In this document: one piece after another, positions 1 through 64,000 of the stretch | Numbering within the stretch: the first letter of the stretch is position 1 | How the letters are laid out: the number at the start of each line of letters is the position of its first letter | Origin: Candidatus Poribacteria bacterium | Lineage (GTDB): Bacteria > Poribacteria > WGA-4E > WGA-3G | Assembly: GCA_965215265.1 (NCBI GenBank) | Contig: OZ244048.1 | Location: 416,001-480,000 of the forward strand | DNA: 64,000 bases | Direction of reading: 5' to 3' | Notes under the pieces: model-generated | Databases searched by the model: none | What the model saw: the letters and a program-made list of their open reading frames with translations, nothing else | What the model was told of the DNA's origin: nothing | Made by a program: the position numbers and the translations under genes

Positions 1-566
1 AGACTTACCGTCGGAGTGTGAGACAGTAACGTATGCGTTGATTCACTACCTAATTGCTCCGGTTTACTAACTTCTCCGTAATCTCCACCTAAACCATTCT
101 CGAGCTGAAATACACAAAATAGCAGGTCTGGATAAAGTAACTTCGCGATTAACTCAAAATCTTTCAAGGTTCTTTTGAGCATAGCATTTTCTATATATGA
201 CTTGCACTCTATGCCTAGAATTAACTTGTCATCTATCTTTACTGCTCTATCCAACTCTATTTTATAAACATATCTTTCCTTATTCTGTTCAATATGATGC
301 CGGATAGATTCAAGAGTTAGATTTTTAACATAATTTTCTTCGATAGTGATAGTTCTTGTCCGTTTTCGTATATCGAAGCGGTCAGTCTCACCCCCTACTT
401 CATGCCATGCTAAATGGACTATAGCATCCACAATATTCTCTACTAGTGCACCTTTTGCTCCCCGAATCTGTCCTGGAGTCATCTCGTACATTGAATATAT
501 GCTGCTGTTGTACAACTCAACTATTGATTGATAGTCTGGATAAGTAAGCACATCATAGGTAGCCAT
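1..566 (-). CDS. Probable Type II restriction endonuclease (PD-(D/E)xK), truncated at the window edge
   Basis: Not in the ORF track because it runs off the window. Manual translation from ATG 566 gives MATYDVLTYPDYQS...ELDRAVKIDDKLILGIECKSYIENAMLKR..., open to position 1. It has a D..E-x-K motif, is AT-rich and lies directly downstream of a DNA MTase. Confidence 0.7.
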   Translation of the reverse strand, partial: MATYDVLTYPDYQSIVELYNSSIYSMYEMTPGQIRGAKGALVENIVDAIVHLAWHEVGGETDRFDIRKRTRTITIEENYVKNLTLESIRHHIEQNKERYVYKIELDRAVKIDDKLILGIECKSYIENAMLKRTLKDFELIAKLLYPDLLFCVFQLENGLGGDYGEVSKPEQLGSESTHTLLSHTPTVS

Positions 567-649
567 TTAGCTGTTCCATATCTTACAAGTGATTTGTAAC
601 TGCTCCGATATCAAGAATTAAAGCCCTGAAATGCTTAAGTCAAGTTCAC

Positions 650-1537
650 TTACACTAAAAGGCGTAACCTATCCTCCGCCGTTTGGCAGTATTCGGGCGA
701 AATGTCTATACCTAAGAAATGACGTTGGCTTTTAAACGCTGAAACACAAGTTGTTCCAGTCCCCGCGAAAGGATCGAGAATAGTATCTCCTCGGAAACTG
801 AACAGCTTCAACACCCGATTCGCGAGTTCCTCTGGAAACATCGCAGGATGTCTAAATTTTCGCATATCGCGTTCCGGTGCGATCGTCCATTTCGCCGAGA
901 CCCACCGTTTGAAAGACTCAGCGTCAATATCCGCATCTTTTGGATGCCCCGACTTTTTCAAAGACCCTTTGCAAAATATCTCTAAAAACTCCCACGTATA
1001 TTTAAGGTAGGGGCTCGAGGGGCTTTTCCAACTCCCCCAAGCAGTATACTTACAATTGTAGTGATTTTTCTCCCATAGAATTTCACCCTTCCAGATCAGC
1101 TTCTTCCGTATAAAGTACTGTGAAATAAGATGATGTGTCGGAATGTAATCCGAAAATAGCGGCTGAACGTTAACAACGATGCGGCCCCCATATTTCAGTA
1201 TTCTGATGCATTCATCAAAGATACCGAACAACACCCTGAAGTAAGCGTCCCATGCAAAGGCATCCTCGGTTCCCTCGTAATCCAGACCAAAGTTGTAGGG
1301 CGGCGATGTGAAAATGAGGTCTATGCAATTGTCAGGCAGCTGCGTGAGAACAGTCTGTGAGTCGCCGCAGATAATTGTATCGGTAAACTCAGCAGGTAGG
1401 ACATTACTCTCCTGACTAAAATCATGCGTATTGGCATAATAGTACTTCCCACGTGCTGCTTCTTTCTGTTTCCGATTCCTAACTTTTCGTTCCATCGTGT
1501 TATCTCTCTTTTTCAAATTGTTCTTTTGCTCAAACAT
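650..1537 (-). CDS. Site-specific DNA methyltransferase, beta class (probably N4-cytosine)
   Basis: Motif IV TSPPY precedes motif I DPFAGTGTT; HPAMFP motif present. Alternative start at ATG 1495. Confidence 0.92.
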   Translation of the reverse strand: MFEQKNNLKKRDNTMERKVRNRKQKEAARGKYYYANTHDFSQESNVLPAEFTDTIICGDSQTVLTQLPDNCIDLIFTSPPYNFGLDYEGTEDAFAWDAYFRVLFGIFDECIRILKYGGRIVVNVQPLFSDYIPTHHLISQYFIRKKLIWKGEILWEKNHYNCKYTAWGSWKSPSSPYLKYTWEFLEIFCKGSLKKSGHPKDADIDAESFKRWVSAKWTIAPERDMRKFRHPAMFPEELANRVLKLFSFRGDTILDPFAGTGTTCVSAFKSQRHFLGIDISPEYCQTAEDRLRLLV

Positions 1538-1769
1538 AGATGCTCTCTATAAAGTCCGTTCTACTTCCTGCTACAGTTGTGGGCAGAAAATGAGTCGTAC
1601 TCATCTCAACAGGCTATCGAATAGTATCACAGTTCCTGAGAAAAGTCAAATCTATTGTTTGGAAAATATGCAAACGTCTACCGATAGAGGTGCTGCAGCA
1701 CGTTGTCTCTGAACCTCACGAAAAACCGAAATGGTGCGTCGACTCCTGATTTTTGACCGACTCTGCCGC

Positions 1770-1799
1770 AAAAATGCCGCCCCTATGAGTAGAGCGGCA
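1770..1799 (-). terminator. Rho-independent terminator after the ssp/pbe-like operon
   Basis: Minus strand reads TGCCGCTC-tactcatag-GGGCGGCA followed by TTTTT. Confidence 0.6.
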
Positions 1800-1966
1800 A
1801 ACTAATCTCCAGCCCATGTAAAACCGTAAAGCAGGAAAAATATTCTTCAGTCTCATCCTCCATTAGATTCGTAATTTGCTCTAAACTTCCCAATAGGTCG
1901 TGGTCTTTCCCTCCTTGCGAGATACATCCGCCTATACAACCTATAGAATTATAGAATCTTTAGCAT

Positions 1967-2422
1967 TCACGCCTCCTCTCGTAGTAATTCATCAATTGCG
2001 TCAGAAAGATTCCAGATTGGATCATCCTTTCCATCTTGCAGCATCCTGGCTATATGGGGGACCCCCGCCGCAGCGAGCCCATTCGCGATAGTCATCATGC
2101 GCCGTGGATTTTCCACAACTTGCACGTCATCATCAACTGCTATAGCAATTAACATTACTGTCTGGAACCGCCAACTGTCTCGGTCAAAGATTGAACCTTG
2201 GATGAACGTGAAAGTTTCCTGTTTGGATAGGTTGACTAGTTCGAGTTCCTTTCGCACTGCAAACGATAATCCTGCAAACCATAAATCAACCATTCGCGGG
2301 AAAGGGCTTCGATCTACACTTGCCTGTCTACTTGTTTGGCAGTAACGATCATAAACATCGCGCTGAGTCTTAGGGGCGATTAAATCCATACTAGCAAAGG
2401 GATTATGATATTGCTGTGCCAC
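1967..2422 (-). CDS. Dnd-associated protein 4 / PbeD-like protein
   Basis: 151 aa. The pattern 'SPFPRMVDLWFAGLSFAV...MLIAIA...ANGLAAAGV' resembles dnd-system-associated protein 4 (recognised from memory). Last gene of the helicase-small protein-ATPase module. Confidence 0.5.
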   Translation of the reverse strand: MAQQYHNPFASMDLIAPKTQRDVYDRYCQTSRQASVDRSPFPRMVDLWFAGLSFAVRKELELVNLSKQETFTFIQGSIFDRDSWRFQTVMLIAIAVDDDVQVVENPRRMMTIANGLAAAGVPHIARMLQDGKDDPIWNLSDAIDELLREEA

Positions 2423-2444
2423 TGTCTACCTCCTAAGATATTGG

Positions 2445-4553
2445 TTACACTTCTGTTTCTACATCCATTCGCCGCTGGCACAAGCGGCATTTCTTACGGT
2501 GATTGCATTCACACCGTAGTGTCTTACGTTGCTCTACCCGTGGATCATTAACTAAAATTCGCGGATAGTGTGCCGAGTTTGTCAACGTTATCACACGCCC
2601 TGCTTCTTCATCCAGAATTTCTTCACAGTCTGCAATCTCGGAGCGCGTGAGAAATAGAATAAGCTGCGAGCTTTCCCGGATGGCAGTCCTAAGTACGGAC
2701 CGCTTCACATAGCCGCTCATCATTCCGAGCGGTGTATCAAGCACATTCGGGGCTTCGACTTCACTAACCTTAGTTAGAGCAAGGATAAAGGCAAAGGTCA
2801 GTGCACGACGAGATGCACCGTTAAGATCTTGGTCAGGGTTTAGCATTTGATTATTTAAACCGTAGACCAGAATATCATAATCCTTGCTGATTTCTGCCCT
2901 TTGAATGATCGCCCCTTGTTTTGGATCAGCACCGATCATTTCAAGAAAAATCTCGTTCATTTTACAGCTGACTTTCATCAATTCTTCATCTGTAATCCGG
3001 TCGTAGGACTTCTTCAGAACACTTTGTACATCGCGCGCCACATCCAGACTCGCAAGTATGTGTTTACCTTTCCTCTGTTTACTAAGAAGGTTATCGCGCC
3101 GCAATACCAAGCTTTTACGCTCTTTTTTTAGTCCTTCAAGTTGTGTTTCAGCTCCCCCTAAACGACGGGAAAGGTGGGTCTTCTGGTCAGTGTAGTCCTG
3201 CTCGGTAGAGCGAAGACCCTGAATATTGATGTCAGGTATAAGGTCCAACTGTGCTTCAAGATCCTTAAGTTTTTCACCTTGTTCATCGCGTTTCCTTTTA
3301 AGTTTATCTCGGCACTCCACGATTTTCTCGTACTCAGCAATCCAATCCTTATTGTTAGCGGTTTCATCCAGTTGCAAGTCACGCGAACCGTAATAGAGGT
3401 CAGTGAGCTTACTTTGAAGAACATCTGCTTGTTGGCTTTCATCAATCAGGCACTGGATGTGGTCTCTTCGCTTCTTGCCATCAACTGTCTGTGAATCTAA
3501 CGACTCACCACAAATGCAAGTAATTCCCTGGAGACGCTCTTCCAAGACAGGAATGGTTGCACTAGGAATCTTGCCCTGAGTGTGCAACTTACTTAGCTTT
3601 TCAAGGCTTTTTTTCAACGTCGGAGCAAGCAGGTCGCGTGAGAAGAACATACCTCTAAAAAGGTGAGAATGTTTTTGACCAGCAGCAGCGAGATTCTTGT
3701 CAAGTTGCTTTAGCTGCACCTTGGTTTCTGCAATATCGATTTTAAGTTTTTCCCGGTCGCCCTTAACTAATGCGATTTCAATTTGTTCCCGGGTTCCCTC
3801 AATTTGTTTATGAATCGCGGCAATCTGCGATTTATAATCGACTATGTTTTTCTCAAGCTTCCTATACGCGGTTTCTATCTCTTCCAATTCTGCAGCAACG
3901 CTTGTGAGTTCCTTATGGATGTCAAGTGATTTTGCTGCTTTGTTGAAGTCAGAAATTGTCGTTTTTATATGTGACCTGGCCTTGTCAATGTAATTCAGTC
4001 CCAAAAGCGAACGGATTGCTTTTTCAACGCGATCTCGCTTGATTTTTTCTGATGCAGTTGCTTCAATGAAACTGAGTGCTCGATCACCGTCAGTAAAGAA
4101 CACCTCCCTTAGTTCAGGCGGAAGTTCTTCTTTAATCCGCACGTTAGGTTTATCCACGTCCTTGCTCCCCGTATCTGTTAATTCAAATAAACGGACCTCT
4201 GGATTATCCATTACACCATCTAATTTTTCATAACCAGCCCGGATAATACGGTATCGTATAGTGTCATCCGGACCGCTCCGACTAAGCCTCTTTGTCTCAA
4301 ATTCAACCTGTACAGATATTGGAATTCGCTGACCATCTGCTGCGTCCCAATCGATCGGATGTAGACGGTAGTCTTTGCCCTTTTCTGGCAATGCATCATT
4401 ACCATAAAGAGCCCATTGAAGTCCATTGAGGATAGTGGTTTTTCCACTTTCGTTCTCTGCCCGAATAACCGTTAGCCTTTTATCCGTTGAAAAGTCTAAC
4501 TTTAAATCACGTAGCAGACGGAAATTTTCAAATTGGGCACGGATAAGTTTCAT
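2445..4553 (-). CDS. SMC/Rad50-like ABC ATPase with CxC hook (PbeC/DndD-like)
   Basis: N-terminal 'FENFR', Walker A AENESGKTT, long coiled coil with central CICG, signature LNGASRR, Walker B NVLDTPLG, C-terminal CECxxxxxCxxC. Confidence 0.85.
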   Translation of the reverse strand: MKLIRAQFENFRLLRDLKLDFSTDKRLTVIRAENESGKTTILNGLQWALYGNDALPEKGKDYRLHPIDWDAADGQRIPISVQVEFETKRLSRSGPDDTIRYRIIRAGYEKLDGVMDNPEVRLFELTDTGSKDVDKPNVRIKEELPPELREVFFTDGDRALSFIEATASEKIKRDRVEKAIRSLLGLNYIDKARSHIKTTISDFNKAAKSLDIHKELTSVAAELEEIETAYRKLEKNIVDYKSQIAAIHKQIEGTREQIEIALVKGDREKLKIDIAETKVQLKQLDKNLAAAGQKHSHLFRGMFFSRDLLAPTLKKSLEKLSKLHTQGKIPSATIPVLEERLQGITCICGESLDSQTVDGKKRRDHIQCLIDESQQADVLQSKLTDLYYGSRDLQLDETANNKDWIAEYEKIVECRDKLKRKRDEQGEKLKDLEAQLDLIPDINIQGLRSTEQDYTDQKTHLSRRLGGAETQLEGLKKERKSLVLRRDNLLSKQRKGKHILASLDVARDVQSVLKKSYDRITDEELMKVSCKMNEIFLEMIGADPKQGAIIQRAEISKDYDILVYGLNNQMLNPDQDLNGASRRALTFAFILALTKVSEVEAPNVLDTPLGMMSGYVKRSVLRTAIRESSQLILFLTRSEIADCEEILDEEAGRVITLTNSAHYPRILVNDPRVEQRKTLRCECNHRKKCRLCQRRMDVETEV

Positions 4554-4569
4554 TGGATAGCCCTCCTCC

Positions 4570-4794
4570 CTATTTTAGTTGATTCCGGCTCTCTGCAAGA
4601 GAGTCGCCAGTCTTTTGACAAATTTCGCGTATTTTTTGGTGAATAGGTGTCATCTTCAAAAGATGTTCCTTTTCGTGTTCGAGGATTTTATCTATGGCAC
4701 CAGCAAGTTCCTCCTTGTACCCATCGTACCTTTCCTCAATAGATTGGCATTCATGAAAGATAATGTCAAAGATTTTTTGTCTATTGAACAGCAT
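4570..4794 (-). CDS. Small helical protein between helicase and ATPase (PbeB-like position)
   Basis: 74 aa with an AGGAG RBS, tightly packed in the operon. Confidence 0.65.
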   Translation of the reverse strand: MLFNRQKIFDIIFHECQSIEERYDGYKEELAGAIDKILEHEKEHLLKMTPIHQKIREICQKTGDSLAESRNQLK

Positions 4795-4805
4795 GATTCT
4801 CTCCT

Positions 4806-6941
4806 TTATAGATAAATCGCTTTAACAAGTCGATCAATAATATCCAAAGGCCCATCAGTTCTACCTGCATTCAGAGCGAGTTTAGAAAATTTCATAACTC
4901 GCGAGAGTTCTGATTCAATAAGTTTGCGTGCCTCATCGTCGATATCATCCATGTTCGATGGCAATGCAATAAAATCGTGAATTTCGCTATGTGTCTTGTC
5001 AGTTTCACGACATGTCCGAAGGAGCCTCCCTCGACGCTGTACCCATTGCCGCTCTACTGTAGTACTGGCCAGGATGAACGCCTTTTTAATCTGCGGAATG
5101 TTCACACCTTCATCAAGCACGCGCTTTGCAGTCAGCACATGCAATGTCCCCTCCTGAAAGGATTGGATAATTTTCGCTGTTTTTTCACTGTTCGGTGTTT
5201 CCTTGTATGTGAGTTGGTGAAAAAGCACACCGCGTGCCTTCAATAAAGCATTGACAGCCTCAAGTTGCTGCGGTGCCTTGTCTGATGCGTAAATTAATGT
5301 GTACTGGAGTTGTCGAAACCCCTCACGTGTCAAGACCGCCTCCAACGCCTCGATCTTATTTTCCGCGTTCTCTAAGAGAGCACGCCTATCCCGAAGCAAC
5401 TTCATCAGATACTCATCAGTTTCATTTTCTTCCTTACGCCAAGAATTCGCCTTGATTTTTTCCGTAAGTGCATACCATTGGTCCATTTCGTCCTCTGTGA
5501 GTTCCACAGGATGAACGTAATACTCGTATTCAACGAGGCATCGCCCGATTGCTTCCTCGAGCGTGAATTGGAAAACAACCGGACCGAAAAATGAGAACAG
5601 GACCTCTGTCCCGTGTTCATCATATTGACGGATCGGAGTTGCCGAAAGACCCAGCCTATAATCAAAAAAAGTCGGCAGGTCAGTGATGAATCTCTCACTT
5701 CCCAGATTGTGTACTTCATCCGCAATGAGCAAAGTCTTACAATCCATTTTTTTGATTTCCGTTTTAAACTCGCTATTGCATAGTGTAACATGAGAAACGA
5801 CAACAATTTCAATGCCGCTTCTTCCAATTCGAAGCCGTCGTCTTATCTTATTAAGTTCACGTGCCCGTCCTCTTGCTCCTGTAGACGCTGTCAGATTAAC
5901 AGCCGTGAGTCCAAAGGGCAAAATCTCATCACACCACTGTTGAATGAGCGGAATGTAGGGTGCTGCAACAACGATAAGCAGCGGCTTCTGCACATTGTAA
6001 AGCCTATGTGCACAAATCATAGCAGTAATCGTTTTGCCTGAACCGGTCGCCATTTCTAAGATACCTTGATAATCCGCTTCGCACCACGCATCTACAGCCC
6101 TGCCTTGATGTTCAAAGGGGCCATCCTGAAATCGGAGTTCTGATGGTATTACAAATGAAGTACGAGACGAATCGTAATCGGCAGGAGATTCCTTTATCGA
6201 GCCAGTCGCCTGGTCGTAGAGTGTCCGAAAATCTGTCTCGGTTGGCGGGATGTCTGAACGATAAGTGTGAAGTAGATCGTCGCGAATAGCTTGGGGCATC
6301 TCAACCACGATACAACTCTCAACCTCATTTTCCCAAAGTTGTTTGAACTGGTCACAAAACCTTTCTGTAGTGTAGTGCTGGGTAGGATCTTCCCAGGATT
6401 TAGAAATGGAAATTTGCTCAATATTCTTCTGAATACCGGCATAAGTCATATTGCTAGATCCGTGTGCTGCAATCACGTCATCACCTTTCCGAAAGAGCCA
6501 GACCTTTGGATGGAAGAGTGCATCTTTCATAACGGCTATCTTGATTTGGACGCGTCTCCTATGCAGCAGCCACGACAGACACTTCAGTGTATGTTGCGCA
6601 ATAAGGTCTTCAGTGACAAACATATCTTCTAAAATTGCATTAGCGCTATTTTCCGAAGAGGTTAGCCCTTCTTCTATTGCCTCCCTATCTTCAGAGCGGA
6701 GCAGAGGACTGATAATTAAGCGAAAACTCTCCTCTGAGGAGTTGATAAAGGTTGCCAAGCCCGGGGCTAGCGACACGAAGATGTCGCTAGAAAAGAATCC
6801 CATCATGCCATCAACTTGAGTCGCTGACTGAAAGCAAGGGATCAGGACCTCTTCAGACACCGGATCGTCAGGTAGTATGTAGAGAGGTCTAATATTAGGC
6901 ACAGCCTGAAGCGTCATCTCATTAAGCTCCAACATCTTCAT
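4806..6941 (-). CDS. PLD-nuclease + SF2 (DEAD/DEAH) helicase (PbeA / dnd-associated restriction enzyme-like)
   Basis: HKD-type motif HPK...GSSN; MATGSGKT; DEVH; LGLSATP; LDEGVNIP; QRRGRLLR. Confidence 0.88.
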   Translation of the reverse strand: MKMLELNEMTLQAVPNIRPLYILPDDPVSEEVLIPCFQSATQVDGMMGFFSSDIFVSLAPGLATFINSSEESFRLIISPLLRSEDREAIEEGLTSSENSANAILEDMFVTEDLIAQHTLKCLSWLLHRRRVQIKIAVMKDALFHPKVWLFRKGDDVIAAHGSSNMTYAGIQKNIEQISISKSWEDPTQHYTTERFCDQFKQLWENEVESCIVVEMPQAIRDDLLHTYRSDIPPTETDFRTLYDQATGSIKESPADYDSSRTSFVIPSELRFQDGPFEHQGRAVDAWCEADYQGILEMATGSGKTITAMICAHRLYNVQKPLLIVVAAPYIPLIQQWCDEILPFGLTAVNLTASTGARGRARELNKIRRRLRIGRSGIEIVVVSHVTLCNSEFKTEIKKMDCKTLLIADEVHNLGSERFITDLPTFFDYRLGLSATPIRQYDEHGTEVLFSFFGPVVFQFTLEEAIGRCLVEYEYYVHPVELTEDEMDQWYALTEKIKANSWRKEENETDEYLMKLLRDRRALLENAENKIEALEAVLTREGFRQLQYTLIYASDKAPQQLEAVNALLKARGVLFHQLTYKETPNSEKTAKIIQSFQEGTLHVLTAKRVLDEGVNIPQIKKAFILASTTVERQWVQRRGRLLRTCRETDKTHSEIHDFIALPSNMDDIDDEARKLIESELSRVMKFSKLALNAGRTDGPLDIIDRLVKAIYL

Positions 6942-6970
6942 TTTTTAGACATAATCAAATTTAATAAAAA

Positions 6971-7789
6971 CTACTTATAACAAATCAGACACGGTTCCTC
7001 ATCGTCTTCATCGTCGTGCACATCCGTAAGGATATCTATCAGCCGCCGATTCGGACGAGCCGCCCGCTTCGCCGCCTTCGACTCTTCAGCATGTGCCTTA
7101 ATCTGCTCAATGCGTTCCGGGTCCGAAAGCTCGTCTAAACTCTCGCTCTGACACCATGTGAACCGTTCACCGGTATCAGGGTCAAATTTCTCGTATGCCT
7201 TGGCGAGTTCAAAAAGGTCGGGATGTTTCTCCAGCAACCCTACCCACTCGGATTTACGCTGGAAGAAGCAGAAATAGCACCCGGAACGCGTCCGCCAATC
7301 GTAATAGTCCGGCATCCCGAGCCCACTCTCCTCCAGAATGCGGTAGACATCCTGTTTCGTGATACCATCTTCCTTAAAAGGATATTTCGGCTCAATGTTT
7401 CGCAACTCCGCGTTTTTCAGCGGCTTATAACCGACGCGATCCTCATCTGCACGAATCGCGATGTAGTTGTACGCCTTGTCGTCACCGACATATCTCTCAA
7501 ACGGTTTAATCTTGAGATTGACGGTACACCAACGCACCTGTGGCGATGGCAACAAGCCCCCTAAAACCGTCAACCAGTGATCGAAATCCCGCTCCGTATT
7601 CAGACGGGCGATCGGTTTGCCGAGGAACGCCTCCAGCCGATCCAAAAACGCATACGTCTCCGGCAATTCTTTCCCAGTATCTGAGAACACATATTCCATC
7701 TCCGGCACCCGGTCACGCATATAAATCGCGAGTGCAGAACTATCTTTCCCACCGGAGAGCCCAAGAATGTGTCGTCTCTGCTGTTCCAT
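6971..7789 (-). CDS. sspD: PAPS-reductase-family phosphorothioation enzyme (SspD/DndC-like)
   Basis: SGGKDS PP-loop, RWCT, RSGCYFCFFQ, C-terminal CLIC. Start set to ATG 7789 after a GGGAGG RBS. Confidence 0.8.
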   Translation of the reverse strand: MEQQRRHILGLSGGKDSSALAIYMRDRVPEMEYVFSDTGKELPETYAFLDRLEAFLGKPIARLNTERDFDHWLTVLGGLLPSPQVRWCTVNLKIKPFERYVGDDKAYNYIAIRADEDRVGYKPLKNAELRNIEPKYPFKEDGITKQDVYRILEESGLGMPDYYDWRTRSGCYFCFFQRKSEWVGLLEKHPDLFELAKAYEKFDPDTGERFTWCQSESLDELSDPERIEQIKAHAEESKAAKRAARPNRRLIDILTDVHDDEDDEEPCLICYK

Positions 7790-7799
7790 GTTTTCCTCC

Positions 7800-10700
7800 C
7801 TATTCTTGAAGTTGTTGCATCCATTTCTGTGCAATTCGTGCGAAAATAGCGACGCGAAGCTCAAGGGTATCAGTGCCCATCCCAAACTGCTTAAAGACCT
7901 CATCAATAGCCTTTTCTATTTCGGAAGCCTGCTTATCAGCCGCTGATGGTAAAGTGACGACCCGCTCCTGTTCGGCTTGGTGAGGCCGTGTAATGCCGAC
8001 CCGAACAGGTTCACTAGATGACGGCTGACGGCACGCTTGTTCTTCATAAGAAACGGCTTCAAAATGATGGAATTGTCGCGCGAGCGTCGAAAGATTCATC
8101 TCAAATAGAGCGTTATCTTCGTCATTCCAAGATCTCGGCGGTTTGTTAGCTACATAGAGCGCCACTGCCTCAAGCCAGTCAGTGCGATTCCGAAGCTTGC
8201 CATCGCAGACTCGACGGAGAAATCCGTTGAGCCTCCCCCCAACGGTAATTTCCAACAGCGGCTCTGCTCTGCGAACCAGTACACGCTGAAGCTCTTTCTC
8301 GTCTTCCAAAGCGAACGTCGTCTTAAGTCGTTGTTCAATCGAATTCAACAGACTCTCGTAGACCTGCCGCAATTCAGATAAAACCTCCTGTAGTCTGCTG
8401 CAGAAGTCCGAAACTACCTGCGAGTCCACGATTTCCGGGCTGAAAACCGGAAATCCGAGGGCCTTCGGCAGCTCCCCAAAAAGCAGCTCATCCGGTTCAC
8501 GCGCATTCGTAACCGATGTACGCAGCCTCTTAGCTTCATCGCTCAACTCCTCCGTTTTCAAAGTGTAGTCTGGAAGTTGTGCAATAAATTGCATAAGCGG
8601 TGCAACCACCGTCAATAAATCAGGTTCTCCAGGTTCCGACGATTGACGGAGTACCTTCAGAAATTGCTCGAACAACTCGCCCCGGATAGCTGTCATCCGG
8701 AAGCGCTTGATCTCAAATCGTTGCGGCATTTTAAGCAGCCGCTCAAAAAGCGGCACTGACCATTCCGGGGCAAAGCCCCCATTTTCGTAGAGCGCGATTT
8801 CCGACTTGTAATGCAGCAGAGCAGCACACAACAGAATCGGCAGCAGACCATTTCGAACACCGTAAGGCTCGGCCTCTAAGCATTTATAGAGAGCTACTAC
8901 CGGTTGCCGCTCGCCTTCACACTCCTCAAGAAACGCATCTATTTCTCCCCACACGGGCATCAGACTTTCTTCCGTTGGCGGACAAAACCCCCACATGTCC
9001 GAAACTTTGCGATGCATGCCCGTACTCTCTAACACAGAACGGTAGATGCTCATTTCAGCCGGGTAACCGTTGATGCCGAGGTTTTCCATGTCACTCCTCT
9101 CAAGCATCGCCTCAATCAATTTTCTTCGGGCAGTCGCCGCTGTCGCAGAAATACTACGTCTATTGATGAGCTCATTACGAATAATAGGTGTCCCAGGGTA
9201 AACCTGCTTACAGATTTCTGACAAATATCTGTTCCGCGCACGTTGGGAGTTGATACTTTCTACAGGTTTCCCTTTGTGGTACCAGAGACAAGTTTTATCT
9301 CTATCCTTGTCGCCCTTAAAAATTTCGGTTAGTTGACCGGACACTGCGCGTTCTGCTTCCATCTGCCGCAGGAGGAGCTCCCGTCTTGCAACTGCATCGC
9401 CCTCCAATTCCGGGGTGTTTTCCGCAACCCAATGTAGACAGGCAAGTTCAAAGACAACCTCTTGCAGCGACTCGATCGAACGTGGAATCGCAACCAACAC
9501 CGCCGCGTGCGCGACACTGTCCATGCCGCACGCCTTCTCAATGAACTGATCGACCTGTTCCTGCGTCGCAGGTAGCGTGTAAAGGATCAGACCGTCCGCA
9601 TCCTCGAACGGTTCACTCAGATCTGCCTCGAAGTTCTCAAGATTGGTGTACCGAACAGTGAAATGACGGAGGGTCCCTGTCTCAAACAGATGCTGCCGTG
9701 CAACGAGCGGACGCGGTTGTGTATAGCGCGAGAGGTCTGCAGCAAGCACTAACTCCGAACCAATATGGGCCGCGGCTTCGCGGAGCCGTACCTCAATATC
9801 AATATCACTCCCTTCCCAAAGGGCGTAGGTGTCATTGTAACGACGGTATATCACAATGGATCGCCTTTTCAGATCTGCAAGCGCCTCCTCAAATCCTCCT
9901 CCGTTAGCGTCTAACGCATAACGCAGCATTTGTGCTGAGGCTTTCAGCTCAGGAATCCCTGTGTTAACAACATTGAGTAACCCAATAGTTTTAATCAGAC
10001 GAAGCGCTAACGGTGAAGGATCCGATAAGCAATCTAAGGCAGATTCAATTTCTACCCATTTTTTCCCGTTATGAGAAGCATAAAGCCGATGCCCTTGTGT
10101 AGTATGAAGGTAGTCATACAGTTCAGCGAGCGAAAACAGAGGCAGAACCTCTCCATCGTAAGATTCTGATGCCAAAAAGTCTTGTAGCCCATGCGGTTCG
10201 CTTGAACTCAGGAAAGCAAAGAGCGAACGTTCATTCTGTGAGAACCGCCGGAAAAGCGGCCCGATCATGAGGGCCACCGTCGGATGCAGCGGCAGACAAC
10301 TCTTCAATAACAAAATAAATTCGTCTTCATTCAATTGGCGCGGTTTTAGTCCTAAAGCAATTGCATTGTTAAGATTAGGCGGCACGACAACCTCTGGATG
10401 CCGCACCAATGCCGCACTAATTAACCGAAGCACCTGCTCAGTCGGCTCCGTAAACACCACATCCTCGAACCGGCCCTGAACCTTCGCCCACTCTTCTCGT
10501 TGTGACCTACTCGCACGTTCCACGTAAAATTCAAAAGCTTGATGCAGGATCGTCATCAGGAAGAACGGTGCCGGCGTACTGCGATCCGCCAATTCGGCGA
10601 GGCTCTGCAGAACAAATATATCTGCTTGTGCCGGACGATCCGCAGCATATTCGAGAAACTTTCCCAGCTCGTCAACCACCACCAGCAGCCCGGAACCTCC

Positions 10701-11279
10701 AGCATCACAAATTTGACGTGTCGCCGATTCAAATAGCGCAGTTATCTCAGAGGCAGACGGCGAACCCCCATTTGCTACCATTTCTTTCAGGTTGTCGAGA
10801 ACCGCAGCAGCACCCCAATCGCCGTTTGAACGACTGAGCCCATGCTGCAGACCCCGCAGCAGACTACGCGTAAGCGGCGCACGTTCCCCCGAAATCAACA
10901 CAGGACAGAAACCAGATGACGACACCGCCCCCTTACCGTTTGCACCGACAGATACGAATCGCGCATGCAGCTCAGCATCACCCGCCTTCAGGATTTCTAA
11001 AGCCTGGCGCGCCGCGGAAGTGTCACGGGCACCGAGTAACTGTGCCGCAAAGAGTGCAAATGCCGACTTCCCCGAACCATACGGGCCCGTCAGAGACCAC
11101 GCCTTTGAACCACGTTCGTTTTCAAACGTAGAAACCACACGCCCCAACATATCCCGCGCACTCACAGTCAAAACGTACCCATCCAGAACGCTCTCCGTGT
11201 AGAAATCGCGCTCCAGATGCACCGAACGCCTAAAACGCCCCCTAATCTGAAAAATATCTGACAACAAGGTGTTACTCAT
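7800..11279 (-). CDS. sspC: Large P-loop ATPase (SspC/BrxC-like)
   Basis: 'FRRSVHLERD', Walker A GPYGSGKS, Walker B VVVDELGKFLE, PLHP, QNERSLF. Lies between DUF4007 and PAPS reductase, with an ATGA overlap with the upstream gene. Confidence 0.78.
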   Translation of the reverse strand: MSNTLLSDIFQIRGRFRRSVHLERDFYTESVLDGYVLTVSARDMLGRVVSTFENERGSKAWSLTGPYGSGKSAFALFAAQLLGARDTSAARQALEILKAGDAELHARFVSVGANGKGAVSSSGFCPVLISGERAPLTRSLLRGLQHGLSRSNGDWGAAAVLDNLKEMVANGGSPSASEITALFESATRQICDAGGSGLLVVVDELGKFLEYAADRPAQADIFVLQSLAELADRSTPAPFFLMTILHQAFEFYVERASRSQREEWAKVQGRFEDVVFTEPTEQVLRLISAALVRHPEVVVPPNLNNAIALGLKPRQLNEDEFILLLKSCLPLHPTVALMIGPLFRRFSQNERSLFAFLSSSEPHGLQDFLASESYDGEVLPLFSLAELYDYLHTTQGHRLYASHNGKKWVEIESALDCLSDPSPLALRLIKTIGLLNVVNTGIPELKASAQMLRYALDANGGGFEEALADLKRRSIVIYRRYNDTYALWEGSDIDIEVRLREAAAHIGSELVLAADLSRYTQPRPLVARQHLFETGTLRHFTVRYTNLENFEADLSEPFEDADGLILYTLPATQEQVDQFIEKACGMDSVAHAAVLVAIPRSIESLQEVVFELACLHWVAENTPELEGDAVARRELLLRQMEAERAVSGQLTEIFKGDKDRDKTCLWYHKGKPVESINSQRARNRYLSEICKQVYPGTPIIRNELINRRSISATAATARRKLIEAMLERSDMENLGINGYPAEMSIYRSVLESTGMHRKVSDMWGFCPPTEESLMPVWGEIDAFLEECEGERQPVVALYKCLEAEPYGVRNGLLPILLCAALLHYKSEIALYENGGFAPEWSVPLFERLLKMPQRFEIKRFRMTAIRGELFEQFLKVLRQSSEPGEPDLLTVVAPLMQFIAQLPDYTLKTEELSDEAKRLRTSVTNAREPDELLFGELPKALGFPVFSPEIVDSQVVSDFCSRLQEVLSELRQVYESLLNSIEQRLKTTFALEDEKELQRVLVRRAEPLLEITVGGRLNGFLRRVCDGKLRNRTDWLEAVALYVANKPPRSWNDEDNALFEMNLSTLARQFHHFEAVSYEEQACRQPSSSEPVRVGITRPHQAEQERVVTLPSAADKQASEIEKAIDEVFKQFGMGTDTLELRVAIFARIAQKWMQQLQE

Positions 11280-12268
11280 TCTTCCCCTTCTTTGTCATAA
11301 TACTGCTTTAAAAGTCGCATCGACTCTGAATCACACCGACTATCGCGATGGAAAAGTCGCATCGACTCGGAACCACACCGACTATCGCGATGGAGCTGCT
11401 TTAAACCTGCAGTATCATCATATCGCAGTACACCCGCGGTAAGTTCTTCAAGCCTATCGAGATACAGAGTCATCGTGTCTTCATCTATTCTGAAAATTCG
11501 TCCCGGACTTAAGGGTTCATACATCAGCTCTTGGAAGCGCAATGTGTTCGCTGCAGAAAAACGTTTATCCCAAAACGCAATCAGCGTCGCCGTAAAGAGC
11601 TCGACCGGTAAAGTCTCTTTTCTCCCACGCTGGAACTCATAGCCCGCACCCTCCGGCAACTCACCGATTAAGTTGAGCTCAACAAGCGGACAAGCAAAAG
11701 TCTCCTCAACTAAGGCAGCGTTAAAACTATCAGGTGAAGCGCAATACGTCCGAATAAAACAAGTCACATCGCGCCGAAATGTATTGTCAGAAACAGGCCG
11801 CTTCGATACCCGCTGCTGCGATGCCCACTTCGACAATTCCGTTATAAAGGTGTCAAATGTGAATCGATTCTCCTTAAAAATGTTAAATGCCCAATACCAC
11901 GTAGTAGCCTGGTTGATATGAGTTGCAATCTGCCAATGAATGAACCACAGAGTAGCAGGGTCATCGAGGTACGGATCAAATCCGTCTTTCCCAAAAAAAG
12001 CCTCGCCGAGCTCTGTTGGCACAAATACCCCGGGTTGACGTGATACTGTCTCAATAAGTCCAGATACTCTGCACCAGTACCGAATAGAATCCACCATGTT
12101 TTTTCCGACACCTAAAGTGACGGAAGCCTCCTGCGATGAAAAAACATCCGGATCCTCGATTACCGCATCGACACCTTTCTTCAACCACATGTATCGCATC
12201 GGAAACGTCTGATGGCCTGAAAAGGACAGATTTCTTACTTGTGAAGGGTTGAAGCGTAGGTTACTCAA
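11276..12268 (-). CDS. sspB: DUF4007 family protein (SspB-like nickase)
   Basis: FSGHQTFxxRxxWLKKG, LGVGKNMVxSIRYW and DPYLxDxxTLWxIHW are DUF4007 hallmarks. TTG start. Confidence 0.85.
   Translation of the reverse strand: MSNLRFNPSQVRNLSFSGHQTFPMRYMWLKKGVDAVIEDPDVFSSQEASVTLGVGKNMVDSIRYWCRVSGLIETVSRQPGVFVPTELGEAFFGKDGFDPYLDDPATLWFIHWQIATHINQATTWYWAFNIFKENRFTFDTFITELSKWASQQRVSKRPVSDNTFRRDVTCFIRTYCASPDSFNAALVEETFACPLVELNLIGELPEGAGYEFQRGRKETLPVELFTATLIAFWDKRFSAANTLRFQELMYEPLSPGRIFRIDEDTMTLYLDRLEELTAGVLRYDDTAGLKQLHRDSRCGSESMRLFHRDSRCDSESMRLLKQYYDKEGEE
11310..11393. repeat. 42-bp in-frame tandem duplication at the 3' end of sspB
   Basis: Two near-identical copies (11310-11351, 11352-11393) encode HRDSRC(G/D)SESMRL twice. 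Confidence 0.9.
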
Positions 12269-12594
12269 ATTTTGCCCCCAAAAATGTACAAATCCTCAGC
12301 ACATGCAGCCCTGGGGGCAAAAAATTGAGAATAAGCGATAGAGAGACGGTACAACAAAAACAGCCCGCAGCCGGTGCCATCAACCAATATGACACACGAG
12401 CGCACGGACAAAAAATCGGCAAATGCCAATAACGTTTTACTTAATAAAATACTTAACGAATGTGAATTGGGGGGGGGGTCGTGGCCTGTTAAACCTTGTG
12501 TACGAGAGGGATCTCGTGGAATTAACGACCGACAGCAATTGCAACCGGACGCTGGTACTGTTTTAAATCTAGGACTAATATGTTTATTCTTCAT
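12265..12594 (-). CDS. Putative leader ORF containing a C10 tract, translationally coupled to sspB
   Basis: Lies between the promoter and sspB; its TGA overlaps the sspB TTG (TTGA). The tract is at 12469-12478. No recognisable domain. Confidence 0.5.
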   Translation of the reverse strand: MKNKHISPRFKTVPASGCNCCRSLIPRDPSRTQGLTGHDPPPNSHSLSILLSKTLLAFADFLSVRSCVILVDGTGCGLFLLYRLSIAYSQFFAPRAACAEDLYIFGGKI

Positions 12595-12694
12595 CTACTT
12601 TACCGGTTAGATGTGAGGGAGTATAACTTAAACCAGAATGGAAAATAATTGAGATAATACACATTTTTCTGTTCTTCGGGTCATATTTACCTAT

Positions 12695-12723
12695 ATTATA
12701 CCTTAAACTGCAAATCTGTTCAA
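12695..12723 (-). promoter_or_regulatory. Sigma70-type promoter for the leader-ssp-pbe operon
   Basis: Minus strand: TTGAAC - 17 nt - TATAAT. Confidence 0.7.
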
Positions 12724-12785
12724 ACTATTTCCCGGATTTGTCACGTTTTGTTTTATTATATGAATTATCAAATTCTTGTGCGATT

Positions 12786-13652
12786 CTAGCCTTTAAACAC
12801 CTCTCTTAGGTGCCAATCTATAAATTCTTCGTTCGGGTAATCCATCTGGCTATGAGGAAAACTAATTTCTTTTCCGTGGAATCTCATTAGCCATTCTTCA
12901 AAACCGGCTGACCCGTCTGCATCCTCAGATACCACTATTGTCAACTCCTCGGACAATGCAAAGGCCCCCCGGTCGAACAACTTATGATGTAGCGAGCAGA
13001 GAGCCATGCCATTCTCTGCTATATCCGGTCCATCCGCCATGCGCCATTTGATATGAGCCGCCTCTAAAGCGACAGGACGAGCTCGTAACGTTACATTAAA
13101 TCCACAAATCGCACACTCGTGGTTATAAGCATCGAGGATACGGTGCCGGAATTTAGGATCACGGGGCTGCCAGAACGATCCGAAAGATAGTTCAATGCCG
13201 ACAGCTTGTAAAATATCTTCATGGTATGAGATTGGAAAATGAGAAGCTAGCAACCGCCCAGTTATTTCAAAAACTAAACCCAAATCGCTTTTAAGTTTTT
13301 CGGCAATCGCTGCCGGAAAGCTACCGACACCGTACTCCCTCAAATCGGTGACGTACGCATCTCCACTAGCAGTCTGCTGAATTCTATGTGCATCGGATAC
13401 TTGCCAGATGTCGTCGTTTTGCAACCGCCAAAATGGCTGCTCAGGGTGATACCTTTGGCACCACGGTCCAAACTCTTTTAGTAAGTCCTTGAGTTCCTTT
13501 TCAGCTTCTGCAAATGGGATGTACTCAGTTTCGCTGTTCAGCAATTTGCCTATCGCATAAAGTAGCAGCAACGGCTTATGAGGCGCTCTTTCGCCGCCGC
13601 TTTTCCATACATTCAAGTCCTGAAATTTCTGAATAATTGATTCTCTGTCCAT
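12786..13652 (-). CDS. Sulfur-binding-domain (SBD) HNH endonuclease, phosphorothioate-DNA-dependent restriction type
   Basis: SBD motifs RAPHKPLLLL and PFWRL; C-terminal CAIC...LEAAHIK...NGMALCSLHHKLFDRG. Confidence 0.85.
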   Translation of the reverse strand: MDRESIIQKFQDLNVWKSGGERAPHKPLLLLYAIGKLLNSETEYIPFAEAEKELKDLLKEFGPWCQRYHPEQPFWRLQNDDIWQVSDAHRIQQTASGDAYVTDLREYGVGSFPAAIAEKLKSDLGLVFEITGRLLASHFPISYHEDILQAVGIELSFGSFWQPRDPKFRHRILDAYNHECAICGFNVTLRARPVALEAAHIKWRMADGPDIAENGMALCSLHHKLFDRGAFALSEELTIVVSEDADGSAGFEEWLMRFHGKEISFPHSQMDYPNEEFIDWHLREVFKG

Positions 13653-13727
13653 TTTCTATCTTCTTAGCTATAGAAGAGTTCCATTTTCTCTCTGCTGCGA
13701 ATCAGGATGCGATATAAACAAAGAAAT

Positions 13728-14420
13728 TCAACTTGTAAAAGTGGAATTCTGCTCTGTTTTATCTTCAATTTCCAGGAAATCCTCGTGCCTTTCTTCCAAG
13801 AGATTCGCTAACGCTTCTTCCATGGAATCCTCGGATGCTTCAGCATGATTCATCACAAATTCCCATGCAATATAGTAGATATTATCTAAGTCAAAATCTG
13901 AGGGGTGGTAACGGTCGAAATGAGCGATATCACAAGTATAAAGAATTTCCCCTACGTAATCAACCGCTCCATCGGGGAGTTCTGCGAGCATCTGTGCGGT
14001 TGTTACATCGTCCACCTTTATCTCGTATTTTTTGCTAATGTACTGTTTAATGACACGCGCAATTATTTTGTGGTATTCGGCAATTGCATCCTTCTCACGC
14101 AGGGCATAAGCATCTTCAAGCTGGCTGAGTGCTTGATCTTCAAAGGGCTTGCCGTCACCCAATGTTAGCGGACTTCTGCGCCGCTGCGGATTTGGCTGTC
14201 CCTTGCTTACCGTTCGTGCTCTTCTTGGACTTTGCGGGCTTCTATGCACGTGCTGAAGCTTCTCACGGTGCGCTTGCCGGTTGCGGCGGACACGCGAGCG
14301 AAGAACCAGCGCACCTGCCGCGAGAATGATGAGACACGCTGGTAAAACAACCCACAAAAGAGTGCTGACGATATCCATGAGTTGATATGGACTAGCACGG
14401 AGTCCAGCCGCGTTCTCCAT
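13728..14420 (-). CDS. Hypothetical single-pass membrane protein
   Basis: ATG 14420 with an AGGA RBS, a TM segment, a basic linker and a helical domain 'YHKIIARVIKQYI...TTAQML'. The 5' extension in the ORF track overlaps the upstream gene. Confidence 0.6.
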   Translation of the reverse strand: MENAAGLRASPYQLMDIVSTLLWVVLPACLIILAAGALVLRSRVRRNRQAHREKLQHVHRSPQSPRRARTVSKGQPNPQRRRSPLTLGDGKPFEDQALSQLEDAYALREKDAIAEYHKIIARVIKQYISKKYEIKVDDVTTAQMLAELPDGAVDYVGEILYTCDIAHFDRYHPSDFDLDNIYYIAWEFVMNHAEASEDSMEEALANLLEERHEDFLEIEDKTEQNSTFTS

Positions 14421-14544
14421 CTGGTTTCCTACGGTTTGCGAGAGAAACCCAACAGTTCCAAAATAGCCGGTGGAAGATCGGCTTTTGCGTGTCTCGCTGT
14501 TTTGTATCGTGCTTGCCAGAGTTGTGCCACACGCAAAAACTCGC

Positions 14545-16056
14545 CTAATCTTCATGGCATAGCCCATATTCTTTTGCTTTCCTTTGAATGGTTCGGCGGC
14601 TGATTTGCAAAATTTTCGCCGCTTTCGCTTTGTTATTCTCTGCATATTCAAGTGTGGCACGAAGAGCCTCGCGGCTAATTTCGTCAAGTGACATGCCGAC
14701 CTCCACATTAATGCGCGGCACAATGCTGCTGCTCGAATCTAACGTCCGAAGCGTCGGTAAGAACGGCATCTCTGAGACACCTTGATCTCCCTCAAAAAGC
14801 GGAGGAACCTTCTGATTCAGCGCAATGCTGCTTTCAGGTTCATATTGGGAAGACTCATGTTCCGCTAAGGTCTTCTCAAGGATGCGCTCAGGTAGTTCAG
14901 CCTGTTGTATCGCTGACTGTGTAGACATAACCACAAGCCCCTCAATACAATTTTTCAATTCTCGCACATTTCCAGGCCAGTCGTACTTCATTAACGTTCT
15001 AATCGCCGGGGTTGTCATCTTCATCAAAGCTTTTCCGTTTTCCCGACAAAATTCTGCGAGAAAATCTTTGACGAGCAGCGGAATATCTTCTACCCGTTCT
15101 TTAAGTGTCGGGAGGTTAATCCGGATAACGTTGAGCCTGTCGTAAAGATCTGGGAGGAACGTGCCGTTTTGGCATGCCGACTCCAAATCATGGTTCGTTG
15201 CACAGACGACCCGCACGTCAACTTTAATCGTTTTACTCCCGCCCATCCGTTCAAATTCTCGTTCTTCGAGGACACGCAGCAAACGTGCCTGATTGGATAA
15301 ACTGAGTTTCGAGATTTCATCCAAGAAGAGCGTGCCACCGTGTGCAAGCTCAAACCTGCCTTTGCGTTGATAATAAGCCCCGCTAAACGAACCACGTTCA
15401 TGACCAAAAAGTTCGGATTCCGCAAGGTTCTCGTTGAGCGTCGCACAGTTAAAAGCGATGAGCGAACCACGCCGCAAACTGCGATGATGAACCGCACGAG
15501 CAACGAGCTCTTTACCTGTCCCACGCGCACCGTAGATAAGCACCGTCGCTTTTGTCGGCGCGACTTGCGTCACCATCTCACGGATCCTGATGATTTGCGG
15601 GGACTGACCGGTCAGACGCCGTAAGCCCTCATTTTCGTCTATTTGCGATTGCAACTGGCGGTTCTCAAACTTTAGACGTTGACTTTGGAGCGTTCTCTGC
15701 AGCAGCGCCCTCAGGTGAACAGGATTCACCGGCTTCGGCAGAAAATAGGTCCCTTCATGCACTGTCATCGCTTTGATGCCGATATCAGTCTCCAAAATAT
15801 TGGAAGCCGTGATGAAAATCACACCTATATCCGGATGGTGCTGCATCGCCGCTTCTAACAAACTTAACCCATCAATCCGTTCCGCTTTCAGTGTCGCAAT
15901 CAGGATATCCGTTTTCAGATGCTCAAGCTGATAAAATGCTTGATACATGTTGCTCGTCACAACTAAATTGAGCCCCTCTTCACCGAGCGTTTGGCAGACT
16001 AGCTCGCGTTGCCGTGGGTCGGCATCTACAATCAGCACGGTTTTCTGTGTATTCAT
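14545..16056 (-). CDS. Sigma54-dependent (NtrC/Fis-type) transcriptional regulator with atypical receiver domain
   Basis: Receiver domain; AAA+ GARGTGKE, ESELFGHERGSFSGA, GTLFLDEI, WPGNVRELKN; Fis-type HTH. Confidence 0.92.
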   Translation of the reverse strand: MNTQKTVLIVDADPRQRELVCQTLGEEGLNLVVTSNMYQAFYQLEHLKTDILIATLKAERIDGLSLLEAAMQHHPDIGVIFITASNILETDIGIKAMTVHEGTYFLPKPVNPVHLRALLQRTLQSQRLKFENRQLQSQIDENEGLRRLTGQSPQIIRIREMVTQVAPTKATVLIYGARGTGKELVARAVHHRSLRRGSLIAFNCATLNENLAESELFGHERGSFSGAYYQRKGRFELAHGGTLFLDEISKLSLSNQARLLRVLEEREFERMGGSKTIKVDVRVVCATNHDLESACQNGTFLPDLYDRLNVIRINLPTLKERVEDIPLLVKDFLAEFCRENGKALMKMTTPAIRTLMKYDWPGNVRELKNCIEGLVVMSTQSAIQQAELPERILEKTLAEHESSQYEPESSIALNQKVPPLFEGDQGVSEMPFLPTLRTLDSSSSIVPRINVEVGMSLDEISREALRATLEYAENNKAKAAKILQISRRTIQRKAKEYGLCHED

Positions 16057-16312
16057 TTTTTCTCACTACCTTCTTGATAAACAGCATAGCAAATTACGGG
16101 GCGTTGAGCATGCTGTAGAACGCTTCCCCCTTATTTCCAGAAAACGGACGGAAGAGATAGGGCATGCAGGGATGTCAGCATCTTGCCGGTAATTTGCGCT
16201 AAAGCACGGACCCATAATCTCAATCGCAACAAAAAACCGAGGTAATTCGGTAGCAGTCCTATAAATTCACTTTTGTCCGTTAAGAAATCTAACAGGCTGA
16301 ATGAACGAGTCA

Positions 16313-16755
16313 TCAAGCTAACTTTTTCCGGATGAGCCCACTCATTAAAAGGTTATCTGCCTTACCTCACACTTGAGGAGTTAAAGCAAACATCACCTTA
16401 CCCATATCTCTCATTGAGGTAGGACAGAGCTCGTCAATAACTTTTTTAGCGAGTACGGCAATTTCGGATTCCGAGAGCTGCCCCTGAAGAAATACTCCAA
16501 AACCTAAATTTGCTCGGATTTCCTGGCTATTAGTTGCGTTCAACCCCTGTTTTTTTTACTGTGCCAAGACCTCTTTGCACTTCTTTACTTGGTTAACTAT
16601 GATTTCCAGAATGCCGTTATCATCAAGTTTGACCACTTTTCAATCTCTTTATCCGGGATTGCACCGCGGATCGTCCGGATTGCGAAAAGTCGCAGTTTAT
16701 CACGTGCATTCATGACTCCTTTCATTTCTTCATTCAGTGTGTCATGAAGCGTCAT
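16313..16755 (-). pseudogene. yqeY: Degraded GatB/YqeY-domain protein gene
   Basis: Manual translation across frames: MTLHDTLNEEMKGVMNARDKLRLFAIRTIRGAIPDKEIEK / KLDDNGILEIIVNQVKKCKEVLAQ* / QLSESEIAVLAKKVIDELCPTSMRDMGKVMFALTPQV*GKADNLLMSGLIRKKLA*. Confidence 0.8.
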
Positions 16756-17308
16756 CAGGCATTACGCCAAAATTTTATGTTTCATAAATTATAACCGATA
16801 ACTCCGTTATGAGTCAATAGAAAATTTACGCGCACTTCCTCTATTTTTTCTAGCAGATTTACGAGAAACGGGTTTTCGTGGAAGTTGATTCTTTTTTGAC
16901 ACGTTTCCACAAATCTAGAATACTGTGAGAACCGGCCATCGTGCCAATGCTATCCGAGCCGAATTTACCGGAACCCCTCAACGAAAGAGCAGAATACGTC
17001 GACAGATGTGTTAGTCGATACTGTCCCCCATTTCGCAGCTCTCTTGCGCCGCGCGGACTCACAGCTTTTCTCATACACAGACTCCGCCATCGTCCCCAGA
17101 CGCAACTCACAAAAAAAGTGCCGCTAAATCAGACTCCCATACATTTTTCTTACAATTTTTTTAAAAATATGATATATTAATGTGAACATCATAAAAATCT
17201 GCCTGACAATGTTGCAAACCTGCTTATCAGAGGAGACAACCGCATGCACAATAAACTCACAAAGCCCAGCCTCGTCCCTCAACCGCATGGCCCCAGAGGA
17301 GCAAACGC

Positions 17309-20300
17309 ATGAACAAAGAACACATCAGAGAGGCTCTCGCTGCAATATGCACTGGCCCCTTTTTACAAACCGCGAAAAACCTGCTCGCCACGCTCGGCTA
17401 CCGCAGCGATTTGACAGAAGCATTCTCTGGAACAGCCGGCGACTTTATAGAGACTTTCCCCGCATTCAACCCGAACACCCAAACGGAACAAGCCCTCCGA
17501 AACCACGCAGCCTCGATACACTTCATCTTCCAACTCACAGACGCAGAAATAGATGGCGAAACGCAACAGCGGTTAGAACTCTTTGAAGGAAACGATGCGG
17601 AAAGTTTCTTTTTCTTCGCGGTTGAACTAAAAGAGAAAACCTACTCCCGCGGTGCGTACGCAGAATTGACGCGAGAAATCAATAAGCGTCTGATTGTTCC
17701 GACGGTGGTGTTATTTCGTGTGTCAACCCGGCTAACCCTCGGTTTTGTGGGACGCCGTCCACACGAGCACCACCCAGAACGTGATGTTCTCCAACAAGTG
17801 ACACTCATCAAGGATATTCGTCTTGAGGCACCGCACCGTGCGCATTTAGATATCCTCTCTGAACTTTCACGAACAGAATGCCTGAACTGGATGGACGCAA
17901 ATAACAGACAGAAAAACTTAGCCGGACTGCTATCCGCCTGGCTAGCGAAACTCAACACCGAAGCGCTCAATAAGCAGTTCTACCGAAGGTTGTTCAGCTG
18001 GTTTGAGTGGGCAGTGAGGGAAGCGAAGTTCCCGACAGCCGAGCTGAATCCGTTGGGTTCCGAAGCACACATCATCCGGCTCATCACGCGGCTGCTCTTT
18101 ATATGGTTCTTGAAAGAAAAAGGGCTTGTCCCCGAGTGGCTTTTTCAAGATTCCGGGCAGAAAGAGCAGGCGGGCACGCAAAACAACGAGCTGTCTGAAG
18201 AATCTGAACAGAATAGGCAGGTAAGCCTGCAAAACAACCAACAGTCTGAATACCCCCCCCCTTACAGACGTTAAGTCTTCTGCCGAACTCCACGACAGAA
18301 AGCAGCCTGCACGCACACCTCAAAAACTTTGAGCCCGACACATCCGACTACTACCAAGCCATCCTCCAAAACCTATTCTTTGCTACTCTCAACACACCTA
18401 TAAATCAACGCACATTTAGCACACACGATAACCGGAGCCACCGCGACTCAAGCAAATATCGCTATGCTGACCTGCTCCAACAACCCGACACCTTCCTTCA
18501 ACACCTAAAGCACGTCCCATTTGTCAACGGCGGACTGTTTGACTGCCTCGATACCTTTGAGGCAACCGGCGACGGCGGTGTCCGAATAGACTGTTTCTCT
18601 GATAACAAAACAGTTCGGCAAAAATTACACGTCCCCGCAAAACTCTTCTTTGACAAAACACACGGCCTCTTTCCTCTCTTCGCTCACTATAAGTTTACCG
18701 TCGAGGAAAACACACCCATTGAACAAGAAGTCGCGCTCGATCCAGAACTGCTCGGACAGATATTCGAAAACCTGCTCGGCACCTATAACCCCGAAACACA
18801 ATCCACCGCACGCAAAGCCACAGGCTCTTACTACACACCCCGCCAGATTGTCGACTATATGGTAGACGAGGCACTCATCGCATACCTCCTCCAAAACGTC
18901 AAACCCTACGACGGAAACACACAATCCCTTGAAGAACGCCTCCGCGAAGACCTCCTCGCTTACGAATCCCAAGGCAACATTGATGAAGACGCACATCACC
19001 TCATTCATCCAGAGGAAATCCAACCCCTCATTCAGGCAATCGACGCACTCAAAATCATAGATCCAGCCGTCGGCTCCGGGGCTTTCGCTATGGGCATCCT
19101 CAATAAACTCGTGCTCATCCTCCGAAAACTCGACCCGCAGAATCAAAACTGGAAGCAGCGACAACTTCAACAAGCTGAGAACATACCAGATACCCATAGC
19201 CGAGAAAGCGCGAAGCAGGCAATTGAGGCAGTTTTCTCCAAGGCGAATCACTACAACGACTACGGACGTAAACTCTACCTCATCCAAAACGGCCTCTACG
19301 GCATAGATATACAACCCATCGCCGTCACCATAGCAAAACTCCGCTTTTTCATCTCCCTCATCATAGAGCAGATACCCAACCAGAACCCTGACGACAACTA
19401 CGGCATCAGACCCCTCCCCAACTTGGAGACGAAGTTCGTTGCCGCAAACACCCTCATCGGCTTGAAGGGGGCAAAAGAAACGGATTTTCAGCGCTTGCTG
19501 GAAACAGACACCATCCAACAACTCCGCAACGACATTGAAGTCATCCGCGCCAAACACTTCTCCGGCAGCACCCGTCCGCAAAAACTTGAGGCGATGCGAA
19601 AAGAGGAAAAGTGCCGTGAAAAATTGGCACGAGCGCTAAGAACACAGTCGGAACAGTGGACGGTGCAGGAGCAAAGCCGGATATCCCAACAGATTGCGCA
19701 GCTGCCAAAAAAGGAGGCGCGCAACCAACTCCAAGAAAAACTCGAGAAAGCGTATGCAATTCGTCAGCAAAAGCTAACAGCCAGCGTAGAAGAGGCACAG
19801 AAAATCGCAGACTGGAATCCATACAACCAGAACGCCGTCGCCGATTTCTTTGAACCCGCATGGATGTTCGGCATCCACCACGGCTTTCACATCGTCATCG
19901 GCAATCCACCCTACATCCGACACCACAAAATTCACCATCTCAAACCTACCTTGAAAACACAATTTGGTGATTTCTTTACGGGCATGGCAGACATCAGCGT
20001 CTACTTCTACAAACGCGGAGCCGAACTACTACGAGAAGGTGGTTTACTCTCCTACATCTGCACAAACAAGTTTATGCGCAGCGGCTACGGAAAAAAACTA
20101 CGCCAATTCCTAACCGCTGAGATGGCACTAAAAACAATTTTGGATTTCGGCAGCCTTTCCGTCTTTGACGCAGCAGTAAATGCATCCATTCTCCTCGTTC
20201 AAAAGTCGCCACCTACTCCAAACCACACCCTCCATGCGACAACCCTAAGGCATGTTTCAAAGGAATTTAACGTCCGGAAAGCATTTCAAACGCAGGCATT

Positions 20301-21216
20301 CCCGATGCAGCTCGCCTATTTGTCTTCAGAAGAATGGACGTTAGCACGCACAGAAACACTCGCCCTACTACAGAAATTGCAACACACGGGAACATCATTC
20401 AGCGAATCAATACAAGGTCAACTTTATATTGGTATCTTCACCGGATACAATGAAGCATTTATCATAGATGAATCTCTCTGTCAGCAGCTAATAGCAGAGG
20501 ATGCCAAAAGCGCACAACTCATAAAACCTTTACTGCGAGGGCGGAATCTCAAAAAATGGAAAGCGGTATCAGCAAACGAGCACTTGATAGCAATAGCCAG
20601 CAGTGCCAATAAACAGTGGCCCTGGTCAAACGCAGCAAGCGAATCTGAAGCCGAACAGATTTTTGAAAAAACCTATCCAGCAATCCATCGCCATCTAATA
20701 CGCTATAAAGAGCGGCTTTTACCCCGTGATAACCAGGGAAAATTCTATTGGGAGTTGCGTTCGTGCGCCTATTACGACGCGTTCGAAAAGCCGAAGATCA
20801 TCTATCCGGATATTAGCTCATCTATGCGTGCGTGTTATGATACCGCAAACGCTTTTTCCTTACAGACTACCTACATCTTACCTACTGAGGATCTCTCTTT
20901 GCTTGCAATTTTGAACAGCCAACTTTTTGATTGGTATGCCAAATATAAGTTTCAGAGCCTTAACGATCCGTGGATAGGTGGTGGCTTGCGTTTCATTGCT
21001 CAATACATGCGACATGTCCCGATAGCCAATAGAACAGAAGCACAGAAAGCCGCACTCTCACGCCTCGTCGCGCAGATATTGGCAGAACCCAACGGCGATG
21101 CCGTGAACGCACTTGAGAAAGAGATAGATACCTTAGTCTATCAGTTATATGAGTTAACGCCGCAAGAAATTCAACTCATAGAACAGACGTATCGCGACGC
21201 AGGGATGACAGTATGA
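17309..21216 (+). CDS. Type IIG (Eco57I-like) fused restriction-modification enzyme, frameshifted at a C9 tract (18253-18261)
   Basis: The first ORF (17309-18274) carries RLITRLLFIWFLKEKGLVP. The -1 frame is open from 18262 through DYYQAILQNLFF, PFVNGGLF and GSYYTP into the 18859-21216 ORF (DPAVGSGAF, GNPPY, TRD). One extra C gives a single ~1302-aa protein. Confidence 0.88.
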
Positions 21217-21244
21217 AGCACCACGCTCTATATTATAGCAACCC

Positions 21245-21860
21245 ACCAGAATTGCGGTTTGGAGCCAAACATCTGAAGTTACGATATGAGCCGTTTTCAC
21301 GAAAAAAGACGTTGACAAAAAAGCAGAGACGCTGCTATACTTTATCATGAGAAGTCAACAGCCTAAGCAGATAGATAAGGATATCAAGATTTATTTCAAA
21401 CGCGTCTGCTCTAAGTGGCAACGACTTTGGGGCCGAAGCGGCTGTCGGCGATAACCGCCTCCGTTCGTGAATTGGATAGTTTGTAGTCAAACAGAGGCAG
21501 CTGCCAGATAACCCGTTTTCACGAAAGGAACAGATTTTGTATTTTATGAACGCAGTGGTAGTCTACGCTCACGAAAATCCTCGTGAAACTTTTCGTGAAT
21601 TGCATACCACCAACCAAAACAGAGGAAACTACCAGATAAGCCTGTTTCACGAAAAAACGCATGTCGAATCTTCTGAACGCAGTGGTAGTCTACGCTCACG
21701 AAAATCCCTCGTGAAACTTTTCGTGAATTGGAGACTCTGGAGCAAAACAAAGGAAGTTGCGATATGAGCCGTTTCACGAAAGGAACGGATTCTGTATCGT
21801 ATGAACGCAGTGGTAGTCTACGCTCACGAAAACCTCTCGTGAAACTTTTCGTGAATTGCA
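21245..21860. repeat. Tandem array of ~128-bp hairpin-containing repeats
   Basis: Core TGAACGCAGTGGTAGTCTACGCTCACGAAAA..TCGTGAAACTTTTCGTGAATTG at 21547, 21674 and 21802. Each is preceded by GTTT(T)CACGAAA. A longer first unit shares the same ends (21291-21474). Confidence 0.9.
21312..21341 (+). promoter_or_regulatory. Sigma70 promoter with extended -10, pointing into the repeat array
   Basis: TTGACA - 18 nt - TATACT with TG upstream of the -10. An ATG follows 5 nt later (35-codon ORF 21347-21454). Confidence 0.6.
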
Positions 21861-22117
21861 TCCGGTACAGACACACCATTTTTTCCCATTGACAACCACC
21901 GTTCACCCGTAACTCACAATTTAAAAAAAATATCACATTTGTAGTGCCCAAATAGGAGTCGTTCTCCAGCCAAGGCAACCAGATATCGACGTTATCTCAA
22001 TAGCAAAAAAAAAATTCAAATCTGCTTTGCAATTCTATTAAAATTGTGGTAAAATTCACGTGCAATGTCCAGAACACTCTTAATTAAAGCCGTACACTGA
22101 ATTCAAGGAGAAAACTT

Positions 22118-22882
22118 ATGAAAGTCGGTATTCGAGATGGCATGTTACCCGTTTCCTTTGAAGACGCGTTCCAAACCGCACAAAACATTGGGTTCGATGG
22201 CATTGAGCTCTGCCTCGGGGTCAACTACCGCCAACATCCACTCTGGCAAGACGATGCAGTCGATAAGGTGAACCGTTTAGCCGAAGCCGCAGGAATTGAA
22301 GTCGCCTCCCTTTCGCCCGGCGGGTTCACCGCCTACTCATTCATGCACCCAACAGATAGCACACGCAGCGAGGGCATTGCAAAATTGCAATACCTCGCAG
22401 AAATCTGTCCAAAACTCGGCGCAAACGTAATTCTCGTACCTTTCTTCGGAAACGGAGCCATCCAAGAAGAACACATCAACGCAACTCGATTCCTTGACGG
22501 ACTAAAAGCCGCCGCAGAAACCGCTGAAAAACATCACGTCGCACTCGCAATAGAATCTACCCTAACTGCTCAACAACACCTACAGATTATTGATGCCGTC
22601 AAATCACCCGCAGTCGGTGTCTATTACGACATGGGCAACGCAACCGGATTCGGATACGACGCACCCGCTGAAATACGGGAACTAGGCAGCGCAATCGTCC
22701 AAATGCACATTAAAGATACCAGGGGAAACCACGCAGGCGAAGGCGATGTCGACTTCAAAGCCGTTTTTGAAGTCGTCCATGCAATCGAATACGACAGCTG
22801 GTTCGTACTCGAAACACCCGGCAAAGATCAACCCATACAAGCCGCTCGCAAAAACCTTAACTTCGTCAGACAGAATTTCTGA
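22118..22882 (+). CDS. Sugar phosphate isomerase/epimerase (xylose-isomerase-like TIM barrel)
   Basis: GFDGIEL, LAIES, YYDMGN, MHIKD, LET motifs. Confidence 0.88.
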   Translation: MKVGIRDGMLPVSFEDAFQTAQNIGFDGIELCLGVNYRQHPLWQDDAVDKVNRLAEAAGIEVASLSPGGFTAYSFMHPTDSTRSEGIAKLQYLAEICPKLGANVILVPFFGNGAIQEEHINATRFLDGLKAAAETAEKHHVALAIESTLTAQQHLQIIDAVKSPAVGVYYDMGNATGFGYDAPAEIRELGSAIVQMHIKDTRGNHAGEGDVDFKAVFEVVHAIEYDSWFVLETPGKDQPIQAARKNLNFVRQNF

Positions 22883-22938
22883 AAACGCACTACGCTACCA
22901 CAGCAAAACACAGAGAAAAACCGTATTGGAGATGTCTC

Positions 22939-23697
22939 ATGCCACAAACCGACATTTTTCAACCATACATTTTTGGAGAAGAAGAACGGAAAGCACTAGA
23001 CCGGGACGGGCATTTTGTTTTACCACAACTGCTGCTACCACACGCACAGAAAAAACTAACTGAATCCCTCGCACACATACAGAAACTTATACCCGCTGCA
23101 GTGCAAGGCCATGAACCCAACCGATTCGCAGCCGAATTTGATACTTATTTGGAGAGCCTCATCGCACATCCACAAATGCTCCAACTCGCACGCAACGTAC
23201 TTGGAGACGAAATTCGCTTCGACCACTGCGTCACACTGAACCGAAACGGCGGCAATCGTGGAATCGGATGGCACAGCCACGGATACGCAGACGATGAACC
23301 ACGACTAGGATTCCTACGCATCTTCTTCTACGTCAACGGATTTCAACACCAAGATGCCGCATTAAAGGTAGTCCCCGGCAGCCACCTCTTCCGCGACGCT
23401 AAAATTCATGCACAATCTGATCACGAATTGAAGGCAAATTGGATCGCACAAAAGACGCACCCCATAACCCGTAAACCCCTCAAAATCGAAACCTTAACCG
23501 CACTACCAGGAACCGTCGTCTTAATGTGGACACACGCCGCACACGCCGTCACACCCAGAAAACAACACAGTGACACACGCTGGACCGTCGTCTACGCATA
23601 CCGAAACCCCGGCAGAACCTCCGGAGCTAGATGGATAACACCTGAATTTGAGCGTAAACCGATACCCAGCACCGAGAAATTGATGCCACTCTACTAA
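22939..23697 (+). CDS. Phytanoyl-CoA dioxygenase (PhyH) family protein
   Basis: DRDG, WHxH, LKVVPGSH, distal H, RWTV. Confidence 0.8.
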   Translation: MPQTDIFQPYIFGEEERKALDRDGHFVLPQLLLPHAQKKLTESLAHIQKLIPAAVQGHEPNRFAAEFDTYLESLIAHPQMLQLARNVLGDEIRFDHCVTLNRNGGNRGIGWHSHGYADDEPRLGFLRIFFYVNGFQHQDAALKVVPGSHLFRDAKIHAQSDHELKANWIAQKTHPITRKPLKIETLTALPGTVVLMWTHAAHAVTPRKQHSDTRWTVVYAYRNPGRTSGARWITPEFERKPIPSTEKLMPLY

Positions 23698-23858
23698 TAT
23701 AACCCACGATGAGCATAACACCATCTCTTACTAGTCATGAAAAGTATAAGAACCCTCTGCTGTTTATACCAGAGCGAGAGCATAACAACCTTTCACACAA
23801 GACACCCCTCCGGAATCAATCAAAATAATCTTCATCGCAAAACATGCGGAGTTGCTAT

Positions 23859-24686
23859 ATGAACAGTCCAAAAATCATAATCCCACGCACCGAAAGCGAC
23901 AAGCTGCTCGCAATGCCAACACGCGAAGCTGAACAACTCTTCCAAAGTTATGAAAAGCAACAGCAGCTTGATATTATAAACGCAACGCGAAACCCTAGAA
24001 AGCGAGAACAACTCTACTATCTCGTACCTGATTGCACCGAACTCATACAAGAAAGCCCAACCGTCGAAGTCCTCCAAATCCTCGACACGATGCTCGGCAC
24101 AGGACTCGCATCCGCACTGCTACCTTGCCTCTCAAATGAACAATTTGAAGAACTCGTCGATATTGCAGTCTGGCAAGACGGAAAATTAGATCAAGAATCT
24201 CTTAACCTCTGGCTCTTTGAACTCTCTGAATGCGATCGCGACGACCTCGCACGATTCCTCGCAGAACTCGACATCCGACTCCTCGCCGCACTCCTCCACC
24301 AACGCATACTATTGCAAAGCGAATACGCCGCAATGTTCATTGAAGCTGAATACATCGACCCAGGCTCCCCCGCAATTCGCTATCTCGATGAACAAGCAAA
24401 AACCATTAGTCAGGCTATCTGGGAAGCTGACGGCGAGATCTTCCTTATGCTACTACGCGAACTCTTCGCAATTGATGAAGAAGGAGAAGTCGACGACATA
24501 CTCGCTCATACACTCGGTATCGCACAAGCTGACAGACAAGAACGCGTCGAACTACGCGATAAACAGACCGGCATTGATGTCACAGAAGCTGAATTGACAC
24601 AACGCGTAGATCTCAACTCACTCACACTTCAAGACGGAGAAGAAGAAGAGCAGCAGGAGGAAAATGATGATGATGAAACAAAATAA
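23859..24686 (+). CDS. Acidic helical hypothetical protein (DUF6178-like)
   Basis: Long ORF with typical codon usage and a GGAG RBS. 'LVDIAVWQDGKLD...WL' resembles the DUF6178 N-terminus (from memory). Confidence 0.6.
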   Translation: MNSPKIIIPRTESDKLLAMPTREAEQLFQSYEKQQQLDIINATRNPRKREQLYYLVPDCTELIQESPTVEVLQILDTMLGTGLASALLPCLSNEQFEELVDIAVWQDGKLDQESLNLWLFELSECDRDDLARFLAELDIRLLAALLHQRILLQSEYAAMFIEAEYIDPGSPAIRYLDEQAKTISQAIWEADGEIFLMLLRELFAIDEEGEVDDILAHTLGIAQADRQERVELRDKQTGIDVTEAELTQRVDLNSLTLQDGEEEEQQEENDDDETK

Positions 24687-25626
24687 CGCACCAATTGTAC
24701 CAACAACCACCATCGACACCCAGCTGTTCCTCGCACAAGTCCTCGCACACGGAGAGGAAAACGGCACAATCTCACATCTCCAGGCCGAGCAGCTCTATCA
24801 GAACGTCACCGTCATCGCACATAAACTTATTACCATGAAAACCCAAAACCTCGCAGACTTGGCAGGACTACGCACCCAGACGCAAAACGCTTTTACACTC
24901 ATTAGCCTGGGACTTGAATACGGCAGCAACCGAAACCTCCACAAAGCAGCACGACAACTCCTCAAAAACAGAACCGTCCAATTCTTCCAGATTGGCAACA
25001 CTATCACCGACAAAGTCGTAGCACGCGCACGCAAACTCATACAAAGCAAAGGACTTCTTACACCTATCGCCTTCCCCGGCCACAACACCGAAGAATTCAT
25101 TATTTTCAACAAAGCCGAGCACGATTTTTTGAACGCAACGCTCCAATATAGTCTCAACATTCAAACACCCCAAATCACTATTAGAGAAACAATACCATGG
25201 CGCACTATTACACAATTGAACGACATAAAACTCATGGAAAATCAACTCGCATGCCTTGAAAACCGACGCCACTACCTCGCAGCTTTGCCCCTCGAACAAA
25301 TTTTAAAACCCGACACACAAATTTTAAAATCCGACACAATGCTCAACTTCACCTTAAAACCTGTAGAATCAATCACGCTCGGCCTGATCGTCAACCTCAC
25401 GCTCCATCGGCAAATCGATTTACAACTCGACTACGATGCCTTAAACGATTTCACCGAACTCGCTTATACCGACGGGCAAATCTCAAACGCCATTCGACAA
25501 CGATTACTCGACTGGATTAAACAATACCTTGACCAGCACCATCAACCTCACGCAGTACAACAATACGCCGCCGCATACTGGGATGAATGTCTTCATGACT
25601 ATCAACAAATCAGAAAATATCGATGA
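24664..25626 (+). CDS. Hypothetical protein coupled to the upstream gene (DUF6178 C-terminal-like)
   Basis: Overlaps the upstream stop; 'ISLGLE...FFQIG' motif. Confidence 0.6.
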   Translation: MMMMKQNNAPIVPTTTIDTQLFLAQVLAHGEENGTISHLQAEQLYQNVTVIAHKLITMKTQNLADLAGLRTQTQNAFTLISLGLEYGSNRNLHKAARQLLKNRTVQFFQIGNTITDKVVARARKLIQSKGLLTPIAFPGHNTEEFIIFNKAEHDFLNATLQYSLNIQTPQITIRETIPWRTITQLNDIKLMENQLACLENRRHYLAALPLEQILKPDTQILKSDTMLNFTLKPVESITLGLIVNLTLHRQIDLQLDYDALNDFTELAYTDGQISNAIRQRLLDWIKQYLDQHHQPHAVQQYAAAYWDECLHDYQQIRKYR

Positions 25627-25686
25627 AACTCAGCTCTATCTGAGCAAACAAGAAAGGAGGAAAGCAACAAAGCAGGATTCGACTAT

Positions 25687-26391
25687 TTATTCGGACGCAC
25701 CGGCACTTTGGGACGCTCTAAGCGCCTCGCGCGCCTCCGGCACACCCATCTCACTTAAAGCACGCGCTGCCATCCGCGCACGGTCCGCATCAGCACCTGT
25801 CAGAGCAGCCTTGAGAAGCGGAACCGCTGGAACACCGATCGAAACTAGCGCACGAACCACAAGCCGCCGAACGTTCCATTCCGCATCGGTCAGCGCAACA
25901 ATCAGCGCCGGAACAATAACATCATGCGGCCCACCGATTTCGCCCAGCGCATAAGCCACATGAAGCCGCGTCGACGAGGGCCCCGAATCCAACGCAGCAA
26001 TCAACCACGGCACAGCCGGCTCACCCACCTGCTGTAACCCTAGAGAACCGATAATCTGCACGGTTTCATCCGCATCACTCAGCACTGAAATCAACGCTGA
26101 CATAACATCTGCAGGCGGCTCTGCTTCACGGACACCCTCGCAACTCGTTACGGCTATGTCGCTAAGTGTCCAAACCGATGTCTCACGAACTTGGGGATTT
26201 TCATGCGATATCCCCCACATCAGCGCATCAACTGCCGACGGGCCCATTGCCACTAATGCTGCTGCCGCTTCGCTACGCCGCTTCGCATCAGGCGCACCCA
26301 GTTGGGCAACCAACGTCTCCACCGGCGGCTTTTGTGAATGGCACGCTACCAAACATAGCACAACAAATGTGAACAACTGTAAACTTTTCAT
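25687..26391 (-). CDS. HEAT-repeat lipoprotein
   Basis: Lipobox-like LVAC; repeated 'VRxxAxxAL..G.PAVP.L' units. Confidence 0.85.
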   Translation of the reverse strand: MKSLQLFTFVVLCLVACHSQKPPVETLVAQLGAPDAKRRSEAAAALVAMGPSAVDALMWGISHENPQVRETSVWTLSDIAVTSCEGVREAEPPADVMSALISVLSDADETVQIIGSLGLQQVGEPAVPWLIAALDSGPSSTRLHVAYALGEIGGPHDVIVPALIVALTDAEWNVRRLVVRALVSIGVPAVPLLKAALTGADADRARMAARALSEMGVPEAREALRASQSAGASE

Positions 26392-26509
26392 ATAGACTGA
26401 AGTCTAACAGAATTGCACACTTTTCGCAAGTTTCGCAGCTTTATCTAAAACTTATCACAATATAGGAGCATCACGGCCTTCCACAACGCAAGGAAGCCAC
26501 GTAAAAAAT

Positions 26510-27463
26510 ATGCAACTAGAAACCGCTACATTCGGAGCCGGCTGCTTTTGGTGTATAGAAGCAGTCTTTCAACAGTTAGAAGGAGTTCACGAGGTAGTCT
26601 CCGGCTACACCGGCGGCACCACCGCCAACCCTGATTATCGCACAATCTGTACCGGCACGACCGGACACGCTGAAGTCGTTCAGATACGATTCCAGCCAGA
26701 TGTCATCTCTTACACCGAATTGCTCGACGTTTTCTGGCACACACACGACCCAACCACACTGAATCGGCAAGGAGGAGACCACGGCACACAGTACCGTTCC
26801 GCCATTTTCTACCATAATGATGAGCAGCTGAAAATCGCACGACAATCTAAAGCAGATATGGACAACACCGAACTCTGGGATAACCCAATTGTCACCGAAA
26901 TTACGCCTATGGAAACCTTCTATCCCGCTGAAGACTACCATCAGAACTATTTCAAAAACAATCCACGACAACCATACTGTCAATTCGTCATCCAGCCCAA
27001 AATGCAAAAATTCACAGCCGACTTTAAGCACAAACTCAGAACCGACGCTCCCGCCGACGCTCCCACTGACACCCCCGCTACCGATATCACCACCGAACAG
27101 CAGGAATTCTATGATTTGTGGTTAGAAAGTGTGCTTGAACAAGATATTGCATACCATGAGAAATTAGAGACACGAAGCAAAATCCAGCAAGGAATCTTTA
27201 ACATGTTGCGAACACCAGAGTCAGAACGCACCGAGGCACAGCAAGACATTTTCGAGTTGTGGGTAGACATCGCTCTTGGACAAGATATTGCATACTATAA
27301 CGGATTAGAGACACGAAGCGAAATCCTAGAGGAAATCCTTGACGCACTCCAAGCCGTTCAAGCTGCTAGACTAGCGGAATTCCTTAGCGAGTCGGCACAG
27401 CAACCTACACCCACAGAAGAACCTACCGGAACGACAGAGGAACCTGAAACGCCAAACGAATAG
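26510..27463 (+). CDS. msrA: Peptide methionine (S)-sulfoxide reductase with C-terminal repeat extension
   Basis: GCFWC, GHAEVVQ, HDPTTLNRQG, QYRSAIF, AEDYHQNY. Confidence 0.95.
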   Translation: MQLETATFGAGCFWCIEAVFQQLEGVHEVVSGYTGGTTANPDYRTICTGTTGHAEVVQIRFQPDVISYTELLDVFWHTHDPTTLNRQGGDHGTQYRSAIFYHNDEQLKIARQSKADMDNTELWDNPIVTEITPMETFYPAEDYHQNYFKNNPRQPYCQFVIQPKMQKFTADFKHKLRTDAPADAPTDTPATDITTEQQEFYDLWLESVLEQDIAYHEKLETRSKIQQGIFNMLRTPESERTEAQQDIFELWVDIALGQDIAYYNGLETRSEILEEILDALQAVQAARLAEFLSESAQQPTPTEEPTGTTEEPETPNE

Positions 27464-27487
27464 CAAATCCGCAACAGGAGAAATCTA

Positions 27488-29044
27488 ATGTTCAGAACCT
27501 ATTTCATCCACGCAATTTTACTTAGCTCTTTTGGCATCATGGCCGATGCCAACGCACAAAAAACTGACACGCCTATCCCTATCCACGTCACATCAGCTAG
27601 ACGCATCACAATTGTCAGCGAAAAACGTTATACCGGACTCTTCATACCCCAAGCAGAACTGCAGGTATTTGCAAATATTCCCGGTAACATTGTCGAACTC
27701 CACGCGAAGCCCGGACAACTCGTGACGAAAGGCGAAATACTAGCACGCAGCAACGCACGAGAAGCAAATATCGCCGCTATAAAGGCTGAAGCCGCATTAA
27801 TACAAGCACAAGCACAACTCACCACCACCACTGCAAACGCACAAGCACGCATTGAAGCCCAACTCGCTGTCGCCCAAGAAGCTCTCCTCGCAACCCAAGC
27901 CAGACTCGAAGAGACAAAATCACTCGCAGAAATGCGCATCCGCAACCAACTGACGCAGGCTGAAGCCGCATACAAAGCCGCTGAAGCTACTCACGCACGT
28001 GCTAAAGTCAACGCACAACAAGCCACAAAACGCGCAAAAGCTGAACTCGACAAAACTGAACTCGATTTTAACAGAAATAAGGCACTTCACGAAAAACAGC
28101 ACATCAGCGATAGCGACTTTGAAGCAGCCGAAACCCGACTCAAAGTCTCAAAAACACGCTACCAAGAGGCACTCGCATCGCTAAACCAGTTTCAGGACGG
28201 AACCGCCCAACTCGCCGTACAGAAAGCAAAAACTGAATTGGAAGTCGCACGCAAGGTCGTTCAAAGCCGAGGATGGGAACGCGAAATTGCTACCGCTCAA
28301 TCAAAACTTAACCAAGCACAAGCCACACTCACTACTGCACAGAAATTGGTCGACGCAAAAGCATGGGAACGCGAAATCGCCATCGCTCAATCCGCTGTCA
28401 AACAAGCCGAAGAACAGTTGAAACTCGCTCGACAACACCTCAATAACGCCGCTATTACATCACCCATTAACGGCGTAATTGTCTCGCGCAACGTTGAACT
28501 CGGAGACTACGCAAAACCACCCAGCGCACTCGGAAGCCCTATTTTCACAGTTATCTCAACCGACAGCCTCACCGCAGCATGGAGCATCCCAGCACAAGAA
28601 CTCAGCAAAATTGAAATCGGACAAATGGTCCTGATCTCCACATCTACTGGAATTCAGAACATTGTAGGTACAATCGACTTCATCAGTCCGACCTTCAACA
28701 AACAAGATAACACCGTGCTTGTTCATGCAACCCTCTCTAAACCAGAACGCAAAAGCACACGGAAACTCCTCAAACCCGGGGCCACTATCACCGTCGCCGT
28801 CAAAACAGATGAACGGAAAGACGTACAACTCCTCCCGCTCCGAGCTGTCATCCACATTCAGAATGCTACAGGCGAAATTTTCATCGTCAACGGAAACACA
28901 ACCCAACGAAAGCAGATAAACGTCGGCGCTATCTACGGAAGCGAAATCGAAGTCACATCAAAACTTACGCTAAAAACGCAGGTGATTGTCGATAACCAAC
29001 ACCTCTTGCAAGACGGAACCCCTATTACTATTGCACCCGATTAA
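27488..29044 (+). CDS. Efflux RND transporter periplasmic adaptor (membrane fusion protein)
   Basis: Signal peptide, lipoyl halves (GQLVTKGEIL, ITSPINGVI), very long alpha-hairpin. Confidence 0.88.
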   Translation: MFRTYFIHAILLSSFGIMADANAQKTDTPIPIHVTSARRITIVSEKRYTGLFIPQAELQVFANIPGNIVELHAKPGQLVTKGEILARSNAREANIAAIKAEAALIQAQAQLTTTTANAQARIEAQLAVAQEALLATQARLEETKSLAEMRIRNQLTQAEAAYKAAEATHARAKVNAQQATKRAKAELDKTELDFNRNKALHEKQHISDSDFEAAETRLKVSKTRYQEALASLNQFQDGTAQLAVQKAKTELEVARKVVQSRGWEREIATAQSKLNQAQATLTTAQKLVDAKAWEREIAIAQSAVKQAEEQLKLARQHLNNAAITSPINGVIVSRNVELGDYAKPPSALGSPIFTVISTDSLTAAWSIPAQELSKIEIGQMVLISTSTGIQNIVGTIDFISPTFNKQDNTVLVHATLSKPERKSTRKLLKPGATITVAVKTDERKDVQLLPLRAVIHIQNATGEIFIVNGNTTQRKQINVGAIYGSEIEVTSKLTLKTQVIVDNQHLLQDGTPITIAPD

Positions 29045-29069
29045 AAAAGCACCGACAGATATCGCAACG

Positions 29070-29167
29070 ACGCATACACCTCTTTCACCGTTGATTCCAG
29101 ACTTCTTGAGGGGGACTCATAAGAATCCCCCTAAACGCATATACCTCTTTCACCGTTGATTCCAGAC
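29070..29167. repeat. 33-bp direct repeat pair flanking a 32-bp hairpin
   Basis: ACGCATA(C/T)ACCTCTTTCACCGTTGATTCCAGAC at 29070 and 29135. The spacer contains AGGGGGA...TCCCCCT. Confidence 0.85.
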
Positions 29168-29297
29168 GGTATATGTCGCACACATCAACATCAGTCCTCT
29201 CATTTAAACCATTACCACGCAAACTTAAATTAAAATTGGGCAGCGTACCAAAGCACACTGCCCTCCGCATACGGATACAGCCGAATACAGATAGAAA

Positions 29298-30440
29298 TTA
29301 CTGAATCAGAACAGAAACCTGAATCTGCTCCCACTTCCGCTTAGCCCGGTGCGTTGCCACTCGCCTTTTAAACACATCGGCCACCGTCATTCCGGCTGAT
29401 TCAATTATCCCCTCTAGATTCTCAATCGCCTTTCGACCGGAAGCATCTGCGTACCCTAATAAAATTATCCCATCAGGTTTTAGAAAGCGCCGAACCTCTT
29501 TAAAAAAACGTTTCAACGTCTGCTGCTTCTCATCGTGGATCGCCAATTCCCCTCTATTGCGCGCACGTACCACAACCCACGGCGCATTGAACAAAATTAA
29601 ATCAAATTGGCGCGTACCGAACGGGACAAAAAGATCGCCTGCAGGCATAATACGGATATTTCCTGAATCCGGAAGATGCTCCTCAACGTTCAACTTTGTC
29701 GTCGCAACCGCCTCCGGAAGTAAATCCGACGCATAAATAATCGCCGTTTCCGGCGATTCCTGATGTGCTAACAGGGTCAACACCCCGCTACCACAGCCAA
29801 CGTCAACCACTTCAATCTCACTCCGTTTTAAAACATTCGCAAAAACATCTTGCAGCGCCTCCTGAAAGCACGCAACCGTCTCTTGTGACCGAGGCGCAAG
29901 CACATGTTCTGAAGCAACAAGCGACACACCCAGCACACCAACCGGATAAGTCACCTCCAGCGCACGCCGAACTCTCTCAACACACGCAAGCGGAACAAGA
30001 AACGGACACCCTTCATTCGCACCGGACGGCTCCCCAATTAATTCCAAGAGATACGGCAAATCCAACGGCGGATCCACTTGTAAAACCCCATCTGCATCTG
30101 CCCAGCACATCAGCCGCGTCAAGTCTACGTCTAGCAGATTCCCTGCCGATTTCCGACGCTTAGGTGCCACCTCTCCATACCGCGAACCCTTATGTGAAAC
30201 TGTTCTGTTCGACCGACTCTTCTGATGCCGTTCAATGTAGTCCATTAACACTAAAATCTGTTCCCACCGACCCTCCACAACCGCAACGCCACCTTTACTA
30301 AGATGCGTAGAAATGCGACCGAGGTGTATCAAATCGCGAGCCGCGAAGTACTTCACACGAGGACGCGCAAAGACTGACTCCCGACATTCTCTCGGAACGT
30401 AAAGTTCCCCTAGCTTGCTGACGTTATAAAAATGATTCAT
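29298..30440 (-). CDS. Class I SAM-dependent methyltransferase (HemK/MTS-like)
   Basis: VDVGCGSGVL, FDLILFNAPW. Confidence 0.85.
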   Translation of the reverse strand: MNHFYNVSKLGELYVPRECRESVFARPRVKYFAARDLIHLGRISTHLSKGGVAVVEGRWEQILVLMDYIERHQKSRSNRTVSHKGSRYGEVAPKRRKSAGNLLDVDLTRLMCWADADGVLQVDPPLDLPYLLELIGEPSGANEGCPFLVPLACVERVRRALEVTYPVGVLGVSLVASEHVLAPRSQETVACFQEALQDVFANVLKRSEIEVVDVGCGSGVLTLLAHQESPETAIIYASDLLPEAVATTKLNVEEHLPDSGNIRIMPAGDLFVPFGTRQFDLILFNAPWVVVRARNRGELAIHDEKQQTLKRFFKEVRRFLKPDGIILLGYADASGRKAIENLEGIIESAGMTVADVFKRRVATHRAKRKWEQIQVSVLIQ

Positions 30441-30504
30441 GCGTAAATCTAGTTACAAACTGGGCTTAGTCATAGCACTGCACGAATGCCTAAACAGTTG
30501 CCAC

Positions 30505-31554
30505 CTAACGAATCCCTACAATCTCACCTATTCTAACAGATTCTGCCTCTTTATAACAGAGCAGCAGCGCATTTCTCGCACCAAATCCAGACAGAGCCGT
30601 CGGCTCTTCACCACTCTGAATCGCATCTACCGCGTACTGCAGTTCACTCCTGAAGGCATCAATCGGGTCTGGCTCTCCCAAATCCACCTGCTCCACTTCG
30701 CCTGTTTCATGCAAAAGCGTTAAAGGCACTGCAGCCACCGGCTCGCCCCCCAACGTCGCGAAGTCATACAACAGCGTCGCTTTTTCAAGATAGAGCTCGA
30801 AACCGTGCGAGAACGCCCTGCCTCTTTGCGAAACCGCCCCAGATGAGCAGCTCACCGCAACCCCCTTATCCTTATAGATATATTGTGTCGTCACATAATC
30901 AACGAAGTTGTCACCGATCCGTTTGCCTTGTGAGAAAACCGCGTCAGGCACACCGCACAGCAGCTGGATGAAGTGCGTATCGTGAATGTGCAAATCGATA
31001 CCCGGCCCACCGCTCTTCTCAACATCCGCGAAATCCCTAGACCAGCTCGGTTTAGAGATGATGCGCTTGAAATGCGCACCCAGCATATTACCGTACTCCC
31101 CGCCATCAACCAAGCTCCTCGCATACGCATATTCCGAAAAGAAGGGCAATACATGCGCAACCATAAAATATTTACCCGTCTCCTCCGCCAACCCAACTAT
31201 CTCATTAGCATCCTCAATTTCAATGCAGATCGGCTTTTCAACAAGCGTATGTTTACCCGCACGAAGTGATGCCATGCTAACCGACTTATGTAGATGTGTC
31301 GGCAGACAGATATCAACCAGGTCTATCTCTTCATCCGCGAGCATCGCGTCAATGTCCCGGTACGTCCTAACATTCGACAAATCTTCAATCCCACCACGCG
31401 GACCAAAGTTACCCTGAATCCCCGTCCAATCCCCTTCTAATTTCTGAGCATCCCGCGTGCAGATTGCCACCACTTCGGCCCCAATCACGCGCTGAATACC
31501 GTAGTAGTGCATCATACCCATGAAACCTATGCCCACAATCCCAATTTTAACCAC
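30505..31554 (-). CDS. Gfo/Idh/MocA family oxidoreductase
   Basis: KIGIVGIGFMG, ICLPTHLH, HTLVEKP, GGPGIDLHIHD. GTG start after AGGGAG. Confidence 0.92.
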   Translation of the reverse strand: MVKIGIVGIGFMGMMHYYGIQRVIGAEVVAICTRDAQKLEGDWTGIQGNFGPRGGIEDLSNVRTYRDIDAMLADEEIDLVDICLPTHLHKSVSMASLRAGKHTLVEKPICIEIEDANEIVGLAEETGKYFMVAHVLPFFSEYAYARSLVDGGEYGNMLGAHFKRIISKPSWSRDFADVEKSGGPGIDLHIHDTHFIQLLCGVPDAVFSQGKRIGDNFVDYVTTQYIYKDKGVAVSCSSGAVSQRGRAFSHGFELYLEKATLLYDFATLGGEPVAAVPLTLLHETGEVEQVDLGEPDPIDAFRSELQYAVDAIQSGEEPTALSGFGARNALLLCYKEAESVRIGEIVGIR

Positions 31555-31642
31555 TTTGCTCCCTACCTTTATAGAAAACGGCACAGCAGCCGCCTCTCTC
31601 AAGATGAACCACTGTACCGTTAATTTTTGTGCAAATCTGCCG

Positions 31643-32431
31643 CTAATGGATAACGCTTCTTCGCTTAAGAGTGCCCCATGTCGTTGCCGCCTTACCCTTT
31701 GCCGAGACGGCCAGGAACCCCTCTTCCATAATCGCTTGGACTTCATCCTCACTCAGCGCACGCCGCCAAATCGCAGCCTCATCTATCGAACCATTCTCAA
31801 ATGTATAATTCGGACGGTCCTTGGAACAGCCTATCCGCAGATCCTGGTCATTTGTACCCTGAAAGTCAAATTTATTATCCTCTTCAACCGCCAGCGCACC
31901 ATCAACATAGACTTTCATAGTCGAACCGTCATAAGTACCAACAACGTGATGCCAGGTCTTCTCTTCCAGCGGATGAGGTTTGTTCAACGTAGGACGACCA
32001 TTGCCCGAACCCAAAAACATATTAAAACTTTTACCGTCACCGAAAGCACCTATCCCGTACGAATTATGTTCACCACCGTTATGGCAGTTCTTATCGAACC
32101 ATTGTGCATCGGTATTCCACCCCTCCTGATAGATCCAAGCAGCCATCGTAATCTCACCACTAATCTTCAATTCATCAGAAGCCGGCACATTCACGCAATC
32201 CGCACCCTCAGCCGTAATATGTATCGCATCGCCATATTTACCTGCCACAAATTCGGTATTGGCGATAATATCCGCATCCAGTCCATTCCCGGAATCGTCA
32301 AGAATCATTTTGCCGCTCACGTTGTCAAACGTGAAATACAGAACAAGCCCATCTTCCAGATTCGCGATAACGCCGCCTACTGTCAAAAACAGCACTATCG
32401 TTAACGCCACATACATAAATAACCTTCTCAT
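31643..32431 (-). CDS. Secreted LamG/concanavalin-like domain protein
   Basis: Signal peptide, LVLYFTFD, WHHVVGTYDG, IDEAAIWRRALS, C-terminal KAATTWGTLK. Confidence 0.9.
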   Translation of the reverse strand: MRRLFMYVALTIVLFLTVGGVIANLEDGLVLYFTFDNVSGKMILDDSGNGLDADIIANTEFVAGKYGDAIHITAEGADCVNVPASDELKISGEITMAAWIYQEGWNTDAQWFDKNCHNGGEHNSYGIGAFGDGKSFNMFLGSGNGRPTLNKPHPLEEKTWHHVVGTYDGSTMKVYVDGALAVEEDNKFDFQGTNDQDLRIGCSKDRPNYTFENGSIDEAAIWRRALSEDEVQAIMEEGFLAVSAKGKAATTWGTLKRRSVIH

Positions 32432-32565
32432 TTTTCCTCCTCCTGTTTGCTCTTCTGAATTATGCCCCAATTTTACGACAAATTTTCAAATAAGTCAACC
32501 TACTTCTATTTCAAAAACACGCTCAGGCGGTCAGGCGGAGCCGTCCACCTACTATAAAAAAATAC

Positions 32566-33393
32566 TTATTCGCTAGTCAGCGCAGCATTCATCACCTCTT
32601 CCCATCTGCCCTCAAATCTTTCGCCAAATTCCATCTCACCACCCGTTGCAAGAGAACCGCGCAGCATCGGTTTTGTCGCTTTGTGCCTCTCCCAAAGCTC
32701 CAGACCACCGAAATCGTTATGCAAGAAATGAAGTGCAACCCCTGCACGGGCCTTATCGGAGAGGTTCGATTTCGTACAGTGAGCAACACCATAGCAGAAA
32801 AACAGAACACCGCCTGCTTTCAATTCAATCGGCACAGCACGCTCCTCCGGCGGATCACACCTTATGTGATGGTCGCTCAACGCGTCTCGATAGTGTTCGT
32901 AACTTTCACGATGACTCCCCGGAATAACGTGCATACACCCATTCTCAATGTTCGCATCGTGGATGGCAATCCACATCGCCGTACCACGCAACGGGTCGGC
33001 AATTTTAAAATACGCATTATCCTGATGCCAACTTGTACCAATACCTATTTTGGCAGGCTTCCAAAAGGCCTGGTCCAACTCCAACATGAATTCATCACCA
33101 ATCAATTGTTCAACAACAGCAAGCACCTTCGGATGAAACGGTAACGCCTTGTGCAATACACTCCGATTGTTAAGCGGAATAACCTGCAGGTTCTGTCTTT
33201 CACCCTCATTGTCCCTTTTCGTGCCATCTGTCTGAACAGCACAATTAATCCCGTTACCTTGCCTCAGTTCACGCTCATAAATCCGCTCCAATTCTAAGCA
33301 CAGCGCTTTCGATTCAACAGGAGTAAAGAAACCCTCAATCGCCAGATAGCCATCCTTTCGGAATTCGGCTAATTGTATATCAGTTAATTGCAT
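32566..33393 (-). CDS. PhyH-family Fe(II)/2OG dioxygenase
   Basis: FRKDGY, WHQD, ENGCMHVIPGSH, distal H. Confidence 0.9.
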   Translation of the reverse strand: MQLTDIQLAEFRKDGYLAIEGFFTPVESKALCLELERIYERELRQGNGINCAVQTDGTKRDNEGERQNLQVIPLNNRSVLHKALPFHPKVLAVVEQLIGDEFMLELDQAFWKPAKIGIGTSWHQDNAYFKIADPLRGTAMWIAIHDANIENGCMHVIPGSHRESYEHYRDALSDHHIRCDPPEERAVPIELKAGGVLFFCYGVAHCTKSNLSDKARAGVALHFLHNDFGGLELWERHKATKPMLRGSLATGGEMEFGERFEGRWEEVMNAALTSE

Positions 33394-33414
33394 TAGACCC
33401 TTCTCTCTTTATCT

Positions 33415-34878
33415 CTAGTTCATTTCTGCACACGGCACAATAATCGAATCTACCATACCGTGCAAAATTTTCTTATCTGCAGGACACACTGCTGCCTGTA
33501 TGCCTCCCAATGTAGCAGTATTTCCTGTTACAAAATAGTACGGTCGAAGCAACGGCCGGCAGGCCATCTCTTCTAAATCCCCGAGCTCAAAATTATAATA
33601 CTGCATCCGGACCCGTTTGGCTGTATGGAACTTCTGTAACACATAAGGCGTTTTCTCAAAATTCGCCAAACCGTTTTCTATCGCCGATGCCCACTCCTCA
33701 ACAGGAAGATCGTGCCCTATGGCAACACCCCGACTCCCCCACGCCAACGCGGAAAAGCCCGACGGTTTAATAACCAATTCACGCTGACGCTGCGTCACAT
33801 CCATCAACTCATGCCAATCCCTTACAGGACACCCCTCTAACGCTAACTCAGGAATCACAGCATGCGGCGGCAGCGGACGGGCATCTAAAACCCACGTCTG
33901 CGGAATAGACCCGCGCAGAAAAGCGTAAGTCCGCCGCCCGAGTTGACGCTGCCAAAACCGTTGCAACGACGGATGATGGAAGAGAGCCAAACACAATTTC
34001 TCTTCAAGATACGCCTTTGGCGGAGGTGTCATCACAACCGTCCGTTTCTTCGCACTATAAAGCATTAATTCCGATTTCGGAATGTTCTGCAAATCAAACA
34101 ATTCATAGAAGCGATATAATACATCAACACGTATCTCATCCGGTTCAACACGAGACGAAACCGCGCCACAAAAATCGGATTTTACAAAAATCCCATCCTC
34201 CCTAAAAATGACATCATGCGGCTTGACAGCACGCGCCCACACACCCAAATCACAAAGCGAACCCGCAAGCCACTCCATTTCTGCCCAATAATCTTGCGAT
34301 TCATCTGAAACAACAATCGCAAGCACCGGTTCATCTCTCTTCGACAAGCCACGAATCATGTCTGCATACCCACGCACCATCCCATCTCTACCACCGATAA
34401 CAGAATAGCCCAGCTCCCCATACAACTTTGACAGACAACCCGTCGCTCCAATAAAACCCGGAACTGAATCCAACTCTGTTATCACCATACCCTCTACACC
34501 ATCTGCCGTCGGAAGAATATCCGGGCGAAGCACACCCGGCAACTGACTCTTAAACCGGTTCATCCGTCCATATTGAATCAATGACTCAGGTTTGCCTATA
34601 TCTAAATACTCCGCTACCCAATCCGGCTGAATCCCCCGTACACTTTGCGAATAGAGCAAGTTACACGCACGATAAAAATTTAAGAGATGCCCACCTAACT
34701 CTTCAAACCACCTTAACTCTGCTTGGGAAATCCAGAACGGCTCTGGCGAGATGCGCCACGTAGCATTGCAATCCGGATGCACAGCCCGTTTCTCGCCTGA
34801 GAACAACTTCGCCCTCGGAATTTCACCATTAATAAATAGACATTTTTGTTTAGCATCCAAACGGAAACTCCTCGTCAA
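33415..34878 (-). CDS. Hypothetical ATP-grasp-like amide ligase
   Basis: RPD...ITELDSVPG, YRFYELFD, EEK, LVIKPSG...WGSRGV, YVLQKF resemble the GSP-synthase/circularly permuted ATP-grasp layout. Confidence 0.6.
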   Translation of the reverse strand: MTRSFRLDAKQKCLFINGEIPRAKLFSGEKRAVHPDCNATWRISPEPFWISQAELRWFEELGGHLLNFYRACNLLYSQSVRGIQPDWVAEYLDIGKPESLIQYGRMNRFKSQLPGVLRPDILPTADGVEGMVITELDSVPGFIGATGCLSKLYGELGYSVIGGRDGMVRGYADMIRGLSKRDEPVLAIVVSDESQDYWAEMEWLAGSLCDLGVWARAVKPHDVIFREDGIFVKSDFCGAVSSRVEPDEIRVDVLYRFYELFDLQNIPKSELMLYSAKKRTVVMTPPPKAYLEEKLCLALFHHPSLQRFWQRQLGRRTYAFLRGSIPQTWVLDARPLPPHAVIPELALEGCPVRDWHELMDVTQRQRELVIKPSGFSALAWGSRGVAIGHDLPVEEWASAIENGLANFEKTPYVLQKFHTAKRVRMQYYNFELGDLEEMACRPLLRPYYFVTGNTATLGGIQAAVCPADKKILHGMVDSIIVPCAEMN

Positions 34879-34898
34879 TTATGCAATCAGCGCAGATT

Positions 34899-36482
34899 CT
34901 ACAGAAAAATCTGCTTCACAAAATCAATCTGCTTTTGCGACGCGAGCGCTTGCAAAGCACTCCGCGGCACAGGACTATCCACATTTATCAACGTCACAGC
35001 CAATTCACCCATCCGCGAACGCCCCACAGTCATATCCGAGATGTTGATGCCGTGATCACCCAAAATTGTACCGATTAAGCCGATCATCCCCGGCTGATCG
35101 CGATTATAAATCAGAATCATATCACTATCCGGCTTCGCATTCATGTGAATTTGGTTAATCCGAACAATCCGAATATCCTGCCGCCCAAAAACGCTACCTT
35201 CAATCACTGCCTCACCTTTATCTGTCATAATCGTGATAGCGATAGAGTTCGCGAAATCCGATTCCGAATCACTCCGAGTCTCCTTAACAGGAATACCGCG
35301 CTGCTTCATCAGGAAGGGCGCGTTCACATAGTTTACGTTGCTTAACACAGCCATGAGCAGCCCTTTTTGCAAAGCAACAGTTATCGGCATCACATCTTCC
35401 TTCCGAAACAGAGCACCACTGTAATCAATCTGAATCGCGGAGATTTGGCCCTCTACAATTTGTGCGTGGAAACTCCCAATTTTTTCAGCCAATGTCAGAT
35501 AGGGACCTAAAATATCAAACGTTCTTGAGTCAATTTGCGGTTGATTAACCGCATGAGCAACCGGTTGCCCCCGGAGCGCGTTAATCGCTTGTTGTGCTAC
35601 CTCTATTGAAACGTGGTCCTGTGCCTCTGTTGTTGAAGCTCCCAAATGCGGACTAACTAAGACGTTATCCAAACTCAGCAACGGAGAAGCAGTTGCCGGC
35701 TCATTCTCAAACACATCCAGCGCAGCACCCGCCAATTCCCCTTTTCTCAGCGCATCGTACAGCGCATCTTCGTCAATAATACCACCACGCGCACAGTTAA
35801 TCAAACGACACGTCGACTTCATCAGATTAAACTCTGAGACACCTATGCTATGATACGTCTCAGCATTCAGATGTGTATGAATGGAAATATAATCCGACTC
35901 CTCAAACAACGTCTCACGGCCCACAAGCTGGACACCCATTTTCTCTGCAGCCCCTATCGAAATATACGGGTCATGCGCGATAACCTTCATCCCAAACGCT
36001 TGAACACGTTTCGTGACTTCGCAGCCGATACGCCCTAAACCCACACTCCCCAAAACCTTCCCGTATAATTCAACACCCATGAACTCATCCCGTTTCCATC
36101 TCTTATTTTTCAGAGAGATACCCGCCGGAACAAGGTTACGGGCCAACCCTAATAACAGCGCAATCGTATGCTCCGCCGCTGCAATCGTATTACCCAGCGG
36201 CGTATTAACGACCAGGATGCCCTGCCGCGTCGCAGCAGCTACATCAATGTTATCTACCCCAACGCCAGCACGCCCTATCACCTTCAAACGGGACGCCGCA
36301 TCGATAACCTCTGCTGTCACCTTCGTCGCACTCCGAATCAGCAACGCGTCATATTCACAAATACATGCAAGCAAGTCCTCGCGCGACAAGTCTAGCGCGA
36401 CATCTACCTCAAATTCACCGCTCTCATGTAAAACGTCCAATCCGCGCTGTGACAGCAAATCGCTGACCAGCACCTTGTTCAT
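34899..36482 (-). CDS. serA: D-3-phosphoglycerate dehydrogenase
   Basis: RAGVGVDNID, GLGRIG, NCARGG, PHLGAST, ASB and ACT domains. Confidence 0.96.
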   Translation of the reverse strand: MNKVLVSDLLSQRGLDVLHESGEFEVDVALDLSREDLLACICEYDALLIRSATKVTAEVIDAASRLKVIGRAGVGVDNIDVAAATRQGILVVNTPLGNTIAAAEHTIALLLGLARNLVPAGISLKNKRWKRDEFMGVELYGKVLGSVGLGRIGCEVTKRVQAFGMKVIAHDPYISIGAAEKMGVQLVGRETLFEESDYISIHTHLNAETYHSIGVSEFNLMKSTCRLINCARGGIIDEDALYDALRKGELAGAALDVFENEPATASPLLSLDNVLVSPHLGASTTEAQDHVSIEVAQQAINALRGQPVAHAVNQPQIDSRTFDILGPYLTLAEKIGSFHAQIVEGQISAIQIDYSGALFRKEDVMPITVALQKGLLMAVLSNVNYVNAPFLMKQRGIPVKETRSDSESDFANSIAITIMTDKGEAVIEGSVFGRQDIRIVRINQIHMNAKPDSDMILIYNRDQPGMIGLIGTILGDHGINISDMTVGRSRMGELAVTLINVDSPVPRSALQALASQKQIDFVKQIFL

Positions 36483-36712
36483 AGCACAACATTACCTTCC
36501 TTTAAAGCATTTTATCAGCAGGATATTTGTAGAACAACTTACACAACACTTTAAATTATAGCATACACACTCCACCAGAGTCAACAACATTTTAAAACAA
36601 TTAAACTTACAAATATTTAAATTGACTATTTTTCTTATACATGATACTATAATGTACAATATCACCGTGCAGCACACTATTGCACGAAATACCTTATTAC
36701 GGAGGAAAAAAC

Positions 36713-36907
36713 ATGGGAGTCCCTGGTCCCTGGGAATTATTGATTTTGTTAGGCATTATCCTACTTATCTTCGGCGGTAAACGACTGCCTGAACTCGCAC
36801 GCGGACTCGGCAAAAGTATCACCAACTTTAAGGCAGGCCTCAACGACGAAGAAACCATCGATGAGACAACAACCGAACCACCAAAAACTGAGAACCAGAA
36901 AAAATGA
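36713..36907 (+). CDS. tatA: Twin-arginine translocase TatA/E
   Basis: GPWELLI...IFGGKRLPELARGLGKSITNFK; GGAGG RBS. Confidence 0.93.
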   Translation: MGVPGPWELLILLGIILLIFGGKRLPELARGLGKSITNFKAGLNDEETIDETTTEPPKTENQKK

Positions 36908-37227
36908 AAGACAAATTACCCGATTTCCTTCTGAACGTCATTGACGAATACCCAGAAGTTTGGAACGCATATCAGACGCTAGGAGAAACCTGCAGCAATG
37001 CAGGACCTCTTGACACCAAAACGACAAGACTTGTTAAACTCGGCATTGCTATCGGAACCAAATCTGAAGGCGCAGTCCACTCACACACCCGCAGAGCACT
37101 ACGAGAAGGAATCGCACCCGAGGAATTGCAGCAAGTCGCACTCCTAGCAGTGACATCCATCGGCTGGTCCGCCAGCATGGCCGCACTCTCATGGATACAA
37201 GATGTCATTCATCAACAAGACGCTTGA
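36904..37227 (+). CDS. Carboxymuconolactone decarboxylase family protein
   Basis: GPLDTKTTRLVKLGIAIG...HSHTRRALREG. Confidence 0.88.
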   Translation: MKDKLPDFLLNVIDEYPEVWNAYQTLGETCSNAGPLDTKTTRLVKLGIAIGTKSEGAVHSHTRRALREGIAPEELQQVALLAVTSIGWSASMAALSWIQDVIHQQDA

Positions 37228-37249
37228 ACCCACAGAACGGAGTTCCATC

Positions 37250-38470
37250 ATGAAAACGCATCTGGTAGCATCCTTAATATTCGCCGGCACCTGCTGGCTT
37301 ATCCCATCGAGCACGGTAAGCCAAAACGAACCACAATTAAAACAAGGCATCGCCTACGTCAAATTACGACTTTATCCACAGGCAATTGAAGCCTTCAAAT
37401 CGATTTTAGCACAACAACCTACCCAGGCCGATGCACTTTTCCAACTCGGCAATGTCTATATATTGCACAACCAATTGGAATTAGCAATTCAGACGTTTGA
37501 CAAAATCCTGACGTTTGACAAAACTGAGACACAACCTAACCTCTCGCCTATCGGAAAAGGTTTAGCCCACCTCGCACTAGCAGAAACTTATTGCAAAATC
37601 GGTGAATTGGAGACAGCAGCACAGCACACAAAGGCAGCTATTCACTACCATCCAACACATCCTGATAGCTACTACCGCCTCGGCTATATCTATACACATC
37701 AAGCACTGTTTGACGCAGCCATCACCCAATTCAAACAGGCACTCGCACTCAAACCCGATTTTCCTGAAGCTTACGAATGGCTCGGATTAATCGCACTCAT
37801 GCAAGATAAACCCCAGCAAGCAGTGCAATATTACCAGAACGCCATTCGCAAAAATCCTTACGTTCAGAGCACCTACTATAATCTCGCCAAAGCATATCGC
37901 CTACTCGGAGATATGAACGCCGCAGCCCAACAACTTAAGCAGTTTGAACTTATGAAAACCTATTATGACAAAAGTTATGCTATTGAACTCGCACTCGACC
38001 GGCAACCAATGAATACCGCCCTACGCATGAAATTGGCAGAAATTCATTTAGCATATAAAAATACAGACGCCGCAATTCACACATACCAAACCTTGCAACA
38101 GCTAAACCCTGAATTTGTAGAAGGATATGACAAACTGGCCAGACTCTACATGAATCTCAACAAACCACAACAGGCAATTCCACTCTTCCAAAAGGTACTG
38201 GAATTAAACCCGTACGCACTTGAAGCACACGTCCGATTAGGATGGCTCTACACTTTCCTCCGAAAATTTGAAAAAGCCGAAAACCATCTCAAAACCGCTA
38301 TAGATAAGAGACCACAACTCACATTAGCATACCACGGACTAGCCGAAATTTATCTCGCACAGCAGAAAAACGAAAAAGCGATACAAGTCTACCGCCAGAT
38401 CATCCAAATCAATCCAGAAGACAAAGACGCTTCCAAAGCATTGCAACAGTTGCATAATAAAAAACCGTGA
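37250..38470 (+). CDS. Tetratricopeptide repeat protein
   Basis: Signal peptide and multiple TPR units. Confidence 0.9.
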   Translation: MKTHLVASLIFAGTCWLIPSSTVSQNEPQLKQGIAYVKLRLYPQAIEAFKSILAQQPTQADALFQLGNVYILHNQLELAIQTFDKILTFDKTETQPNLSPIGKGLAHLALAETYCKIGELETAAQHTKAAIHYHPTHPDSYYRLGYIYTHQALFDAAITQFKQALALKPDFPEAYEWLGLIALMQDKPQQAVQYYQNAIRKNPYVQSTYYNLAKAYRLLGDMNAAAQQLKQFELMKTYYDKSYAIELALDRQPMNTALRMKLAEIHLAYKNTDAAIHTYQTLQQLNPEFVEGYDKLARLYMNLNKPQQAIPLFQKVLELNPYALEAHVRLGWLYTFLRKFEKAENHLKTAIDKRPQLTLAYHGLAEIYLAQQKNEKAIQVYRQIIQINPEDKDASKALQQLHNKKP

Positions 38471-38479
38471 TGTGATCTG

Positions 38480-40216
38480 ATGTACAAATACGCCTATATA
38501 CTTTTCACACTTACCATCTTAAACACCAATAGTCCTCTTATAGCGGACACAATTACACCGCTAACCCCTGTTTTCCTTGATGTCACTGCCGCTGCTGGCG
38601 TGACGTTTAAGCACACCGACGGCAGCAGCACACAAACTCAATTCAAACGCAGACTCTTCAATGAATTTCTCGGCTCCGGCGGCGGGTTCTTTGATTATGA
38701 TAACGACGGAGACCTTGACATCTATCTCGTCAATGGCGCAATTCAAATCGATCAAACTCAACTTCACAATAAATCTCAACACTCACAAATAACAAACGTC
38801 CTCTACCAGAATAACGGCGATGGAACCTTCACCGATGTTACAAAAATAGCAGGCGTCGGAAGCACAGCCTACGGCACCGGATGTACCGTCGGCGATTACG
38901 ATAACGATGGCGACTTGGATCTTTACGTGACTAACTTCGGCACTGATCAACTTTACAAAAATAACGGAAACGGAACCTTTACAGATGTAACAATACACGC
39001 ACAAGTTGCCAACACCGGCTGGGGAACTAGCTGCGCCTTCAGCGATATCGATCGAGACGGGTTCCTCGACCTCTACATCGCGAATTATGCAATATACCAA
39101 CCGCAAGACGATAAACGATGTGACGAACATGGAATCCATGTCTACTGCGGACCGCATGCATACCCCGCCGCACCCGACACACTCTATCACAACAACGCTG
39201 ATGGCTCTTTTACCGACGACTCCACACAACGCATGCCGCCCGAGCTCATACCTATGCACGGATTAGGCGTAACATTTGGAGACTACGACGCCGACGGAGA
39301 CGTTGATATCTACGTCGCTAATGACCAAGACCCAAATTTTCTATTTCAAAACCGCGGCGACGGATTTTTTAAAGAGGTTGCACTAATTACCGGAGTATGT
39401 TATAATGACATGGGAAAAGAAGAAGCCGGAATGGGAACCGATTTCGGAGACTACGACAACGACGGATTGCTAGATCTTACCGTCAGCAATTACCAAACCG
39501 AAACCAATACCGTCTATCATAATCATGACGGCACCTTCTTTACCGACAACACCATACCCACAGGTATCGCACAAGTTACCCACGCATACCTCGGATGGGG
39601 CATCCGGTTCCTTGATTATGACAACGACGGCCATCAGGACATCTTTGTCGCTAATGGGCATTTGATGGATAACATTCAATTGCTTGAAAAACACGTAAAC
39701 TACCCACAGAGAAATCTGCTATTCCGAAACCTCGGCAACGGCACTTTTGCTAACGTCACCCCAATAGAACACGCTACTCCCTCCAAACGAGACGGACTAG
39801 CACTAAAAAAAGTCAGCCGCGGAGCAGCCATCGGCGATTATGACAACGACGGAGATCTCGATATACTCGTCACAAATTGCAATCAACGCCCAGATCTACT
39901 TCAAAACCAGATCGGCAACCAGAACAATTGGATACAAATTCAACTCATCGGAAAAAACAGCAATCGAAGTGGAATTGGTGCCAGAATTAAAGTCGTGACA
40001 GAAACACATACACAGTACCAGCACGTACAGAGCAGCGGTAGCTACCTCTCCTTCCACGACCTACGTGCACATTTCGGCATTGGAAAAGCTCAACAAATTA
40101 AACAACTCGAAATTCAATGGCCCAGCGGCCATATCGACCACGCACAACGACTCCCTATCAATCAGATTCTTTTGGCAGTTGAAACGGAAGCAATCGCTCC
40201 CGTAAAACCACAATAG
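38480..40216 (+). CDS. CRTAC1-like FG-GAP / ASPIC-UnbV protein
   Basis: Repeated GDYDNDGDLD motifs; C-terminal 'HFGIG...EIQWPSG'. Confidence 0.92.
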   Translation: MYKYAYILFTLTILNTNSPLIADTITPLTPVFLDVTAAAGVTFKHTDGSSTQTQFKRRLFNEFLGSGGGFFDYDNDGDLDIYLVNGAIQIDQTQLHNKSQHSQITNVLYQNNGDGTFTDVTKIAGVGSTAYGTGCTVGDYDNDGDLDLYVTNFGTDQLYKNNGNGTFTDVTIHAQVANTGWGTSCAFSDIDRDGFLDLYIANYAIYQPQDDKRCDEHGIHVYCGPHAYPAAPDTLYHNNADGSFTDDSTQRMPPELIPMHGLGVTFGDYDADGDVDIYVANDQDPNFLFQNRGDGFFKEVALITGVCYNDMGKEEAGMGTDFGDYDNDGLLDLTVSNYQTETNTVYHNHDGTFFTDNTIPTGIAQVTHAYLGWGIRFLDYDNDGHQDIFVANGHLMDNIQLLEKHVNYPQRNLLFRNLGNGTFANVTPIEHATPSKRDGLALKKVSRGAAIGDYDNDGDLDILVTNCNQRPDLLQNQIGNQNNWIQIQLIGKNSNRSGIGARIKVVTETHTQYQHVQSSGSYLSFHDLRAHFGIGKAQQIKQLEIQWPSGHIDHAQRLPINQILLAVETEAIAPVKPQ

Positions 40217-40267
40217 GTAAGACACATGTCTTACCAAATTCACGTAAGAAGATAACATGGAGGTATA

Positions 40268-41041
40268 ATGAAAACCCTATCTATTACGCTACTAACTTTT
40301 GTGTGTCTTGTTTCCTTCACATACGCACAAAATGAACCAGATGACTCTCTCATTCTCTATTTCTCATTTGACGAGCTCGATGGCAAAAATACCATAGACC
40401 ACTCAAATTACGAGAACCATGGGGAAATCGTCGGAGCTCCAAAACTGGTTAGGGGAAAATTCGGAACGGCATTGCAATTCAACGGCACAAGCGACTGGAT
40501 CGAGGTCCCGCACGACGAAATCCTCACCGTCGATGAAAGTGTCACCGTGATGGCATGGATTAATACCGAACGCCATCAGGGACCCGGCGGGCAGCGGTGG
40601 CAAGGAATCGTTGCTAAAGGTAACAACCCACGCTCCTATAGTTTTTACACCGAATCTCCGAGTGAATGTTTGCACCTCAGTGTCGGAGGAGGCGGTAGTG
40701 TCTGCAACGGAAAAGTTAAACTTGAGGAATGGCAACATGTCGTCGCCCAAGTCGATGATGGCACACACCGCTATTGGCTAAACGGAGAAAACGTCGGCGA
40801 ATTCGACGGGAAACCACCCCCACCCGGTAAAGCCGATACCGCCTCCGTCTTCATCGGAAAAACACATGAAGGAAGCCGAGAATTCCTCGGACTTATTGAT
40901 GAAGTCCGTATCTGGAACCGCGCACTTGATGAAGACGAAGTCATTCAGCAAATGGAATGGGGATATCTTGAGATTTCCGCCGTCGATCCGCGACAGAAAT
41001 TGGCAACCACCTGGGGAAACCTCAAAACTTCTAAACGGTAA
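40268..41041 (+). CDS. Secreted LamG-domain protein
   Basis: Signal peptide, LILYFSFDE, IDEVRIWNRAL, C-terminal KLATTWGNLK. Confidence 0.9.
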   Translation: MKTLSITLLTFVCLVSFTYAQNEPDDSLILYFSFDELDGKNTIDHSNYENHGEIVGAPKLVRGKFGTALQFNGTSDWIEVPHDEILTVDESVTVMAWINTERHQGPGGQRWQGIVAKGNNPRSYSFYTESPSECLHLSVGGGGSVCNGKVKLEEWQHVVAQVDDGTHRYWLNGENVGEFDGKPPPPGKADTASVFIGKTHEGSREFLGLIDEVRIWNRALDEDEVIQQMEWGYLEISAVDPRQKLATTWGNLKTSKR

Positions 41042-41244
41042 ACTTAGCGTGCATCACGCTCTCTCGCAATTTAACGCAAATCCTTCTAAGCTAGGCGTGC
41101 ATATCAAAACCGCGCCTAGCCATAAAACTTATGCACCCAGAACGCATCTACAAACTACACACCGTCAAAACGAAATTCGCAACGTGATCGAATTAACATG
41201 AGGCCGCAGGAAACGCCCTCAAAAAAAGGAGAAACCCATACATA

Positions 41245-41646
41245 ATGAACGGAAAATTTATCGCCTCCGCAAATGTTGAACGTGACAACCTCGATTGGGG
41301 AACAATCGGATGGCTCAGCCGCCCCGAATCCACCGACGCTAAAGACATCGTCGCAATGGAAGTCACCCTCTCCCCAGGATATGGACACGACTTTCATAAG
41401 CACCCAGAACAAGAAGAAGTTATCTACGTCATTGAAGGCAGTGTCGAACAGTGGTTACAGGACAAGAAGCAGACGCTAAAAGCAGGAGACTCTGTTTTCA
41501 TACCCGCAGATATTGTACACGCCTCCTTTAACGTCTCAAATCAACCAGCAAAACTCTTTGTCACCCTCAGCCCATGTAAGGGTGCTGAGGGGTACCAACT
41601 CATCGATGTCTTTGACCAGCCACCGTGGAATACACTCCGCGATTAA
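41245..41646 (+). CDS. Cupin domain protein
   Basis: HDFHKHPEQEEVIYVIEG; GDSVFIPADIVH. Confidence 0.9.
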   Translation: MNGKFIASANVERDNLDWGTIGWLSRPESTDAKDIVAMEVTLSPGYGHDFHKHPEQEEVIYVIEGSVEQWLQDKKQTLKAGDSVFIPADIVHASFNVSNQPAKLFVTLSPCKGAEGYQLIDVFDQPPWNTLRD

Positions 41647-41694
41647 GAAGACCTTTGCTAATTCTTTCTACTGTCAAACTGTCAAACTGTCAAT

Positions 41695-42642
41695 ATGGAA
41701 ACACCTTTGACAAAAACCTCATCACCACAAGAGCAGGCACCTGCACAAAACGCGACGACACCTTCTCTTCGCCAGCGGATGCGCCAATTTTACGAAACAT
41801 CGCAAGCCTACAAAGCGCTCCTTGACGCACACGACGAGGTATACCACCAACACTACGTTGAATTGGTAACAAAGGCACTACCGCCTTTGGACGCAAAAAA
41901 CGCCAAACGTCAAAACGCCTCACTCACTCAGGATGCCACCGACTCTATAGAAAAGCAACCGCAACCAGCACGCAAAATACTTGACCTCGGTTGTGGAAAC
42001 GGTATCTCTGCACGCCTAATTCATCAAGCAGGCCACGACGTTACCGGCACCGACATTTCGCCACTCTTCTTAGAAGATGCACGCAAATGGGAGAACCCGC
42101 ACCTACGTTATCAGGTATGCGATGCCCACCAACTACCCTTTGAAGCAGAAACCTTTGATGTCGTCTGCTCAAACGAACTCATTGAACACCTCCCAGATGT
42201 TGAAACGGCACTCGCTCAAATGATCCGCGTCGTCAGAAAAGGAGGACGGATTGTACTCTCCGGACCCAATCTCTCCTCACCCTTAACGCCCCTCCTCGAT
42301 TGTCTCAGACTCCTCGTTCGAAAACAAGGCAGACGTGTATGGGCAGAAACCAAAACGCAAGCACTACAACAGTTAGCCAAAAACTCGCACCTCTATTTCA
42401 AAAAACAATTTTCAAAACAACCACCTCAATTTATCTACCGAAACCCTGATTTACAGACTGATGCCATGGGCGGGGACGCAGATAGCGCATATTACACAAG
42501 TCCTATAGACCTCGTGCAATTTTTCCGACTGAACGGATGCACCATCGTCAAAAAGTGCGTCGGATTCGGTCTCAAAGGCAGCATCATCGCAAAAACAGTA
42601 CCATACCTCAGCCCTTACATCAGCATGGTTGTAGAAAAATGA
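41695..42642 (+). CDS. Class I SAM-dependent methyltransferase (type 11)
   Basis: ILDLGCGNG, LPF..FDVV..LIEHL, RVVRKGG. Confidence 0.9.
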   Translation: METPLTKTSSPQEQAPAQNATTPSLRQRMRQFYETSQAYKALLDAHDEVYHQHYVELVTKALPPLDAKNAKRQNASLTQDATDSIEKQPQPARKILDLGCGNGISARLIHQAGHDVTGTDISPLFLEDARKWENPHLRYQVCDAHQLPFEAETFDVVCSNELIEHLPDVETALAQMIRVVRKGGRIVLSGPNLSSPLTPLLDCLRLLVRKQGRRVWAETKTQALQQLAKNSHLYFKKQFSKQPPQFIYRNPDLQTDAMGGDADSAYYTSPIDLVQFFRLNGCTIVKKCVGFGLKGSIIAKTVPYLSPYISMVVEK

Positions 42643-43460
42643 ACATTCACCGCAGAGATTTTGTCCTAGAAATCGGCAGCGGGCACAATCCCAAGCCCAG
42701 AGCCGATGTTTTATGCGATAAATTCATAGATGATGACCGACAACGCGGCGGACATATCGTCGCAGACCGCCCACTCGTTGAAGCTGACGGGCAGCACCTC
42801 CCTTTCGCAGACAGCGCATTTGACTACGTTATCTGTTCACACGTCCTAGAGCATATCGAAGATCCGGTCCTACTCATCCACGAATTGATGCGGGTTGCTA
42901 AACGCGGATATATTGAAACACCCTCTGAAATCGCAGAACGGATTTACGGATGGCCCTATCACCACTGGCTAATCAACCGCATCGGCACAAAACTGGTCTT
43001 ACAAAAAAAGAGACATACTTCGCAATTTGGACAGCTCTTCCACACCCTCGTCGCACACGATAAGCAATGGAAACGCTTCCATCTCACGCATCATCACCTT
43101 TTCCTTGTACAACACGAATGGGATGGCAACATTGAATATGAGATAATCCAAAACGGAAAGTCACCGATGAACTTAGATTGTCACAAGACAGTTGAAAGCC
43201 TCATCGCAAAAGCAGAACCAAACCTGAACTTATGGATGCCTATTCTCAAAAATGCTATACCCGCCGGGGTCGTTTCAAAAGCAAAATCGTTTCTGGCAAA
43301 ACGATACAAACGCCGACAAACAAAAACCTTAACAGAAATTCTTGTATGCCCACAGTGCAAAACTACTCTTAACTGGGCAGAAGGCACACTCCACTGCAAA
43401 GCCTGCACCCAGCAATATCCAATTATCAACGGAATACCCCGCCTGACTTTGGCGGTTTGA
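42639..43460 (+). CDS. Methyltransferase-domain protein with C-terminal Trm112-like Zn ribbon
   Basis: ATGA overlap with the upstream gene; VLEIGSG, FDYVICSHVLEH; 'LVCPQCK...LHCKAC..YPIINGIP'. Confidence 0.85.
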   Translation: MNIHRRDFVLEIGSGHNPKPRADVLCDKFIDDDRQRGGHIVADRPLVEADGQHLPFADSAFDYVICSHVLEHIEDPVLLIHELMRVAKRGYIETPSEIAERIYGWPYHHWLINRIGTKLVLQKKRHTSQFGQLFHTLVAHDKQWKRFHLTHHHLFLVQHEWDGNIEYEIIQNGKSPMNLDCHKTVESLIAKAEPNLNLWMPILKNAIPAGVVSKAKSFLAKRYKRRQTKTLTEILVCPQCKTTLNWAEGTLHCKACTQQYPIINGIPRLTLAV

Positions 43461-43568
43461 AACAACATAACACCCTTAGCCCTTAGAAGAAATAAAAACC
43501 GAATGCAAACAAGAATGGCACAATTTACGATAAGAATACCGATTAACCTTATAAGGAATAAAAACCGA

Positions 43569-44531
43569 ATGCAAACAGATACCAATAACATAGAAGAACG
43601 AAATATCGTTATTATTGGAGGAGGCACTGCAGGTTTTGCCGCAGGTATCTATACCTCACGCGCTATGCTCGAACCTGTTCTTATTACAGGCGACGCACTC
43701 GGCGGGCAACTCTCCTTAACACTCGACCTTGAGAATTACCCCGGTTTCTTCGGAAACGAAGCCGCCGCATTCATTCAAGGCATGCAACAGCAAGCAGAAC
43801 GCTTCGGCACAGCAGTCAAATTTGATACTGTCAACCACGTCGATTTCTCTAAACAACCTTTCACCGTCACAACATACGATACAACATATCATGCAAAATC
43901 CGTGATTATCTGTACCGGCGCATCACCCCGCACACTTGACATCCCCGGTGAAGTAGAATACGGCGGACGCGGTGTCTCCTACTGTGCTACCTGTGACGGC
44001 TTCTTTTTCCAAAACCAGCGGCTCATCGTTGTCGGCGGCGGGGATGCCGCACTCGAAGAAGGCATTTTCTTAACCAAATATGCCGCCGAAGTCTACATCG
44101 TCCACCGACGAGACCAGCTCCGCGCTAGCAAAATCATGCAGGAGCGCGCCTTCAAAAATGATAAAATCAAATTTATATGGGACACCATCGTTGAAGAAAT
44201 TTGCGGCGATAACGAAAAAGTAACCACTGCAAAACTCAAAAACGTCAAATCCCAGAAAACCGAACTTTTTCCTATTGATGGCGTATTTATCTTTATCGGG
44301 CATATTCCAAACACGCAACTCTTTAAGAATCTTATTCACATGGATGAACAAGACTATATCATTGTAGATAACCGGCAGCGCACAAATGTAGACGGTGTAT
44401 TCGCCGCCGGCGATGTACATGACCATCTCTTCCGACAAGCTATTACTGCCGCAGGTGCCGGGGCCGCCGCTGCCATCTCCGCTGAAAAATTTATCGCAGA
44501 ACTCGATAACCGCGCATACCCAGGAAACTAA
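43569..44531 (+). CDS. trxB: Thioredoxin-disulfide reductase
   Basis: IIGGGTAG, GVSYCATCDG, VVGGGDAALEE, GVFAAGDV. Start set to the second, AAGGA-preceded ATG. Confidence 0.95.
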   Translation: MQTDTNNIEERNIVIIGGGTAGFAAGIYTSRAMLEPVLITGDALGGQLSLTLDLENYPGFFGNEAAAFIQGMQQQAERFGTAVKFDTVNHVDFSKQPFTVTTYDTTYHAKSVIICTGASPRTLDIPGEVEYGGRGVSYCATCDGFFFQNQRLIVVGGGDAALEEGIFLTKYAAEVYIVHRRDQLRASKIMQERAFKNDKIKFIWDTIVEEICGDNEKVTTAKLKNVKSQKTELFPIDGVFIFIGHIPNTQLFKNLIHMDEQDYIIVDNRQRTNVDGVFAAGDVHDHLFRQAITAAGAGAAAAISAEKFIAELDNRAYPGN

Positions 44532-44536
44532 TAAAA

Positions 44537-46201
44537 GTGACTCATGCCAAATTCCGGGACAAAAATCCCAAACTGCAAAAGCCAAAACTCGCACTCGGAC
44601 TAGATTCAAGCACACAGAGCCTCTCTGCCATCCTCATTGATATTGATAAAGCAGAGAAGCACTTTGAGCACGCCCTAGACTATCGCACCGACGAACGACT
44701 AAACCGGTTCGGGCTCGGAGAAGACTATATACTACCCTCACCAGTTGAAGGACAGGCAGAACAACCACCGCTCATCTACCTCGCATCCATTGATGCAATG
44801 TTCGCTGACATGCAAGCAGCGGATGTTCCGATCGAGGACATCGTTGTTATCAACACATCCGGGCAACAGCACGGACACGTCTATCTTAACCGCAGCGCAG
44901 CGCAGCGCCTCCAGATACTAAACCAGCCTGAAAGCAGTCAAGCCAATCTGAAAGAGCTGCTCACCGAAATTTTCGCATATCCCACCGCACCCATCTGGAT
45001 GACTTCCAACACCCTCCAGCAAACTGAGCAGCTCAGAAAGGCCGTTGGCGGAAAACAACGCATGGTGCAACTCTCCGGCTCTGACGCTCCGCTCCGCTTT
45101 ACAGGAACCATCATGCAACGCGTCGCCGAGCAATTCCCCGAACTCTACCACCAAACCGCCAACATTCAACTTATTAGCAGTTTTATACCCGCAATACTCA
45201 CAGCAAATAGCCTCGTACCTATTGATTACGGAAACGCTTGCGGCATGTCACTCATGAATTACCGCACAAAAATGTGGGAACCAGAATTATTAGAGGCAAC
45301 CGCACACAGATTGCCCGGCGGCACACAGGAATTCCGCAGCAAACTACCAACTCTCGCACGTCCTGACGCTGCTGTCGGAACAATTGCAAATTACTATATT
45401 CAAAAATACGGGTTCTCCCCAGCCTGCACCATCATAGCCGGCTCAGGAGACAACCCCCAGGCGAAAGTCCCTGTTGCCGGAGATCTGCTCAGCCTCGGAA
45501 CCAGCTTCGTCAATATGGTAGCAACCGACGGCAATACGCTTGATCCTGAAGGTTTTGCTAACGCCATGTACGACGGCATCGGACGCCCTTTTATGTTCGG
45601 CTGCAGAACCAACGGCGCAATGGTATGGGACGCTGTCAGAAATCGATACGGACTCGCTAAAGAGGAATACGCACCCGCAGAAGCAGCACTCCAAGACGCA
45701 CCACCCGGACAATTCATGACGTTCTGGCAACCAAAAAACGAATCCTTCCCCCTTTCCGGGGCATTTGAACTCAGACGAACATCGCAGACACGCAACCCTA
45801 CACTAGGAGAAGATTATGCAGGCGTTATCGAGACAAGCCTCGCCTCTGTTTACCTCTATTCTCAGGGGTTTACTAAACAAAACCAAGCACCGCTCTTTGT
45901 TACTGGAGGTGCCACTGAAAGCCCCGAAATTATGCGACGCGTCGCCGGAATTTGGAATAGACCAGCCATCCCTATAGAAAAGGGCGGGGCCGCACTCGGC
46001 GCCGCTGTCGCAGGCGCAAACGCGTATTGCAAACAAAACAGCCTACCCTTTGACATAGAGACTTTTAGTGCAGCTGTCTTGAAACGCAGTGAACCCATAC
46101 AGCCAAACTCTACCGATGTCCAAGCATACCATACGCAAGGAAAATATCTACACCGTTTTTATCAACTTTACCAGAAAATTATCGCCGAGAATCCTATATA
46201 A
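44537..46201 (+). CDS. FGGY carbohydrate kinase, xylulokinase-like
   Basis: LGLDSSTQSL, SGQQHG, RFTG, GDNP, SLGTS, VTGGA, AALGAA. Confidence 0.88.
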   Translation: MTHAKFRDKNPKLQKPKLALGLDSSTQSLSAILIDIDKAEKHFEHALDYRTDERLNRFGLGEDYILPSPVEGQAEQPPLIYLASIDAMFADMQAADVPIEDIVVINTSGQQHGHVYLNRSAAQRLQILNQPESSQANLKELLTEIFAYPTAPIWMTSNTLQQTEQLRKAVGGKQRMVQLSGSDAPLRFTGTIMQRVAEQFPELYHQTANIQLISSFIPAILTANSLVPIDYGNACGMSLMNYRTKMWEPELLEATAHRLPGGTQEFRSKLPTLARPDAAVGTIANYYIQKYGFSPACTIIAGSGDNPQAKVPVAGDLLSLGTSFVNMVATDGNTLDPEGFANAMYDGIGRPFMFGCRTNGAMVWDAVRNRYGLAKEEYAPAEAALQDAPPGQFMTFWQPKNESFPLSGAFELRRTSQTRNPTLGEDYAGVIETSLASVYLYSQGFTKQNQAPLFVTGGATESPEIMRRVAGIWNRPAIPIEKGGAALGAAVAGANAYCKQNSLPFDIETFSAAVLKRSEPIQPNSTDVQAYHTQGKYLHRFYQLYQKIIAENPI

Positions 46202-46249
46202 GACGCACCACACCAGAAACTCTCGGCTCGTCCTACAGAAATACAACCC

Positions 46250-46720
46250 ATGAAAAACAAATTGACGCACTTTGACCAAAAAGGAAACGCACGCATGGTG
46301 AATGTCGGGGACAAACCCGAAACATTGCGCATCGCCATCGCACACGGACACGTTACTGCAAAGCCCGAAACCTTGCAATTAATTACAGAACAACGCATCA
46401 AGAAGGGCGATGTCTTAGAAGTCGCACGCCTCGCCGGCATCATGGCAGCGAAACGCACCAGCGAACTCATACCTTTGTGTCACCCGCTCGCACTCACCTC
46501 CATCCGCGTCACATTAACCCTTGATGACAAAAAAATAAAAATTGAAGCTGAAGTCCAAACGGTCGGACGCACCGGCGTAGAAATGGAAGCACTCACAGCC
46601 GTCTCAATCGCCGCACTTACCATCTACGATATGTGCAAAGCAGTCGACAGGGAGATGCAAATCTCTGAAGTCAAATTAGTCAAAAAGACTGGAGGAAAAA
46701 GTGGTGAATATTTTCGATAG
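46250..46720 (+). CDS. moaC: Cyclic pyranopterin monophosphate synthase
   Basis: [40 protein letters not shown]. Confidence 0.97.
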
Positions 46721-49676
46721 AAGCATCAAAGCCAAACCCGGTTTAAACCTTGCTGACAACTACGACAACACAAACAGAACCTCCGGCCGGTATAAACCTT
46801 CACATCTCACTCTAATCTATGCCGTTCTAATCTGCTCGCTTCTCTTAATACCCACAACCGGCTTTCCAGCAGATTACGTGATGCTTATCGGCGGTGTCGG
46901 CGGCGAAAAATCCTTCTATGATGATTTCTGGAGCGCAACTTCCCGATTACATAAACTCCTCACAGAAGAATATAGCTACTCACACCAACAGATAACATTT
47001 CTCTTTGAAGATGAAGGCGACGCATCCGGCATAGTTGATGCACAAGCCAAGCGCGAAACGATTTTAGCAGCCTTCAATCAACTCGCAGAGAAAATTCAAA
47101 CCACAGACCGATTCATCCTCTTCATGATCGGACATGCAGCGCGCTCCGCGCAAGGTGTCAAATTTAATCTACCCGGCCGCGATATTAGTGAAGCCGAATA
47201 CGCACACAGCATTAACCGAATACCTACCAAAAACAAGGTCTTAATCTTCGGATTCCCTTATAGTGCAAAGTTCGTCCCAAACGTCACCGCCCCAGGCACC
47301 ATCATTATCACCTCAAGCTCACCCAATGAAGGCTACTCCTTACAAGCAGGATTCGGCGACGTTTTTGTTGATGCCTTCTCAACCACCGACGCAGATACAA
47401 ATATTGACGGAGTTGTCTCTCTCTTAGAGGCGTTTTTATGGCTACAGCAGCGCACCAAGGAATGGTACGAAAATGACGGCTCCGTCCAATCTGAACACCC
47501 ATACTTAGAAGACAACGGCGACGGCAGTCCATCACGAAAAGATATTGAAGAAACCTCTCCCGAATCGGACGGAAAACTCGCCGCAAATACATTTTTCGGA
47601 CAGCGACGCACTCCTCTGCCCCAGCCAACGCAAACACCAGAAACAGAACCCAACTCCCTCGCTGAACACATACCCGAATTTTCGAACACCGACAATAAAG
47701 AGATACCACCAAACAACACTTCATCAATCCCTTATGATTTCATCAGCGAACAGGACGAACTGGCAATCCAAAACGCCATTCAAAATGCACCCAATCAAAA
47801 ACAACTACCCAACGCCGGCGCAGTTATATTATGGGAAGGCATCGACATTGACATCGATGAGCAGAGCCGATATATCTATTCCACACGCAGAATTGTCAAA
47901 ATATTCAACGAAGACGGATACGGCTTAGGTGAAGTCAGCATCCCTTACATGCGGGGCAGAGACGATGTCACCATCCATCACGCCAAAACTTTTAAACCTA
48001 CAGGGAAAACCGTCGAACTCAACCCTAACGAAATCATACGAGATATACCCCCACCAAGTGCCGTAGAAGCAGGACTCTACGTCGACGCACGACTCATGCA
48101 CTTCACAATGCCCGAACTTACCAACGGATGCATCATAGACTACGCCTATTCTACAAACAACTTAGGACACATCATGAACGGAGAATTCTGGCGACAAGTC
48201 TTCTTCCAAACATCCGAACCCGTTCAATACTATCGATTTACTGCGCACATCCCTAAGAAAAAGCAGCTCTATTATCAAATCCTCGGCCCAAACATTGAAC
48301 CAACAATCACAGAGAACAACTACACCCGCACATATACCTTCGAGACGCGAGATGTTCCACCTCTAACCCAGGAATACCTCATGCCACCACCACAAGATCT
48401 CGCATATAACATCAGCATCTCATCACTCGATTCCTGGGATAAACTCGTAACATGGTACGCAACGCTCATCCGCGAACAAGATACAATGACCACGGCTATC
48501 CAAGCTAAAACCGACGAACTACTCAGAGGAACACGCAATCGCGCAGAGAAAATTAAGCGACTTTATGAATACGTCGCAACACAAATCCGGTACCTCGGAC
48601 TAGAACTCGGAATCTGGGCCATTAAACCCTACTCCGCTGATACCGTACTAAAGAATGGTAGAGGCGACTGTAAGGATAAAACAACACTCCTTTCCACTAT
48701 GCTCAAGCACGCCGGCATCCCCTCATATCCCGTGCTCATCTCTGCTGGAGACGCACGCGAAATCGTCACAGAAATCCCTTCGCTCGCATATTTCAATCAT
48801 ATGATCCTCGCCGTCGAAGCCGACAAAGGCAAAGAACTCTTATGGCTTGACCCTACCGCATCCACATGTGCTTTTGGCGACTTGCCCGCCGGAGATCAGG
48901 ACAGATGGACCCTCATTATAAATCCTGACTTCCTCGCAAATAACACAGAAACCCAACAAAAACAGAACCAACACAACGAAAAATCGCCACTCGCTAAACA
49001 ACTCTATCTCTTCCAAAAGAGCCCCACCCTTGACGCTGAGGCCAACGTCAAACGCATGAACACGCACCTACAAGTTAAAAAAGACATGAGCATCTCTGTC
49101 CAACAAGAACTAACCGTCACCGGAAATTTCAACACAAAACTTCGCGCCCAACTCGCACACCTACACACTAAAGAAGAGAAAACCCAATTCCTTCACAAAG
49201 AATTCGAACTAGATGAACGCGCCAAAGTCAACGATTTCAAAATCTCAGGACTTGATACCCTAAAACCCGAACTAACAGTACGCCTCGATTGGACATGCGA
49301 CGAGTACCTCTACGCCATCGGCAGCCAATTCATCCTCGAACTCCCGCTCATCAAACACCCTTACGCAGAACTGTTGAGTGAAGAACACCGATACCATCCA
49401 GCTGTCATTGGCATGGCCCTCTCCTTTGAAGATAAAATCACCGTGCTCGCAGAAGCACCTTTCGTCATAGACACCCTCCCTCAAGTCCAAAGCCTCAAAA
49501 CTGATGTCGCCGAAATCAAATTGGAATATACACGCTCTAAACGCAAAGCTGAGATGCACCAGAATGTTCAATTCCACGTACCACGCGTCAATCCGAATAA
49601 AATTATGCAACTTAAAGACATCGTCAAAATCGCATCAAGACGCGGACCCAAGCGGTTCAGCCTACGACAAAATTAA
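46701..49676 (+). CDS. Multidomain protein: caspase/C13-like N-domain + DUF3857 + transglutaminase-like domain
   Basis: N-domain 'FILFMIGH' and '[15 protein letters not shown]'; TG triad GDCKD / FNHMI / WLDPT. Confidence 0.8.
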
Positions 49677-49786
49677 CTGAACCGAAAGTATCAAAAAGCA
49701 TCAACCTTCACCGCTCATAGCCGCAGACGCACTTCCGTTAAATATCCGAAACGTCCAGAGTTTCATTCACAATTCACAATTCACAA

Positions 49787-49815
49787 TTGACAAAAAAGAA
49801 GAAGTACGCTATTAT
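49787..49815 (+). promoter_or_regulatory. Sigma70 promoter
   Basis: TTGACA - 17 nt - TATTAT, preceded by three TTCACAA repeats. Confidence 0.6.
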
Positions 49816-49903
49816 AGCTACACCGAAACGTTATAAAAAGCAGATAACCCCAAAAAAATACGGTCTTGGGGGACCCTACGGAAAATAAGGAGAATTTCGC
49901 AGA

Positions 49904-50314
49904 ATGTTTAAACCGACAGAAATCGCAAAAGCACACGCACTGTCTAAGTTTGGGATGAATTTGGAGGATATCGCACGGAAACTTTCCATCTCCATTGAGG
50001 AAGCGGAGACATTACTAAACACAACCGTCGACCCGAAGTTGATTGAGGAAGCAAGGAGAAATTTGATGGACAAAGAATTCGACGAAATTATGATCTACAG
50101 AGCCTTCGGCGTAACGCGTCCACCCGAGAAGCGGTTGCCCGGAGTGACATTATTGAGAGTGAGCCCGATACGCATAGGTGGGGAGGACTTTTTGTTGGGC
50201 ACGGACCCGGACCCTCAGGGGAACTTTTTTATCAACTCGGAACCGAGCCCTCAAGAGAAAGAGATACCCAACAAGGTAAAAGAAGCCATCGAAGGCCCTG
50301 ATGAGCCTGAGTAG
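49904..50314 (+). CDS. Hypothetical protein with possible N-terminal HTH
   Basis: AGGAG RBS; 'FGMNLEDIARKLSISIEEAETLL'. Confidence 0.55.
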   Translation: MFKPTEIAKAHALSKFGMNLEDIARKLSISIEEAETLLNTTVDPKLIEEARRNLMDKEFDEIMIYRAFGVTRPPEKRLPGVTLLRVSPIRIGGEDFLLGTDPDPQGNFFINSEPSPQEKEIPNKVKEAIEGPDEPE

Positions 50315-50535
50315 GAACAACATTACCACCCACAATGCCGCTGCAGCTAACAAACCCGGTTATCACACACCCGGAAAGCACACGCCAGCGGCATAACCAA
50401 CTCATAATGGAGCACACTGATGAACCCGGTTAGCGCGTGACGCGCACGCTTGAAAGAATGTCAGAAAAAAAGACATTGCTAAGATGCACAACGCGCACCG
50501 GGCATCAACCGCAAGCCAGCAGCACCTAAGCACTT

Positions 50536-52328
50536 ATGGAAAACAACTTGAACACCCATTCCGTTGAAAACTATGAATTTGAGCCCATCCAAGGCTACCC
50601 AAGACTCAGCTGGAAAGGAAAACGCCCGTTCCGCGCTACCCAATACTATCCCGCCCAACTCAAGGAGACACACGGCGAGAAAGTCAACGACTGGCGAAAT
50701 AAAATCTATTGGGGCGATAACCTGCAAGTCATGAGCCACCTGCTCAAGACATACCGCGGTAAGATGACCCTCATCTACATAGATCCGCCGTTTGACTCGA
50801 AAGCCGACTATAAGAAAAAAATAGAGCTGAAGGGAAAAAAGATAGAGAACGACCGCACCGCTTTTGAGGAGAAACAGTACACGGACATCTGGACGAATGA
50901 TGAATACCTCCAATTCATGTATGAACGGTTGATTCTACTGCGCGAATTGCTATCGGATAATGGGTCCATCTACCTTCACTGCGATCCAGCAAGGAGCCAT
51001 TATCTAAAGTTGATTATGGATGAGGTGTTTGGTAAAAATAAATTTCGGAATGAGATTATATGGTTTTATCATGATTCTCCAGGGCGCTCAACTAGCTATT
51101 TTCCGCAAAAACATGATGTTATCTTTTGGTATAGTAAAAGCCCAACAAAGTGGATTTTTAATTCTCATGAGGTACGTGTTCCTATTTTAGAAGCATCTAA
51201 AGAAAGGTATAAAAGTACACGAGTCATTGGTGGAAAAAGTTATGTTGGAGGCGAATCTGCTAGTGAGGGTAAAATTCCTGAAGATGTTTGGAGCATTCCA
51301 GTAATTAAAAAAAATTCCAAAGAAGGAAAAGAAGGGTTAGAGTATCCGACGCGAAAACCCGAGGCACTTCTTGAACGCATCATAAAAGCCTCATCCAATC
51401 CCGGTGATCTCGTCTTCGACTGCTTCATGGGCAGCGGCACCACACAAGCGGTTGCGATGAAACTCGGCCGCCGGTTCATCGGCGTTGACATCAACCTCGG
51501 CGCCGTCGAGACCACCTCAAAACGCCTTATAAATCTCGCAGCAAACATTGAGCAGAACACACGCCAACAGAAAATTGACTTTGAAGCGGAAAAAATCGAA
51601 AATACCCCCCCCCTTCTTCATATGTGTTAAGTTCCTATACAGGATTTGAGGTGTATAACGTCAACCACTACGACGTATTCCGCAACCCTATTGAGGCGAA
51701 AGCGCTCCTCATCGAGGCACTGGAAATACAGCCGCTCCCTTCCAGTGCAATATACGACGGCGAAAAAGACGGACACCTCGTCAAAATCATGCCTATCAAT
51801 CGCATTGCTACTCGCGCTGACATCAACGAACTCATCGCAGGATTAGATTACAAAACTTTCGAGAAACGCCAAGAACAACACCCCACCCGTGCCGTCGAAA
51901 AGTTGTTGCTCGTCTGTATGGGACATGAACCTGACCTCGCCGCCGCGTTGCAAAGTGAAGTGCCTTACAAACTTGACATAGAAGTGATGGATATCCTGCG
52001 TGACAAATCCGGGTTAGCGTTCAAACGCGAATCCGAAGCGAATATTGTTCGTAGCAACGGCCAAGTCAGCATAGAGCAGTTCTACCCAATGAACCTGCTC
52101 GAGAAGTTAAGTCTGCTGAAAGAGCACGTTGAAGACTGGCGCGAATTAGTCGAATCGGTGAAAGTTGACTTTAACTACGACGGTGCGGTGCTGAATCCGT
52201 CGGTGGTAGATGTGCCGGAAAAAGAGGGGTGGGTCAAAGGAACTTACCGCATCCCTAAAGATGCAGGCATAATCCGCGTAAAAATTACCGATCTGTTATC
52301 AGAATCTCTCGAAGCAACAGTGGAATAA
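50536..52328 (+). CDS. mod: Type III-like R-M methyltransferase (Mod), frameshifted at a C9 tract (51605-51613)
   Basis: IYWGDNL, YIDPPF, DCFMGSGTT in 50536-51630; continues in the -1 frame (YTGFEVYNVNHYD...RVKITDLL) to 52328. One extra C gives ~597 aa. Confidence 0.85.
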
Positions 52329-52347
52329 CGCCTCTATAGGAGAAAAA

Positions 52348-55029
52348 ATGCCAAGAAAAAACCAGAAAATAGCACTTGATTTCGCATTCTTCACCTACCT
52401 CCGTCCCTTTTATACCGAGAATCGTGGGCGAATTCGGACGCACTACCGTGCCCTCTCCAAAAAAATCCTCGACTTTAACGATCCAGAGTCCGGCGCTTTT
52501 TTCCGTGAACCGCAATTTGAGGCGTTAGAGATGTACATCTTCCTCAAGGAATATCTGAATAATCGGCACGTTCACGATATATTTTCCGATTGGCACGCAA
52601 AACAGAAAGGCTTTGAGACACGTTCGAATCTCGGCTTGGAGCAGCTTGAGTTGTTTGGCGAGCTGAATGCGGAGCAATATCAAGCTATATTCGATTATAT
52701 CCGAAAATTCAAGCGCAGCTACCCGAACTATATATTTGCGCTCCCGATGGGAACAGGAAAGACCATCTTGATGGCGACCTGTATCTTCTACGAATTCTTA
52801 CTCGCCAACAAATTCCCAGAAGACCCAAACTACTGTCATAACGCCTTGGTATTCGCCCCCGATAAAACCGTCCTACAATCCCTAAAAGAAATTGAGACAT
52901 TTGACATGGGGCTTGTTGTGCCACCCGAATACGTCAACTTCCTATCAAGTCACCTCCAATTCCACTTCCTTGAAGAAGCAGGCACCGCCTTATCCACAAT
53001 AGATCGCTCGCGTTTCAACGTCATCATCTCTAACACCCAGAAGATCATCCTCAAACAACAGCACAAAGAGAAAAGTGCCAACGAGCGCCTCTTCACAAGC
53101 GAGGGGACCACGTATCAATCCGGCAACGCCTCTGAAGAAGAAGAACCCACTGACCTCTATCACTTCGATGCCCCCGAAGATGAGAACGAACTGACTACCA
53201 ACCAACGCTTCCAGAAGTTGACACGCCTCGAACAACTCGGCATCTTCGTCGATGAGGCACATCACGCATTCGGCAGCCAACTCGAAAGAGATATGGGACT
53301 TAAAAAATCAAAAACCAGTCTCCGACTCACCATCGATAAACTCGCAGCAAATTTAGAACATGCAGGCACACGTGTCTGTGCCTGTTACAACTTCACAGGC
53401 ACACCTTACGTCGGACAGCAGGTACTCCCAGAGGTGGTCTACGGCTACGGACTAAAGAACGCAATCGATAAAGGCTTCCTAAAGAAGGTCCGACTCCATA
53501 GCTACACAAACCCGAAAAGCACCGAATTTGTCCAATTAGTAATTAAAAACTTTTGGGAAAACCACAGCGAACAACGGCACGAGGGCATGCTGCCGAAACT
53601 CGCACTCTTTGCCGCAACCATCGACGAGCTCCAGAACGAGCTCCGTCCCGCCGTCGAAGAAGCACTGACCGAACTTGGCGTACCCACTTCTCGCCTCCTC
53701 GTAAATGTCGGAGACAACAAACTAACCACCAACGATGAGCTGCGACGCTTCATCAATCTTGATACCCCCGCCTCCGAAGACCAGTTTATCCTCCTAGTCA
53801 ATAAAGGCAAGGAGGGATGGAACTGCCGCTCCCTCTTTGGCGTAGCCCTTTACCGGAAACCTACATCCAAAATCTTTGTACTACAAGCCAGCATGCGATG
53901 CCTCCGCCAGATCGGCGAAGCACAACAGACCGCGCATATCTACCTCTCAAAAGAAAATACCCAGATCCTCGATGAGGAATTGCAAAAGAACTTCAGCGTC
54001 AGTCTTGATGAGATTCGCCATGCCGGCGCACAAAAAGCTAATTATCAGGTACGCGTCAAAGAACCCATAAAAAAAGTAACCCTCAAACGCATCCGAAAAA
54101 TGCATCAACTCGTGGAAAAGCAACCCCAAAACAGACTGGACTTAGCACTCGATCAGGCGGACACAGAGAAATATCGCATCACACACGAAGAATACGAAGG
54201 ACTCCAAGCTGCCCAGCCCGTGCAAACCGAAGACCTAACCGAATTCAAGCAGCAACGCAATTTTAGCACGTTGACGCTCTGTGCCGAGATTGCACGCTAC
54301 CTGAATCAGCCCGCACTCGAAATAGAGCACATCCTCACAAACACAAAGCAAGGGATGGAACAGATTCTTCAAAACGTCAATCAGTTTAACGAATTGCTCT
54401 ACGACTGGATAATTCCACGCCTCTTCGAGGCACTATATGAACTACAGGCATTCGAACACCATGAACCCAAAGTGATCGAACTGGTCAAACAGCCAGAGGA
54501 TGGATACTACAAAGTTAGAGCAACCCCGGACCTAGTCGTCCAAGAGGAAGCACTGACACGCACAACTTACGACCACAACACGCATGCTAACGACAACGCT
54601 GTCCCAGATTGGATCGTCAGAGCGGGTACATCGACACAGAAAAATTACGCACACAAAAGCTTCCATCTCGATACCTATGCCTTTGACTCTACCCCTGAAC
54701 ACACGCTATTCTGGTCCCTATTAGCCGAAAAGCGCGTGAAATACGTCTATTTTACAGGGATGTTGACACACGGCCAATCCGATTTCTACATCCAGTACAT
54801 AGATCCAGACTCCCACGTCGTCAGGCGATACTACCCTGATTTCCTCATTCAGAAACACGACGGCTCCTGGCTCATCGTAGAAGTGAAAGGAGACAATAAG
54901 ATTGATGACCGGATAGTCCAAGCAAAGGCAGCAGCCACACGGCAAATAGCAAATGTAAGTGATATGTCATACAAGATTATCCTCGGCAGCGACGCAGAGG
55001 AGAAACGATATCACGCCCTGCTAAAGTAA
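52348..55029 (+). CDS. res: Type III-like restriction subunit (SF2 helicase + PD-(D/E)xK nuclease)
   Basis: PMGTGKT, DEAHH, KGKEGW, C-terminal YYPDF...VEVKG. Confidence 0.9.
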   Translation: MPRKNQKIALDFAFFTYLRPFYTENRGRIRTHYRALSKKILDFNDPESGAFFREPQFEALEMYIFLKEYLNNRHVHDIFSDWHAKQKGFETRSNLGLEQLELFGELNAEQYQAIFDYIRKFKRSYPNYIFALPMGTGKTILMATCIFYEFLLANKFPEDPNYCHNALVFAPDKTVLQSLKEIETFDMGLVVPPEYVNFLSSHLQFHFLEEAGTALSTIDRSRFNVIISNTQKIILKQQHKEKSANERLFTSEGTTYQSGNASEEEEPTDLYHFDAPEDENELTTNQRFQKLTRLEQLGIFVDEAHHAFGSQLERDMGLKKSKTSLRLTIDKLAANLEHAGTRVCACYNFTGTPYVGQQVLPEVVYGYGLKNAIDKGFLKKVRLHSYTNPKSTEFVQLVIKNFWENHSEQRHEGMLPKLALFAATIDELQNELRPAVEEALTELGVPTSRLLVNVGDNKLTTNDELRRFINLDTPASEDQFILLVNKGKEGWNCRSLFGVALYRKPTSKIFVLQASMRCLRQIGEAQQTAHIYLSKENTQILDEELQKNFSVSLDEIRHAGAQKANYQVRVKEPIKKVTLKRIRKMHQLVEKQPQNRLDLALDQADTEKYRITHEEYEGLQAAQPVQTEDLTEFKQQRNFSTLTLCAEIARYLNQPALEIEHILTNTKQGMEQILQNVNQFNELLYDWIIPRLFEALYELQAFEHHEPKVIELVKQPEDGYYKVRATPDLVVQEEALTRTTYDHNTHANDNAVPDWIVRAGTSTQKNYAHKSFHLDTYAFDSTPEHTLFWSLLAEKRVKYVYFTGMLTHGQSDFYIQYIDPDSHVVRRYYPDFLIQKHDGSWLIVEVKGDNKIDDRIVQAKAAATRQIANVSDMSYKIILGSDAEEKRYHALLK

Positions 55030-55074
55030 TCTGATTCACAACTTAGAGACAACACCGAACCAAGGAGACTTCTG

Positions 55075-55686
55075 ATGAACAAGAAATTAGAAAAGGTAAT
55101 GTATATGGGCATAGGCGCGCTGATCGCCCTTATCAGCTTCAGCCTCGGTAACCTGCACCGAGACAACGCAAATGCACAAGGAGGCACCCCCATCGTGGAT
55201 CTTATCCGATGTAAGCGCCTGGAAGTCGTTGATGCCGCAGGCAACAATCGGATTATTTTACGAACCAATCAAGACGACGGGCGCGTGGACGTTTACAATG
55301 GGCACGTGAGCATTTACGATAAAGCTGGGAAGCTAGGTGCAACACTTTATATCAATGAAGACGGCGGGCGCATGTACATTTACGATAAAGCTGGGAAAAG
55401 CGGTGCATCACTTTCTACCGATGAAAACGGCGGGCGCATGTCCGTTTTCGGTAAAGCCGGGATGAGCGCCGCATCACTTGGTACCGATGAAGACGGCGGG
55501 CGTGTGGGCGTTCGCAGTAAAGATGGGAAAACCGGTGCAACACTTGGTATCACTAAATACGGTGGCGGTGTCGCCATCTTTAACAGAGGCGAGCAGAATG
55601 TCGGGCAATTCTCTGTCACCGATAGAGGCGGTGGTCTTCTTCTAACAAAAGACAAGCATGGGTATAGAACCGGAAACGTGCCATAA
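55075..55686 (+). CDS. Secreted/membrane protein with 22-aa beta-repeats
   Basis: N-terminal TM or signal; repeats GR(M/V)xxxxKxGKxGAxLxxxE(D/N)G. Confidence 0.75.
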   Translation: MNKKLEKVMYMGIGALIALISFSLGNLHRDNANAQGGTPIVDLIRCKRLEVVDAAGNNRIILRTNQDDGRVDVYNGHVSIYDKAGKLGATLYINEDGGRMYIYDKAGKSGASLSTDENGGRMSVFGKAGMSAASLGTDEDGGRVGVRSKDGKTGATLGITKYGGGVAIFNRGEQNVGQFSVTDRGGGLLLTKDKHGYRTGNVP

Positions 55687-55783
55687 GCCCTCTGGAGTCC
55701 GGGCAATATTGCAGCTCAGGCAGCGCTCATGGCTGACGGCATAACACCCAAAATCTCTACAAATCTCTATAAACCTAAAAGGC

Positions 55784-55813
55784 TTGACACTTAATCTCAA
55801 TTTGTGTTAAACT
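55784..55813 (+). promoter_or_regulatory. Sigma70 promoter for moxR
   Basis: TTGACA - 18 nt - TAAACT with extended TG. Confidence 0.5.
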
Positions 55814-55922
55814 GTCGCCATAGCGCTTTTAAAACGTAGAACTCCAGTATAGAACCTGCAAACCCACGGTTGTTTGAGACGGTAGGATGCACGCCTCTAG
55901 CAACCGAAAAAGGAAGTGATAA

Positions 55923-56930
55923 ATGCCAGCAACAGCAGAAGTCCAAGCAATCGAAGAATTGATGGAGAGCCAACAATTAATTGTGGCGCAGCTTAAAAAG
56001 GTTATTATCGGGCAAGAAGAAGTCATCGACGAAATGTTGATGGCACTCTTCTCCGGCGGACACTGCCTCTTAGAAGGTGTCCCGGGGCTCGCCAAAACGC
56101 TCATGATTAAGACCTTGGCGCAAATTCTCAACCTCCAATTCAAGCGTATTCAGTTCACACCAGATCTGATGCCGGCAGATATTACAGGAACTGATATACT
56201 AGAAGAGGACCGAACAACTGGGCACAGAACTATCCGGTTCATTCACGGCCCGATCTTCGCCAACATCCTACTCGCCGATGAGATTAATCGAACACCACCT
56301 AAGACGCAAGCGGCGCTCTTGGAAGCGATGCAGGAATATCACGTGACGGCTGGCGGAAACGAATTTCAACTCGAACAGCCCTTCTTTGTCCTCGCAACAC
56401 AGAACCCGATCGAGCAGGAAGGCACCTACCCACTCCCTGAAGCACAGCTCGACAGGTTCATGTTCAAAATCGTTATAGACTACCCAACAGAAGATGAAGA
56501 GACCGCCATCGTCTCTACCACAACCGGTGCTGAAGAACCAGAACTTGAAACAGCACTCTCCGGTGAGGCTATCTTAGCACTCCATAAAATTGTTCGGCGC
56601 GTACCCGCAGCCGATAACGTCGTACAATACGCAGTCAGACTCGCACGCGCAACACGTCCAAACACACAAAATCCACCTGAATTCATACAACAGTGGGTAC
56701 GTTGGGGCGCAGGACCGCGCGCAGGACAATATCTCATACTAGGTGCCAAAGCAAGAGCCATCTTAAAGGGACGATACAACGCCTCCTGCACTGATGTCAA
56801 ATCCGTCGCACACGCCGTCTTACGCCACCGAATCTTAACAAACTTTCACGCCGAAGCTGAAGGAATCGACGCCGACGCAGTCATACAACGCCTCCTTGAC
56901 ACAGTTGAAGAACCAGCCACAAAACTATAA
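55923..56930 (+). CDS. moxR: MoxR family AAA+ ATPase
   Basis: [50 protein letters not shown]. Confidence 0.95.
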
Positions 56931-56983
56931 CGGCGCGGAACTTACACAGCTCACAAACGCTGAATCTATTTCGAGGCAGAAAC

Positions 56984-57664
56984 ATGAAAATTTCTGTCAT
57001 TATCCCTGCTTTTAACGAAGAAGCAGCAATTGCCAAAGTCATCGCGGAGATCCCCAAACCACTTGTCCACGAAATTATCGTCGTTGACAACGGTTCAACT
57101 GACAAAACTGCACAGATAGCAGAACAGAGCGGTGCCTGCGTTGTACATGAGCCTCGCAGAGGGTATGGATCCGCCTGCCTCGCCGGAATTGCAGCACTGA
57201 ACCAACCCGATATCGTCGTCTTTATGGATGCTGACTATAGCGACTATCCCGCAGAGATACCGCTGCTGATTCAACCCATCTTGGACAGTAATGTAGAATT
57301 GGTTATCGGCGCACGTGTACCTTGTGAAAAAGGGGCGCTCTTACCCCAAGCACGCTTCGGCAATTGGCTCGCTACCTTCTTAATACGCCGGTTTTTTGGC
57401 ACACACTACACAGACCTCGGGCCCTTTCGAGCCATCCGTTACTCACAACTCATCGCGCTGCAGATGCAGGATAAAACCTTCGGATGGACAGTAGAAATGC
57501 AACTCAAAGCAGCAAAAATGGCACTGCGCGTCTGTGAAGTCCCCGTCCGATACCGCAAACGGATCGGCAATTCCAAAATTAGTGGAACCCTCCTCGGAAC
57601 CTTGAAAGCCGGCTATAAGATTCTTACAACCCTTTTTTATCATCGTTTTTTCCAGAAGAATTGA
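56984..57664 (+). CDS. Glycosyltransferase family 2
   Basis: VIIPAFNEE, VVDNGSTD, FMDAD. Confidence 0.92.
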   Translation: MKISVIIPAFNEEAAIAKVIAEIPKPLVHEIIVVDNGSTDKTAQIAEQSGACVVHEPRRGYGSACLAGIAALNQPDIVVFMDADYSDYPAEIPLLIQPILDSNVELVIGARVPCEKGALLPQARFGNWLATFLIRRFFGTHYTDLGPFRAIRYSQLIALQMQDKTFGWTVEMQLKAAKMALRVCEVPVRYRKRIGNSKISGTLLGTLKAGYKILTTLFYHRFFQKN

Positions 57665-57755
57665 ACCGTTTCTACACCTTACATACCTTCCCACACGTAA
57701 GTGCCGCACACCCACGCTTACCTCAACTTTATCACAAGAAAATCAAACTTTTAAG

Positions 57756-57784
57756 TTGACATCTACTCAAAAATATGATAAAAT
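57756..57784 (+). promoter_or_regulatory. Sigma70 promoter for the Uma2 gene
   Basis: TTGACA - 17 nt - TAAAAT with extended TG. Confidence 0.6.
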
Positions 57785-57828
57785 AAGAACAATATCAACG
57801 AAAATGGATAACTTCAGGAGATAATGCG

Positions 57829-58623
57829 ATGCAGTCAAAGATTCAATCCGCACCCACAATGCTCTATCCCGAATCGGACGGTAAACCTATGGCAGAAACT
57901 GACACACACCGTAACTTACTTATGGATTGCATTCAAACGCTCCAACACCACTTCCGTGACGCTAACGACGTTTATGTCTCTGGAAACCTCTTAGTCTATT
58001 ACAAAGACGGGGAGAAGATCCGGTCAGTCGCCCCAGATGTGTTTGTGGTGCCCGGTGTAGCGAACAAAAAGCGTCGAGTTTACGTAGTGCATGAAGAGCA
58101 TAACACCCCCGATTTTGTGTTAGAGATTGCGAGCCGTGGAACCTACTCACACGATCTGGGACGTAAGAAAGAGATTTACGCATCTTTTCTTTCAGTGAAA
58201 GAATATTATATCTACGTGCCGTATGGCGTGGTGCCTGCGCCTTTCATCGGGTTCCGGCTTGTTGATGGCACTTACGAAGAAATAGATTTTGTCAATGACC
58301 GGCTCAAGTCAGATGTGCTAGGACTGGAGTTAGGCGTGCATGAAGAGACACTCCATTTCTATAACCCGCAGACGAAGCAGTGGTTGCAACCAGCTCAGGC
58401 ACGTGCTGAAAGTGAAAAGAAACGTGCCGAAACCCAAAAGGCACGGGCTGAAAGTGAAAAGGCACGGGCTGAAAGTGAAAAGGCACGGGCTGAAAGTGAA
58501 AAGGCACGGGCTGAAAGTGAAAAGAAACGCGCCGAAACCCAAAAGGCACGGGCTGAAAGTGCCGAAGCCAAACTCGCCGAAGCCTTAGCGGAGATTCAGC
58601 GCCTGCAGGCAAAAAATCAATAA
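57829..58623 (+). CDS. Uma2 family endonuclease with coiled-coil repeat tail
   Basis: YPESDGKPMAET, VAPDVFVV, PDFVLEIAS, VKEYYIY. Confidence 0.92.
   Translation: MQSKIQSAPTMLYPESDGKPMAETDTHRNLLMDCIQTLQHHFRDANDVYVSGNLLVYYKDGEKIRSVAPDVFVVPGVANKKRRVYVVHEEHNTPDFVLEIASRGTYSHDLGRKKEIYASFLSVKEYYIYVPYGVVPAPFIGFRLVDGTYEEIDFVNDRLKSDVLGLELGVHEETLHFYNPQTKQWLQPAQARAESEKKRAETQKARAESEKARAESEKARAESEKARAESEKKRAETQKARAESAEAKLAEALAEIQRLQAKNQ
58397..58564. repeat. 21-bp tandem repeat x8 (heptad ARAESEK/KRAETQK)
   Basis: AGGCACGGGCTGAAAGTGAAA units with two AGAAACG(T/C)GCCGAAACCCAAA variants. Confidence 0.92.
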
Positions 58624-58651
58624 CCAATACCAACGCAAGGAAATACGACAC

Positions 58652-59608
58652 ATGGCAAATCTAGCTAAAAACACGGCAGAAAGATTCTGGCACATCAAAC
58701 ACTTTGATATCTTCAAAAATCTTGAGCAAGCAGATGCCGACGCATTAGCACGCATCACAACCTTCAAATCTTTCAAAACCGGAGAGCAGCTCAACACACC
58801 GCTTGTTTATCTACTCAAGGAAGGACGCATTAGAATCTACCAAACATCGCCTACAAATCACGAGGAACCTATAAAAGAGGATTCAGGCAACAATACGGAC
58901 ACCCAAAATACCATCCTCGCCGTGCTGGAACCCGGTGAGATTTTCGGACTTGAGGCATCTGAAGATGCACACCTAAACGCCACTGTAGAAACACTCACAG
59001 ATGTTGTAGTCGGCACCGTCACCATTTCCAATTTCCAATTTTTTCTTAAACGAAAACCACATCTGGCGATGCCTGTACAAAGAACGCTCAGGATGCAGTT
59101 TCAGCGGGTTTTGAATTTCCTAATACAGGCCCTAAAACCAGCGTATCCGCTAATGAACCTCTCTGCCCAACAGACTTCACTGCTGCATAACAAACCGAAC
59201 CGCTTGTCAAAAAAAACACGAAATCTTATGTCTAATATCGCCTTCCGGCACCCGGAAGCACGACTCGCTCTCTTATTACAGAAACTCGCCGCAGCCCCCA
59301 CGACTGATGGAACAGTCTGGGCACGCAAGCTCTCGTCAAAAGCATTATCACGTTTAATTGGATGTACGGAAGATGAAACCCAGACACTCTTAACCGAATT
59401 CAAACAACATAACCTCATTAAAAACCACTTCCGTCGAATTCAGATACTGGATACATGGCGACTAAAAAAAATAGCAGATGCACGTTCTAATATCAGAAAA
59501 TACCAGATGAAGCCTAACCCACATATACCCAACAACCTCGCTGAAACAGAACATTTTACAGCAGGCACATCACCCAATACAACAACGGCAGTACAAGCAC
59601 CATTATGA
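58652..59608 (+). CDS. Crp/Fnr-family regulator (cNMP-binding + HTH)
   Basis: VYLLKEGRIRI, LEPGEIFG, 'RLALLL..LA', LSRLIGCT. Confidence 0.8.
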   Translation: MANLAKNTAERFWHIKHFDIFKNLEQADADALARITTFKSFKTGEQLNTPLVYLLKEGRIRIYQTSPTNHEEPIKEDSGNNTDTQNTILAVLEPGEIFGLEASEDAHLNATVETLTDVVVGTVTISNFQFFLKRKPHLAMPVQRTLRMQFQRVLNFLIQALKPAYPLMNLSAQQTSLLHNKPNRLSKKTRNLMSNIAFRHPEARLALLLQKLAAAPTTDGTVWARKLSSKALSRLIGCTEDETQTLLTEFKQHNLIKNHFRRIQILDTWRLKKIADARSNIRKYQMKPNPHIPNNLAETEHFTAGTSPNTTTAVQAPL

Positions 59609-60996
59609 ACAATACCAACCCTTATTTACACTTAGACCGGCAAATCGTCGGCGATATTTATACTTCCAAAGAAGTCATGCAAAACCTAACCGTACTCTGC
59701 GACGAATACGGCTCCCGATTCGCTGGAACACCTGAAGAATATCAAGCCGCTACCTTCATCGCTGATTGCTTCAAACGTTATGGGCTCCACAACGTCAAAC
59801 TCGAACCTTATCCATACGCAGGATGGACACGCGGAAACCAGATCTCGCTCGACATCGTTGAACCCATCCAACGAACATTACACGCCATCTCTCTGCCCTA
59901 CTGTCCCGCAGACAGCTTGACTTGTGAACTCGTTTCCGTCGGATGTGGAAGCCCAACAGAATACACCACCCTCGGAAACAACGCGAAAAATAAAATCGTC
60001 ATGGCACACAGTGCTTCACCGCCCGACCTCGGTAGGTGGGTACATCGAAAGGAGAAGTTTGAACGCGCAGTACTCGCCGGGGCTAAGGCCTTTATTTTTG
60101 TCAGCGAACATCACGGCGTCGGACCCGAAACCGGAAGCCTCCAAAACGATAGACCCGCACCAATTCCCGGCATATCCGTCTCTAAAGAAGATGGCGAATT
60201 TCTAGAACGGCTCCTCGCAAATCACAACAAAGTTAACTTGAAACTACACACTACCGATATTAACGAACCACGCACATCGTGGAACGTCGTCGCCGATCTG
60301 CCCGGACGAAAACGCGACACACAAATGGTGATTTTAGGATGCCACTACGACGGGCACGACATCTCCCAAGGCGCACACGACCCAGCATCCGGAATGGTCG
60401 CAGTGATAGAAGCAGCACGCGTCCTCTCCGCTTATGCCGCACGCACCTTGAATAATACCATCAGATTTATCGCTTTTGGAACCGAGGAAATCGGGCTAAC
60501 CGGCGCATTCCGTTACGTTGAAGCACACGAAAAAGAATTAGATACTATCAGATTTATGCTTAATATGGATGCTGCAGGAGGGGCCAGTCGCAAGGGGATT
60601 GTCATACATCAATGGAAGGAGCTTCAACCCTTTTTTAAACACATGGCCACCCAACTCAATGCCGACATACCAATCGGACAGAAAGTACACTCCTACTCAG
60701 ATCATTTCCCTTTTTTCTTGAAAGGCATCCCGTCAGGCCACATGGGAGACCCGGAGACACCCCCCTCAGGGCGCGGGTTCGGGCATACCGCCTACGATAC
60801 CCTTGATAAGATTAAATTGGAAAATCTACGCACCGCCAGTGCTGTCGGAGCAAGGATAGCACTTCGCTGCGCCAATGAAAACGATTTCCCCGCATCGCGG
60901 CGAAATCCACAGGCAGTCCAGCACATCGTTGATAACGACACCGGACTCGAAGGATATCGTATTTCACTTAAACTCTCTCAAAAACCCAATGCCTGA
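59605..60996 (+). CDS. M28 family peptidase with PA domain
   Basis: GSRFAGT, HYD, GAHD..SG, EEIGL, NMD, SDH, H..YDT. Confidence 0.9.
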   Translation: MNNTNPYLHLDRQIVGDIYTSKEVMQNLTVLCDEYGSRFAGTPEEYQAATFIADCFKRYGLHNVKLEPYPYAGWTRGNQISLDIVEPIQRTLHAISLPYCPADSLTCELVSVGCGSPTEYTTLGNNAKNKIVMAHSASPPDLGRWVHRKEKFERAVLAGAKAFIFVSEHHGVGPETGSLQNDRPAPIPGISVSKEDGEFLERLLANHNKVNLKLHTTDINEPRTSWNVVADLPGRKRDTQMVILGCHYDGHDISQGAHDPASGMVAVIEAARVLSAYAARTLNNTIRFIAFGTEEIGLTGAFRYVEAHEKELDTIRFMLNMDAAGGASRKGIVIHQWKELQPFFKHMATQLNADIPIGQKVHSYSDHFPFFLKGIPSGHMGDPETPPSGRGFGHTAYDTLDKIKLENLRTASAVGARIALRCANENDFPASRRNPQAVQHIVDNDTGLEGYRISLKLSQKPNA

Positions 60997-61258
60997 ACAA
61001 AAAATAAGGTTATATTTAGAGACAAACATCAAAAGGCTCCGACGAGATTTTCGCAGTCATTGACAATACATCAGGCGTTATCGGGCTGAAAGATACAAAA
61101 AAACGAGATTTTCACAGTTATTGACAATACATCAGGTGTTATCGGGCTGAAAGATACAAAAAAACGAGATTTTCACACGAACTATCATTATATAGACGTT
61201 GATGGTTAAGAATTCACCCTGCTGGCAGGGACAATTCTTAACGGAGATATACGAAAAA
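60997..61258 (+). repeat. Dispersed repeat element copy 1, with internal 61-bp tandem duplication and hairpin
   Basis: Near-identical to 62862-63060. Hairpin GTTAAGAATT-ca-CCCTGC-tg-GCAGGG-ac-AATTCTTAAC at 61205-61242. Confidence 0.92.
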
Positions 61259-62749
61259 TTGAAAAACTACGCGAAAATTGGACCGCTTCTTTTACTTATT
61301 TTATTCACACCCTTCGGGTTTACCCAAATGGCTCCCACCCGCCCAACTCCTCCCAGTGGGTGGCAGGAAAAGGGTGGGTGGGAGCCACCACAGGATGTAG
61401 ACGAAACTCGACGCACTGCCATCGTCAATGCTGTTGAACGCGCAAGCCCAGCCGTCGTCAATATCAGCACTACCAAAGAAATAACACGATTCTCTTTTTG
61501 GGATGATTGGTGGGCACAAATCCCTTACACACGAAAACTACGAGGACTCGGATCCGGGGTGATTGTCGACCAAAACGGATACATTATTACCAATCATCAT
61601 GTCATTGAAGATGCCGATAGCATCAAAGTTATTCTACCAGATGGACGCGAATTTGAGGCAGAAGTCTTCGGATATGACTACCTCTCAGACCTCGCAATTT
61701 TAACTGTCAACGCCACGAAACTACCTGTTATCACATGGGGAGACTCTGATAACTTGTTAATCGGCGAATGGGCAGTCGCAATCGGACATCCCTTCGTCGG
61801 ACAAGCCAAACCCACCGTAACAATCGGAATTGTCAGCGCAACACAACGCACTCTCAACGACGAGGAACGGTTCCATGAAGGACTCATTCAGACTGATGCT
61901 TCAATTAACCCCGGCAATAGTGGCGGGGCACTGGTCAATATCGCAGGGCAGCTTATCGGCATAAACACTGCTATATACACTACAAGTGGAGGCTCACAAG
62001 GCGTCGGATTTGCAATTCCTGCAAACAAAGCCAGAAAAGTTATACAACAGATTATTGATTATGGCAGCGTTATCCCGCCTTACATCGGCATAGAGACACA
62101 ACCCGTAACAGAGGACTTGGCAGAAAAACTGTTCCCAAACGCTGACAGCCAAACTCATAGCGTCGCTGTCAAAACAGGCGTTTTAGTATCCAAACTAGAA
62201 AAGAAAAGCCCCGCTGACACCGCCGGTATCAAGCGCGGGGATGTTATTACTACTATTTCCGGACAACAAATTAAAAGTGAAACCAGTTTCAAGGCACTCG
62301 TACGCCTGCTCCCTCTTCACAAAGATATTCAGTGCCAATTCTTCCGAAATCGAAAAAAACGCAACACTACCCTCACCTTAAAAACACGACAATGGCAATA
62401 CACACCGCCCGGGTGGGGACTCACACTAGAACAACCTGACCGAGAAATGGTCCAACGAATCCATAATGATTCGCAACGCAGGACAACACGCAACTATGAA
62501 CGGCAAGCCTACAACCAACAACCCGGTGTCATCGTCTCTTACGTCGAAGAACAGAGCGGATTGGCAGGGGCACTCAAGCGCGGCGATTTAATCTTTCAAA
62601 TTGACAATAACAAGATTCACTCCCTAGAAATTTTCAAAATGATAGATCAGAATGTACGAGCCAGACGGAGAGTCAGACTTTACTTCAAACGAAACGGAGA
62701 AACCGAGTCTATTATTGTTTCTTTTAATCAAAACAATTCACGGAGATAG
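61259..62749 (+). CDS. htrA: HtrA/DegP family serine protease with two PDZ domains
   Basis: GSGVIV, TNHHV, DLAIL, IQTDASINPGNSGG. Likely TTG start at 61259. Confidence 0.93.
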   Translation: MKNYAKIGPLLLLILFTPFGFTQMAPTRPTPPSGWQEKGGWEPPQDVDETRRTAIVNAVERASPAVVNISTTKEITRFSFWDDWWAQIPYTRKLRGLGSGVIVDQNGYIITNHHVIEDADSIKVILPDGREFEAEVFGYDYLSDLAILTVNATKLPVITWGDSDNLLIGEWAVAIGHPFVGQAKPTVTIGIVSATQRTLNDEERFHEGLIQTDASINPGNSGGALVNIAGQLIGINTAIYTTSGGSQGVGFAIPANKARKVIQQIIDYGSVIPPYIGIETQPVTEDLAEKLFPNADSQTHSVAVKTGVLVSKLEKKSPADTAGIKRGDVITTISGQQIKSETSFKALVRLLPLHKDIQCQFFRNRKKRNTTLTLKTRQWQYTPPGWGLTLEQPDREMVQRIHNDSQRRTTRNYERQAYNQQPGVIVSYVEEQSGLAGALKRGDLIFQIDNNKIHSLEIFKMIDQNVRARRRVRLYFKRNGETESIIVSFNQNNSRR

Positions 62750-62813
62750 GTGTTTTAAATCTAAATTTTTTTGCAACCATCTGTAACCTCTCTCTCCTGA
62801 AAGGAGAGACTGG

Positions 62814-62866
62814 AAAAGAGTGGGTGGGAGTTCTTGACAAAAGAGTGGGTGGGAGTTCTTGACAAA
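62814..62866. repeat. 25-bp tandem duplication AAAAGAGTGGGTGGGAGTTCTTGAC
   Basis: Two exact copies, just after a CTCTCCT-gaa-AGGAGAG hairpin and abutting element copy 2. Confidence 0.85.
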
Positions 62867-63060
62867 ATAAGGTTATATTTAGAGACAATACATCAAGAGG
62901 CTCGGACGAGATTTACACAGTCATTGACAATACATCAGGCGTTATCGGGCTGAAATATACAAAAAAACGAGATTTTCACACGAGCTATCATTATGTAGAC
63001 GTTGATGGTTAAGAATTCACCCTGCTGGCAGGGACAATTCTTAACGGAGATATACAAAAA
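62862..63060 (+). repeat. Dispersed repeat element copy 2
   Basis: Same sequence as copy 1 without the 61-bp duplication; hairpin at 63008-63045. Confidence 0.92.
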
Positions 63061-63100
63061 ACGGAATGTCAAGTCAAACTGAGTTAAAAAGGATAAAAAA

Positions 63101-63817
63101 ATGAAATTCCAACTACCGATAATCATCGCAGCATCACTGACGCTACTAATCTTCGGCGGCATCTATTTCTTCGGAAAGGGTAAGACGCAACTCGGCATAG
63201 CTGTCAATTTAGAGAGCGAGGAATTCAAGCAACTACGCTCTGATGCCACTGACGCTTTCAACGCAGGAAAGTATGAACAAGCCATTATACTCTACGATAA
63301 AGCACTCAGAATGCGGCCCGAAAACGCTGAAGTCTATAACGATTTGGGCGCAGTCTATTACGAGCAAGGACTCAAATACGCCGGCCCCAGTTGGCCCTCT
63401 TGGGAAAAGGAAATTCGCGATACCTCCTACGCCACCGCAATCGCAGAACTCCAAACAGCCCTCGCACAGGTTGACTCCGGAATGGTCACCTTCAAAACAC
63501 GTGATGATGATGTCGCATCCGCACTTGTTGAACACGCGAAAAAACTCGGCGGCGAAGTCTATCATGCACGATGGGAAAATGAAATTACACTCAACATTCT
63601 TATTGGACAGACCAGAGTCTATTTGTTGAAAGCCCGCGACGCTTACTTACGCGCCTTGGATCTAAAGCCATCGCATAGCGTCGCATATCGAAACCTCGGA
63701 TCGCTTTTCATGAAAGTCGGAAAAACCGATACCGCCATTGACTATTACGAAGAGGCATATAAATTGGACCCGCGCGACACCGAACTTGAGGAATACCTCA
63801 ATCAATTTAGAAAGTAA
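63101..63817 (+). CDS. Membrane-anchored TPR protein
   Basis: N-terminal TM; TPRs 'YEQAIILYDKAL..P.NAEVYNDLG' and 'AYRNLGSLF...AIDYYEEA'. Confidence 0.88.
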   Translation: MKFQLPIIIAASLTLLIFGGIYFFGKGKTQLGIAVNLESEEFKQLRSDATDAFNAGKYEQAIILYDKALRMRPENAEVYNDLGAVYYEQGLKYAGPSWPSWEKEIRDTSYATAIAELQTALAQVDSGMVTFKTRDDDVASALVEHAKKLGGEVYHARWENEITLNILIGQTRVYLLKARDAYLRALDLKPSHSVAYRNLGSLFMKVGKTDTAIDYYEEAYKLDPRDTELEEYLNQFRK

Positions 63818-64000
63818 ACTCGTTAACACGAACAATCGCTTTTTTGTATATCTCCGTACCGTCAACGCTTATGTCGTGGGTACTCGTGTGTAAATCTCGT
63901 CGGAGGTTATCTATGCTATGATTCATATCTTTCTCCTTAACCTCCTACATATACGGAGTGTCGAGCCAAACTGAGTTAAATTCGTATATTTCAGCCCATC

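Follow-up and report, generated by a model that had tools for sequence, protein, structure and literature searches.

In known phosphorothioate (PT) defence, the Dnd writer is paired with DndFGH, Pbe or DndI; for the Ssp writer, the known effectors are SspE and SspFGH. A 64,000-nucleotide stretch of DNA from a Candidatus Poribacteria bacterium (hereafter the window) raises the question of whether an SspBCD writer can also work with a PbeABCD-like effector. Candidatus Poribacteria are sponge symbionts. So far, descriptions of the Pbe effector have placed it only beside a Dnd writer, and its pairing with SspBCD is, as judged from sequence, newly seen here. The preliminary description of this DNA did not recognise the combination as characterised, and a literature search, with supplementary material outside its scope, likewise found no description of it.

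Table 1. Positions of genes and signals at the locus, numbered from the first letter of the window.
Feature	Position	Strand	Basis or remark
sspB (DUF4007; DNA-recognition and nicking subunit of Ssp writer)	11276..12268	-	Pfam, PADLOC
sspC (1159-aa P-loop ATPase, related to BrxC)	7800..11279	-	PADLOC
sspD (PP-loop/PAPS-reductase-like sulfurtransferase)	6971..7789	-	ORF open up to 7906
pbeA (HKD/PLD nuclease domain fused to SF2 helicase)	4806..6941	-	PADLOC, Pfam
pbeB candidate (74 aa, three predicted helices)	4570..4794	-	Position, size
pbeC (CxC-hook ABC ATPase, DndD sister; lineage-specific C-terminal four-Cys tail)	2445..4553	-	PADLOC
pbeD (151 aa, tandem ribbon-helix-helix, DndE fold)	1967..2422	-	AF2, VIA-align, hhalign
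SBD-HNH phosphorothioate-DNA-binding nuclease gene	12786..13652	-	517 nt upstream of sspB
Sigma-70-like promoter candidate, TTGAAC-17-TATAAT	12695..12723	-	Upstream of sspB; 10/12 matches, consensus match alone
Intrinsic-terminator-like hairpin	1775..1799	-	About 170 nt past pbeD; 9-bp stem, 6 GC, T tail
AT-rich module-junction spacer	6942..6970	-	29 nt, 3 G/C; sspD stop to pbeA start

Positions 1967-12268 hold, on the minus strand, one tight operon of seven genes in the order sspB-sspC-sspD-pbeA-pbeB-pbeC-pbeD. sspB and sspC overlap by 4 nt, and sspC is separated by 10 nt from the ATG at 7789, which is the likely true start of sspD because the profile and the homologues begin there (the open frame spans 6971-7906). 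The following gaps are 29 nt (sspD-pbeA), 11 nt (pbeA-pbeB), 16 nt (pbeB-pbeC) and 22 nt (pbeC-pbeD). Promoter-like and terminator-like sites were scanned over positions 1400-14000 and compared with shuffles. Taken overall, the number of such sites did not exceed that in the shuffles (13 promoter-like sites versus a mean of 15.7, and 16 terminator-like sites versus 11.5). The top-scoring site of each kind flanks the operon. The tightly packed minus-strand operon, the terminator and the AT-rich module boundary of the preliminary description were all recovered: the seven ORFs lie on the minus strand at the coordinates of Table 1, the best terminator-like site of the scan is the minus-strand hairpin at 1799-1775, and the 29-nt spacer, with 3 G/C, coincides with a fall of GC3 from 0.60 in sspD to 0.45 in pbeA. 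No terminator-like site was found in the scan between the Ssp and Pbe modules. Because the gap is short and lacks such a site, co-transcription of the two modules is likely, and the seven genes probably form one transcription unit.

The writer was identified by full-length PADLOC matches, in line with the names first given to SspB, SspC and SspD. SspB matched Pfam DUF4007 (1.7e-86; 290.4 bits, cut-off 27) and PADLOC SspB (1.8e-97, residues 15-295 covered). SspC, whose translation contains the Walker A motif GPYGSGKS, reached 1098.8 bits with PADLOC SspC (residues 12-1075, profile positions 1-1053 of 1054) and 622 bits with the PADLOC BrxC model. SspD matched PADLOC SspD (2.7e-116, profile 1-277 of 277) and Pfam PAPS_reduct (2.8e-8); its SGGxDS motif, C88, C171/C174 and C267/C270 are invariant among 26 homologues. 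In type strains, SspBCD writes single-strand PT at 5'-CpsCA-3'. No cysteine desulfurase was found in the cluster with Pfam or PADLOC, and Aminotran_5 had 10 matches elsewhere in the same genome (best 510 bits). These IscS-like genes fit the earlier claim that the cluster lacks a desulfurase and would need a housekeeping IscS. SspE, SspFGH and DndFGH, also said to be missing from the cluster, had no PADLOC profile match among the 13 proteins scanned. In the whole genome, no match was found for SspE (one model tried, PDLC02792) or for DndC, and PbeC itself was the only DndD-like match of note. With neither DndC nor SspE matched, no PT writer other than Ssp was found with which Pbe could pair.

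The downstream genes had been read as a PbeABCD-like effector, a reading now backed by profiles for PbeA and PbeC, by hhalign and the DndE fold for PbeD, and by position and size for PbeB. PbeA matched PADLOC PbeA (3.5e-199, 661.7 bits, residues 21-693) and Pfam PLDc_2 (4.6e-7; 30.2 bits, cut-off 27), ResIII, DEAD and Helicase_C. HxK is kept in all 28 full-length sequences of the window lineage and GSxN in 27 of them, with R replacing G in locus L033; this lineage also conserves helicase motifs I, II and VI. The match to NCBIfam TIGR04095 (dnd_restrict_1, an equivalog domain) spans residues 276-697, the helicase part only, and scored 381.8 bits against a cut-off of 600, so PbeA is not filed under that equivalog. 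The 74-aa protein had no family or profile match in Pfam, PADLOC and NCBIfam searches. Of 29 related loci, 28 retain this ORF between PbeA and PbeC. The AF2 model of the protein (pLDDT 74) consists of three helices, and by eye the protein resembles 56-59-aa ORFs of Dnd-linked loci; an atlas lead was weak. Position and size support it as a PbeB candidate.

PbeC matched PADLOC PbeC (1.8e-48), DndD (5.3e-39) and Pfam AAA_23 (1.8e-15). The CxC motif noted earlier was located as TCICG at residues 345-349; together with Walker A and DTPLG, it is kept in 29/29 rows of the window lineage. The C-terminal tail, C-x-C-x5-6-C-x2-C, was present in the same 29/29 rows versus 0/6 Dnd-linked rows. PbeC stayed below the NCBIfam DndD cut-off (121.9 versus 245.85), and its PADLOC PbeC score was 163.8 bits, versus 425-568 bits for Dnd-linked PbeC of the same phylum. 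The AF2 model of PbeD (pLDDT 88.8) aligned by VIA-align to DndE structures 7x4e_A (Z 8.6) and 5wtu_A (Z 7.4), the next unrelated row having Z 3.7. Comparison by hhalign with canonical PbeD of Dnd-linked loci gave 69% (E 4.3e-5, 107 columns), and atlas neighbours of PbeD carry PF27807 dnd_assoc_4; profile comparison with DndE sequences was negative. The low TIGR04095, DndD and PbeC scores indicate a divergent lineage, which may behave differently from the archaeal system.

Upstream of sspB lies a gene that was absent from the preliminary description. Its product matched NCBIfam NF045808 (331.1 bits, cut-off 180; profile 3-284 of 284) and Pfam HNH_2 (7.6e-12). The N-terminus matched the sulfur-binding domain of ScoMcrA (5zmm, E 1.8e-7) and also aligned to that of SprMcrA; two residues, which we take to line the sulfur pocket of ScoMcrA, seem to be altered in this alignment. 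Ten of the 29 related loci have an SBD-HNH homologue at a distance of no more than 10 kb. By hand count, SBD-HNH stands beside SspBCD in 63/78 genomes of the phylum that carry it, and it is the commonest SspBCD companion in this phylum. The gene is likely a second effector arm that is transcribed separately, so that the island probably has two such arms rather than one.

By analogy with known systems, we consider it probable that the locus is a composite PT-based defence island with an SspBCD writer, a Pbe exclusion arm and a second, SBD-HNH arm. SspB, SspC and SspD would mark the DNA of their own host with PT, and a housekeeping cysteine desulfurase, whose gene lies at another place in the genome, would provide the sulfur. 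PbeABCD, presumably co-transcribed directly downstream, would serve as the exclusion arm, in which PbeC and PbeD may bind and scan or loop DNA, PbeA may act through its HKD nuclease and SF2 translocase on DNA without PT marks, and PbeB may be a small helical accessory subunit. The SBD-HNH nuclease would be the second effector and read PT. The observed parts of this proposal are the genes present and their order, the catalytic motifs, the fold of PbeD and the strong, conserved linkage of this Pbe lineage with Ssp. PT writing, the PT-dependence of Pbe and the nuclease target are inferred by analogy with SspABCD and DndCDEA-PbeABCD. Taken as a whole, the results support the Ssp-Pbe pairing first read from this DNA as real, with its function put forward on that analogy.

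The linkage of the two modules was surveyed across genomes. PbeA, PbeC and PbeD are kept in 29/29 related loci from five named phyla, and SspD lies within 10 kb of PbeABCD in 25 of them, in several gene orders. sspBCD is directly upstream of Pbe on the same strand in 14 loci; an insert of 1.3-2.7 kb separates sspD from pbeA in 3; the Ssp module is downstream of PbeD in 5 (3 convergent, 2 same-strand); and SspD, with no other Ssp gene, is beside Pbe in 3. SspD is absent from the stored DNA in four loci, among which L019 and L035 stop close to the edge of a contig, L028 adjoins another PAPS-reductase system and L036 is without SspD. That the linkage is kept through differing gene orders argues for function. 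In the phylum survey (176 genomes, hand count, with six intermediate or broken PbeA matches in neither count), window-type PbeA was within 3 kb of SspD in 24/26 loci, and the other PbeA type in 0/25. All six other-type loci that were fetched carry DndC, DndD and DndE, that is, canonical DndCDE-Pbe; therefore, both Pbe lineages track a PT writer. SspD was found in 121/176 genomes and the window Pbe lineage in about 25, so that the Ssp-Pbe system is common in the phylum. In a 401-genome sample of another class, both type-A-like PbeA found are Ssp-linked. The pairing of DUF4007, ATPase and PAPS reductase genes with PLD-helicase and SMC genes, for which such a survey had been suggested, thus recurs, and it is not chance.

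Two cultured strains have complete versions. On plasmid CP099618.1, from a cultured Sphingomonadaceae strain, sspABCD and pbeABCD make up one full operon, in which genes for a cysteine desulfurase, DUF4007, a 1100-aa protein, a PAPS reductase, a helicase, a 74-aa protein, an AAA ATPase and a 148-aa protein follow in this order, abutting; each of the seven window proteins has a homologue on this plasmid. Locus L032, from Oleispirillum naphthae, contains PbeABCD, an Aminotran_5 gene and SspBCD, and no SBD-HNH match was found in this genome. The Ssp-Pbe question is therefore directly testable.

Adjacency could also arise in another way. A quick SspD tree interleaves Pbe-adjacent and HNH-adjacent SspD; the Pbe label changes 11 times on it, and well-supported branches force at least 6 of these changes. 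The post-sspD site in relatives also holds unrelated genes, such as BrnT and GHKL ATPases. Adjacency could thus come partly from a recombination hotspot rather than from function. In a rival reading, the two modules would be independent neighbours: SspBCD would work with SBD-HNH, and PbeABCD would be a stand-alone, PT-independent CxC-ATPase system in the post-sspD slot. These swaps and varied occupants, the frequent SBD-HNH company of SspBCD in the phylum and the GC3 step at the sspD/pbeA junction all agree with this. So do the reports that pbeAC occurs without dnd genes in 320/553 cases (PMC6459918) and that CxC systems occur apart from PT writers, Rakesh et al. arguing that CxC/Pbe systems often act independently of them (PMC10853773). 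However, we regard independence as unlikely, given the 24/26 and 25/29 linkages in several gene orders, the Ssp linkage of both PbeA in the other class, the Dnd linkage of the sister lineage, the presence of Ssp and Pbe without an SBD-HNH match in Oleispirillum, and the likely co-transcription across the 29-nt gap.

Of the Ssp genes, sspD shows the tightest tie to PbeA, which bears on a different division of labour. SspD, PbeC and PbeD might form a second Dnd-like PT writer, with SspD as the DndC analogue, so that SspD-PbeABCD would be a type-I-like restriction-modification machine complete in itself, with one recognition core that guides marking as well as cutting. In L015 sspD abuts pbeA and in L011 it is one gene away; neither locus has SspB or SspC within 10 kb, and SspC is found elsewhere in those genomes. 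The DndE fold of PbeD, the DndD match of PbeC and the conserved four-Cys tail confined to PbeC of the window lineage could also be read in this way. On the other hand, PbeCD in Dnd-linked loci occurs next to a separate DndD-DndE pair rather than in its place, and the composition of SspD resembles that of sspC, not that of the pbe genes. Moreover, L024 has two sister SspD copies flanking PbeABCD, and extra SspD copies therefore look like recombination footprints at sspD. A self-contained second writer is accordingly judged very unlikely. It is likewise quite unlikely that SspD is a sulfurtransferase common to two DNA-recognition cores, SspB-SspC and the DndD/DndE-like PbeC-PbeD, so that in SspD-PbeABCD one CxC-ABC/RHH core would guide marking and HKD-helicase attack alike, with SBD-HNH sensing the PT of its own host in the manner of SspE instead of attacking foreign PT as a type IV enzyme. 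The sspD-pbeA adjacency in L011 and L015 and the four-Cys tail would fit such a scheme.

The tight operon arrangement would also suit a guard or addiction module, in which loss of PT writing, or its block by a phage, turns the Pbe HKD-helicase against the DNA of its own cell; the result would be cell death (abortive infection), and the ssp genes would be stabilised. Rakesh et al. propose a suicide action of HKD-SF2 systems, in which the small protein is an inhibitor that is released (PMC10853773), and SspFGH without PT is toxic (PMC8092258). Archaeal PbeABCD, in contrast, was reported to halt virus replication without DNA degradation (PMC6459918), and the sequence offers nothing that distinguishes a guard from ordinary restriction. 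We hold this reading to be highly improbable.

If the composite island is true, the Ssp-Pbe pairing would partner some orphan sspBCD (PMC8092258) and some orphan pbeAC (PMC6459918), and a Pbe/CxC effector would read PT from two unrelated writers, which narrows the options for PT sensing. The survey shows the post-sspD position to be an effector slot, filled by SBD-HNH, SspE-like, DUF262-HNH or Pbe genes, with frequent swaps.

Among known systems, the SBD-HNH type IV nucleases ScoMcrA, SprMcrA and EcoWI are described as attacking foreign PT-DNA, and less than 3.6% of such nucleases lie near dnd clusters (PMC7461809). The window gene resembles them in its sulfur-binding domain match and HNH_2, and passes the NF045808 cut-off; unlike them, SBD-HNH in this phylum regularly joins a PT writer as an operon partner. 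The window shares with SspABCD-SspE and SspABCD-SspFGH (PMC8092258, PMC9646914) the sspB-sspC-sspD writer and an effector right after sspD. As in Vibrio anguillarum FF-93, where IscS from elsewhere in the genome supports SspBCD, the desulfurase would be supplied in trans (PMC8092258). The same report describes one SspBCD serving two effectors additively, and a screen of 2,678 sspBCD modules for sspE and sspFGH only, most of which had no partner (PMC8092258). Unlike in the described Ssp systems, the window effector is neither SspE (DUF262-DUF1524) nor SspFGH.

Compared with the CxC ABC-ATPase/DndE-cognate systems (Rakesh et al. 2024, PMC10853773), PbeC corresponds to the CxC ATPase, PbeD to the DndE cognate, PbeA to the HKD-SF2 fusion and the PbeB candidate to the small protein, which is mostly disordered there and predicted to be helical in the window. 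In the portion of that paper covered here, the partners of CxC systems are DndABCDE, cytosine methylases or nothing, with no PP-loop substitute for DndC, and an SspD/SspBCD partner is not among them. A further close likeness is in the effector of DndCDEA-PbeABCD (Xiong L. et al. 2019, PMC6459918), which needs all four genes and depends on PT. Four effector genes in identical order stand beside a PT writer in both, encoding an HKD/PLD-SF2 helicase, a small protein (66 aa in the archaeal system, 74 aa in the window), a CxC ABC ATPase and a protein of about 150 aa (152 versus 151 aa). Identity between the window proteins and the Dnd-linked proteins of the phylum is 32-34% for PbeA and 21-23% for PbeC, and the four-Cys tail sets window PbeC apart from Dnd-linked PbeC. 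The writers also differ: DndCDE(A) in the archaeal system, and SspBCD, with DUF4007, a BrxC-like ATPase and a short PAPS reductase, in the window.

The seven genes sspB-sspC-sspD-pbeA-pbeB-pbeC-pbeD were all found on the minus strand in the ORF listing, in agreement with the single packed operon proposed in the preliminary description. The sspB and sspC genes overlap by 4 nt, and 10 to 29 nt separate the genes at the remaining junctions. The ORF listed for sspD runs into sspC, but an internal ATG is the start shared by the SspD profile and all homologues. Pfam searches identified DUF4007 (1.7e-86), PAPS_reduct, PLDc_2 with ResIII, DEAD and Helicase_C, and AAA_23. The proposed Ssp and Pbe family memberships were confirmed with PADLOC for SspB (1.8e-97), SspC (1098.8 bits), SspD (2.7e-116), PbeA (3.5e-199) and PbeC (1.8e-48). 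On NCBIfam, PbeA scored 381.8 bits for TIGR04095, under the 600-bit cut-off, and the PbeC score was under the DndD cut-off. As had been noted, SspE, SspFGH and DndFGH are absent from the cluster, with zero PADLOC profile matches among the 13 proteins scanned. For the housekeeping cysteine desulfurase that the writer would need, IscS-like genes are present elsewhere in the same genome. This genome gave zero matches to DndC, nothing further above cut-off for DndD, and zero matches to SspE with the only model tried (PDLC02792). In a scan of 1400-14000, the best promoter-like site lies upstream of sspB and the best terminator-like hairpin about 170 nt past the last gene, in keeping with the terminator already noted; both are consensus matches only, and the total number of such sites over this region was not above that in shuffles. 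The AT-rich junction taken as the module boundary is a 29-nt spacer with 3 G/C, at which GC3 changes stepwise between the writer genes (sspD 0.60, sspC 0.51, sspB 0.47) and the effector genes (pbeA 0.45, pbeB 0.41, pbeC 0.41, pbeD 0.42).

Features of the window and of related loci (L handles)
Feature	Position	Strand	Remarks
Type II REase	3-566	-	PADLOC 1.6e-42; runs off window; pairs with methylase as type II R-M
N6_N4_Mtase	650-1537	-	1e-39; directly downstream of operon
Terminator-like hairpin	1799-1775
sspB to pbeD operon	12268-1967	-	seven genes
PbeC four-Cys tail	2445-2520		C-x-C-x5-6-C-x2-C
Module junction	6942-6970
sspD ORF as listed	6971-7906	-	311 aa; ATG of profile and homologues at 7789
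109-aa ORF	12265-12594		rejected as gene
Untranslated stretch	12269-12785	-	517 nt, HNH gene to sspB
Promoter-like site	12723-12695
SBD-HNH gene	12786-13652	-	NCBIfam NF045808 'phosphorothioated DNA-binding restriction endonuclease', 331.1 bits vs 180 cut-off
Unmatched 331-aa ORF	13728-14723	-	one hydrophobic stretch; overlaps regulator end by 179 nt
Sigma-54-dependent response regulator	14545-16056	-	Response_reg, Sigma54_activat, HTH_8; upstream of island
Eco57I-type methylase	18859-21213	+	785 aa; TaqI_C specificity domain
DUF6178 ORF pair	23844-25623	+	20-nt overlap
sspD-pbeA gap genes	L011:7969-9882; L020:1225-2961		GHKL (HATPase_c) ATPase, 579-638 aa
sspD-pbeA gap gene	L012:9553-9876		BrnT toxin
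sspD-pbeA gap gene	L022:7588-9909		SspE-like GmrSD_N+GmrSD_C gene
sspD-pbeA gap genes	L033:7527-9426		GIY-YIG + DndB-like
sspD-pbeA gap gene	L037:8690-9940		GmrSD_N-HNH gene
Flanking sspD copies	L024/L064 (G091:C4) 3880-4695; 10481-11296
PbeABCD with PDC-M33A/B/C	L028:15286-21682		Dehalococcoidia
PbeA without PLD part	L035:1289-2791; L036:9833-11476		Chloroflexota

With the R-M pair downstream of the operon and the Eco57I-type gene, whose product is probably a type IIG enzyme, the initial ~21 kb of the window resembles a defence island. The adjacent methylase was considered as the modification partner of Pbe and rejected, because its own type II REase adjoins it and a homologue of either was found in 0/29 related loci. 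Besides the promoter-like site, a ten-C run and two weak hairpin-T sites lie in the untranslated stretch that separates the HNH gene from sspB. The 109-aa ORF there was not accepted as a gene, as it gave no family match and one partial hit only in the 29 loci. Neither the response regulator nor the 331-aa ORF is conserved in related loci. Parts of DUF6178 (N-terminal 10-125 and C-terminal 252-546) fall in two adjacent ORFs, which may represent a single gene that is split or frameshifted. No tRNA genes were found in the window.

The PbeA cluster representatives at 74-79% identity numbered more than 120. Gene order was compared in 29 related loci with a PbeA relative at 58-77% identity, taken from one-genome-per-species contigs (taxa taken from record titles: 16 Candidatus Poribacteria, 3 Latescibacterota, 5 Chloroflexota, 2 Pseudomonadota, 1 Acidobacteriota and 2 untitled). 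PbeA and PbeC are kept in all of them, and SspD lies within 10 kb in 25/29, indicating that the combination seen in the window recurs. The sspBCD genes stand directly upstream of Pbe on the same strand in 14 loci, and an insert of 1.3-2.7 kb separates sspD from pbeA in 3. The Ssp module is downstream of PbeD in 5 loci (3 convergent, 2 same strand), including L026, where SspC lies just past the end of the fetched DNA. SspD alone is found beside Pbe in L011, L015 and L020, the last truncated by the contig end. SspD was not found in 4 loci. Two of these, L019 and L035, lie close to contig ends; the others are L036, which has no SspD, and L028, which lies by a PDC-M33 system. In L028, PbeABCD stands beside the PADLOC candidate system PDC-M33A/B/C, the C component of which is fused to a PAPS-reductase-like domain; this system may be another sulfur-modification partner for Pbe. 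The same locus carries a DUF262 Orf5/HEC-06-like gene. The three Latescibacterota loci have a PbeA 72-75% identical to that of the window but an SspC only 24-25% identical, showing that one Pbe lineage pairs with different Ssp types.

The phylum was then surveyed by hand count in 176 species genomes (G handles), the window's included. SspD was present in 121 of these; by family, with the window's own genome excluded, it was found in 87/111, 10/11 and 23/29, and in 0/24 for the remaining eight families. The PbeA matches formed two classes, type A, to which the window belongs (E 1e-173 to 1e-205), and type B (E <= 1e-240). Neither class count includes the six matches judged intermediate or broken (G075, G103, G028, G116, G101, G076). 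By hand count, an SspD is present within 3 kb at 24 of the 26 type A loci, but not in G115, whose matches fall on different small contigs, or at the second of the G158 copies. None of the 25 type B loci has an SspD closer than about 118 kb on its contig. All six type B loci fetched have DndC, DndD and DndE adjoining PbeA, PbeC and PbeD. Identity between the two types is 32-34% for PbeA and 21-23% for PbeC. Canonical Dnd-Pbe and a separate, Ssp-dedicated Pbe lineage thus coexist in this phylum. We consider it unlikely that SspBCD and Pbe are independent neighbours.

The genes beside SspD vary. In an SspD tree of 44 rows built with a quick method, Pbe-adjacent and HNH-adjacent SspD are interleaved, and the Pbe label must change 11 times, with well-supported branches forcing at least 6 of the changes. 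SspD identity is 73-84% among Poribacteria-type loci and 52-58% in more distant Ssp types, and SspC identity is 24-61%. In L024/L064 (G091:C4), a second sspD, sister to the first, comes after sspBCD-pbeABCD, and the pair looks like the footprint of a cassette insertion via recombination at sspD. In L011 and L015, sspD adjoins pbeABCD and SspC is elsewhere in the genome; the distant SspC of the L015 genome has its own SspD alongside. On the sequences compared, the simplest reading of the swapped neighbour genes would be a well-conserved sspD followed by an effector slot, with cassettes in this slot being exchanged by recombination at sspD.

The SBD-HNH gene upstream of sspB had been overlooked in the preliminary description. 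Its product has an HNH_2 domain, and its N-terminus aligns to the ScoMcrA and SprMcrA sulfur-binding domains. Above cut-off it occurs in 78/176 genomes of the phylum, and by hand count it lies within 10 kb of SspD in 63 of these 78: just after sspD in 41 (sspB-sspC-sspD-HNH, an order borne out by 9 fetched loci), immediately before sspB in 21, which is the window's arrangement, and past Pbe in 1 (hand count). Pbe follows sspD in 13 of the 21. The loci concerned include L047-L063. Habitual partnership between a phosphorothioate (PT) writer and a nuclease that binds PT is a paradox if the nuclease is a type IV enzyme. A nuclease aimed at the Dnd-type PT of other hosts predicts Dnd avoidance, and this was rejected because four of the six fetched Dnd-Pbe genomes (G034, G151, G067, G100) carry HNH beside SspD. 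The regular operon pairing with the PT writer suggests an SspE-like role, in which the nuclease would sense the host's own PT marks. Rakesh et al. (PMC10853773) present reader-HNH nucleases in Dnd loci as possible alternative restriction components, and our literature search found no publication placing SBD-HNH nucleases with Ssp.

The catalytic motifs are largely intact. PbeA keeps HxK in 28/28 full-length proteins of the window's lineage and in 6/6 Dnd-linked ones; GSxN is kept in 27/28 and 6/6, respectively, with R instead of G in L033, and L034 reads GSCN, still fitting the pattern. Helicase motifs I, II and VI of PbeA are conserved. PbeC keeps its Walker A and CxC motifs as well as DTPLG, and SspD keeps SGGxDS and five invariant cysteines. 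The four-Cys tail at the C-terminus of PbeC was present in 29/29 type A rows versus 0/6 Dnd-linked PbeC, and may be a zinc knuckle. In L035 and L036, PbeA lacks the N-terminal PLD part and is helicase only (501-548 aa); no Ssp genes are nearby.

Neither the 74-aa nor the 151-aa protein was matched by Pfam, PADLOC or NCBIfam, whether searched singly or as 28-29-member sets. Homologues were found in 28/29 related loci for the 74-aa protein and in 28-29/29 for the 151-aa protein (PbeD), and by this recurrence both are judged to be conserved genes. With hhalign, the PbeD family matched the ~160-aa protein after PbeC in canonical Dnd-linked loci (69%, E 4.3e-5, 107 columns), and PF27807 'dnd_assoc_4' is carried by its atlas neighbours (score 0.96, 234/256 features). 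The AlphaFold2 model of PbeD (pLDDT 88.8, pTM 0.84) has two beta-alpha-alpha units and C-terminal helices. In a wide VIA-align search it matched DndE of Natronorubrum (7x4e_A; Z 8.6, rmsd 3.5, 111/114 residues), DndE of E. coli (5wtu_A; Z 7.4) and the F-plasmid relaxosome chain 9f0x_E (Z 6.6), the next row having Z 3.7. Foldseek against the PDB returned nothing at E <= 0.001, hhalign comparison of the PbeD families with DndE sequences was negative (0.2-0.3%), and the PbeD profile had no meaningful match among PDB sequences. The fold match agrees with Rakesh et al. (PMC10853773), who describe PbeD as a DndE cognate of tandem RHH type. It would also suit the alternative that SspD serves PbeCD as a Dnd-like writer, which we hold to be quite improbable. 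The 74-aa PbeB candidate, predicted as three helices (pLDDT 74, pTM 0.42), occupies the position of a 56-59-aa ORF in Dnd-linked loci, with a shared pattern judged by eye only.

The joint explanation that we favour, and regard as probable, is that SspBCD with IscS in trans would put PT marks on the host's own DNA, PbeCD would bind and scan DNA, and PbeA would act on DNA that is unmarked. PbeB would be an accessory subunit, and the SBD-HNH nuclease a second effector arm. The dependence of Pbe on PT is taken from the archaeal system (PMC6459918); that one writer can serve two effectors additively is taken from PMC8092258. A guard or addiction role of Pbe was given very little weight beside this explanation.

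The pairing is also found outside the phylum. Plasmid CP099618.1 of a Sphingomonadaceae isolate carries eight abutting genes covering writer and effector, annotated in order as cysteine desulfurase, DUF4007, hypothetical protein (1100 aa), PAPS reductase, DEAD/DEAH helicase, hypothetical protein (74 aa), AAA ATPase and hypothetical protein (148 aa), with homologues of all seven window proteins at 27-54% identity. In Oleispirillum naphthae (L032), PbeABCD is followed by a class-V aminotransferase gene and then SspBCD; this genome gave zero matches to SBD-HNH. In an even sample of 401 genomes from its class, 4 had a PbeA-like match, and 2 of these were type-A-like, both Ssp-linked, indicating that Ssp-Pbe is rare in this class and common in the window's phylum.

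The view that the pairing is uncatalogued held for the open literature searched, where no Ssp-Pbe description was found; supplementary tables and subscription papers lay outside this scope. No such pairing appears in the accessible text of PMC10853773, PMC12707154, PMC8092258, PMC6459918, PMC7464106, PMC7461809, PMC12914056 or PMC8569181, or in that of one preprint. As far as their available text goes, PMC7464106 gives a per-genome count of 'PT-modifying genes plus pbeA-D' with dnd and ssp pooled, PMC6459918, which is older than the Ssp discovery, reports 320/553 pbeAC without dnd, and PMC8092258 screened 2,678 sspBCD modules for sspE and sspFGH only. Ssp-Pbe consists of known modules in a combination that is undescribed in the texts searched, conserved and testable.

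Follow-up and report, generated by a model that had tools for sequence, protein, structure and literature searches.

A poly-C tract in a leader reading frame as a candidate phase-variable switch of a phosphorothioation operon

The leader of the ssp phosphorothioation operon in the 64-kb stretch of poribacterial DNA analysed here (the window) is probably a phase-variable switch, in which a leader-ORF attenuator is joined to translational coupling, as judged from comparison of related loci and structure prediction. We propose that the leader ORF is translated and that the length of a slippage-prone C tract decides in which frame. With ten Cs, or with plus or minus three, ribosomes coming from the leader ATG would travel about 200 nt more, through a terminator and a hairpin that masks the sspB start, and would end on a TTGA overlap of stop and start. 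This long-frame translation would suppress termination, unmask the sspB start and permit re-initiation, and the seven-gene operon, made up of sspBCD and a Pbe-like module, would be ON. With tracts of the other two length classes, translation would stop early, the terminator and the masking hairpin would form and the operon would be OFF. That the leader is translated, that the long frame represents the ON state and what share each of the two layers has are points that we infer.

Layout of the leader and of the operon

All elements of the ssp leader lie on the minus strand of the window:
12695..12723 (-), sigma-70-type promoter-like site TTGAAC-17-TATAAT matching 10 of 12 consensus positions, candidate for the leader transcript
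12265..12594 (-), leader ORF, 109 codons with ten Cs (ATG 12594-12592, TGA 12267-12265)
12469..12478 (-), C10 homopolymer, candidate frame selector, coding for prolines
12451..12468 (-), conserved block AATTCACATTCGTTAAGT after the tract, with a TAA (12455-12453) that shuts one alternative frame
12437..12439 (-), TAA shutting the second alternative frame (C8, C11, C14)
12405..12430 (-), small hairpin ATTGGCATTTGCCGAT followed by TTTTTTG, the first terminator-like site
12351..12409 (-), two-tier intrinsic-terminator-like hairpin (12409-12361) with TTTTTGTTGT (12360-12351), inside the long leader frame
12264..12329 (-), predicted hairpin pairing the anti-SD TTTTTTGCCCCC and CTCAA with the sspB SD GGGGG (12279-12275) and the TTG start

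When the leader ORF was rebuilt in silico with 6 to 14 Cs, tracts of C7, C10 and C13 gave the long ORF terminating on TTGA, those of C6, C9 and C12 led to a stop at the TAA of GTTAAGT (12455-12453), and those of C8, C11 and C14 to a stop at the TAA of ATTAAGTAA (12439-12437). The short frames end 16 or 32 nt past the tract, about 45 nt ahead of the terminator stem, and the long frame alone extends through the terminator, about 200 nt beyond the tract. An earlier note on this DNA had described the promoter at 12723-12695, the 109-codon ORF whose TGA overlaps the TTG of sspB, and the early stops with C9 and C11, and all of these could be confirmed; its statement that only C10 gives the long ORF was too narrow, since C7 and C13, differing by multiples of 3, do so too. 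An in-frame TGA at 12298-12296 rules out an N-terminal extension of SspB and leaves the TTG at 12268-12266, which the leader TGA (12267-12265) overlaps, as the earliest start that sspB can have.

Runs of at least eight Cs occur in the window as seven overlapping matches at three sites, whereas 0.82 are expected, and none of 100 shuffles reached seven. The leader ORF has no family match in Pfam, PADLOC or NCBIfam, an opposite-strand ORF (12374..12610) has no Pfam family match, and a search of 12100-12900 against Rfam with E values up to 10 gave five matches, every one far under its gathering score. Downstream of the tract no promoter-like site was found in the window or in the related loci L057 and L060, and these two loci carry a single TTGACA-18-TAAAAT site (11 of 12 positions, with TG) upstream of the leader ATG. 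We also considered a promoter-spacer switch, the type known from Bordetella fim, and rejected it, since the tract does not lie between the hexamers and the promoter-like sites are located more than 200 nt upstream of it.

The genes next to the leader are the following:
12786..13652 (-), gene for a phosphorothioated-DNA-binding HNH endonuclease, directly upstream of the leader (NCBIfam NF045808, 4.6e-99, 331 bits against a cut-off of 180)
11276..12268 (-), sspB (DUF4007), beginning with the TTG that the leader TGA overlaps (Pfam 1.7e-86; PADLOC SspB 1.8e-97)
11279..7800 (-), sspC (PADLOC SspC, E=0, 1098.8 bits)
7906..6971 (-), sspD (PADLOC SspD, 2.7e-116)
6941..4806 (-), PbeA-like PLD-helicase (PADLOC PbeA, 3.5e-199)
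4794..4570 (-), 74-aa ORF, no match
4553..2445 (-), PbeC/DndD-like ATPase (PADLOC PbeC, 1.8e-48)
2422..1967 (-), 151-aa ORF, no match

The seven genes from sspB to the 151-aa ORF lie close together (gaps from -107 to +29 nt), sspB and sspC meet in an ATGA overlap, and the part of the operon beyond sspB spans 1967..11279 (-). According to PADLOC, the Ssp phosphorothioation module is encoded with SspB (DUF4007), SspC and SspD together, and only PbeA and PbeC of the four PbeABCD components are recognisable; because the 74-aa and 151-aa ORFs match nothing, we name the restriction module only "Pbe-like". No cysteine desulfurase gene adjoins the ssp operon, and eight PF00266 matches above the cut-off, which are candidates for this function, are located elsewhere in the genome. 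IscS can substitute for the ssp cysteine desulfurase, as stated in PMC8092258.

Conservation of the leader and variation of the tract

Within the family, sspB is present in 76 of 112 genomes. We examined 50 sspB loci, i.e. the 30 top-ranked and the next 20 by rank, and found a tract of at least seven Cs 137-287 nt upstream of sspB in 21 of them, always with C on the sense strand. In each of these 21 loci exactly one ATG-started frame lies upstream of the tract and begins 100-137 nt before it, which includes L072 with a replacement in-frame ATG. After the tract, at least one frame is open up to sspB in all 21 loci (two in L069 and L077), and the remaining frames are shut 7-32 nt beyond the tract. 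The long frame ends inside sspB at +4 nt in eight loci, at +8 in twelve and at +19 in one. The start codon of sspB is TTG in 20 of the tract-bearing loci and GTG in the other; an ATG start is on offer in at least 19 of the 22 tract-less loci checked, and a search of the genome contigs for SspB yielded two loci only, both without tract and both with ATG starts.

The peptide encoded after the tract changes with the frame (TLQTIS... or FTNDKY... out of identical nucleotides), from which we conclude that the open frame and not the peptide sequence is kept. Indeed, the check proposed in the earlier note, namely whether tract and stop/start overlap persist despite a divergent leader peptide, turned out positively in 20 of the 21 tract-bearing orthologous loci. 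Moreover, a homologue of the HNH gene is located upstream in all 21 tract-bearing ssp loci, whereas it is found there in none of the 29 tract-less ones.

In dinucleotide shuffles at least one open frame was obtained in 37% of the trials on average, corresponding to 7.7 of 21 loci expected compared to 21 of 21 observed, although these loci are kin and not independent trials, and the reverse strand as a control gave an open frame in 8 of 21. The rate in the shuffles ranges from 17 to 76% per locus, and the region after +60 contains few stop triplets in all frames; the openness of the long frame is thus partly a product of composition. The shuffles of the window locus itself were open in 31% of the trials and true tract length is not provable from contigs, both of which would suit a chance ORF or a decaying remnant, with the difference between C9 and C10 as an assembly artefact. 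We give this explanation hardly any credence, since the entire architecture is kept in 21 loci and in the paralogous leaders described below, and the linkage with the HNH gene is strict.

The N-terminal part of the leader has codon-position entropies of 14.4, 13.6 and 16.1, i.e. a slight third-position bias, and a clear SD is absent from most leaders. After the tract, all 20 rows of alignment A1 share an unchanged TAAG, which would be in line with the tract and the TAAG block acting without translation, e.g. as a protein-binding or nicking site, as an sRNA target or through RNA structure, while the ORF is incidental. The occurrence of GTTAAGT after coding and non-coding tracts likewise exceeds the needs of a stop codon, and SSRs in transcribed leaders that act via RNA are known, as PMC12721329 and PMC8295292 describe. 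However, such an action leaves unexplained why an ATG is found in 21 of 21 loci, including the replacement in L072, and why early stops lie in exactly the two other frames and the long frame ends on the sspB start; we regard it as highly improbable.

The tract lengths in the 21 loci, which belong to this genome and 20 others, are 8 (four loci), 9 (three), 10 (six), 11 (three), 12 (two), 13, 14 and 17, taken from assemblies and contigs in which homopolymer miscalls are possible. Contigs of the sequencing runs X2, X5 and X6 show C9 instead of C10 with 0-1 substitutions over 701 nt, for which miscalls are possible as well, and near-identical repeats in the genome carry C8, C8 and C11 at positions 1292291, 1294312 and 290654. 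The locus thus combines a homopolymer of at least eight nucleotides that alters the frame, length polymorphism in contigs and retention of the orthologous site across species, as expected of an SSR contingency locus. Contigs of run X7 break at the tract, which we take as a hint only.

As assembled, 17 of the 21 reference genomes are in a short frame, which fits a switch and also fits decay. The same number would agree with a graded, non-heritable device, in which slippage of polymerase or ribosome on the C run feeds a fixed fraction of ribosomes to the long frame, poly-proline stalling may tune this fraction and the length differences between genomes are neutral. The tract codes for at least three prolines, and homopolymers promote transcriptional and ribosomal slippage, a subject for which PMC5009743 is a review. 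Nevertheless, we consider a graded device very unlikely, since the length varies among near-identical genomes and repeats, like in classical contingency loci, and both alternative frames are shut within 32 nt, which is expected of a digital switch.

Terminator and masked start in the long frame

The terminator hairpin with its T-run is the best-supported structure of the ssp leader, as far as alignment and folding predictions indicate. The two-tier hairpin has a predicted energy of -22.7 kcal/mol, its pairing is kept in 91.2% of the cells in 20 orthologues compared to 33-45% when the register is slid, and both sides have changed in a compensatory manner in 6 of 13 pairs. The T-run of the small first hairpin is not kept in relatives, a simple scan for terminators was negative in L057 and L060, and RNAalifold on the full leader alignment kept five pairs only. 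In L060, L070 and L075 the sspB start follows the terminator T-run at a distance of only about 24 nt, so that a separate promoter would hardly fit in between, if at all.

The hairpin over the sspB start has a predicted energy of -29.6 kcal/mol, with 13 of 13 bases of the SD window paired; in relatives, 6-13 of these 13 bases are predicted to be paired. Its pairing potential in relatives amounts to 78.5% compared to 32-59% when slid, but covariation is weak, as the observed values were reached by 22-115 of 500 shuffles. The SD-like G run of sspB itself is good, so that coupling would not be strictly required if the hairpin breathes.

The earlier note had proposed that tract length sets the delivery of ribosomes to sspB. 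This is supported by comparison and prediction, including the TTG start, the predicted hairpin burying SD and TTG, and the contigs with C9 versus C10; it had overlooked this hairpin and also the conserved terminator, both inside the long frame, and through the latter, control is probably exerted on transcription read-through besides ribosome delivery. A reading with translational coupling only, in which transcription always reads through and the tract merely decides on the arrival of ribosomes at TTGA and the masked start, draws on the stop/start overlap, which 20 of 21 orthologues and 11 paralogous leaders have, on the TTG start and the predicted masking hairpin, and on two paralogous leaders with an overlap and without a detectable terminator. 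We consider it unlikely, because it has to set aside the best-supported structure (91% pairing, 6 of 13 pairs compensatory), which stands between the sole promoter-like site and sspB, and because several paralogous leaders with a terminator end 54-285 nt early, beyond the reach of re-initiation.

An early stop could also act by transcriptional polarity only, uncoupling ribosome and polymerase, such that the intrinsic terminator, or Rho loaded onto the C-rich leader left untranslated, ends the transcript and the overlap is irrelevant. Rho prefers C-rich RNA. The pairing and the compensatory changes of the terminator agree with this, and overlapping uORFs of M. tuberculosis may suppress Rho termination, as stated in bioRxiv 10.1101/2022.06.01.494293. 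The conserved TTG, the stop placement at +4 or +8 and the SD-masking hairpin are left unexplained, however, which makes polarity as the only layer quite improbable.

The combination of both layers, which we favor, resembles E. coli pyrBI, where translation of the leader pyrL suppresses termination. Like in pyrBI, a promoter-proximal intrinsic terminator lies within a leader ORF that runs almost to the first structural gene, and a ribosome close behind the polymerase would block the hairpin. Two features of such an attenuator are seen here: a predicted intrinsic terminator is located between the promoter-like site and sspB, and the long leader frame runs through it. The input of pyrBI is UTP-dependent pausing, whereas the one proposed for ssp is a heritable frame change at the C tract, and, unlike in pyrBI, the stop of the leader ORF overlaps the start of the structural gene. 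By analogy, the ssp leader may work like the pyrBI attenuator; we do not file it as a member, since the proposed input is tract length and no sign of pausing that depends on the nucleotide pool was seen.

Related tracts, known systems and implications

In this genome, TTAA[GC] follows 65 of 100 C or G runs of at least eight, compared to a background of 4%. The stop/start design, i.e. a post-tract frame of 60-450 nt whose stop is located at most 8 nt from the start of an ORF of at least 100 aa in another frame, was found at 11 of the 100 tracts, and the genes behind these include Type ISP restriction-modification enzymes, an ABC transporter and NPCBM-domain lipoproteins. Homologues of the ssp leader without the stop/start overlap, as identified by nhmmer, precede genes for C5 methylase and FGE-sulfatase proteins, and several paralogous leaders pass through a terminator and yet end 54-285 nt ahead of the gene start. 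In the paralogous leaders 147411 and 2944205 the scan found no hairpin with T-run, so that not every instance of the design includes a terminator. Within CDSs, 39 of the 100 tracts are located, and GTTAAGT follows tracts in both coding and non-coding contexts. A palindrome ACTTnAC-N4-GTnAAGT, inspected by eye, fits some tract families and was rejected because it does not fit most.

The earlier note's view of the poly-C leader as a switch appears to stand, but it had missed that the leader seems to belong to a lineage-wide family of poly-C switches. We tentatively suggest, as a possibility that we do not hold to be the probable one, that the ssp leader is one case of a lineage-specific portable cassette, in which a C tract and a TAAGT block mark a dedicated trans-acting process. 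If so, the cassette would sit in leaders, at 5' ends and mid-gene in Poribacteria relatives, and restriction-modification, phosphorothioation, transporters and surface lipoproteins would be controlled stochastically by it. The near-invariant TAAGT block would then be more than a mere stop codon, and a factor nicking or binding beside the tract would drive its length change or copy the cassette elsewhere.

Classical homopolymer contingency loci and phase-variable restriction-modification genes are known, among others, from Neisseria and Bordetella, and H. influenzae mod is treated in PMC6435447. Such loci share with ssp poly-C/G tracts of at least eight nucleotides, polymorphic length and an association with defence or surface genes; their tract is part of the regulated CDS or of a promoter spacer, whereas that of ssp lies in a separate leader ORF and, if our reading is true, switches a whole operon. 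The heptamer repeats of H. influenzae hmw1A with RNase III (PMC12721329) and the G-repeat of H. pylori tlpB with the sRNA RepG (PMC8295292) are described as located between promoter and gene, leaving the CDS unbroken and acting post-transcriptionally, like in ssp, but they work by RNA hairpin processing or sRNA pairing with graded output; in ssp the repeat is predicted to lie in a translated frame, and a three-state, frame-dependent output is expected. The flgB leader of Clostridioides difficile is likewise a heritable 5'-leader switch that decides on premature termination, with Rho, but it relies on DNA inversion by a recombinase instead of repeat slippage and involves no leader ORF (PMC7446863).

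Couplings by overlapping stop and start codons (review PMC12548453; bioRxiv 10.1101/2022.06.01.494293) resemble ssp in the TTGA/ATGA overlap and probably in the weak start codon and the structured initiation region, and for the M. tuberculosis uORFs of the latter source upstream translation may protect against premature termination, as we propose for ssp; unlike ssp, none of those described there has an SSR switch in the upstream ORF. As in the SspABCD-SspE, SspBCD-SspFGH and Dnd-Pbe systems covered by PMC8092258, sspB, sspC and sspD form an operon here, with the desulfurase elsewhere and a co-oriented restriction partner downstream; this partner matches PbeA and PbeC models and not SspE or SspFGH, and another difference is the PT-DNA-binding HNH gene upstream. 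PMC6435447, a review from 2018, notes PT heterogeneity and states that SSRs are not seen in dnd genes or promoters. Among the papers found in our literature searches, none joins an SSR with a leader ORF, an attenuator or coupling, and none deals with phase variation in Poribacteria. Among phosphorothioation systems, ssp would be the first for which an SSR switch is described.

Repeats within genes or promoters are a known source of phase variation, and both attenuation by leader ORFs and translational coupling are established means of physiological control. Combining an SSR with such a leader ORF would give a compact switch of a whole operon, modification and restriction together, with no truncated protein, which matters for toxic defence systems. 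Hidden contingency loci in MAGs may also be searched for by this arrangement: an ATG is followed by a tract, after which two frames stop early and a long one runs on to end at a start codon. For the bacteria themselves, the strict pairing of the tract with a PT-DNA-binding nuclease may be a sign that a population switches back and forth between a PT-protected and a PT-attacking state.

Leader anatomy and tract length in the window

The 517-nt gap between the HNH endonuclease gene and sspB on the reverse strand houses all leader elements, which are indicated here with the flanking genes.

13652..12786 (-), HNH endonuclease that binds phosphorothioated DNA (NF045808, 4.6e-99)
12723-12695 (-), promoter-like site TTGAAC-17-TATAAT
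12594 (-), leader ATG
12478-12469 (-), C10 run
directly after the C10 run (-), post-tract block AATTCACATTCGTTAAGT
12430-12405 (-), small hairpin with a T-run
12409-12351 (-), long two-tier hairpin, then TTTTTGTTGT, terminator-like
12329-12264 (-), 66-nt hairpin, predicted at -29.6 kcal/mol
12268..11276 (-), sspB, DUF4007 (PADLOC SspB, 1.8e-97)

The leader ORF starting at 12594 is 109 codons long and ends in a TGA that overlaps the sspB start as TTGA. When the frame was recomputed for 6 to 14 C, the long ORF was obtained with C7, C10 and C13, while C6, C9 and C12 lead to a stop at the TAA of GTTAAGT and C8, C11 and C14 to a stop at the next TAA beyond. Since anatomy and recomputed frames agree, we conclude that the elements observed in the earlier note, i.e. 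the promoter upstream of sspB, the ORF ending on the weak TTG start and the stops reached with C9 and C11, are correct; its restriction of the long frame to C10 did not hold, as this frame returns every third length. The seven-gene operon it described was also found, with close-packed genes in the order sspB, sspC, sspD, PbeA-like PLD-helicase, 74-aa ORF, PbeC/DndD-like ATPase and 151-aa ORF.

Several further observations were made around the operon. sspB and sspC share the opening (T/A)TGAGTAAC (M-S-N; 12260-12268 and 11276-11282, (-)), and the two genes overlap in an ATGA; the GTAAC that comes next also occurs at the leader/sspB junction. An N6/N4 DNA methyltransferase gene (650-1537, (-)) follows the operon in the same orientation, with 429 nt between them. 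On the opposite strand, a promoter-like site (ATGCCA-16-TAAAAT, 12423-12450, (+)) is directed back across the tract, from which an antisense transcript is possible.

Contigs from three other runs (two further studies and one more sample of the likely source study) span the full 701 nt, differ by 0-1 substitutions and lack one tract base, and therefore represent C9, in which the ORF is short; two contigs of a fourth run break off at the tract. Near-identical repeats inside the genome containing the window (G000) also differ in tract length. The reference genomes as assembled are in the long state, i.e. with the leader frame open to sspB, in 4/21 cases and in the short state in 17/21, all tract lengths being assembly-based and thus subject to possible homopolymer miscalls. 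A graded slippage device, another way to read such a tract, appears improbable to us.

Conservation of the open frame among sspB loci

SspB is present in 76/112 genomes of the same family, and we examined 50 loci (the first 30 listed and the next 20 by rank). The earlier note proposed to look for a tract and stop/start overlap kept despite a divergent leader peptide, and these were present in 20/21 tract-bearing loci. Of the loci examined, 21/50 carry a run of at least 7 C, 137-287 nt upstream of sspB, always on the sense strand and 8 to 17 nt long. The PT-DNA-binding HNH gene is strictly linked to this form of the ssp operon, with an upstream homologue in all 21 tract-bearing loci versus 0/29 tract-less ones. 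In each of the 21, an ATG is present in only one frame before the tract, at a distance of 100-137 nt from it, alternative frames are shut 7-32 nt past the tract, and one frame is open through to sspB (two in the loci L069 and L077). The long frame ends inside sspB at +4 nt in 8 loci, +8 nt in 12 and +19 in 1; the +4/+8 ends, found in 20/21 loci, fall on the TGA or TAA of a conserved TTGAGTAAC. The sspB start codon is TTG in 20/21 tract-bearing loci and GTG in 1/21; an ATG start is offered by at least 19 of the 22 tract-less loci compared. The leader ATG is kept in 21/21 loci, and in L072, where the first ATG is lost, an in-frame ATG 5 codons on is used instead. The distance from the end of the -10 hexamer to this ATG is 6-8 nt in some relatives (L057, 1114-1152; L060, 2729-2690), where the leader transcript may be leaderless.

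The post-tract peptide is not conserved, as the same nucleotides yield TLQTIS... or FTNDKY... depending on the locus; it is therefore the open frame that is kept, not the peptide sequence. Dinucleotide shuffles leave a frame open in 37% of trials on average, because stop triplets are scarce throughout the region, which gives 7.7/21 expected versus 21/21 observed, a comparison to be read with the kinship of these loci in mind. On the reverse strand, a frame is open in 8/21 loci. That the arrangement arose by chance or artefact is highly improbable. The TAA at +16 sits inside a TAAG that is invariant in 20/20 aligned rows (TAAG(T) at 12451-12457, (-), in the window), and GTTAAGT follows most tracts of G000 regardless of gene; judged from these sequences, TAAG(T) conservation exceeds what a stop codon would need. 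An action of tract and TAAG block independent of translation is nevertheless very unlikely in our estimate.

Predicted terminator and masking hairpin, and proposed switch

Two elements were overlooked in the earlier note, a terminator and a masking hairpin. In an alignment of 20 leaders, the terminator stem is paired in 91.2% of cells compared with 33-45% when the register is slid, with changes on both sides in 6/13 pairs, and the observed measures are reached by 1-8/500 shuffles; the predicted hairpin ahead of the T-run is thus conserved. In folds of the single loci it ranges from -7.5 to -31.6 kcal/mol, and 5-7 T come after it in 19/20 rows, the remaining row being mis-cut. Speaking against the predicted structures, a simple terminator scan returned nothing in L057 or L060, and RNAalifold on the whole leader alignment retained five pairs only. 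Since promoter-like sites in the window, L057 and L060 lie solely upstream of the leader ATG, and only about 24 nt separate T-run and sspB start in L060, L070 and L075, sspB transcription must cross the terminator hairpin. The short frames stop about 45 nt ahead of its stem, while the long frame passes through it.

In the predicted fold of the 66-nt hairpin, TTTTTTGCCCCC and CTCAA are paired with the GGGGG Shine-Dalgarno sequence (SD) and TTG start of sspB. Relatives are predicted to have it in some form, with 6-13/13 SD-window bases paired; pairing amounts to 78.5% versus 32-59% when slid, and covariation is weak.

We consider it probable that the leader is a phase-variable switch with two layers. 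A ribosome on the long frame, presumably the ON state of the operon, would permit read-through of the terminator, and would then unmask the sspB start and re-initiate at the TTGA overlap.

Poly-C leaders in the genome and known systems

G000 (4.83 Mb, 48.1% G+C) contains 100 C/G runs of at least 8, of which 65 are followed within 30 nt by TTAA[GC], compared with 4% of random windows. 39 lie inside long ORFs and 11 follow the leader design, in which a 60-450 nt frame stops no more than 8 nt from where an ORF of at least 100 aa begins in another frame; the remaining 50 belong to neither class. Downstream of the 11 leader-type tracts are sspB, genes for five Type ISP restriction-modification enzymes and an ABC transporter, and four lipoprotein genes. 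At the Type ISP genes (1250 aa; e.g. at G000 positions 147411, 905173, 3160206, 1462078 and 3432067), the leader stop overlaps or abuts the ATG. Paralogous leaders in G000 were matched by a profile built from the 21 ssp leaders (E 3.7e-7 to 3e-4 for five); they have in common a TTGACA promoter, a hairpin, a terminator and an ATG located 130 nt ahead of the tract. Some of them, before C5 methylase and FGE-sulfatase proteins, cross a terminator and end 54-285 nt short of the gene; at 147411 and 2944205, the overlap is present and a terminator was not detected. Because some leaders thus have a terminator without overlap and two an overlap without detectable terminator, the two layers seem separable, the ssp leader having both. 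As accounts of the ssp leader, coupling alone is unlikely, and polarity alone, intrinsic or Rho-dependent, slightly more so.

Tracts also occur within genes of the window. A C9 run (18253-18261, (+)), then TTACAGACGTTAAGT, lies mid-gene in an Eco57I/MmeI-like type IIG restriction-modification gene, split as assembled (ORFs 17309..18274 and 18859..21216), and its context has seven near-identical copies in G000, with C8 or C9. Another C9 run (51605-51613, (+)), with ...GTGTTAAGT, splits an N6/N4 DNA methylase (Mod-like) ORF, after which comes a ResIII-helicase gene (ORFs of this region: 50536..51630, 51624..52328, 52348..55029); this type III-like system looks phase-variable within its CDS.

The motif C8-N5-16-TAAGT was found in 53/99 other genomes of the family and in 8/51 genomes of the phylum sample that belong to other families, with a reversed-pattern control near zero in most genomes and a few exceptions (e.g. 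12 in G017, another genome sampled). In the species collection, 20 stretches carry the ssp-type motif in its exact form, 18 of them titled Poribacteria MAGs, which are sponge symbionts, and 2 titled 'uncultured bacterium'.

The proposed ribosome-dependent read-through resembles the pyrL leader of E. coli pyrBI, where passage of the terminator depends on translation. The kinds of component, i.e. simple sequence repeat (SSR) contingency loci, leader-peptide attenuation and stop/start coupling, are already known. SSRs are reported in the transcribed leaders of hmw1A (PMC12721329) and tlpB (PMC8295292), C. difficile has invertible switches in leaders (PMC7446863), M. tuberculosis uORFs with overlapping stop/start may limit Rho termination (bioRxiv 10.1101/2022.06.01.494293), Antonov et al. 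class phase variation and coupling separately (PMC3711429), and a 2018 phosphorothioation review states that dnd genes and promoters show no SSRs (PMC6435447). In our literature search, no paper was found describing an attenuator or coupling controlled by a repeat within a leader ORF. The ssp leader design is conserved, modular and directly testable.

Follow-up and report, generated by a model that had tools for sequence, protein, structure and literature searches.

Three defence loci in the stretch of DNA analysed here (64,000 nt, hereafter the window) each carry a long run of C that is followed on the same strand, after a short spacer, by the heptamer GTTAAGT, and the question raised is whether this shared arrangement is a coincidence, a reading-frame device or a common genetic element. 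The host is an uncultivated bacterium, Poribacteria-like and sponge-symbiont-like, that is known from assemblies only. The three sites, and the genes at sites (a) and (b), are as follows.

18253-18261, plus strand: site (a) tract, C9, preceded by AATA, separating the N-terminal and methylase parts of a Type IIG enzyme
18262-18276, plus strand: site (a) spacer TTACAGAC and GTTAAGT, with the heptamer at 18270-18276
17309-21216, plus strand: Type IIG restriction-methylase gene, split by the tract into 321 aa and 984 aa
51605-51613, plus strand: site (b) tract, C9, preceded by AATA, in a Type III mod gene, 3' of the methylase domain
51614-51632, plus strand: site (b) spacer TTCTTCATATGT and GTTAAGT, with the heptamer at 51626-51632
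50536-55029, plus strand: Type III R-M locus (Pfam, PADLOC), with mod at 50536-51630 plus 51624-52328 and res at 52348-55029
12469-12478, minus strand: site (c) tract, C10 (G10 on the plus strand), preceded by GA, the variable switch of a leader ORF
12458-12468, minus strand: site (c) spacer AATTCACATTC, containing a weak left half-site, AATTCAC, and a 4-nt centre
12451-12457, minus strand: site (c) GTTAAGT heptamer, with another TTAAGT copy 7 nt downstream

A direct sequence check places all three sites where a preliminary description of this DNA had put them, on the plus, plus and minus strands, and AATACCCCCCCCCTT is common to (a) and (b) as it had claimed. They were described as the only C/G runs of nine or more, and they are also the only runs of eight or more in the window. 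The reading frames are likewise as proposed, with nine Cs leading to a TAA stop and ten to read-through of the heptamer as Leu-Ser. At site (a) the C9 state gives an ORF (17309-18274) that ends at the TAA within the heptamer, and the TTA-AGT frame stays open until 21216; at site (b) ORF 50536-51630 ends in the same manner, and the TTA-AGT frame runs on as ORF 51624-52328, which is opened by a GTG at 51624 that overlaps the TAA stop. At either site C10 would join the two frames. The loci had been called unrelated, which holds for (a) and (b) in that their Pfam families differ (Eco57I and N6_N4_Mtase), although both encode DNA methylases. The Type IIG gene is one among seven paralogues with an identical cassette.

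The three sites are the sole matches in the window to the pattern C8-N4-20-GTTAAGT, and none of 100 dinucleotide-preserving shuffles contains any match. GTTAAGT alone is not enriched there (6 observed, 7.08 expected), and three of the six copies adjoin the tracts. A scan of the whole 4.83 Mb genome, in which the heptamer was counted up to 30 nt from a run and relative to the C strand, finds 100 C/G runs of at least eight, with GTTAAGT on the 3' side of 48, on the 5' side of none, and as its reverse complement in one. By run length, the heptamer accompanies 1/3152 runs of C5, 0/500 of C6, 1/66 of C7, 13/44 of C8 and 35/56 of C9 or longer, and its genome-wide count (409) is at the expectation of a Markov model (391). 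The cassette is present in 38 of 173 same-class genomes, with about 152 matches against 3 for a reversed-pattern control. Strong enrichment after poly-C is thus seen in the genome and its relatives relative to controls, and no shuffle reproduces the window sites. Chance, or an assembly artefact of homopolymer calling, is refuted as the source of the heptamer association, and we give it practically no weight as an overall explanation. Single-base homopolymer errors are common in long-read assemblies, and the difference between C10 at (c) in the window and C9 in the contigs of one other sequencing run (X3) could be technical; the association, however, is independent of exact run length, as the shuffles (0/100), the comparison of long runs with C6 (48/100 vs 0/500) and the control matches (152 vs 3) attest.

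The runs fall into 51 flank families, of which 21 by our count have the exact heptamer and nine more a one-letter variant. Thirteen of these 21 independent families are R-M methylase genes (N6_N4_Mtase, TypeIII_RM_meth or Eco57I), in keeping with the proposed concentration in defence genes; methylase genes of this kind make up most of the targets, and the rest include one LRR lipoprotein family and some few leaders of operons. Since it recurs in about 21 independent gene contexts and in relatives, the heptamer marks a recurring cassette rather than random simple sequence repeats (SSRs), and to this extent the earlier proposal of a dedicated portable switch stands; its other part, a frame-switch signal, does not. 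ORF analysis of 49 loci finds 8 open and 41 off by one or two letters. About fifty poly-C contingency switches, the three window sites among them, make up a genome-wide set, and the heptamer shared by nearly half suggests a common switch module. It is not required for a run to exist, since a large methylase family (10 loci by flank clustering) has variable runs that lack it, as do many runs in one genus among the relatives. By our count at least 35 methylase loci with runs are present in this one genome, mostly off in the consensus, which suggests that R-M specificities are shuffled at the population level to an extent greater than in the classical pathogens, with a bearing on phage defence in dense sponge microbiomes.

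Paralogues with identical flanks differ in run length (8, 9 or 11), and lengths also differ between samples, as read from the assembled contigs of four sequencing runs rather than from raw reads. Site (c) is C9, one letter shorter, in the contigs of X3, X5 and X6 (three of the four runs, from three studies), where single-site homopolymer miscalls are possible and X3 is possibly from the same study as the window; this is the sole indel listed for X3 and X5 across 7 kb. Site (a) is C8 in X6 contigs and in part of those from X7, a reading confounded by paralogues, and is never C10 in the contigs of the four runs. Because run length differs among both paralogues and samples, these are DNA-level slippage switches, which bears out the phase variation that had been proposed. 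The window sites have the properties of SSR contingency loci, namely slippable runs (C9, C9 and C10), frame switching and, at (a) and (c), length polymorphism between samples, as seen in contigs. Together these data show that C/G runs of 8-11 set the frame of a gene or leader ORF and that their length changes through DNA slippage.

The placement of the cassette constrains what the heptamer can be. Cassette and gene share a strand in about 14 families and have opposite strands in about seven, homologous mod genes have the cassette at differing positions and in opposed orientations, and the heptamer is read as Leu-Ser, Val-Lys or, in reverse, Leu-Asn; the same conserved letters are read as Val-Lys in nine and as Leu-Ser in three of the lipoprotein paralogues. 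Six of six cassettes, folded as DNA, fold no better than their shuffles (MFE 0 to -1.8 kcal/mol, z -1.3 to +0.7), and in an RNA fold of the site (c) leader the spacer is unpaired and only the first two letters of the heptamer are paired. Given this placement on either strand, in several reading frames and without predicted structure, the heptamer is a nucleotide-level signal in the DNA, not a codon, frameshift or RNA-structure signal, and the suggestion that it acts on the ribosome or RNA polymerase is not upheld. A programmed recoding mechanism, in which the 9-mer would itself be functional and full-length product would arise by -1 ribosomal frameshifting or RNA-polymerase slippage stimulated by GTTAAGT, could account for the 17 methylase loci with a run of 9, exactly one short of an open frame. 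Of the methylase loci that would be open at 10, none has a run of that length, L030, of another phylum, shows this state too, and site (a), where the 0-frame stop follows closely, is not C10 in any of the four runs. We nevertheless consider this mechanism very unlikely: downstream structure is absent from all six cassettes, G-strand genes have the heptamer on the wrong side of their run, and lengths of 8, 9, 10 and 11 occur among paralogues and samples, the lipoproteins being open at 8 or 9 and site (c) at 10. As a programmed -1 frameshift site the cassette fails on the same grounds (no stimulatory RNA structure of the kind expected 5-9 nt past the slippery run, a gene strand opposite to the cassette in about seven families, and run lengths that range from 8 to 11 where a single one would be expected).

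A sigma-70 promoter with the variable run in or beside it was also considered and rejected; for -35 and -10 hexamers spaced by 16-18 nt, cassettes score near background (mean best score 6.0 vs 5.57, with 16% vs 6% scoring at least 8), and the promoter of site (c) is some 210 nt upstream of the run.

The stop codon in the heptamer invites a translational explanation, in which the word is kept as an immediate and efficient TAA stop in one OFF frame, frequently overlapped by an ON-frame NTG start that would permit re-initiation and yield fewer aberrant products or split enzymes. At all three window sites the C9 state does end at this TAA, at 8 of 15 loci assigned to the G strand (all eight G9) a TAA or TAG comes immediately after the run, and a T precedes the heptamer in 14 of 20 families, with ATG, GTG or TTG in 13 of 21. 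Under the slippage account too, the TAA in the heptamer, and the TAA or TAG after the run on the other strand, would provide an immediate stop in the state that is one letter too short. As the reason for a seven-letter word, however, this is distinctly unlikely: any stop codon would suffice, the Type IIG family has ACG rather than a start codon before the heptamer, and in G-strand genes the heptamer is upstream of the tract, so that it cannot act as a stop there. The built-in OFF stop envisaged in the preliminary description is therefore present at all three sites of the window, yet it catches one OFF frame and misses the other, and it does not extend to G-strand genes.

At site (c) the run lies in a leader ORF upstream of a five-gene operon, with the following features.

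12695-12723, minus strand: sigma-70-like promoter TTGAAC-N17-TATAAT, upstream of the leader ORF, 10/12 matches
12265-12594, minus strand: leader ORF, 109 aa, requiring C10 to be open, with a stop that overlaps the TTG start codon of sspB (ATTTGA)
12415-12430, minus strand: terminator-like hairpin 1 with T run, 20 nt past the heptamer
12361-12373, minus strand: terminator-like hairpin 2, CGGCTGCGGGCTG with T run, a block conserved in other cassette-bearing leaders
2445-12268, minus strand: operon under site (c), five genes by PADLOC and Pfam
11276-12268, minus strand: SspB, operon of site (c)
7800-11279, minus strand: SspC, operon of site (c)
6971-7906, minus strand: SspD, operon of site (c)
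4806-6941, minus strand: PbeA, operon of site (c)
2445-4553, minus strand: PbeC, operon of site (c)

The 109-aa leader peptide has no Pfam or PADLOC match, and its sequence is not conserved among orthologous leaders. A pattern scan finds three terminator-like hairpins at site (c) against 0.3 expected, and in four of four cassette-bearing leaders (G000, G006, G131 and L001) an ORF of about 55-65 codons extends from the heptamer through the terminator-like block; 3' of cassettes in general, terminator-like sites are at background (5/49 vs 10.3%). With C10 the 109-codon leader would be translated over two terminator-like hairpins and end on the sspB start. With C9 translation would halt at the heptamer TAA, upstream of the hairpins, and this early stop should cause transcription to terminate and leave sspB uncoupled. 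The arrangement resembles leader-peptide attenuation and translational coupling in that terminator-like hairpins lie within the leader ORF, whose end falls on the start codon of the operon's first gene, but unlike textbook attenuation the control would be a heritable frame switch and not tRNA supply. Such an attenuation model needs an early stop before the terminators, which favours a translational use of the TAA at this site. That the tract decides translation of the leader ORF across the two hairpins and into sspB is partly shown, as a prediction from the layout of the sequence.

The composite cassette reads (C)GAT(T)TA, the C run, 0-8 nt, ACTTNAY, N4 and GTTAAGT, with a polarity that follows the C strand and is not tied to that of the gene. 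Its last part, ACTTNAY-N4-GTTAAGT, forms an imperfect palindrome of 18 bp in which the heptamer is the strong half; in this genome the left half is weak. Across 12 spacers of at least 11 nt, the 7-mer set off from the heptamer by 4 nt on the upstream side agrees with ACTTAAC in 3.25 of its 7 letters, compared with 1.86 +/- 1.20 of 7 at 357 non-cassette sites, and gaps of 3 or 5 nt give no excess. Relatives carry ACTTAAC-ATAC-GTTAAGT and ACTTCAC-ATAC-GTTAAGT. Our best guess is that the palindrome is a binding site for a putative dimeric sequence-specific DNA-binding protein, and we see about an even chance that the whole is to be understood as genome-wide slippage switches in a DNA cassette with a putative protein-binding palindrome. 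A protein bound beside the run may stall replication or repair such that slippage is raised or gated; alternatively, it may regulate all of the switch loci jointly. A stronger version, which we regard as doubtful, has a putative dedicated protein recognising ACTTNAY-N4-GTTAAGT at each run and actively driving or gating length change, for example as a roadblock or a nickase. If true, about fifty defence and surface genes would be diversified by targeted, programmed hypermutation instead of passive slippage, by a module that could be placed in any gene in either orientation.

We note that the distance from run to heptamer, 6-15 nt in this genome and up to 19 nt in one relative, is loose for a fixed protein-DNA geometry. 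The weak left half-site, and the variable runs that lack the heptamer in one methylase family and one genus, also count against this account.

A different scenario is that the cassette is portable and has no function of its own, the run and its flanks being copied by insertion or by short-patch conversion between runs, with permissive sites (linkers, N-termini and leaders) as targets in either orientation and the heptamer as the end of the copied unit. Both flanks (YTA 5' and GTTAAGT 3' of the run) occur regardless of the coding strand, long runs and the heptamer go together in an all-or-none manner, and similar spacers occur in unrelated genes, even across phyla; TTTA-C9-T(T)AAAA(A)TTT-GTTAAGT is found in genome G000 and in a goat-gut MAG, with a similar sequence in L030. 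In the 1292291 family the 8 codons of LNNYQGGG are exactly what a homologue of 57% identity lacks. A cassette-bearing leader takes the place of a plain promoter in 3 of 20 sspB orthologues, and likewise in L001 when it is compared with G000, and leader-type cassettes have further common downstream blocks that are read in different frames. Passive copying is nonetheless unlikely. The distal heptamer is invariant and the run-adjacent spacer variable, the reverse of what contiguous copying from the run predicts, and searches for terminal repeats, target duplications and a candidate enzyme found none. In the Type III mod family of L016 and L025, moreover, ACTTAAC encodes an ancestral E-L-N and the run falls on the GG of a motif common to the solved Mbo45V methylase, so that the cassette there arose in place.

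The switches described here are homopolymer phase variation, which is known, with a shared flanking heptamer cassette, which is new. The usual view of homopolymer phase variation is of a bare repeat that slips passively; in this genome roughly half of the variable runs are accompanied by a single fixed DNA word, irrespective of gene, strand and frame, and the word recurs in several genera and now and then in other phyla. Should the heptamer prove to control switching, SSR phase variation would have its first known element in cis, which would offer a handle for finding the factor as well as a ready-made portable ON/OFF module. The methylase and mod genes with a frame-setting repeat are like the phase-variable R-M methylases ('phasevarions') of Neisseria, Haemophilus, Helicobacter, Campylobacter and Moraxella, in which a C/G run in mod or Type IIG genes sets the frame, its length varies from cell to cell or strain to strain, and many loci are present per genome. 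To our knowledge, and in the portions of the literature consulted, no common flanking word has been described for those systems; in the genome described here a single heptamer of constant polarity adjoins about half of the runs, on either gene strand, and the load of run-bearing methylase loci is larger.

In Bordetella, paralogous fim promoters have a poly-C run between conserved elements, and the length of this run determines how far the activator is from the core promoter. Both there and here a C run is flanked by conserved DNA elements common to several loci, but the flanks described here are shared by non-homologous genes, lie mostly within ORFs and have promoter scores at background. The invertible promoters of Bacteroides, with common inverted repeats and one global invertase, are similar in that many unrelated variable loci have one short cis motif and potentially one trans-acting protein, although the change there is site-specific inversion and here run length. 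Integron attC sites have core sites RYYYAAC and GTTRRRY within an imperfect palindrome of 57-141 bp with R'', L'', L' and R' boxes. ACTTAAC and GTTAAGT fit these degenerate consensus words, and those of XerD-type arms, and the pair forms an inverted repeat; the palindromic unit of the cassette, however, is 18 bp and has no inner L boxes, and it is not an attC site. A dif site for Xer recombinases would consist of two 11-bp arms about a 6-bp centre, as a single copy close to the terminus that relatives share. With the patterns used, and the terminus not located, a dif-like candidate is absent from five relatives and present once in G000, where it lies within an ordinary promoter.

The window contains three poly-C runs followed by the heptamer GTTAAGT (together with the spacer, a cassette), read from the sequence at exactly the coordinates of the preliminary description:

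18253-18276, plus strand: site (a), in the Type IIG restriction-methylase gene, AATA-C9-TTACAGAC-GTTAAGT
51605-51632, plus strand: site (b), in the Type III mod gene, AATA-C9-TTCTTCATATGT-GTTAAGT
12478-12451, minus strand: site (c), in the leader ORF of the ssp/pbe operon, GA-C10-AATTCACATTC-GTTAAGT

These are the only C or G runs of at least 8 in the window, and the only matches to C8-N4-20-GTTAAGT, which none of 100 dinucleotide-preserving shuffles contains. The heptamer alone is not enriched in the window (6 copies, 7.08 expected), and three of the six copies adjoin runs. The frames proposed earlier are also correct: with C9 the upstream ORFs of sites (a) and (b) stop at the TAA within the motif, and with C10 site (c) reads as an open ORF of 109 codons. 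The TTA-AGT frame is open as far as 21216 at site (a), and goes on as an ORF at 51624-52328 at site (b). Elsewhere in the window, a DUF6178 protein (23844-25626) is present as two overlapping ORFs, split at GAA/GAT trinucleotide repeats (about 24640-24680).

The pairing recurs throughout the genome, G000, scanned as the single 4.83 Mb contig (C1; 48% G+C) that contains the window. There are 100 C or G runs of at least 8, and GTTAAGT lies within 30 nt 3' of the C-strand run in 48 of them; it lies 5' of the run in none, and its reverse complement is found at one. The association depends sharply on run length, the heptamer being beside 1 of 3152 C5 runs, 0 of 500 C6, 1 of 66 C7, 13 of 44 C8 and 35 of 56 runs of C9 or longer. 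The genome has 409 copies of GTTAAGT against a Markov expectation of 391, and its position beside long runs is the sole oddity. When runs are clustered on their 25 nt of upstream sequence there are 51 families, of which, by our count from the listing, 21 carry the exact heptamer; one-letter variants (ATTAAGT, GTTAAGG, CGTTAACC, CGTTAAAA and GTTAATT) are present in nine more. Evidence on runaway expansion of C tracts near the motif is too weak to rely on, with tracts of C4 or longer upstream of 6 of 357 non-cassette GTTAAGT copies (1.7%) compared with 2.1-7.3% for seven control words.

The cassettes share further features. The run is preceded by A in 76 of the 100 cases, with T-rich positions before the A, and is followed by T in 77; in related genomes the block upstream of the run is (C)GAT(T)TA. 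G000 spacers are rich in A and T and measure 6-15 nt, also with a search that permits 0-40 nt. Spacers in the relatives follow the pattern ACTT[ACT]A[CT]-N4-GTTAAGT, beginning 0-8 nt past the run, and include perfect examples such as ACTTAAC-ATAC-GTTAAGT. Across 12 distinct G000 spacers of at least 11 nt, the 7-mer placed before the heptamer with a 4-nt gap agrees with ACTTAAC at a mean of 3.25 of its 7 positions, compared with 1.86 +/- 1.20 at the 357 non-cassette GTTAAGT sites, and gaps of 3 and 5 nt give no excess (means 2.17 and 1.64). The unit thus amounts to an 18-bp imperfect palindrome in which one half is strong. The last two letters of the heptamer differ by lineage: one genus of relatives prefers CCGTTAACC, and another has many TA-C9 runs that lack the heptamer or are followed by ...TTCGTTAAT. 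We also note a second (G)TTAAGT copy 7 nt past the first at site (c) (window 12434-12439) and 5 nt past it in a mod-type cassette family of G000 (the 1292291 family), which in both places puts TAAGTN 17 nt beyond a TTCACA or TTGATA hexamer.

The anticipated enrichment in defence genes is borne out when ORFs at cassettes are scanned with Pfam and PADLOC. Thirteen of the 21 exact-motif families are DNA methylase or restriction-modification genes, among them seven Type IIG paralogues, Type III mod, other N6_N4 methylases and one Eco57I/MmeI-type enzyme. One family consists of 14 LRR lipoproteins with the run inside the signal peptide (MKRRMHPPP...), three are small leader ORFs before operons (Ssp-Pbe, ABC ATPase and ABC-2 permease), and four receive no assignment from these scans. 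Runs lacking the motif form two groups: one is made up of ordinary C8 runs that stay in frame within housekeeping genes (rpoC and trpA, for example), the other of runs in further methylase families. One of these families comprises N6_N4 methylase paralogues (flank clustering gives 10 loci, G000 C1:224762, L081, among them) in which a G8-9 tract lies between the DPPF and YTDIW motifs and GTTAAGT is absent; a second (17857, three copies) is an NPPY MmeI/Eco57I-type enzyme. A C8 run with ATTAAGT behind it divides a ComEC-like competence gene (G000 C1:3229028) into parts of 147 and 671 aa, and DNA uptake may therefore also be phase-variable.

Beyond this genome, C8-N4-16-GTTAAGT is present in 14 of 41 relatives, with no matches to the reversed-pattern control. 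Class-wide, A-C8-N4-16-GTTAAGT occurs in 38 of 173 genomes (34 of 111 in family f1, 1 of 11 in f2 and 2 of 29 in f3), with about 152 matches by our own sum of the table compared with 3 for the reversed control. Complete single-contig genomes are found among both carriers and non-carriers, and absence is therefore not merely an assembly effect. A strict pattern searched across 185,579 species identifies seven loci: two in MAGs titled Candidatus Poribacteria, three in one goat-gut MAG, and one each in a Desulfamplus and a Cocleimonas MAG. One of the Poribacteria-titled contigs has about 8 kb of synteny with G000 at 73-74% nucleotide identity, which suggests that G000 is Poribacteria-like. The three goat-MAG sites lie in paralogous lipoprotein signal peptides, and their cassettes (TTTA-C9-TT(T)AAAA(T)TTTT-GTTAAGT, in AT-rich DNA) are nearly identical to the G000 2240514 cassette; this goat abomasum MAG is titled Acetobacter sp., and its low G+C suggests that the name is doubtful. 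Searches of viral and metagenome contigs give one and three matches respectively, most of them unconvincing; one metagenome locus, L030, encodes the N-terminal part of a Type III Mod and has a G+C content of 37%.

The runs do vary in length. Paralogues with identical flanks have runs of 8, 9 or 11, and differences between samples are seen when window positions 12000-19000 are compared with Logan contigs (assembled contigs, not reads) from four sequencing runs of four studies, one of which (X3) may belong to the window's own study. Site (c) is one letter shorter in the X3, X5 and X6 contigs, with no other indel listed across 7 kb for X3 and X5; one X7 contig breaks off at the tract. At site (a) X6 lacks one letter (depth 39 of 39), as does part of X7 (33.6 of 161.6), a comparison confounded by the seven paralogues. 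ORF analysis finds 8 of 49 cassette loci open, that is, with a run length that keeps the gene's frame. Most methylase families would be open at 10, and by our reading 17 of their loci are one letter short at 9, with others at 8 or 11 and none of those open at 10 actually at that length; of the 12 lipoprotein loci listed, four keep the frame open, with runs of 8 or 9. In the state that is one letter too short, genes on the strand bearing the C run stop immediately at the motif TAA when the open frame is TTA-AGT, and genes on the opposite strand stop immediately at a TAA or TAG right behind the run.

The level at which the heptamer acts can be judged from strand, frame and folding. With the coding strand assigned from the longest open frames on either side of the cassette, the gene lies on the C strand in about 14 families (34 loci) and on the G strand in about seven (15 loci, one probably misassigned). 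In the latter the mRNA order is ACTTAAC, spacer, G(n) and then TAA or TAG, such that the heptamer is upstream of the run and cannot serve as the OFF stop. Within the lipoprotein family, identical conserved letters encode Val-Lys in nine loci and Leu-Ser in three. The Type III mod genes of L030 and the 1292291 family are homologous (57% identical over 159 aa) but place the cassette differently: the former has it at codons 6-15, on the C strand, and the latter some 45 codons into the gene, on the G strand. Single-strand folding of six cassettes gives minimum free energies of 0 to -1.8 kcal/mol (z -1.3 to +0.7), no better than shuffles, which speaks against a hairpin or cruciform, as does the left arm, which does not co-vary with the right in a genus that prefers GTTAACC. 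Protein motifs, ribosomal frameshift stimulators and RNA or DNA hairpins therefore fail as general explanations. The idea in the preliminary description of a frameshift signal is contradicted by the placement on both strands, the mixed frames and the lack of structure in these six cassettes. Programmed recoding, by -1 frameshifting or RNA-polymerase slippage, has its strongest argument in the excess of 9-mers; set against the orientation data, the absent structure, the length variation and the opening of site (c) at C10, it is very improbable.

The cassettes seem to have more than one origin. In the L016/L025 mod family ACTTAAC encodes E-L-N, and the run coincides with the GG of a motif that the solved methylase Mbo45V shares (G000 ...HAALELNKYEVGGG, Mbo45V ...HAVMELNKEDGG), and thus the cassette arose in place. 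Conversely, the 1292291 family has exactly eight codons (LNNYQGGG) more than L030, and cassette-bearing leaders stand in place of plain promoters at the sspB locus and the L001/G000 locus. Both in-place and insertion-like patterns therefore occur. The insertion-like cases keep alive the view that the cassette moved as a portable unit, which we consider unlikely given the in-place L016/L025 cassette. Convergence in place on one word implies that selection acts on the DNA word as such.

The heptamer acts on DNA, is polar relative to the run and occurs irrespective of the gene; it is palindrome-like around a centre of 4 bp, exact across genera, and dispensable for the existence of runs. What fits best, as a tentative reading that takes up somewhat over half of the roughly even confidence we place in the account overall, is a putative site for a dimeric DNA-binding protein that might promote, gate or co-regulate the switches. 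Several known elements were considered and set aside. A general sigma-70 promoter is not supported, with cassettes scoring at background and site (c) probably read from a promoter-like sequence that precedes it by about 210 nt; a few cassettes fit TTGATA/TTCACA-N17-TAAGTN through the second motif copy, and the sspB-leader orthologue of the related genome G131 fits TTTACA-N17-TATAAA. For a XerD arm, the sole dif-like site (G000 4292054) is inside a TTGACA-N17-TATACT promoter, and the patterns searched gave no conserved counterpart in five relatives; the one conserved palindromic match in that search may be RNase P RNA, which it resembles in sequence. Integron attC sites differ in size. An enzyme cutting at a fixed distance (Eco57I-type reach) is at odds with a 19-nt spacer in a relative and with a word that is not avoided genome-wide; positions 14-16 from the motif fall inside nearly every G000 run. 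As for replication-strand bias, GC skew and ORF-strand curves locate no origin or terminus in G000. Of the nine sigma-54 activator genes in G000, two (window 14545-16056 and G000 C1:1295422-1295928) are within 3 kb of cassettes, which is not significant (rough p about 0.07). A reverse-transcriptase link is rejected since the single RT of the genome is part of an ordinary diversity-generating retroelement (DGR; G000 C1:1410000-1426000, L032). In L032 coordinates this RVT_1 gene occupies 9881-10945 and the template repeat is near 11033-11147, and two paralogous target genes each carry a variable repeat at the 3' end (7740-7854 and 9063-9177). About 390 nt ahead of the first target gene is the poly-C run of a variant cassette family, C9-TTACTTCACATAAATTAACC.

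Homopolymer phase variation of restriction-modification genes and lipoproteins is known from mucosal pathogens, and the same behaviour is seen here. What is new is the common DNA word and half-palindrome flanking the runs, its independence of strand and frame, and the sheer count of run-bearing methylase genes in one uncultivated, symbiont-like genome. The titles and abstract openings returned by literature searches mention neither a conserved word beside simple repeat runs nor phase variation in Poribacteria.

At site (c) the cassette is part of a leader ahead of an operon that PADLOC identifies as SspB-SspC-SspD followed by PbeA and PbeC, with these elements on the minus strand:

12723-12695: promoter-like TTGAAC-N17-TATAAT (sequence scan)
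12594: start of the leader ORF
12430-12415 and 12373-12361: two terminator-like hairpins with T runs (pattern scan)

The run and motif are about 210 nt into a transcript from the promoter-like site. The scanned region has three terminator-like sites, the two leader hairpins included, compared with 0.3 expected from shuffles, and the leader ORF TGA overlaps the TTG start of sspB. Among the 20 sspB orthologue loci examined, 17 lack any run of at least 7, and in many of these the ATG comes only a few bases after a plain promoter, for example TTGCAT-N17-TATAAT. The other three, in G000, G006 and G131 (the last with the variant GATAAGT), have the run and motif, and in these and L001 an ORF of about 55-65 codons spans from the motif to beyond the terminator-like block. 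The leader peptides have no similarity by tblastn, and the conserved block GCTGCGGGCTGTTTTTGTT is in different reading frames in G000 and L001. A plausible scenario is ribosome-dependent anti-termination plus translational coupling, in which C10 would be ON, and C9 would stop translation before the hairpins and turn the operon OFF. This scheme is probably limited to leader-type cassettes; a terminator after every cassette is not supported, with terminator-like sites at 5 of 49 compared with a 10.3% background. Leader-type cassettes (in G000, window 12361-12440, L019, L022 and L032; also L001, L002, L038 and L052) share further downstream blocks, CTCGGCAT about 20-27 nt past the heptamer and a terminator-like GGCACC...GCGGGC-T-run about 75-130 nt past it, and the entire leader looks like a reusable regulatory module.
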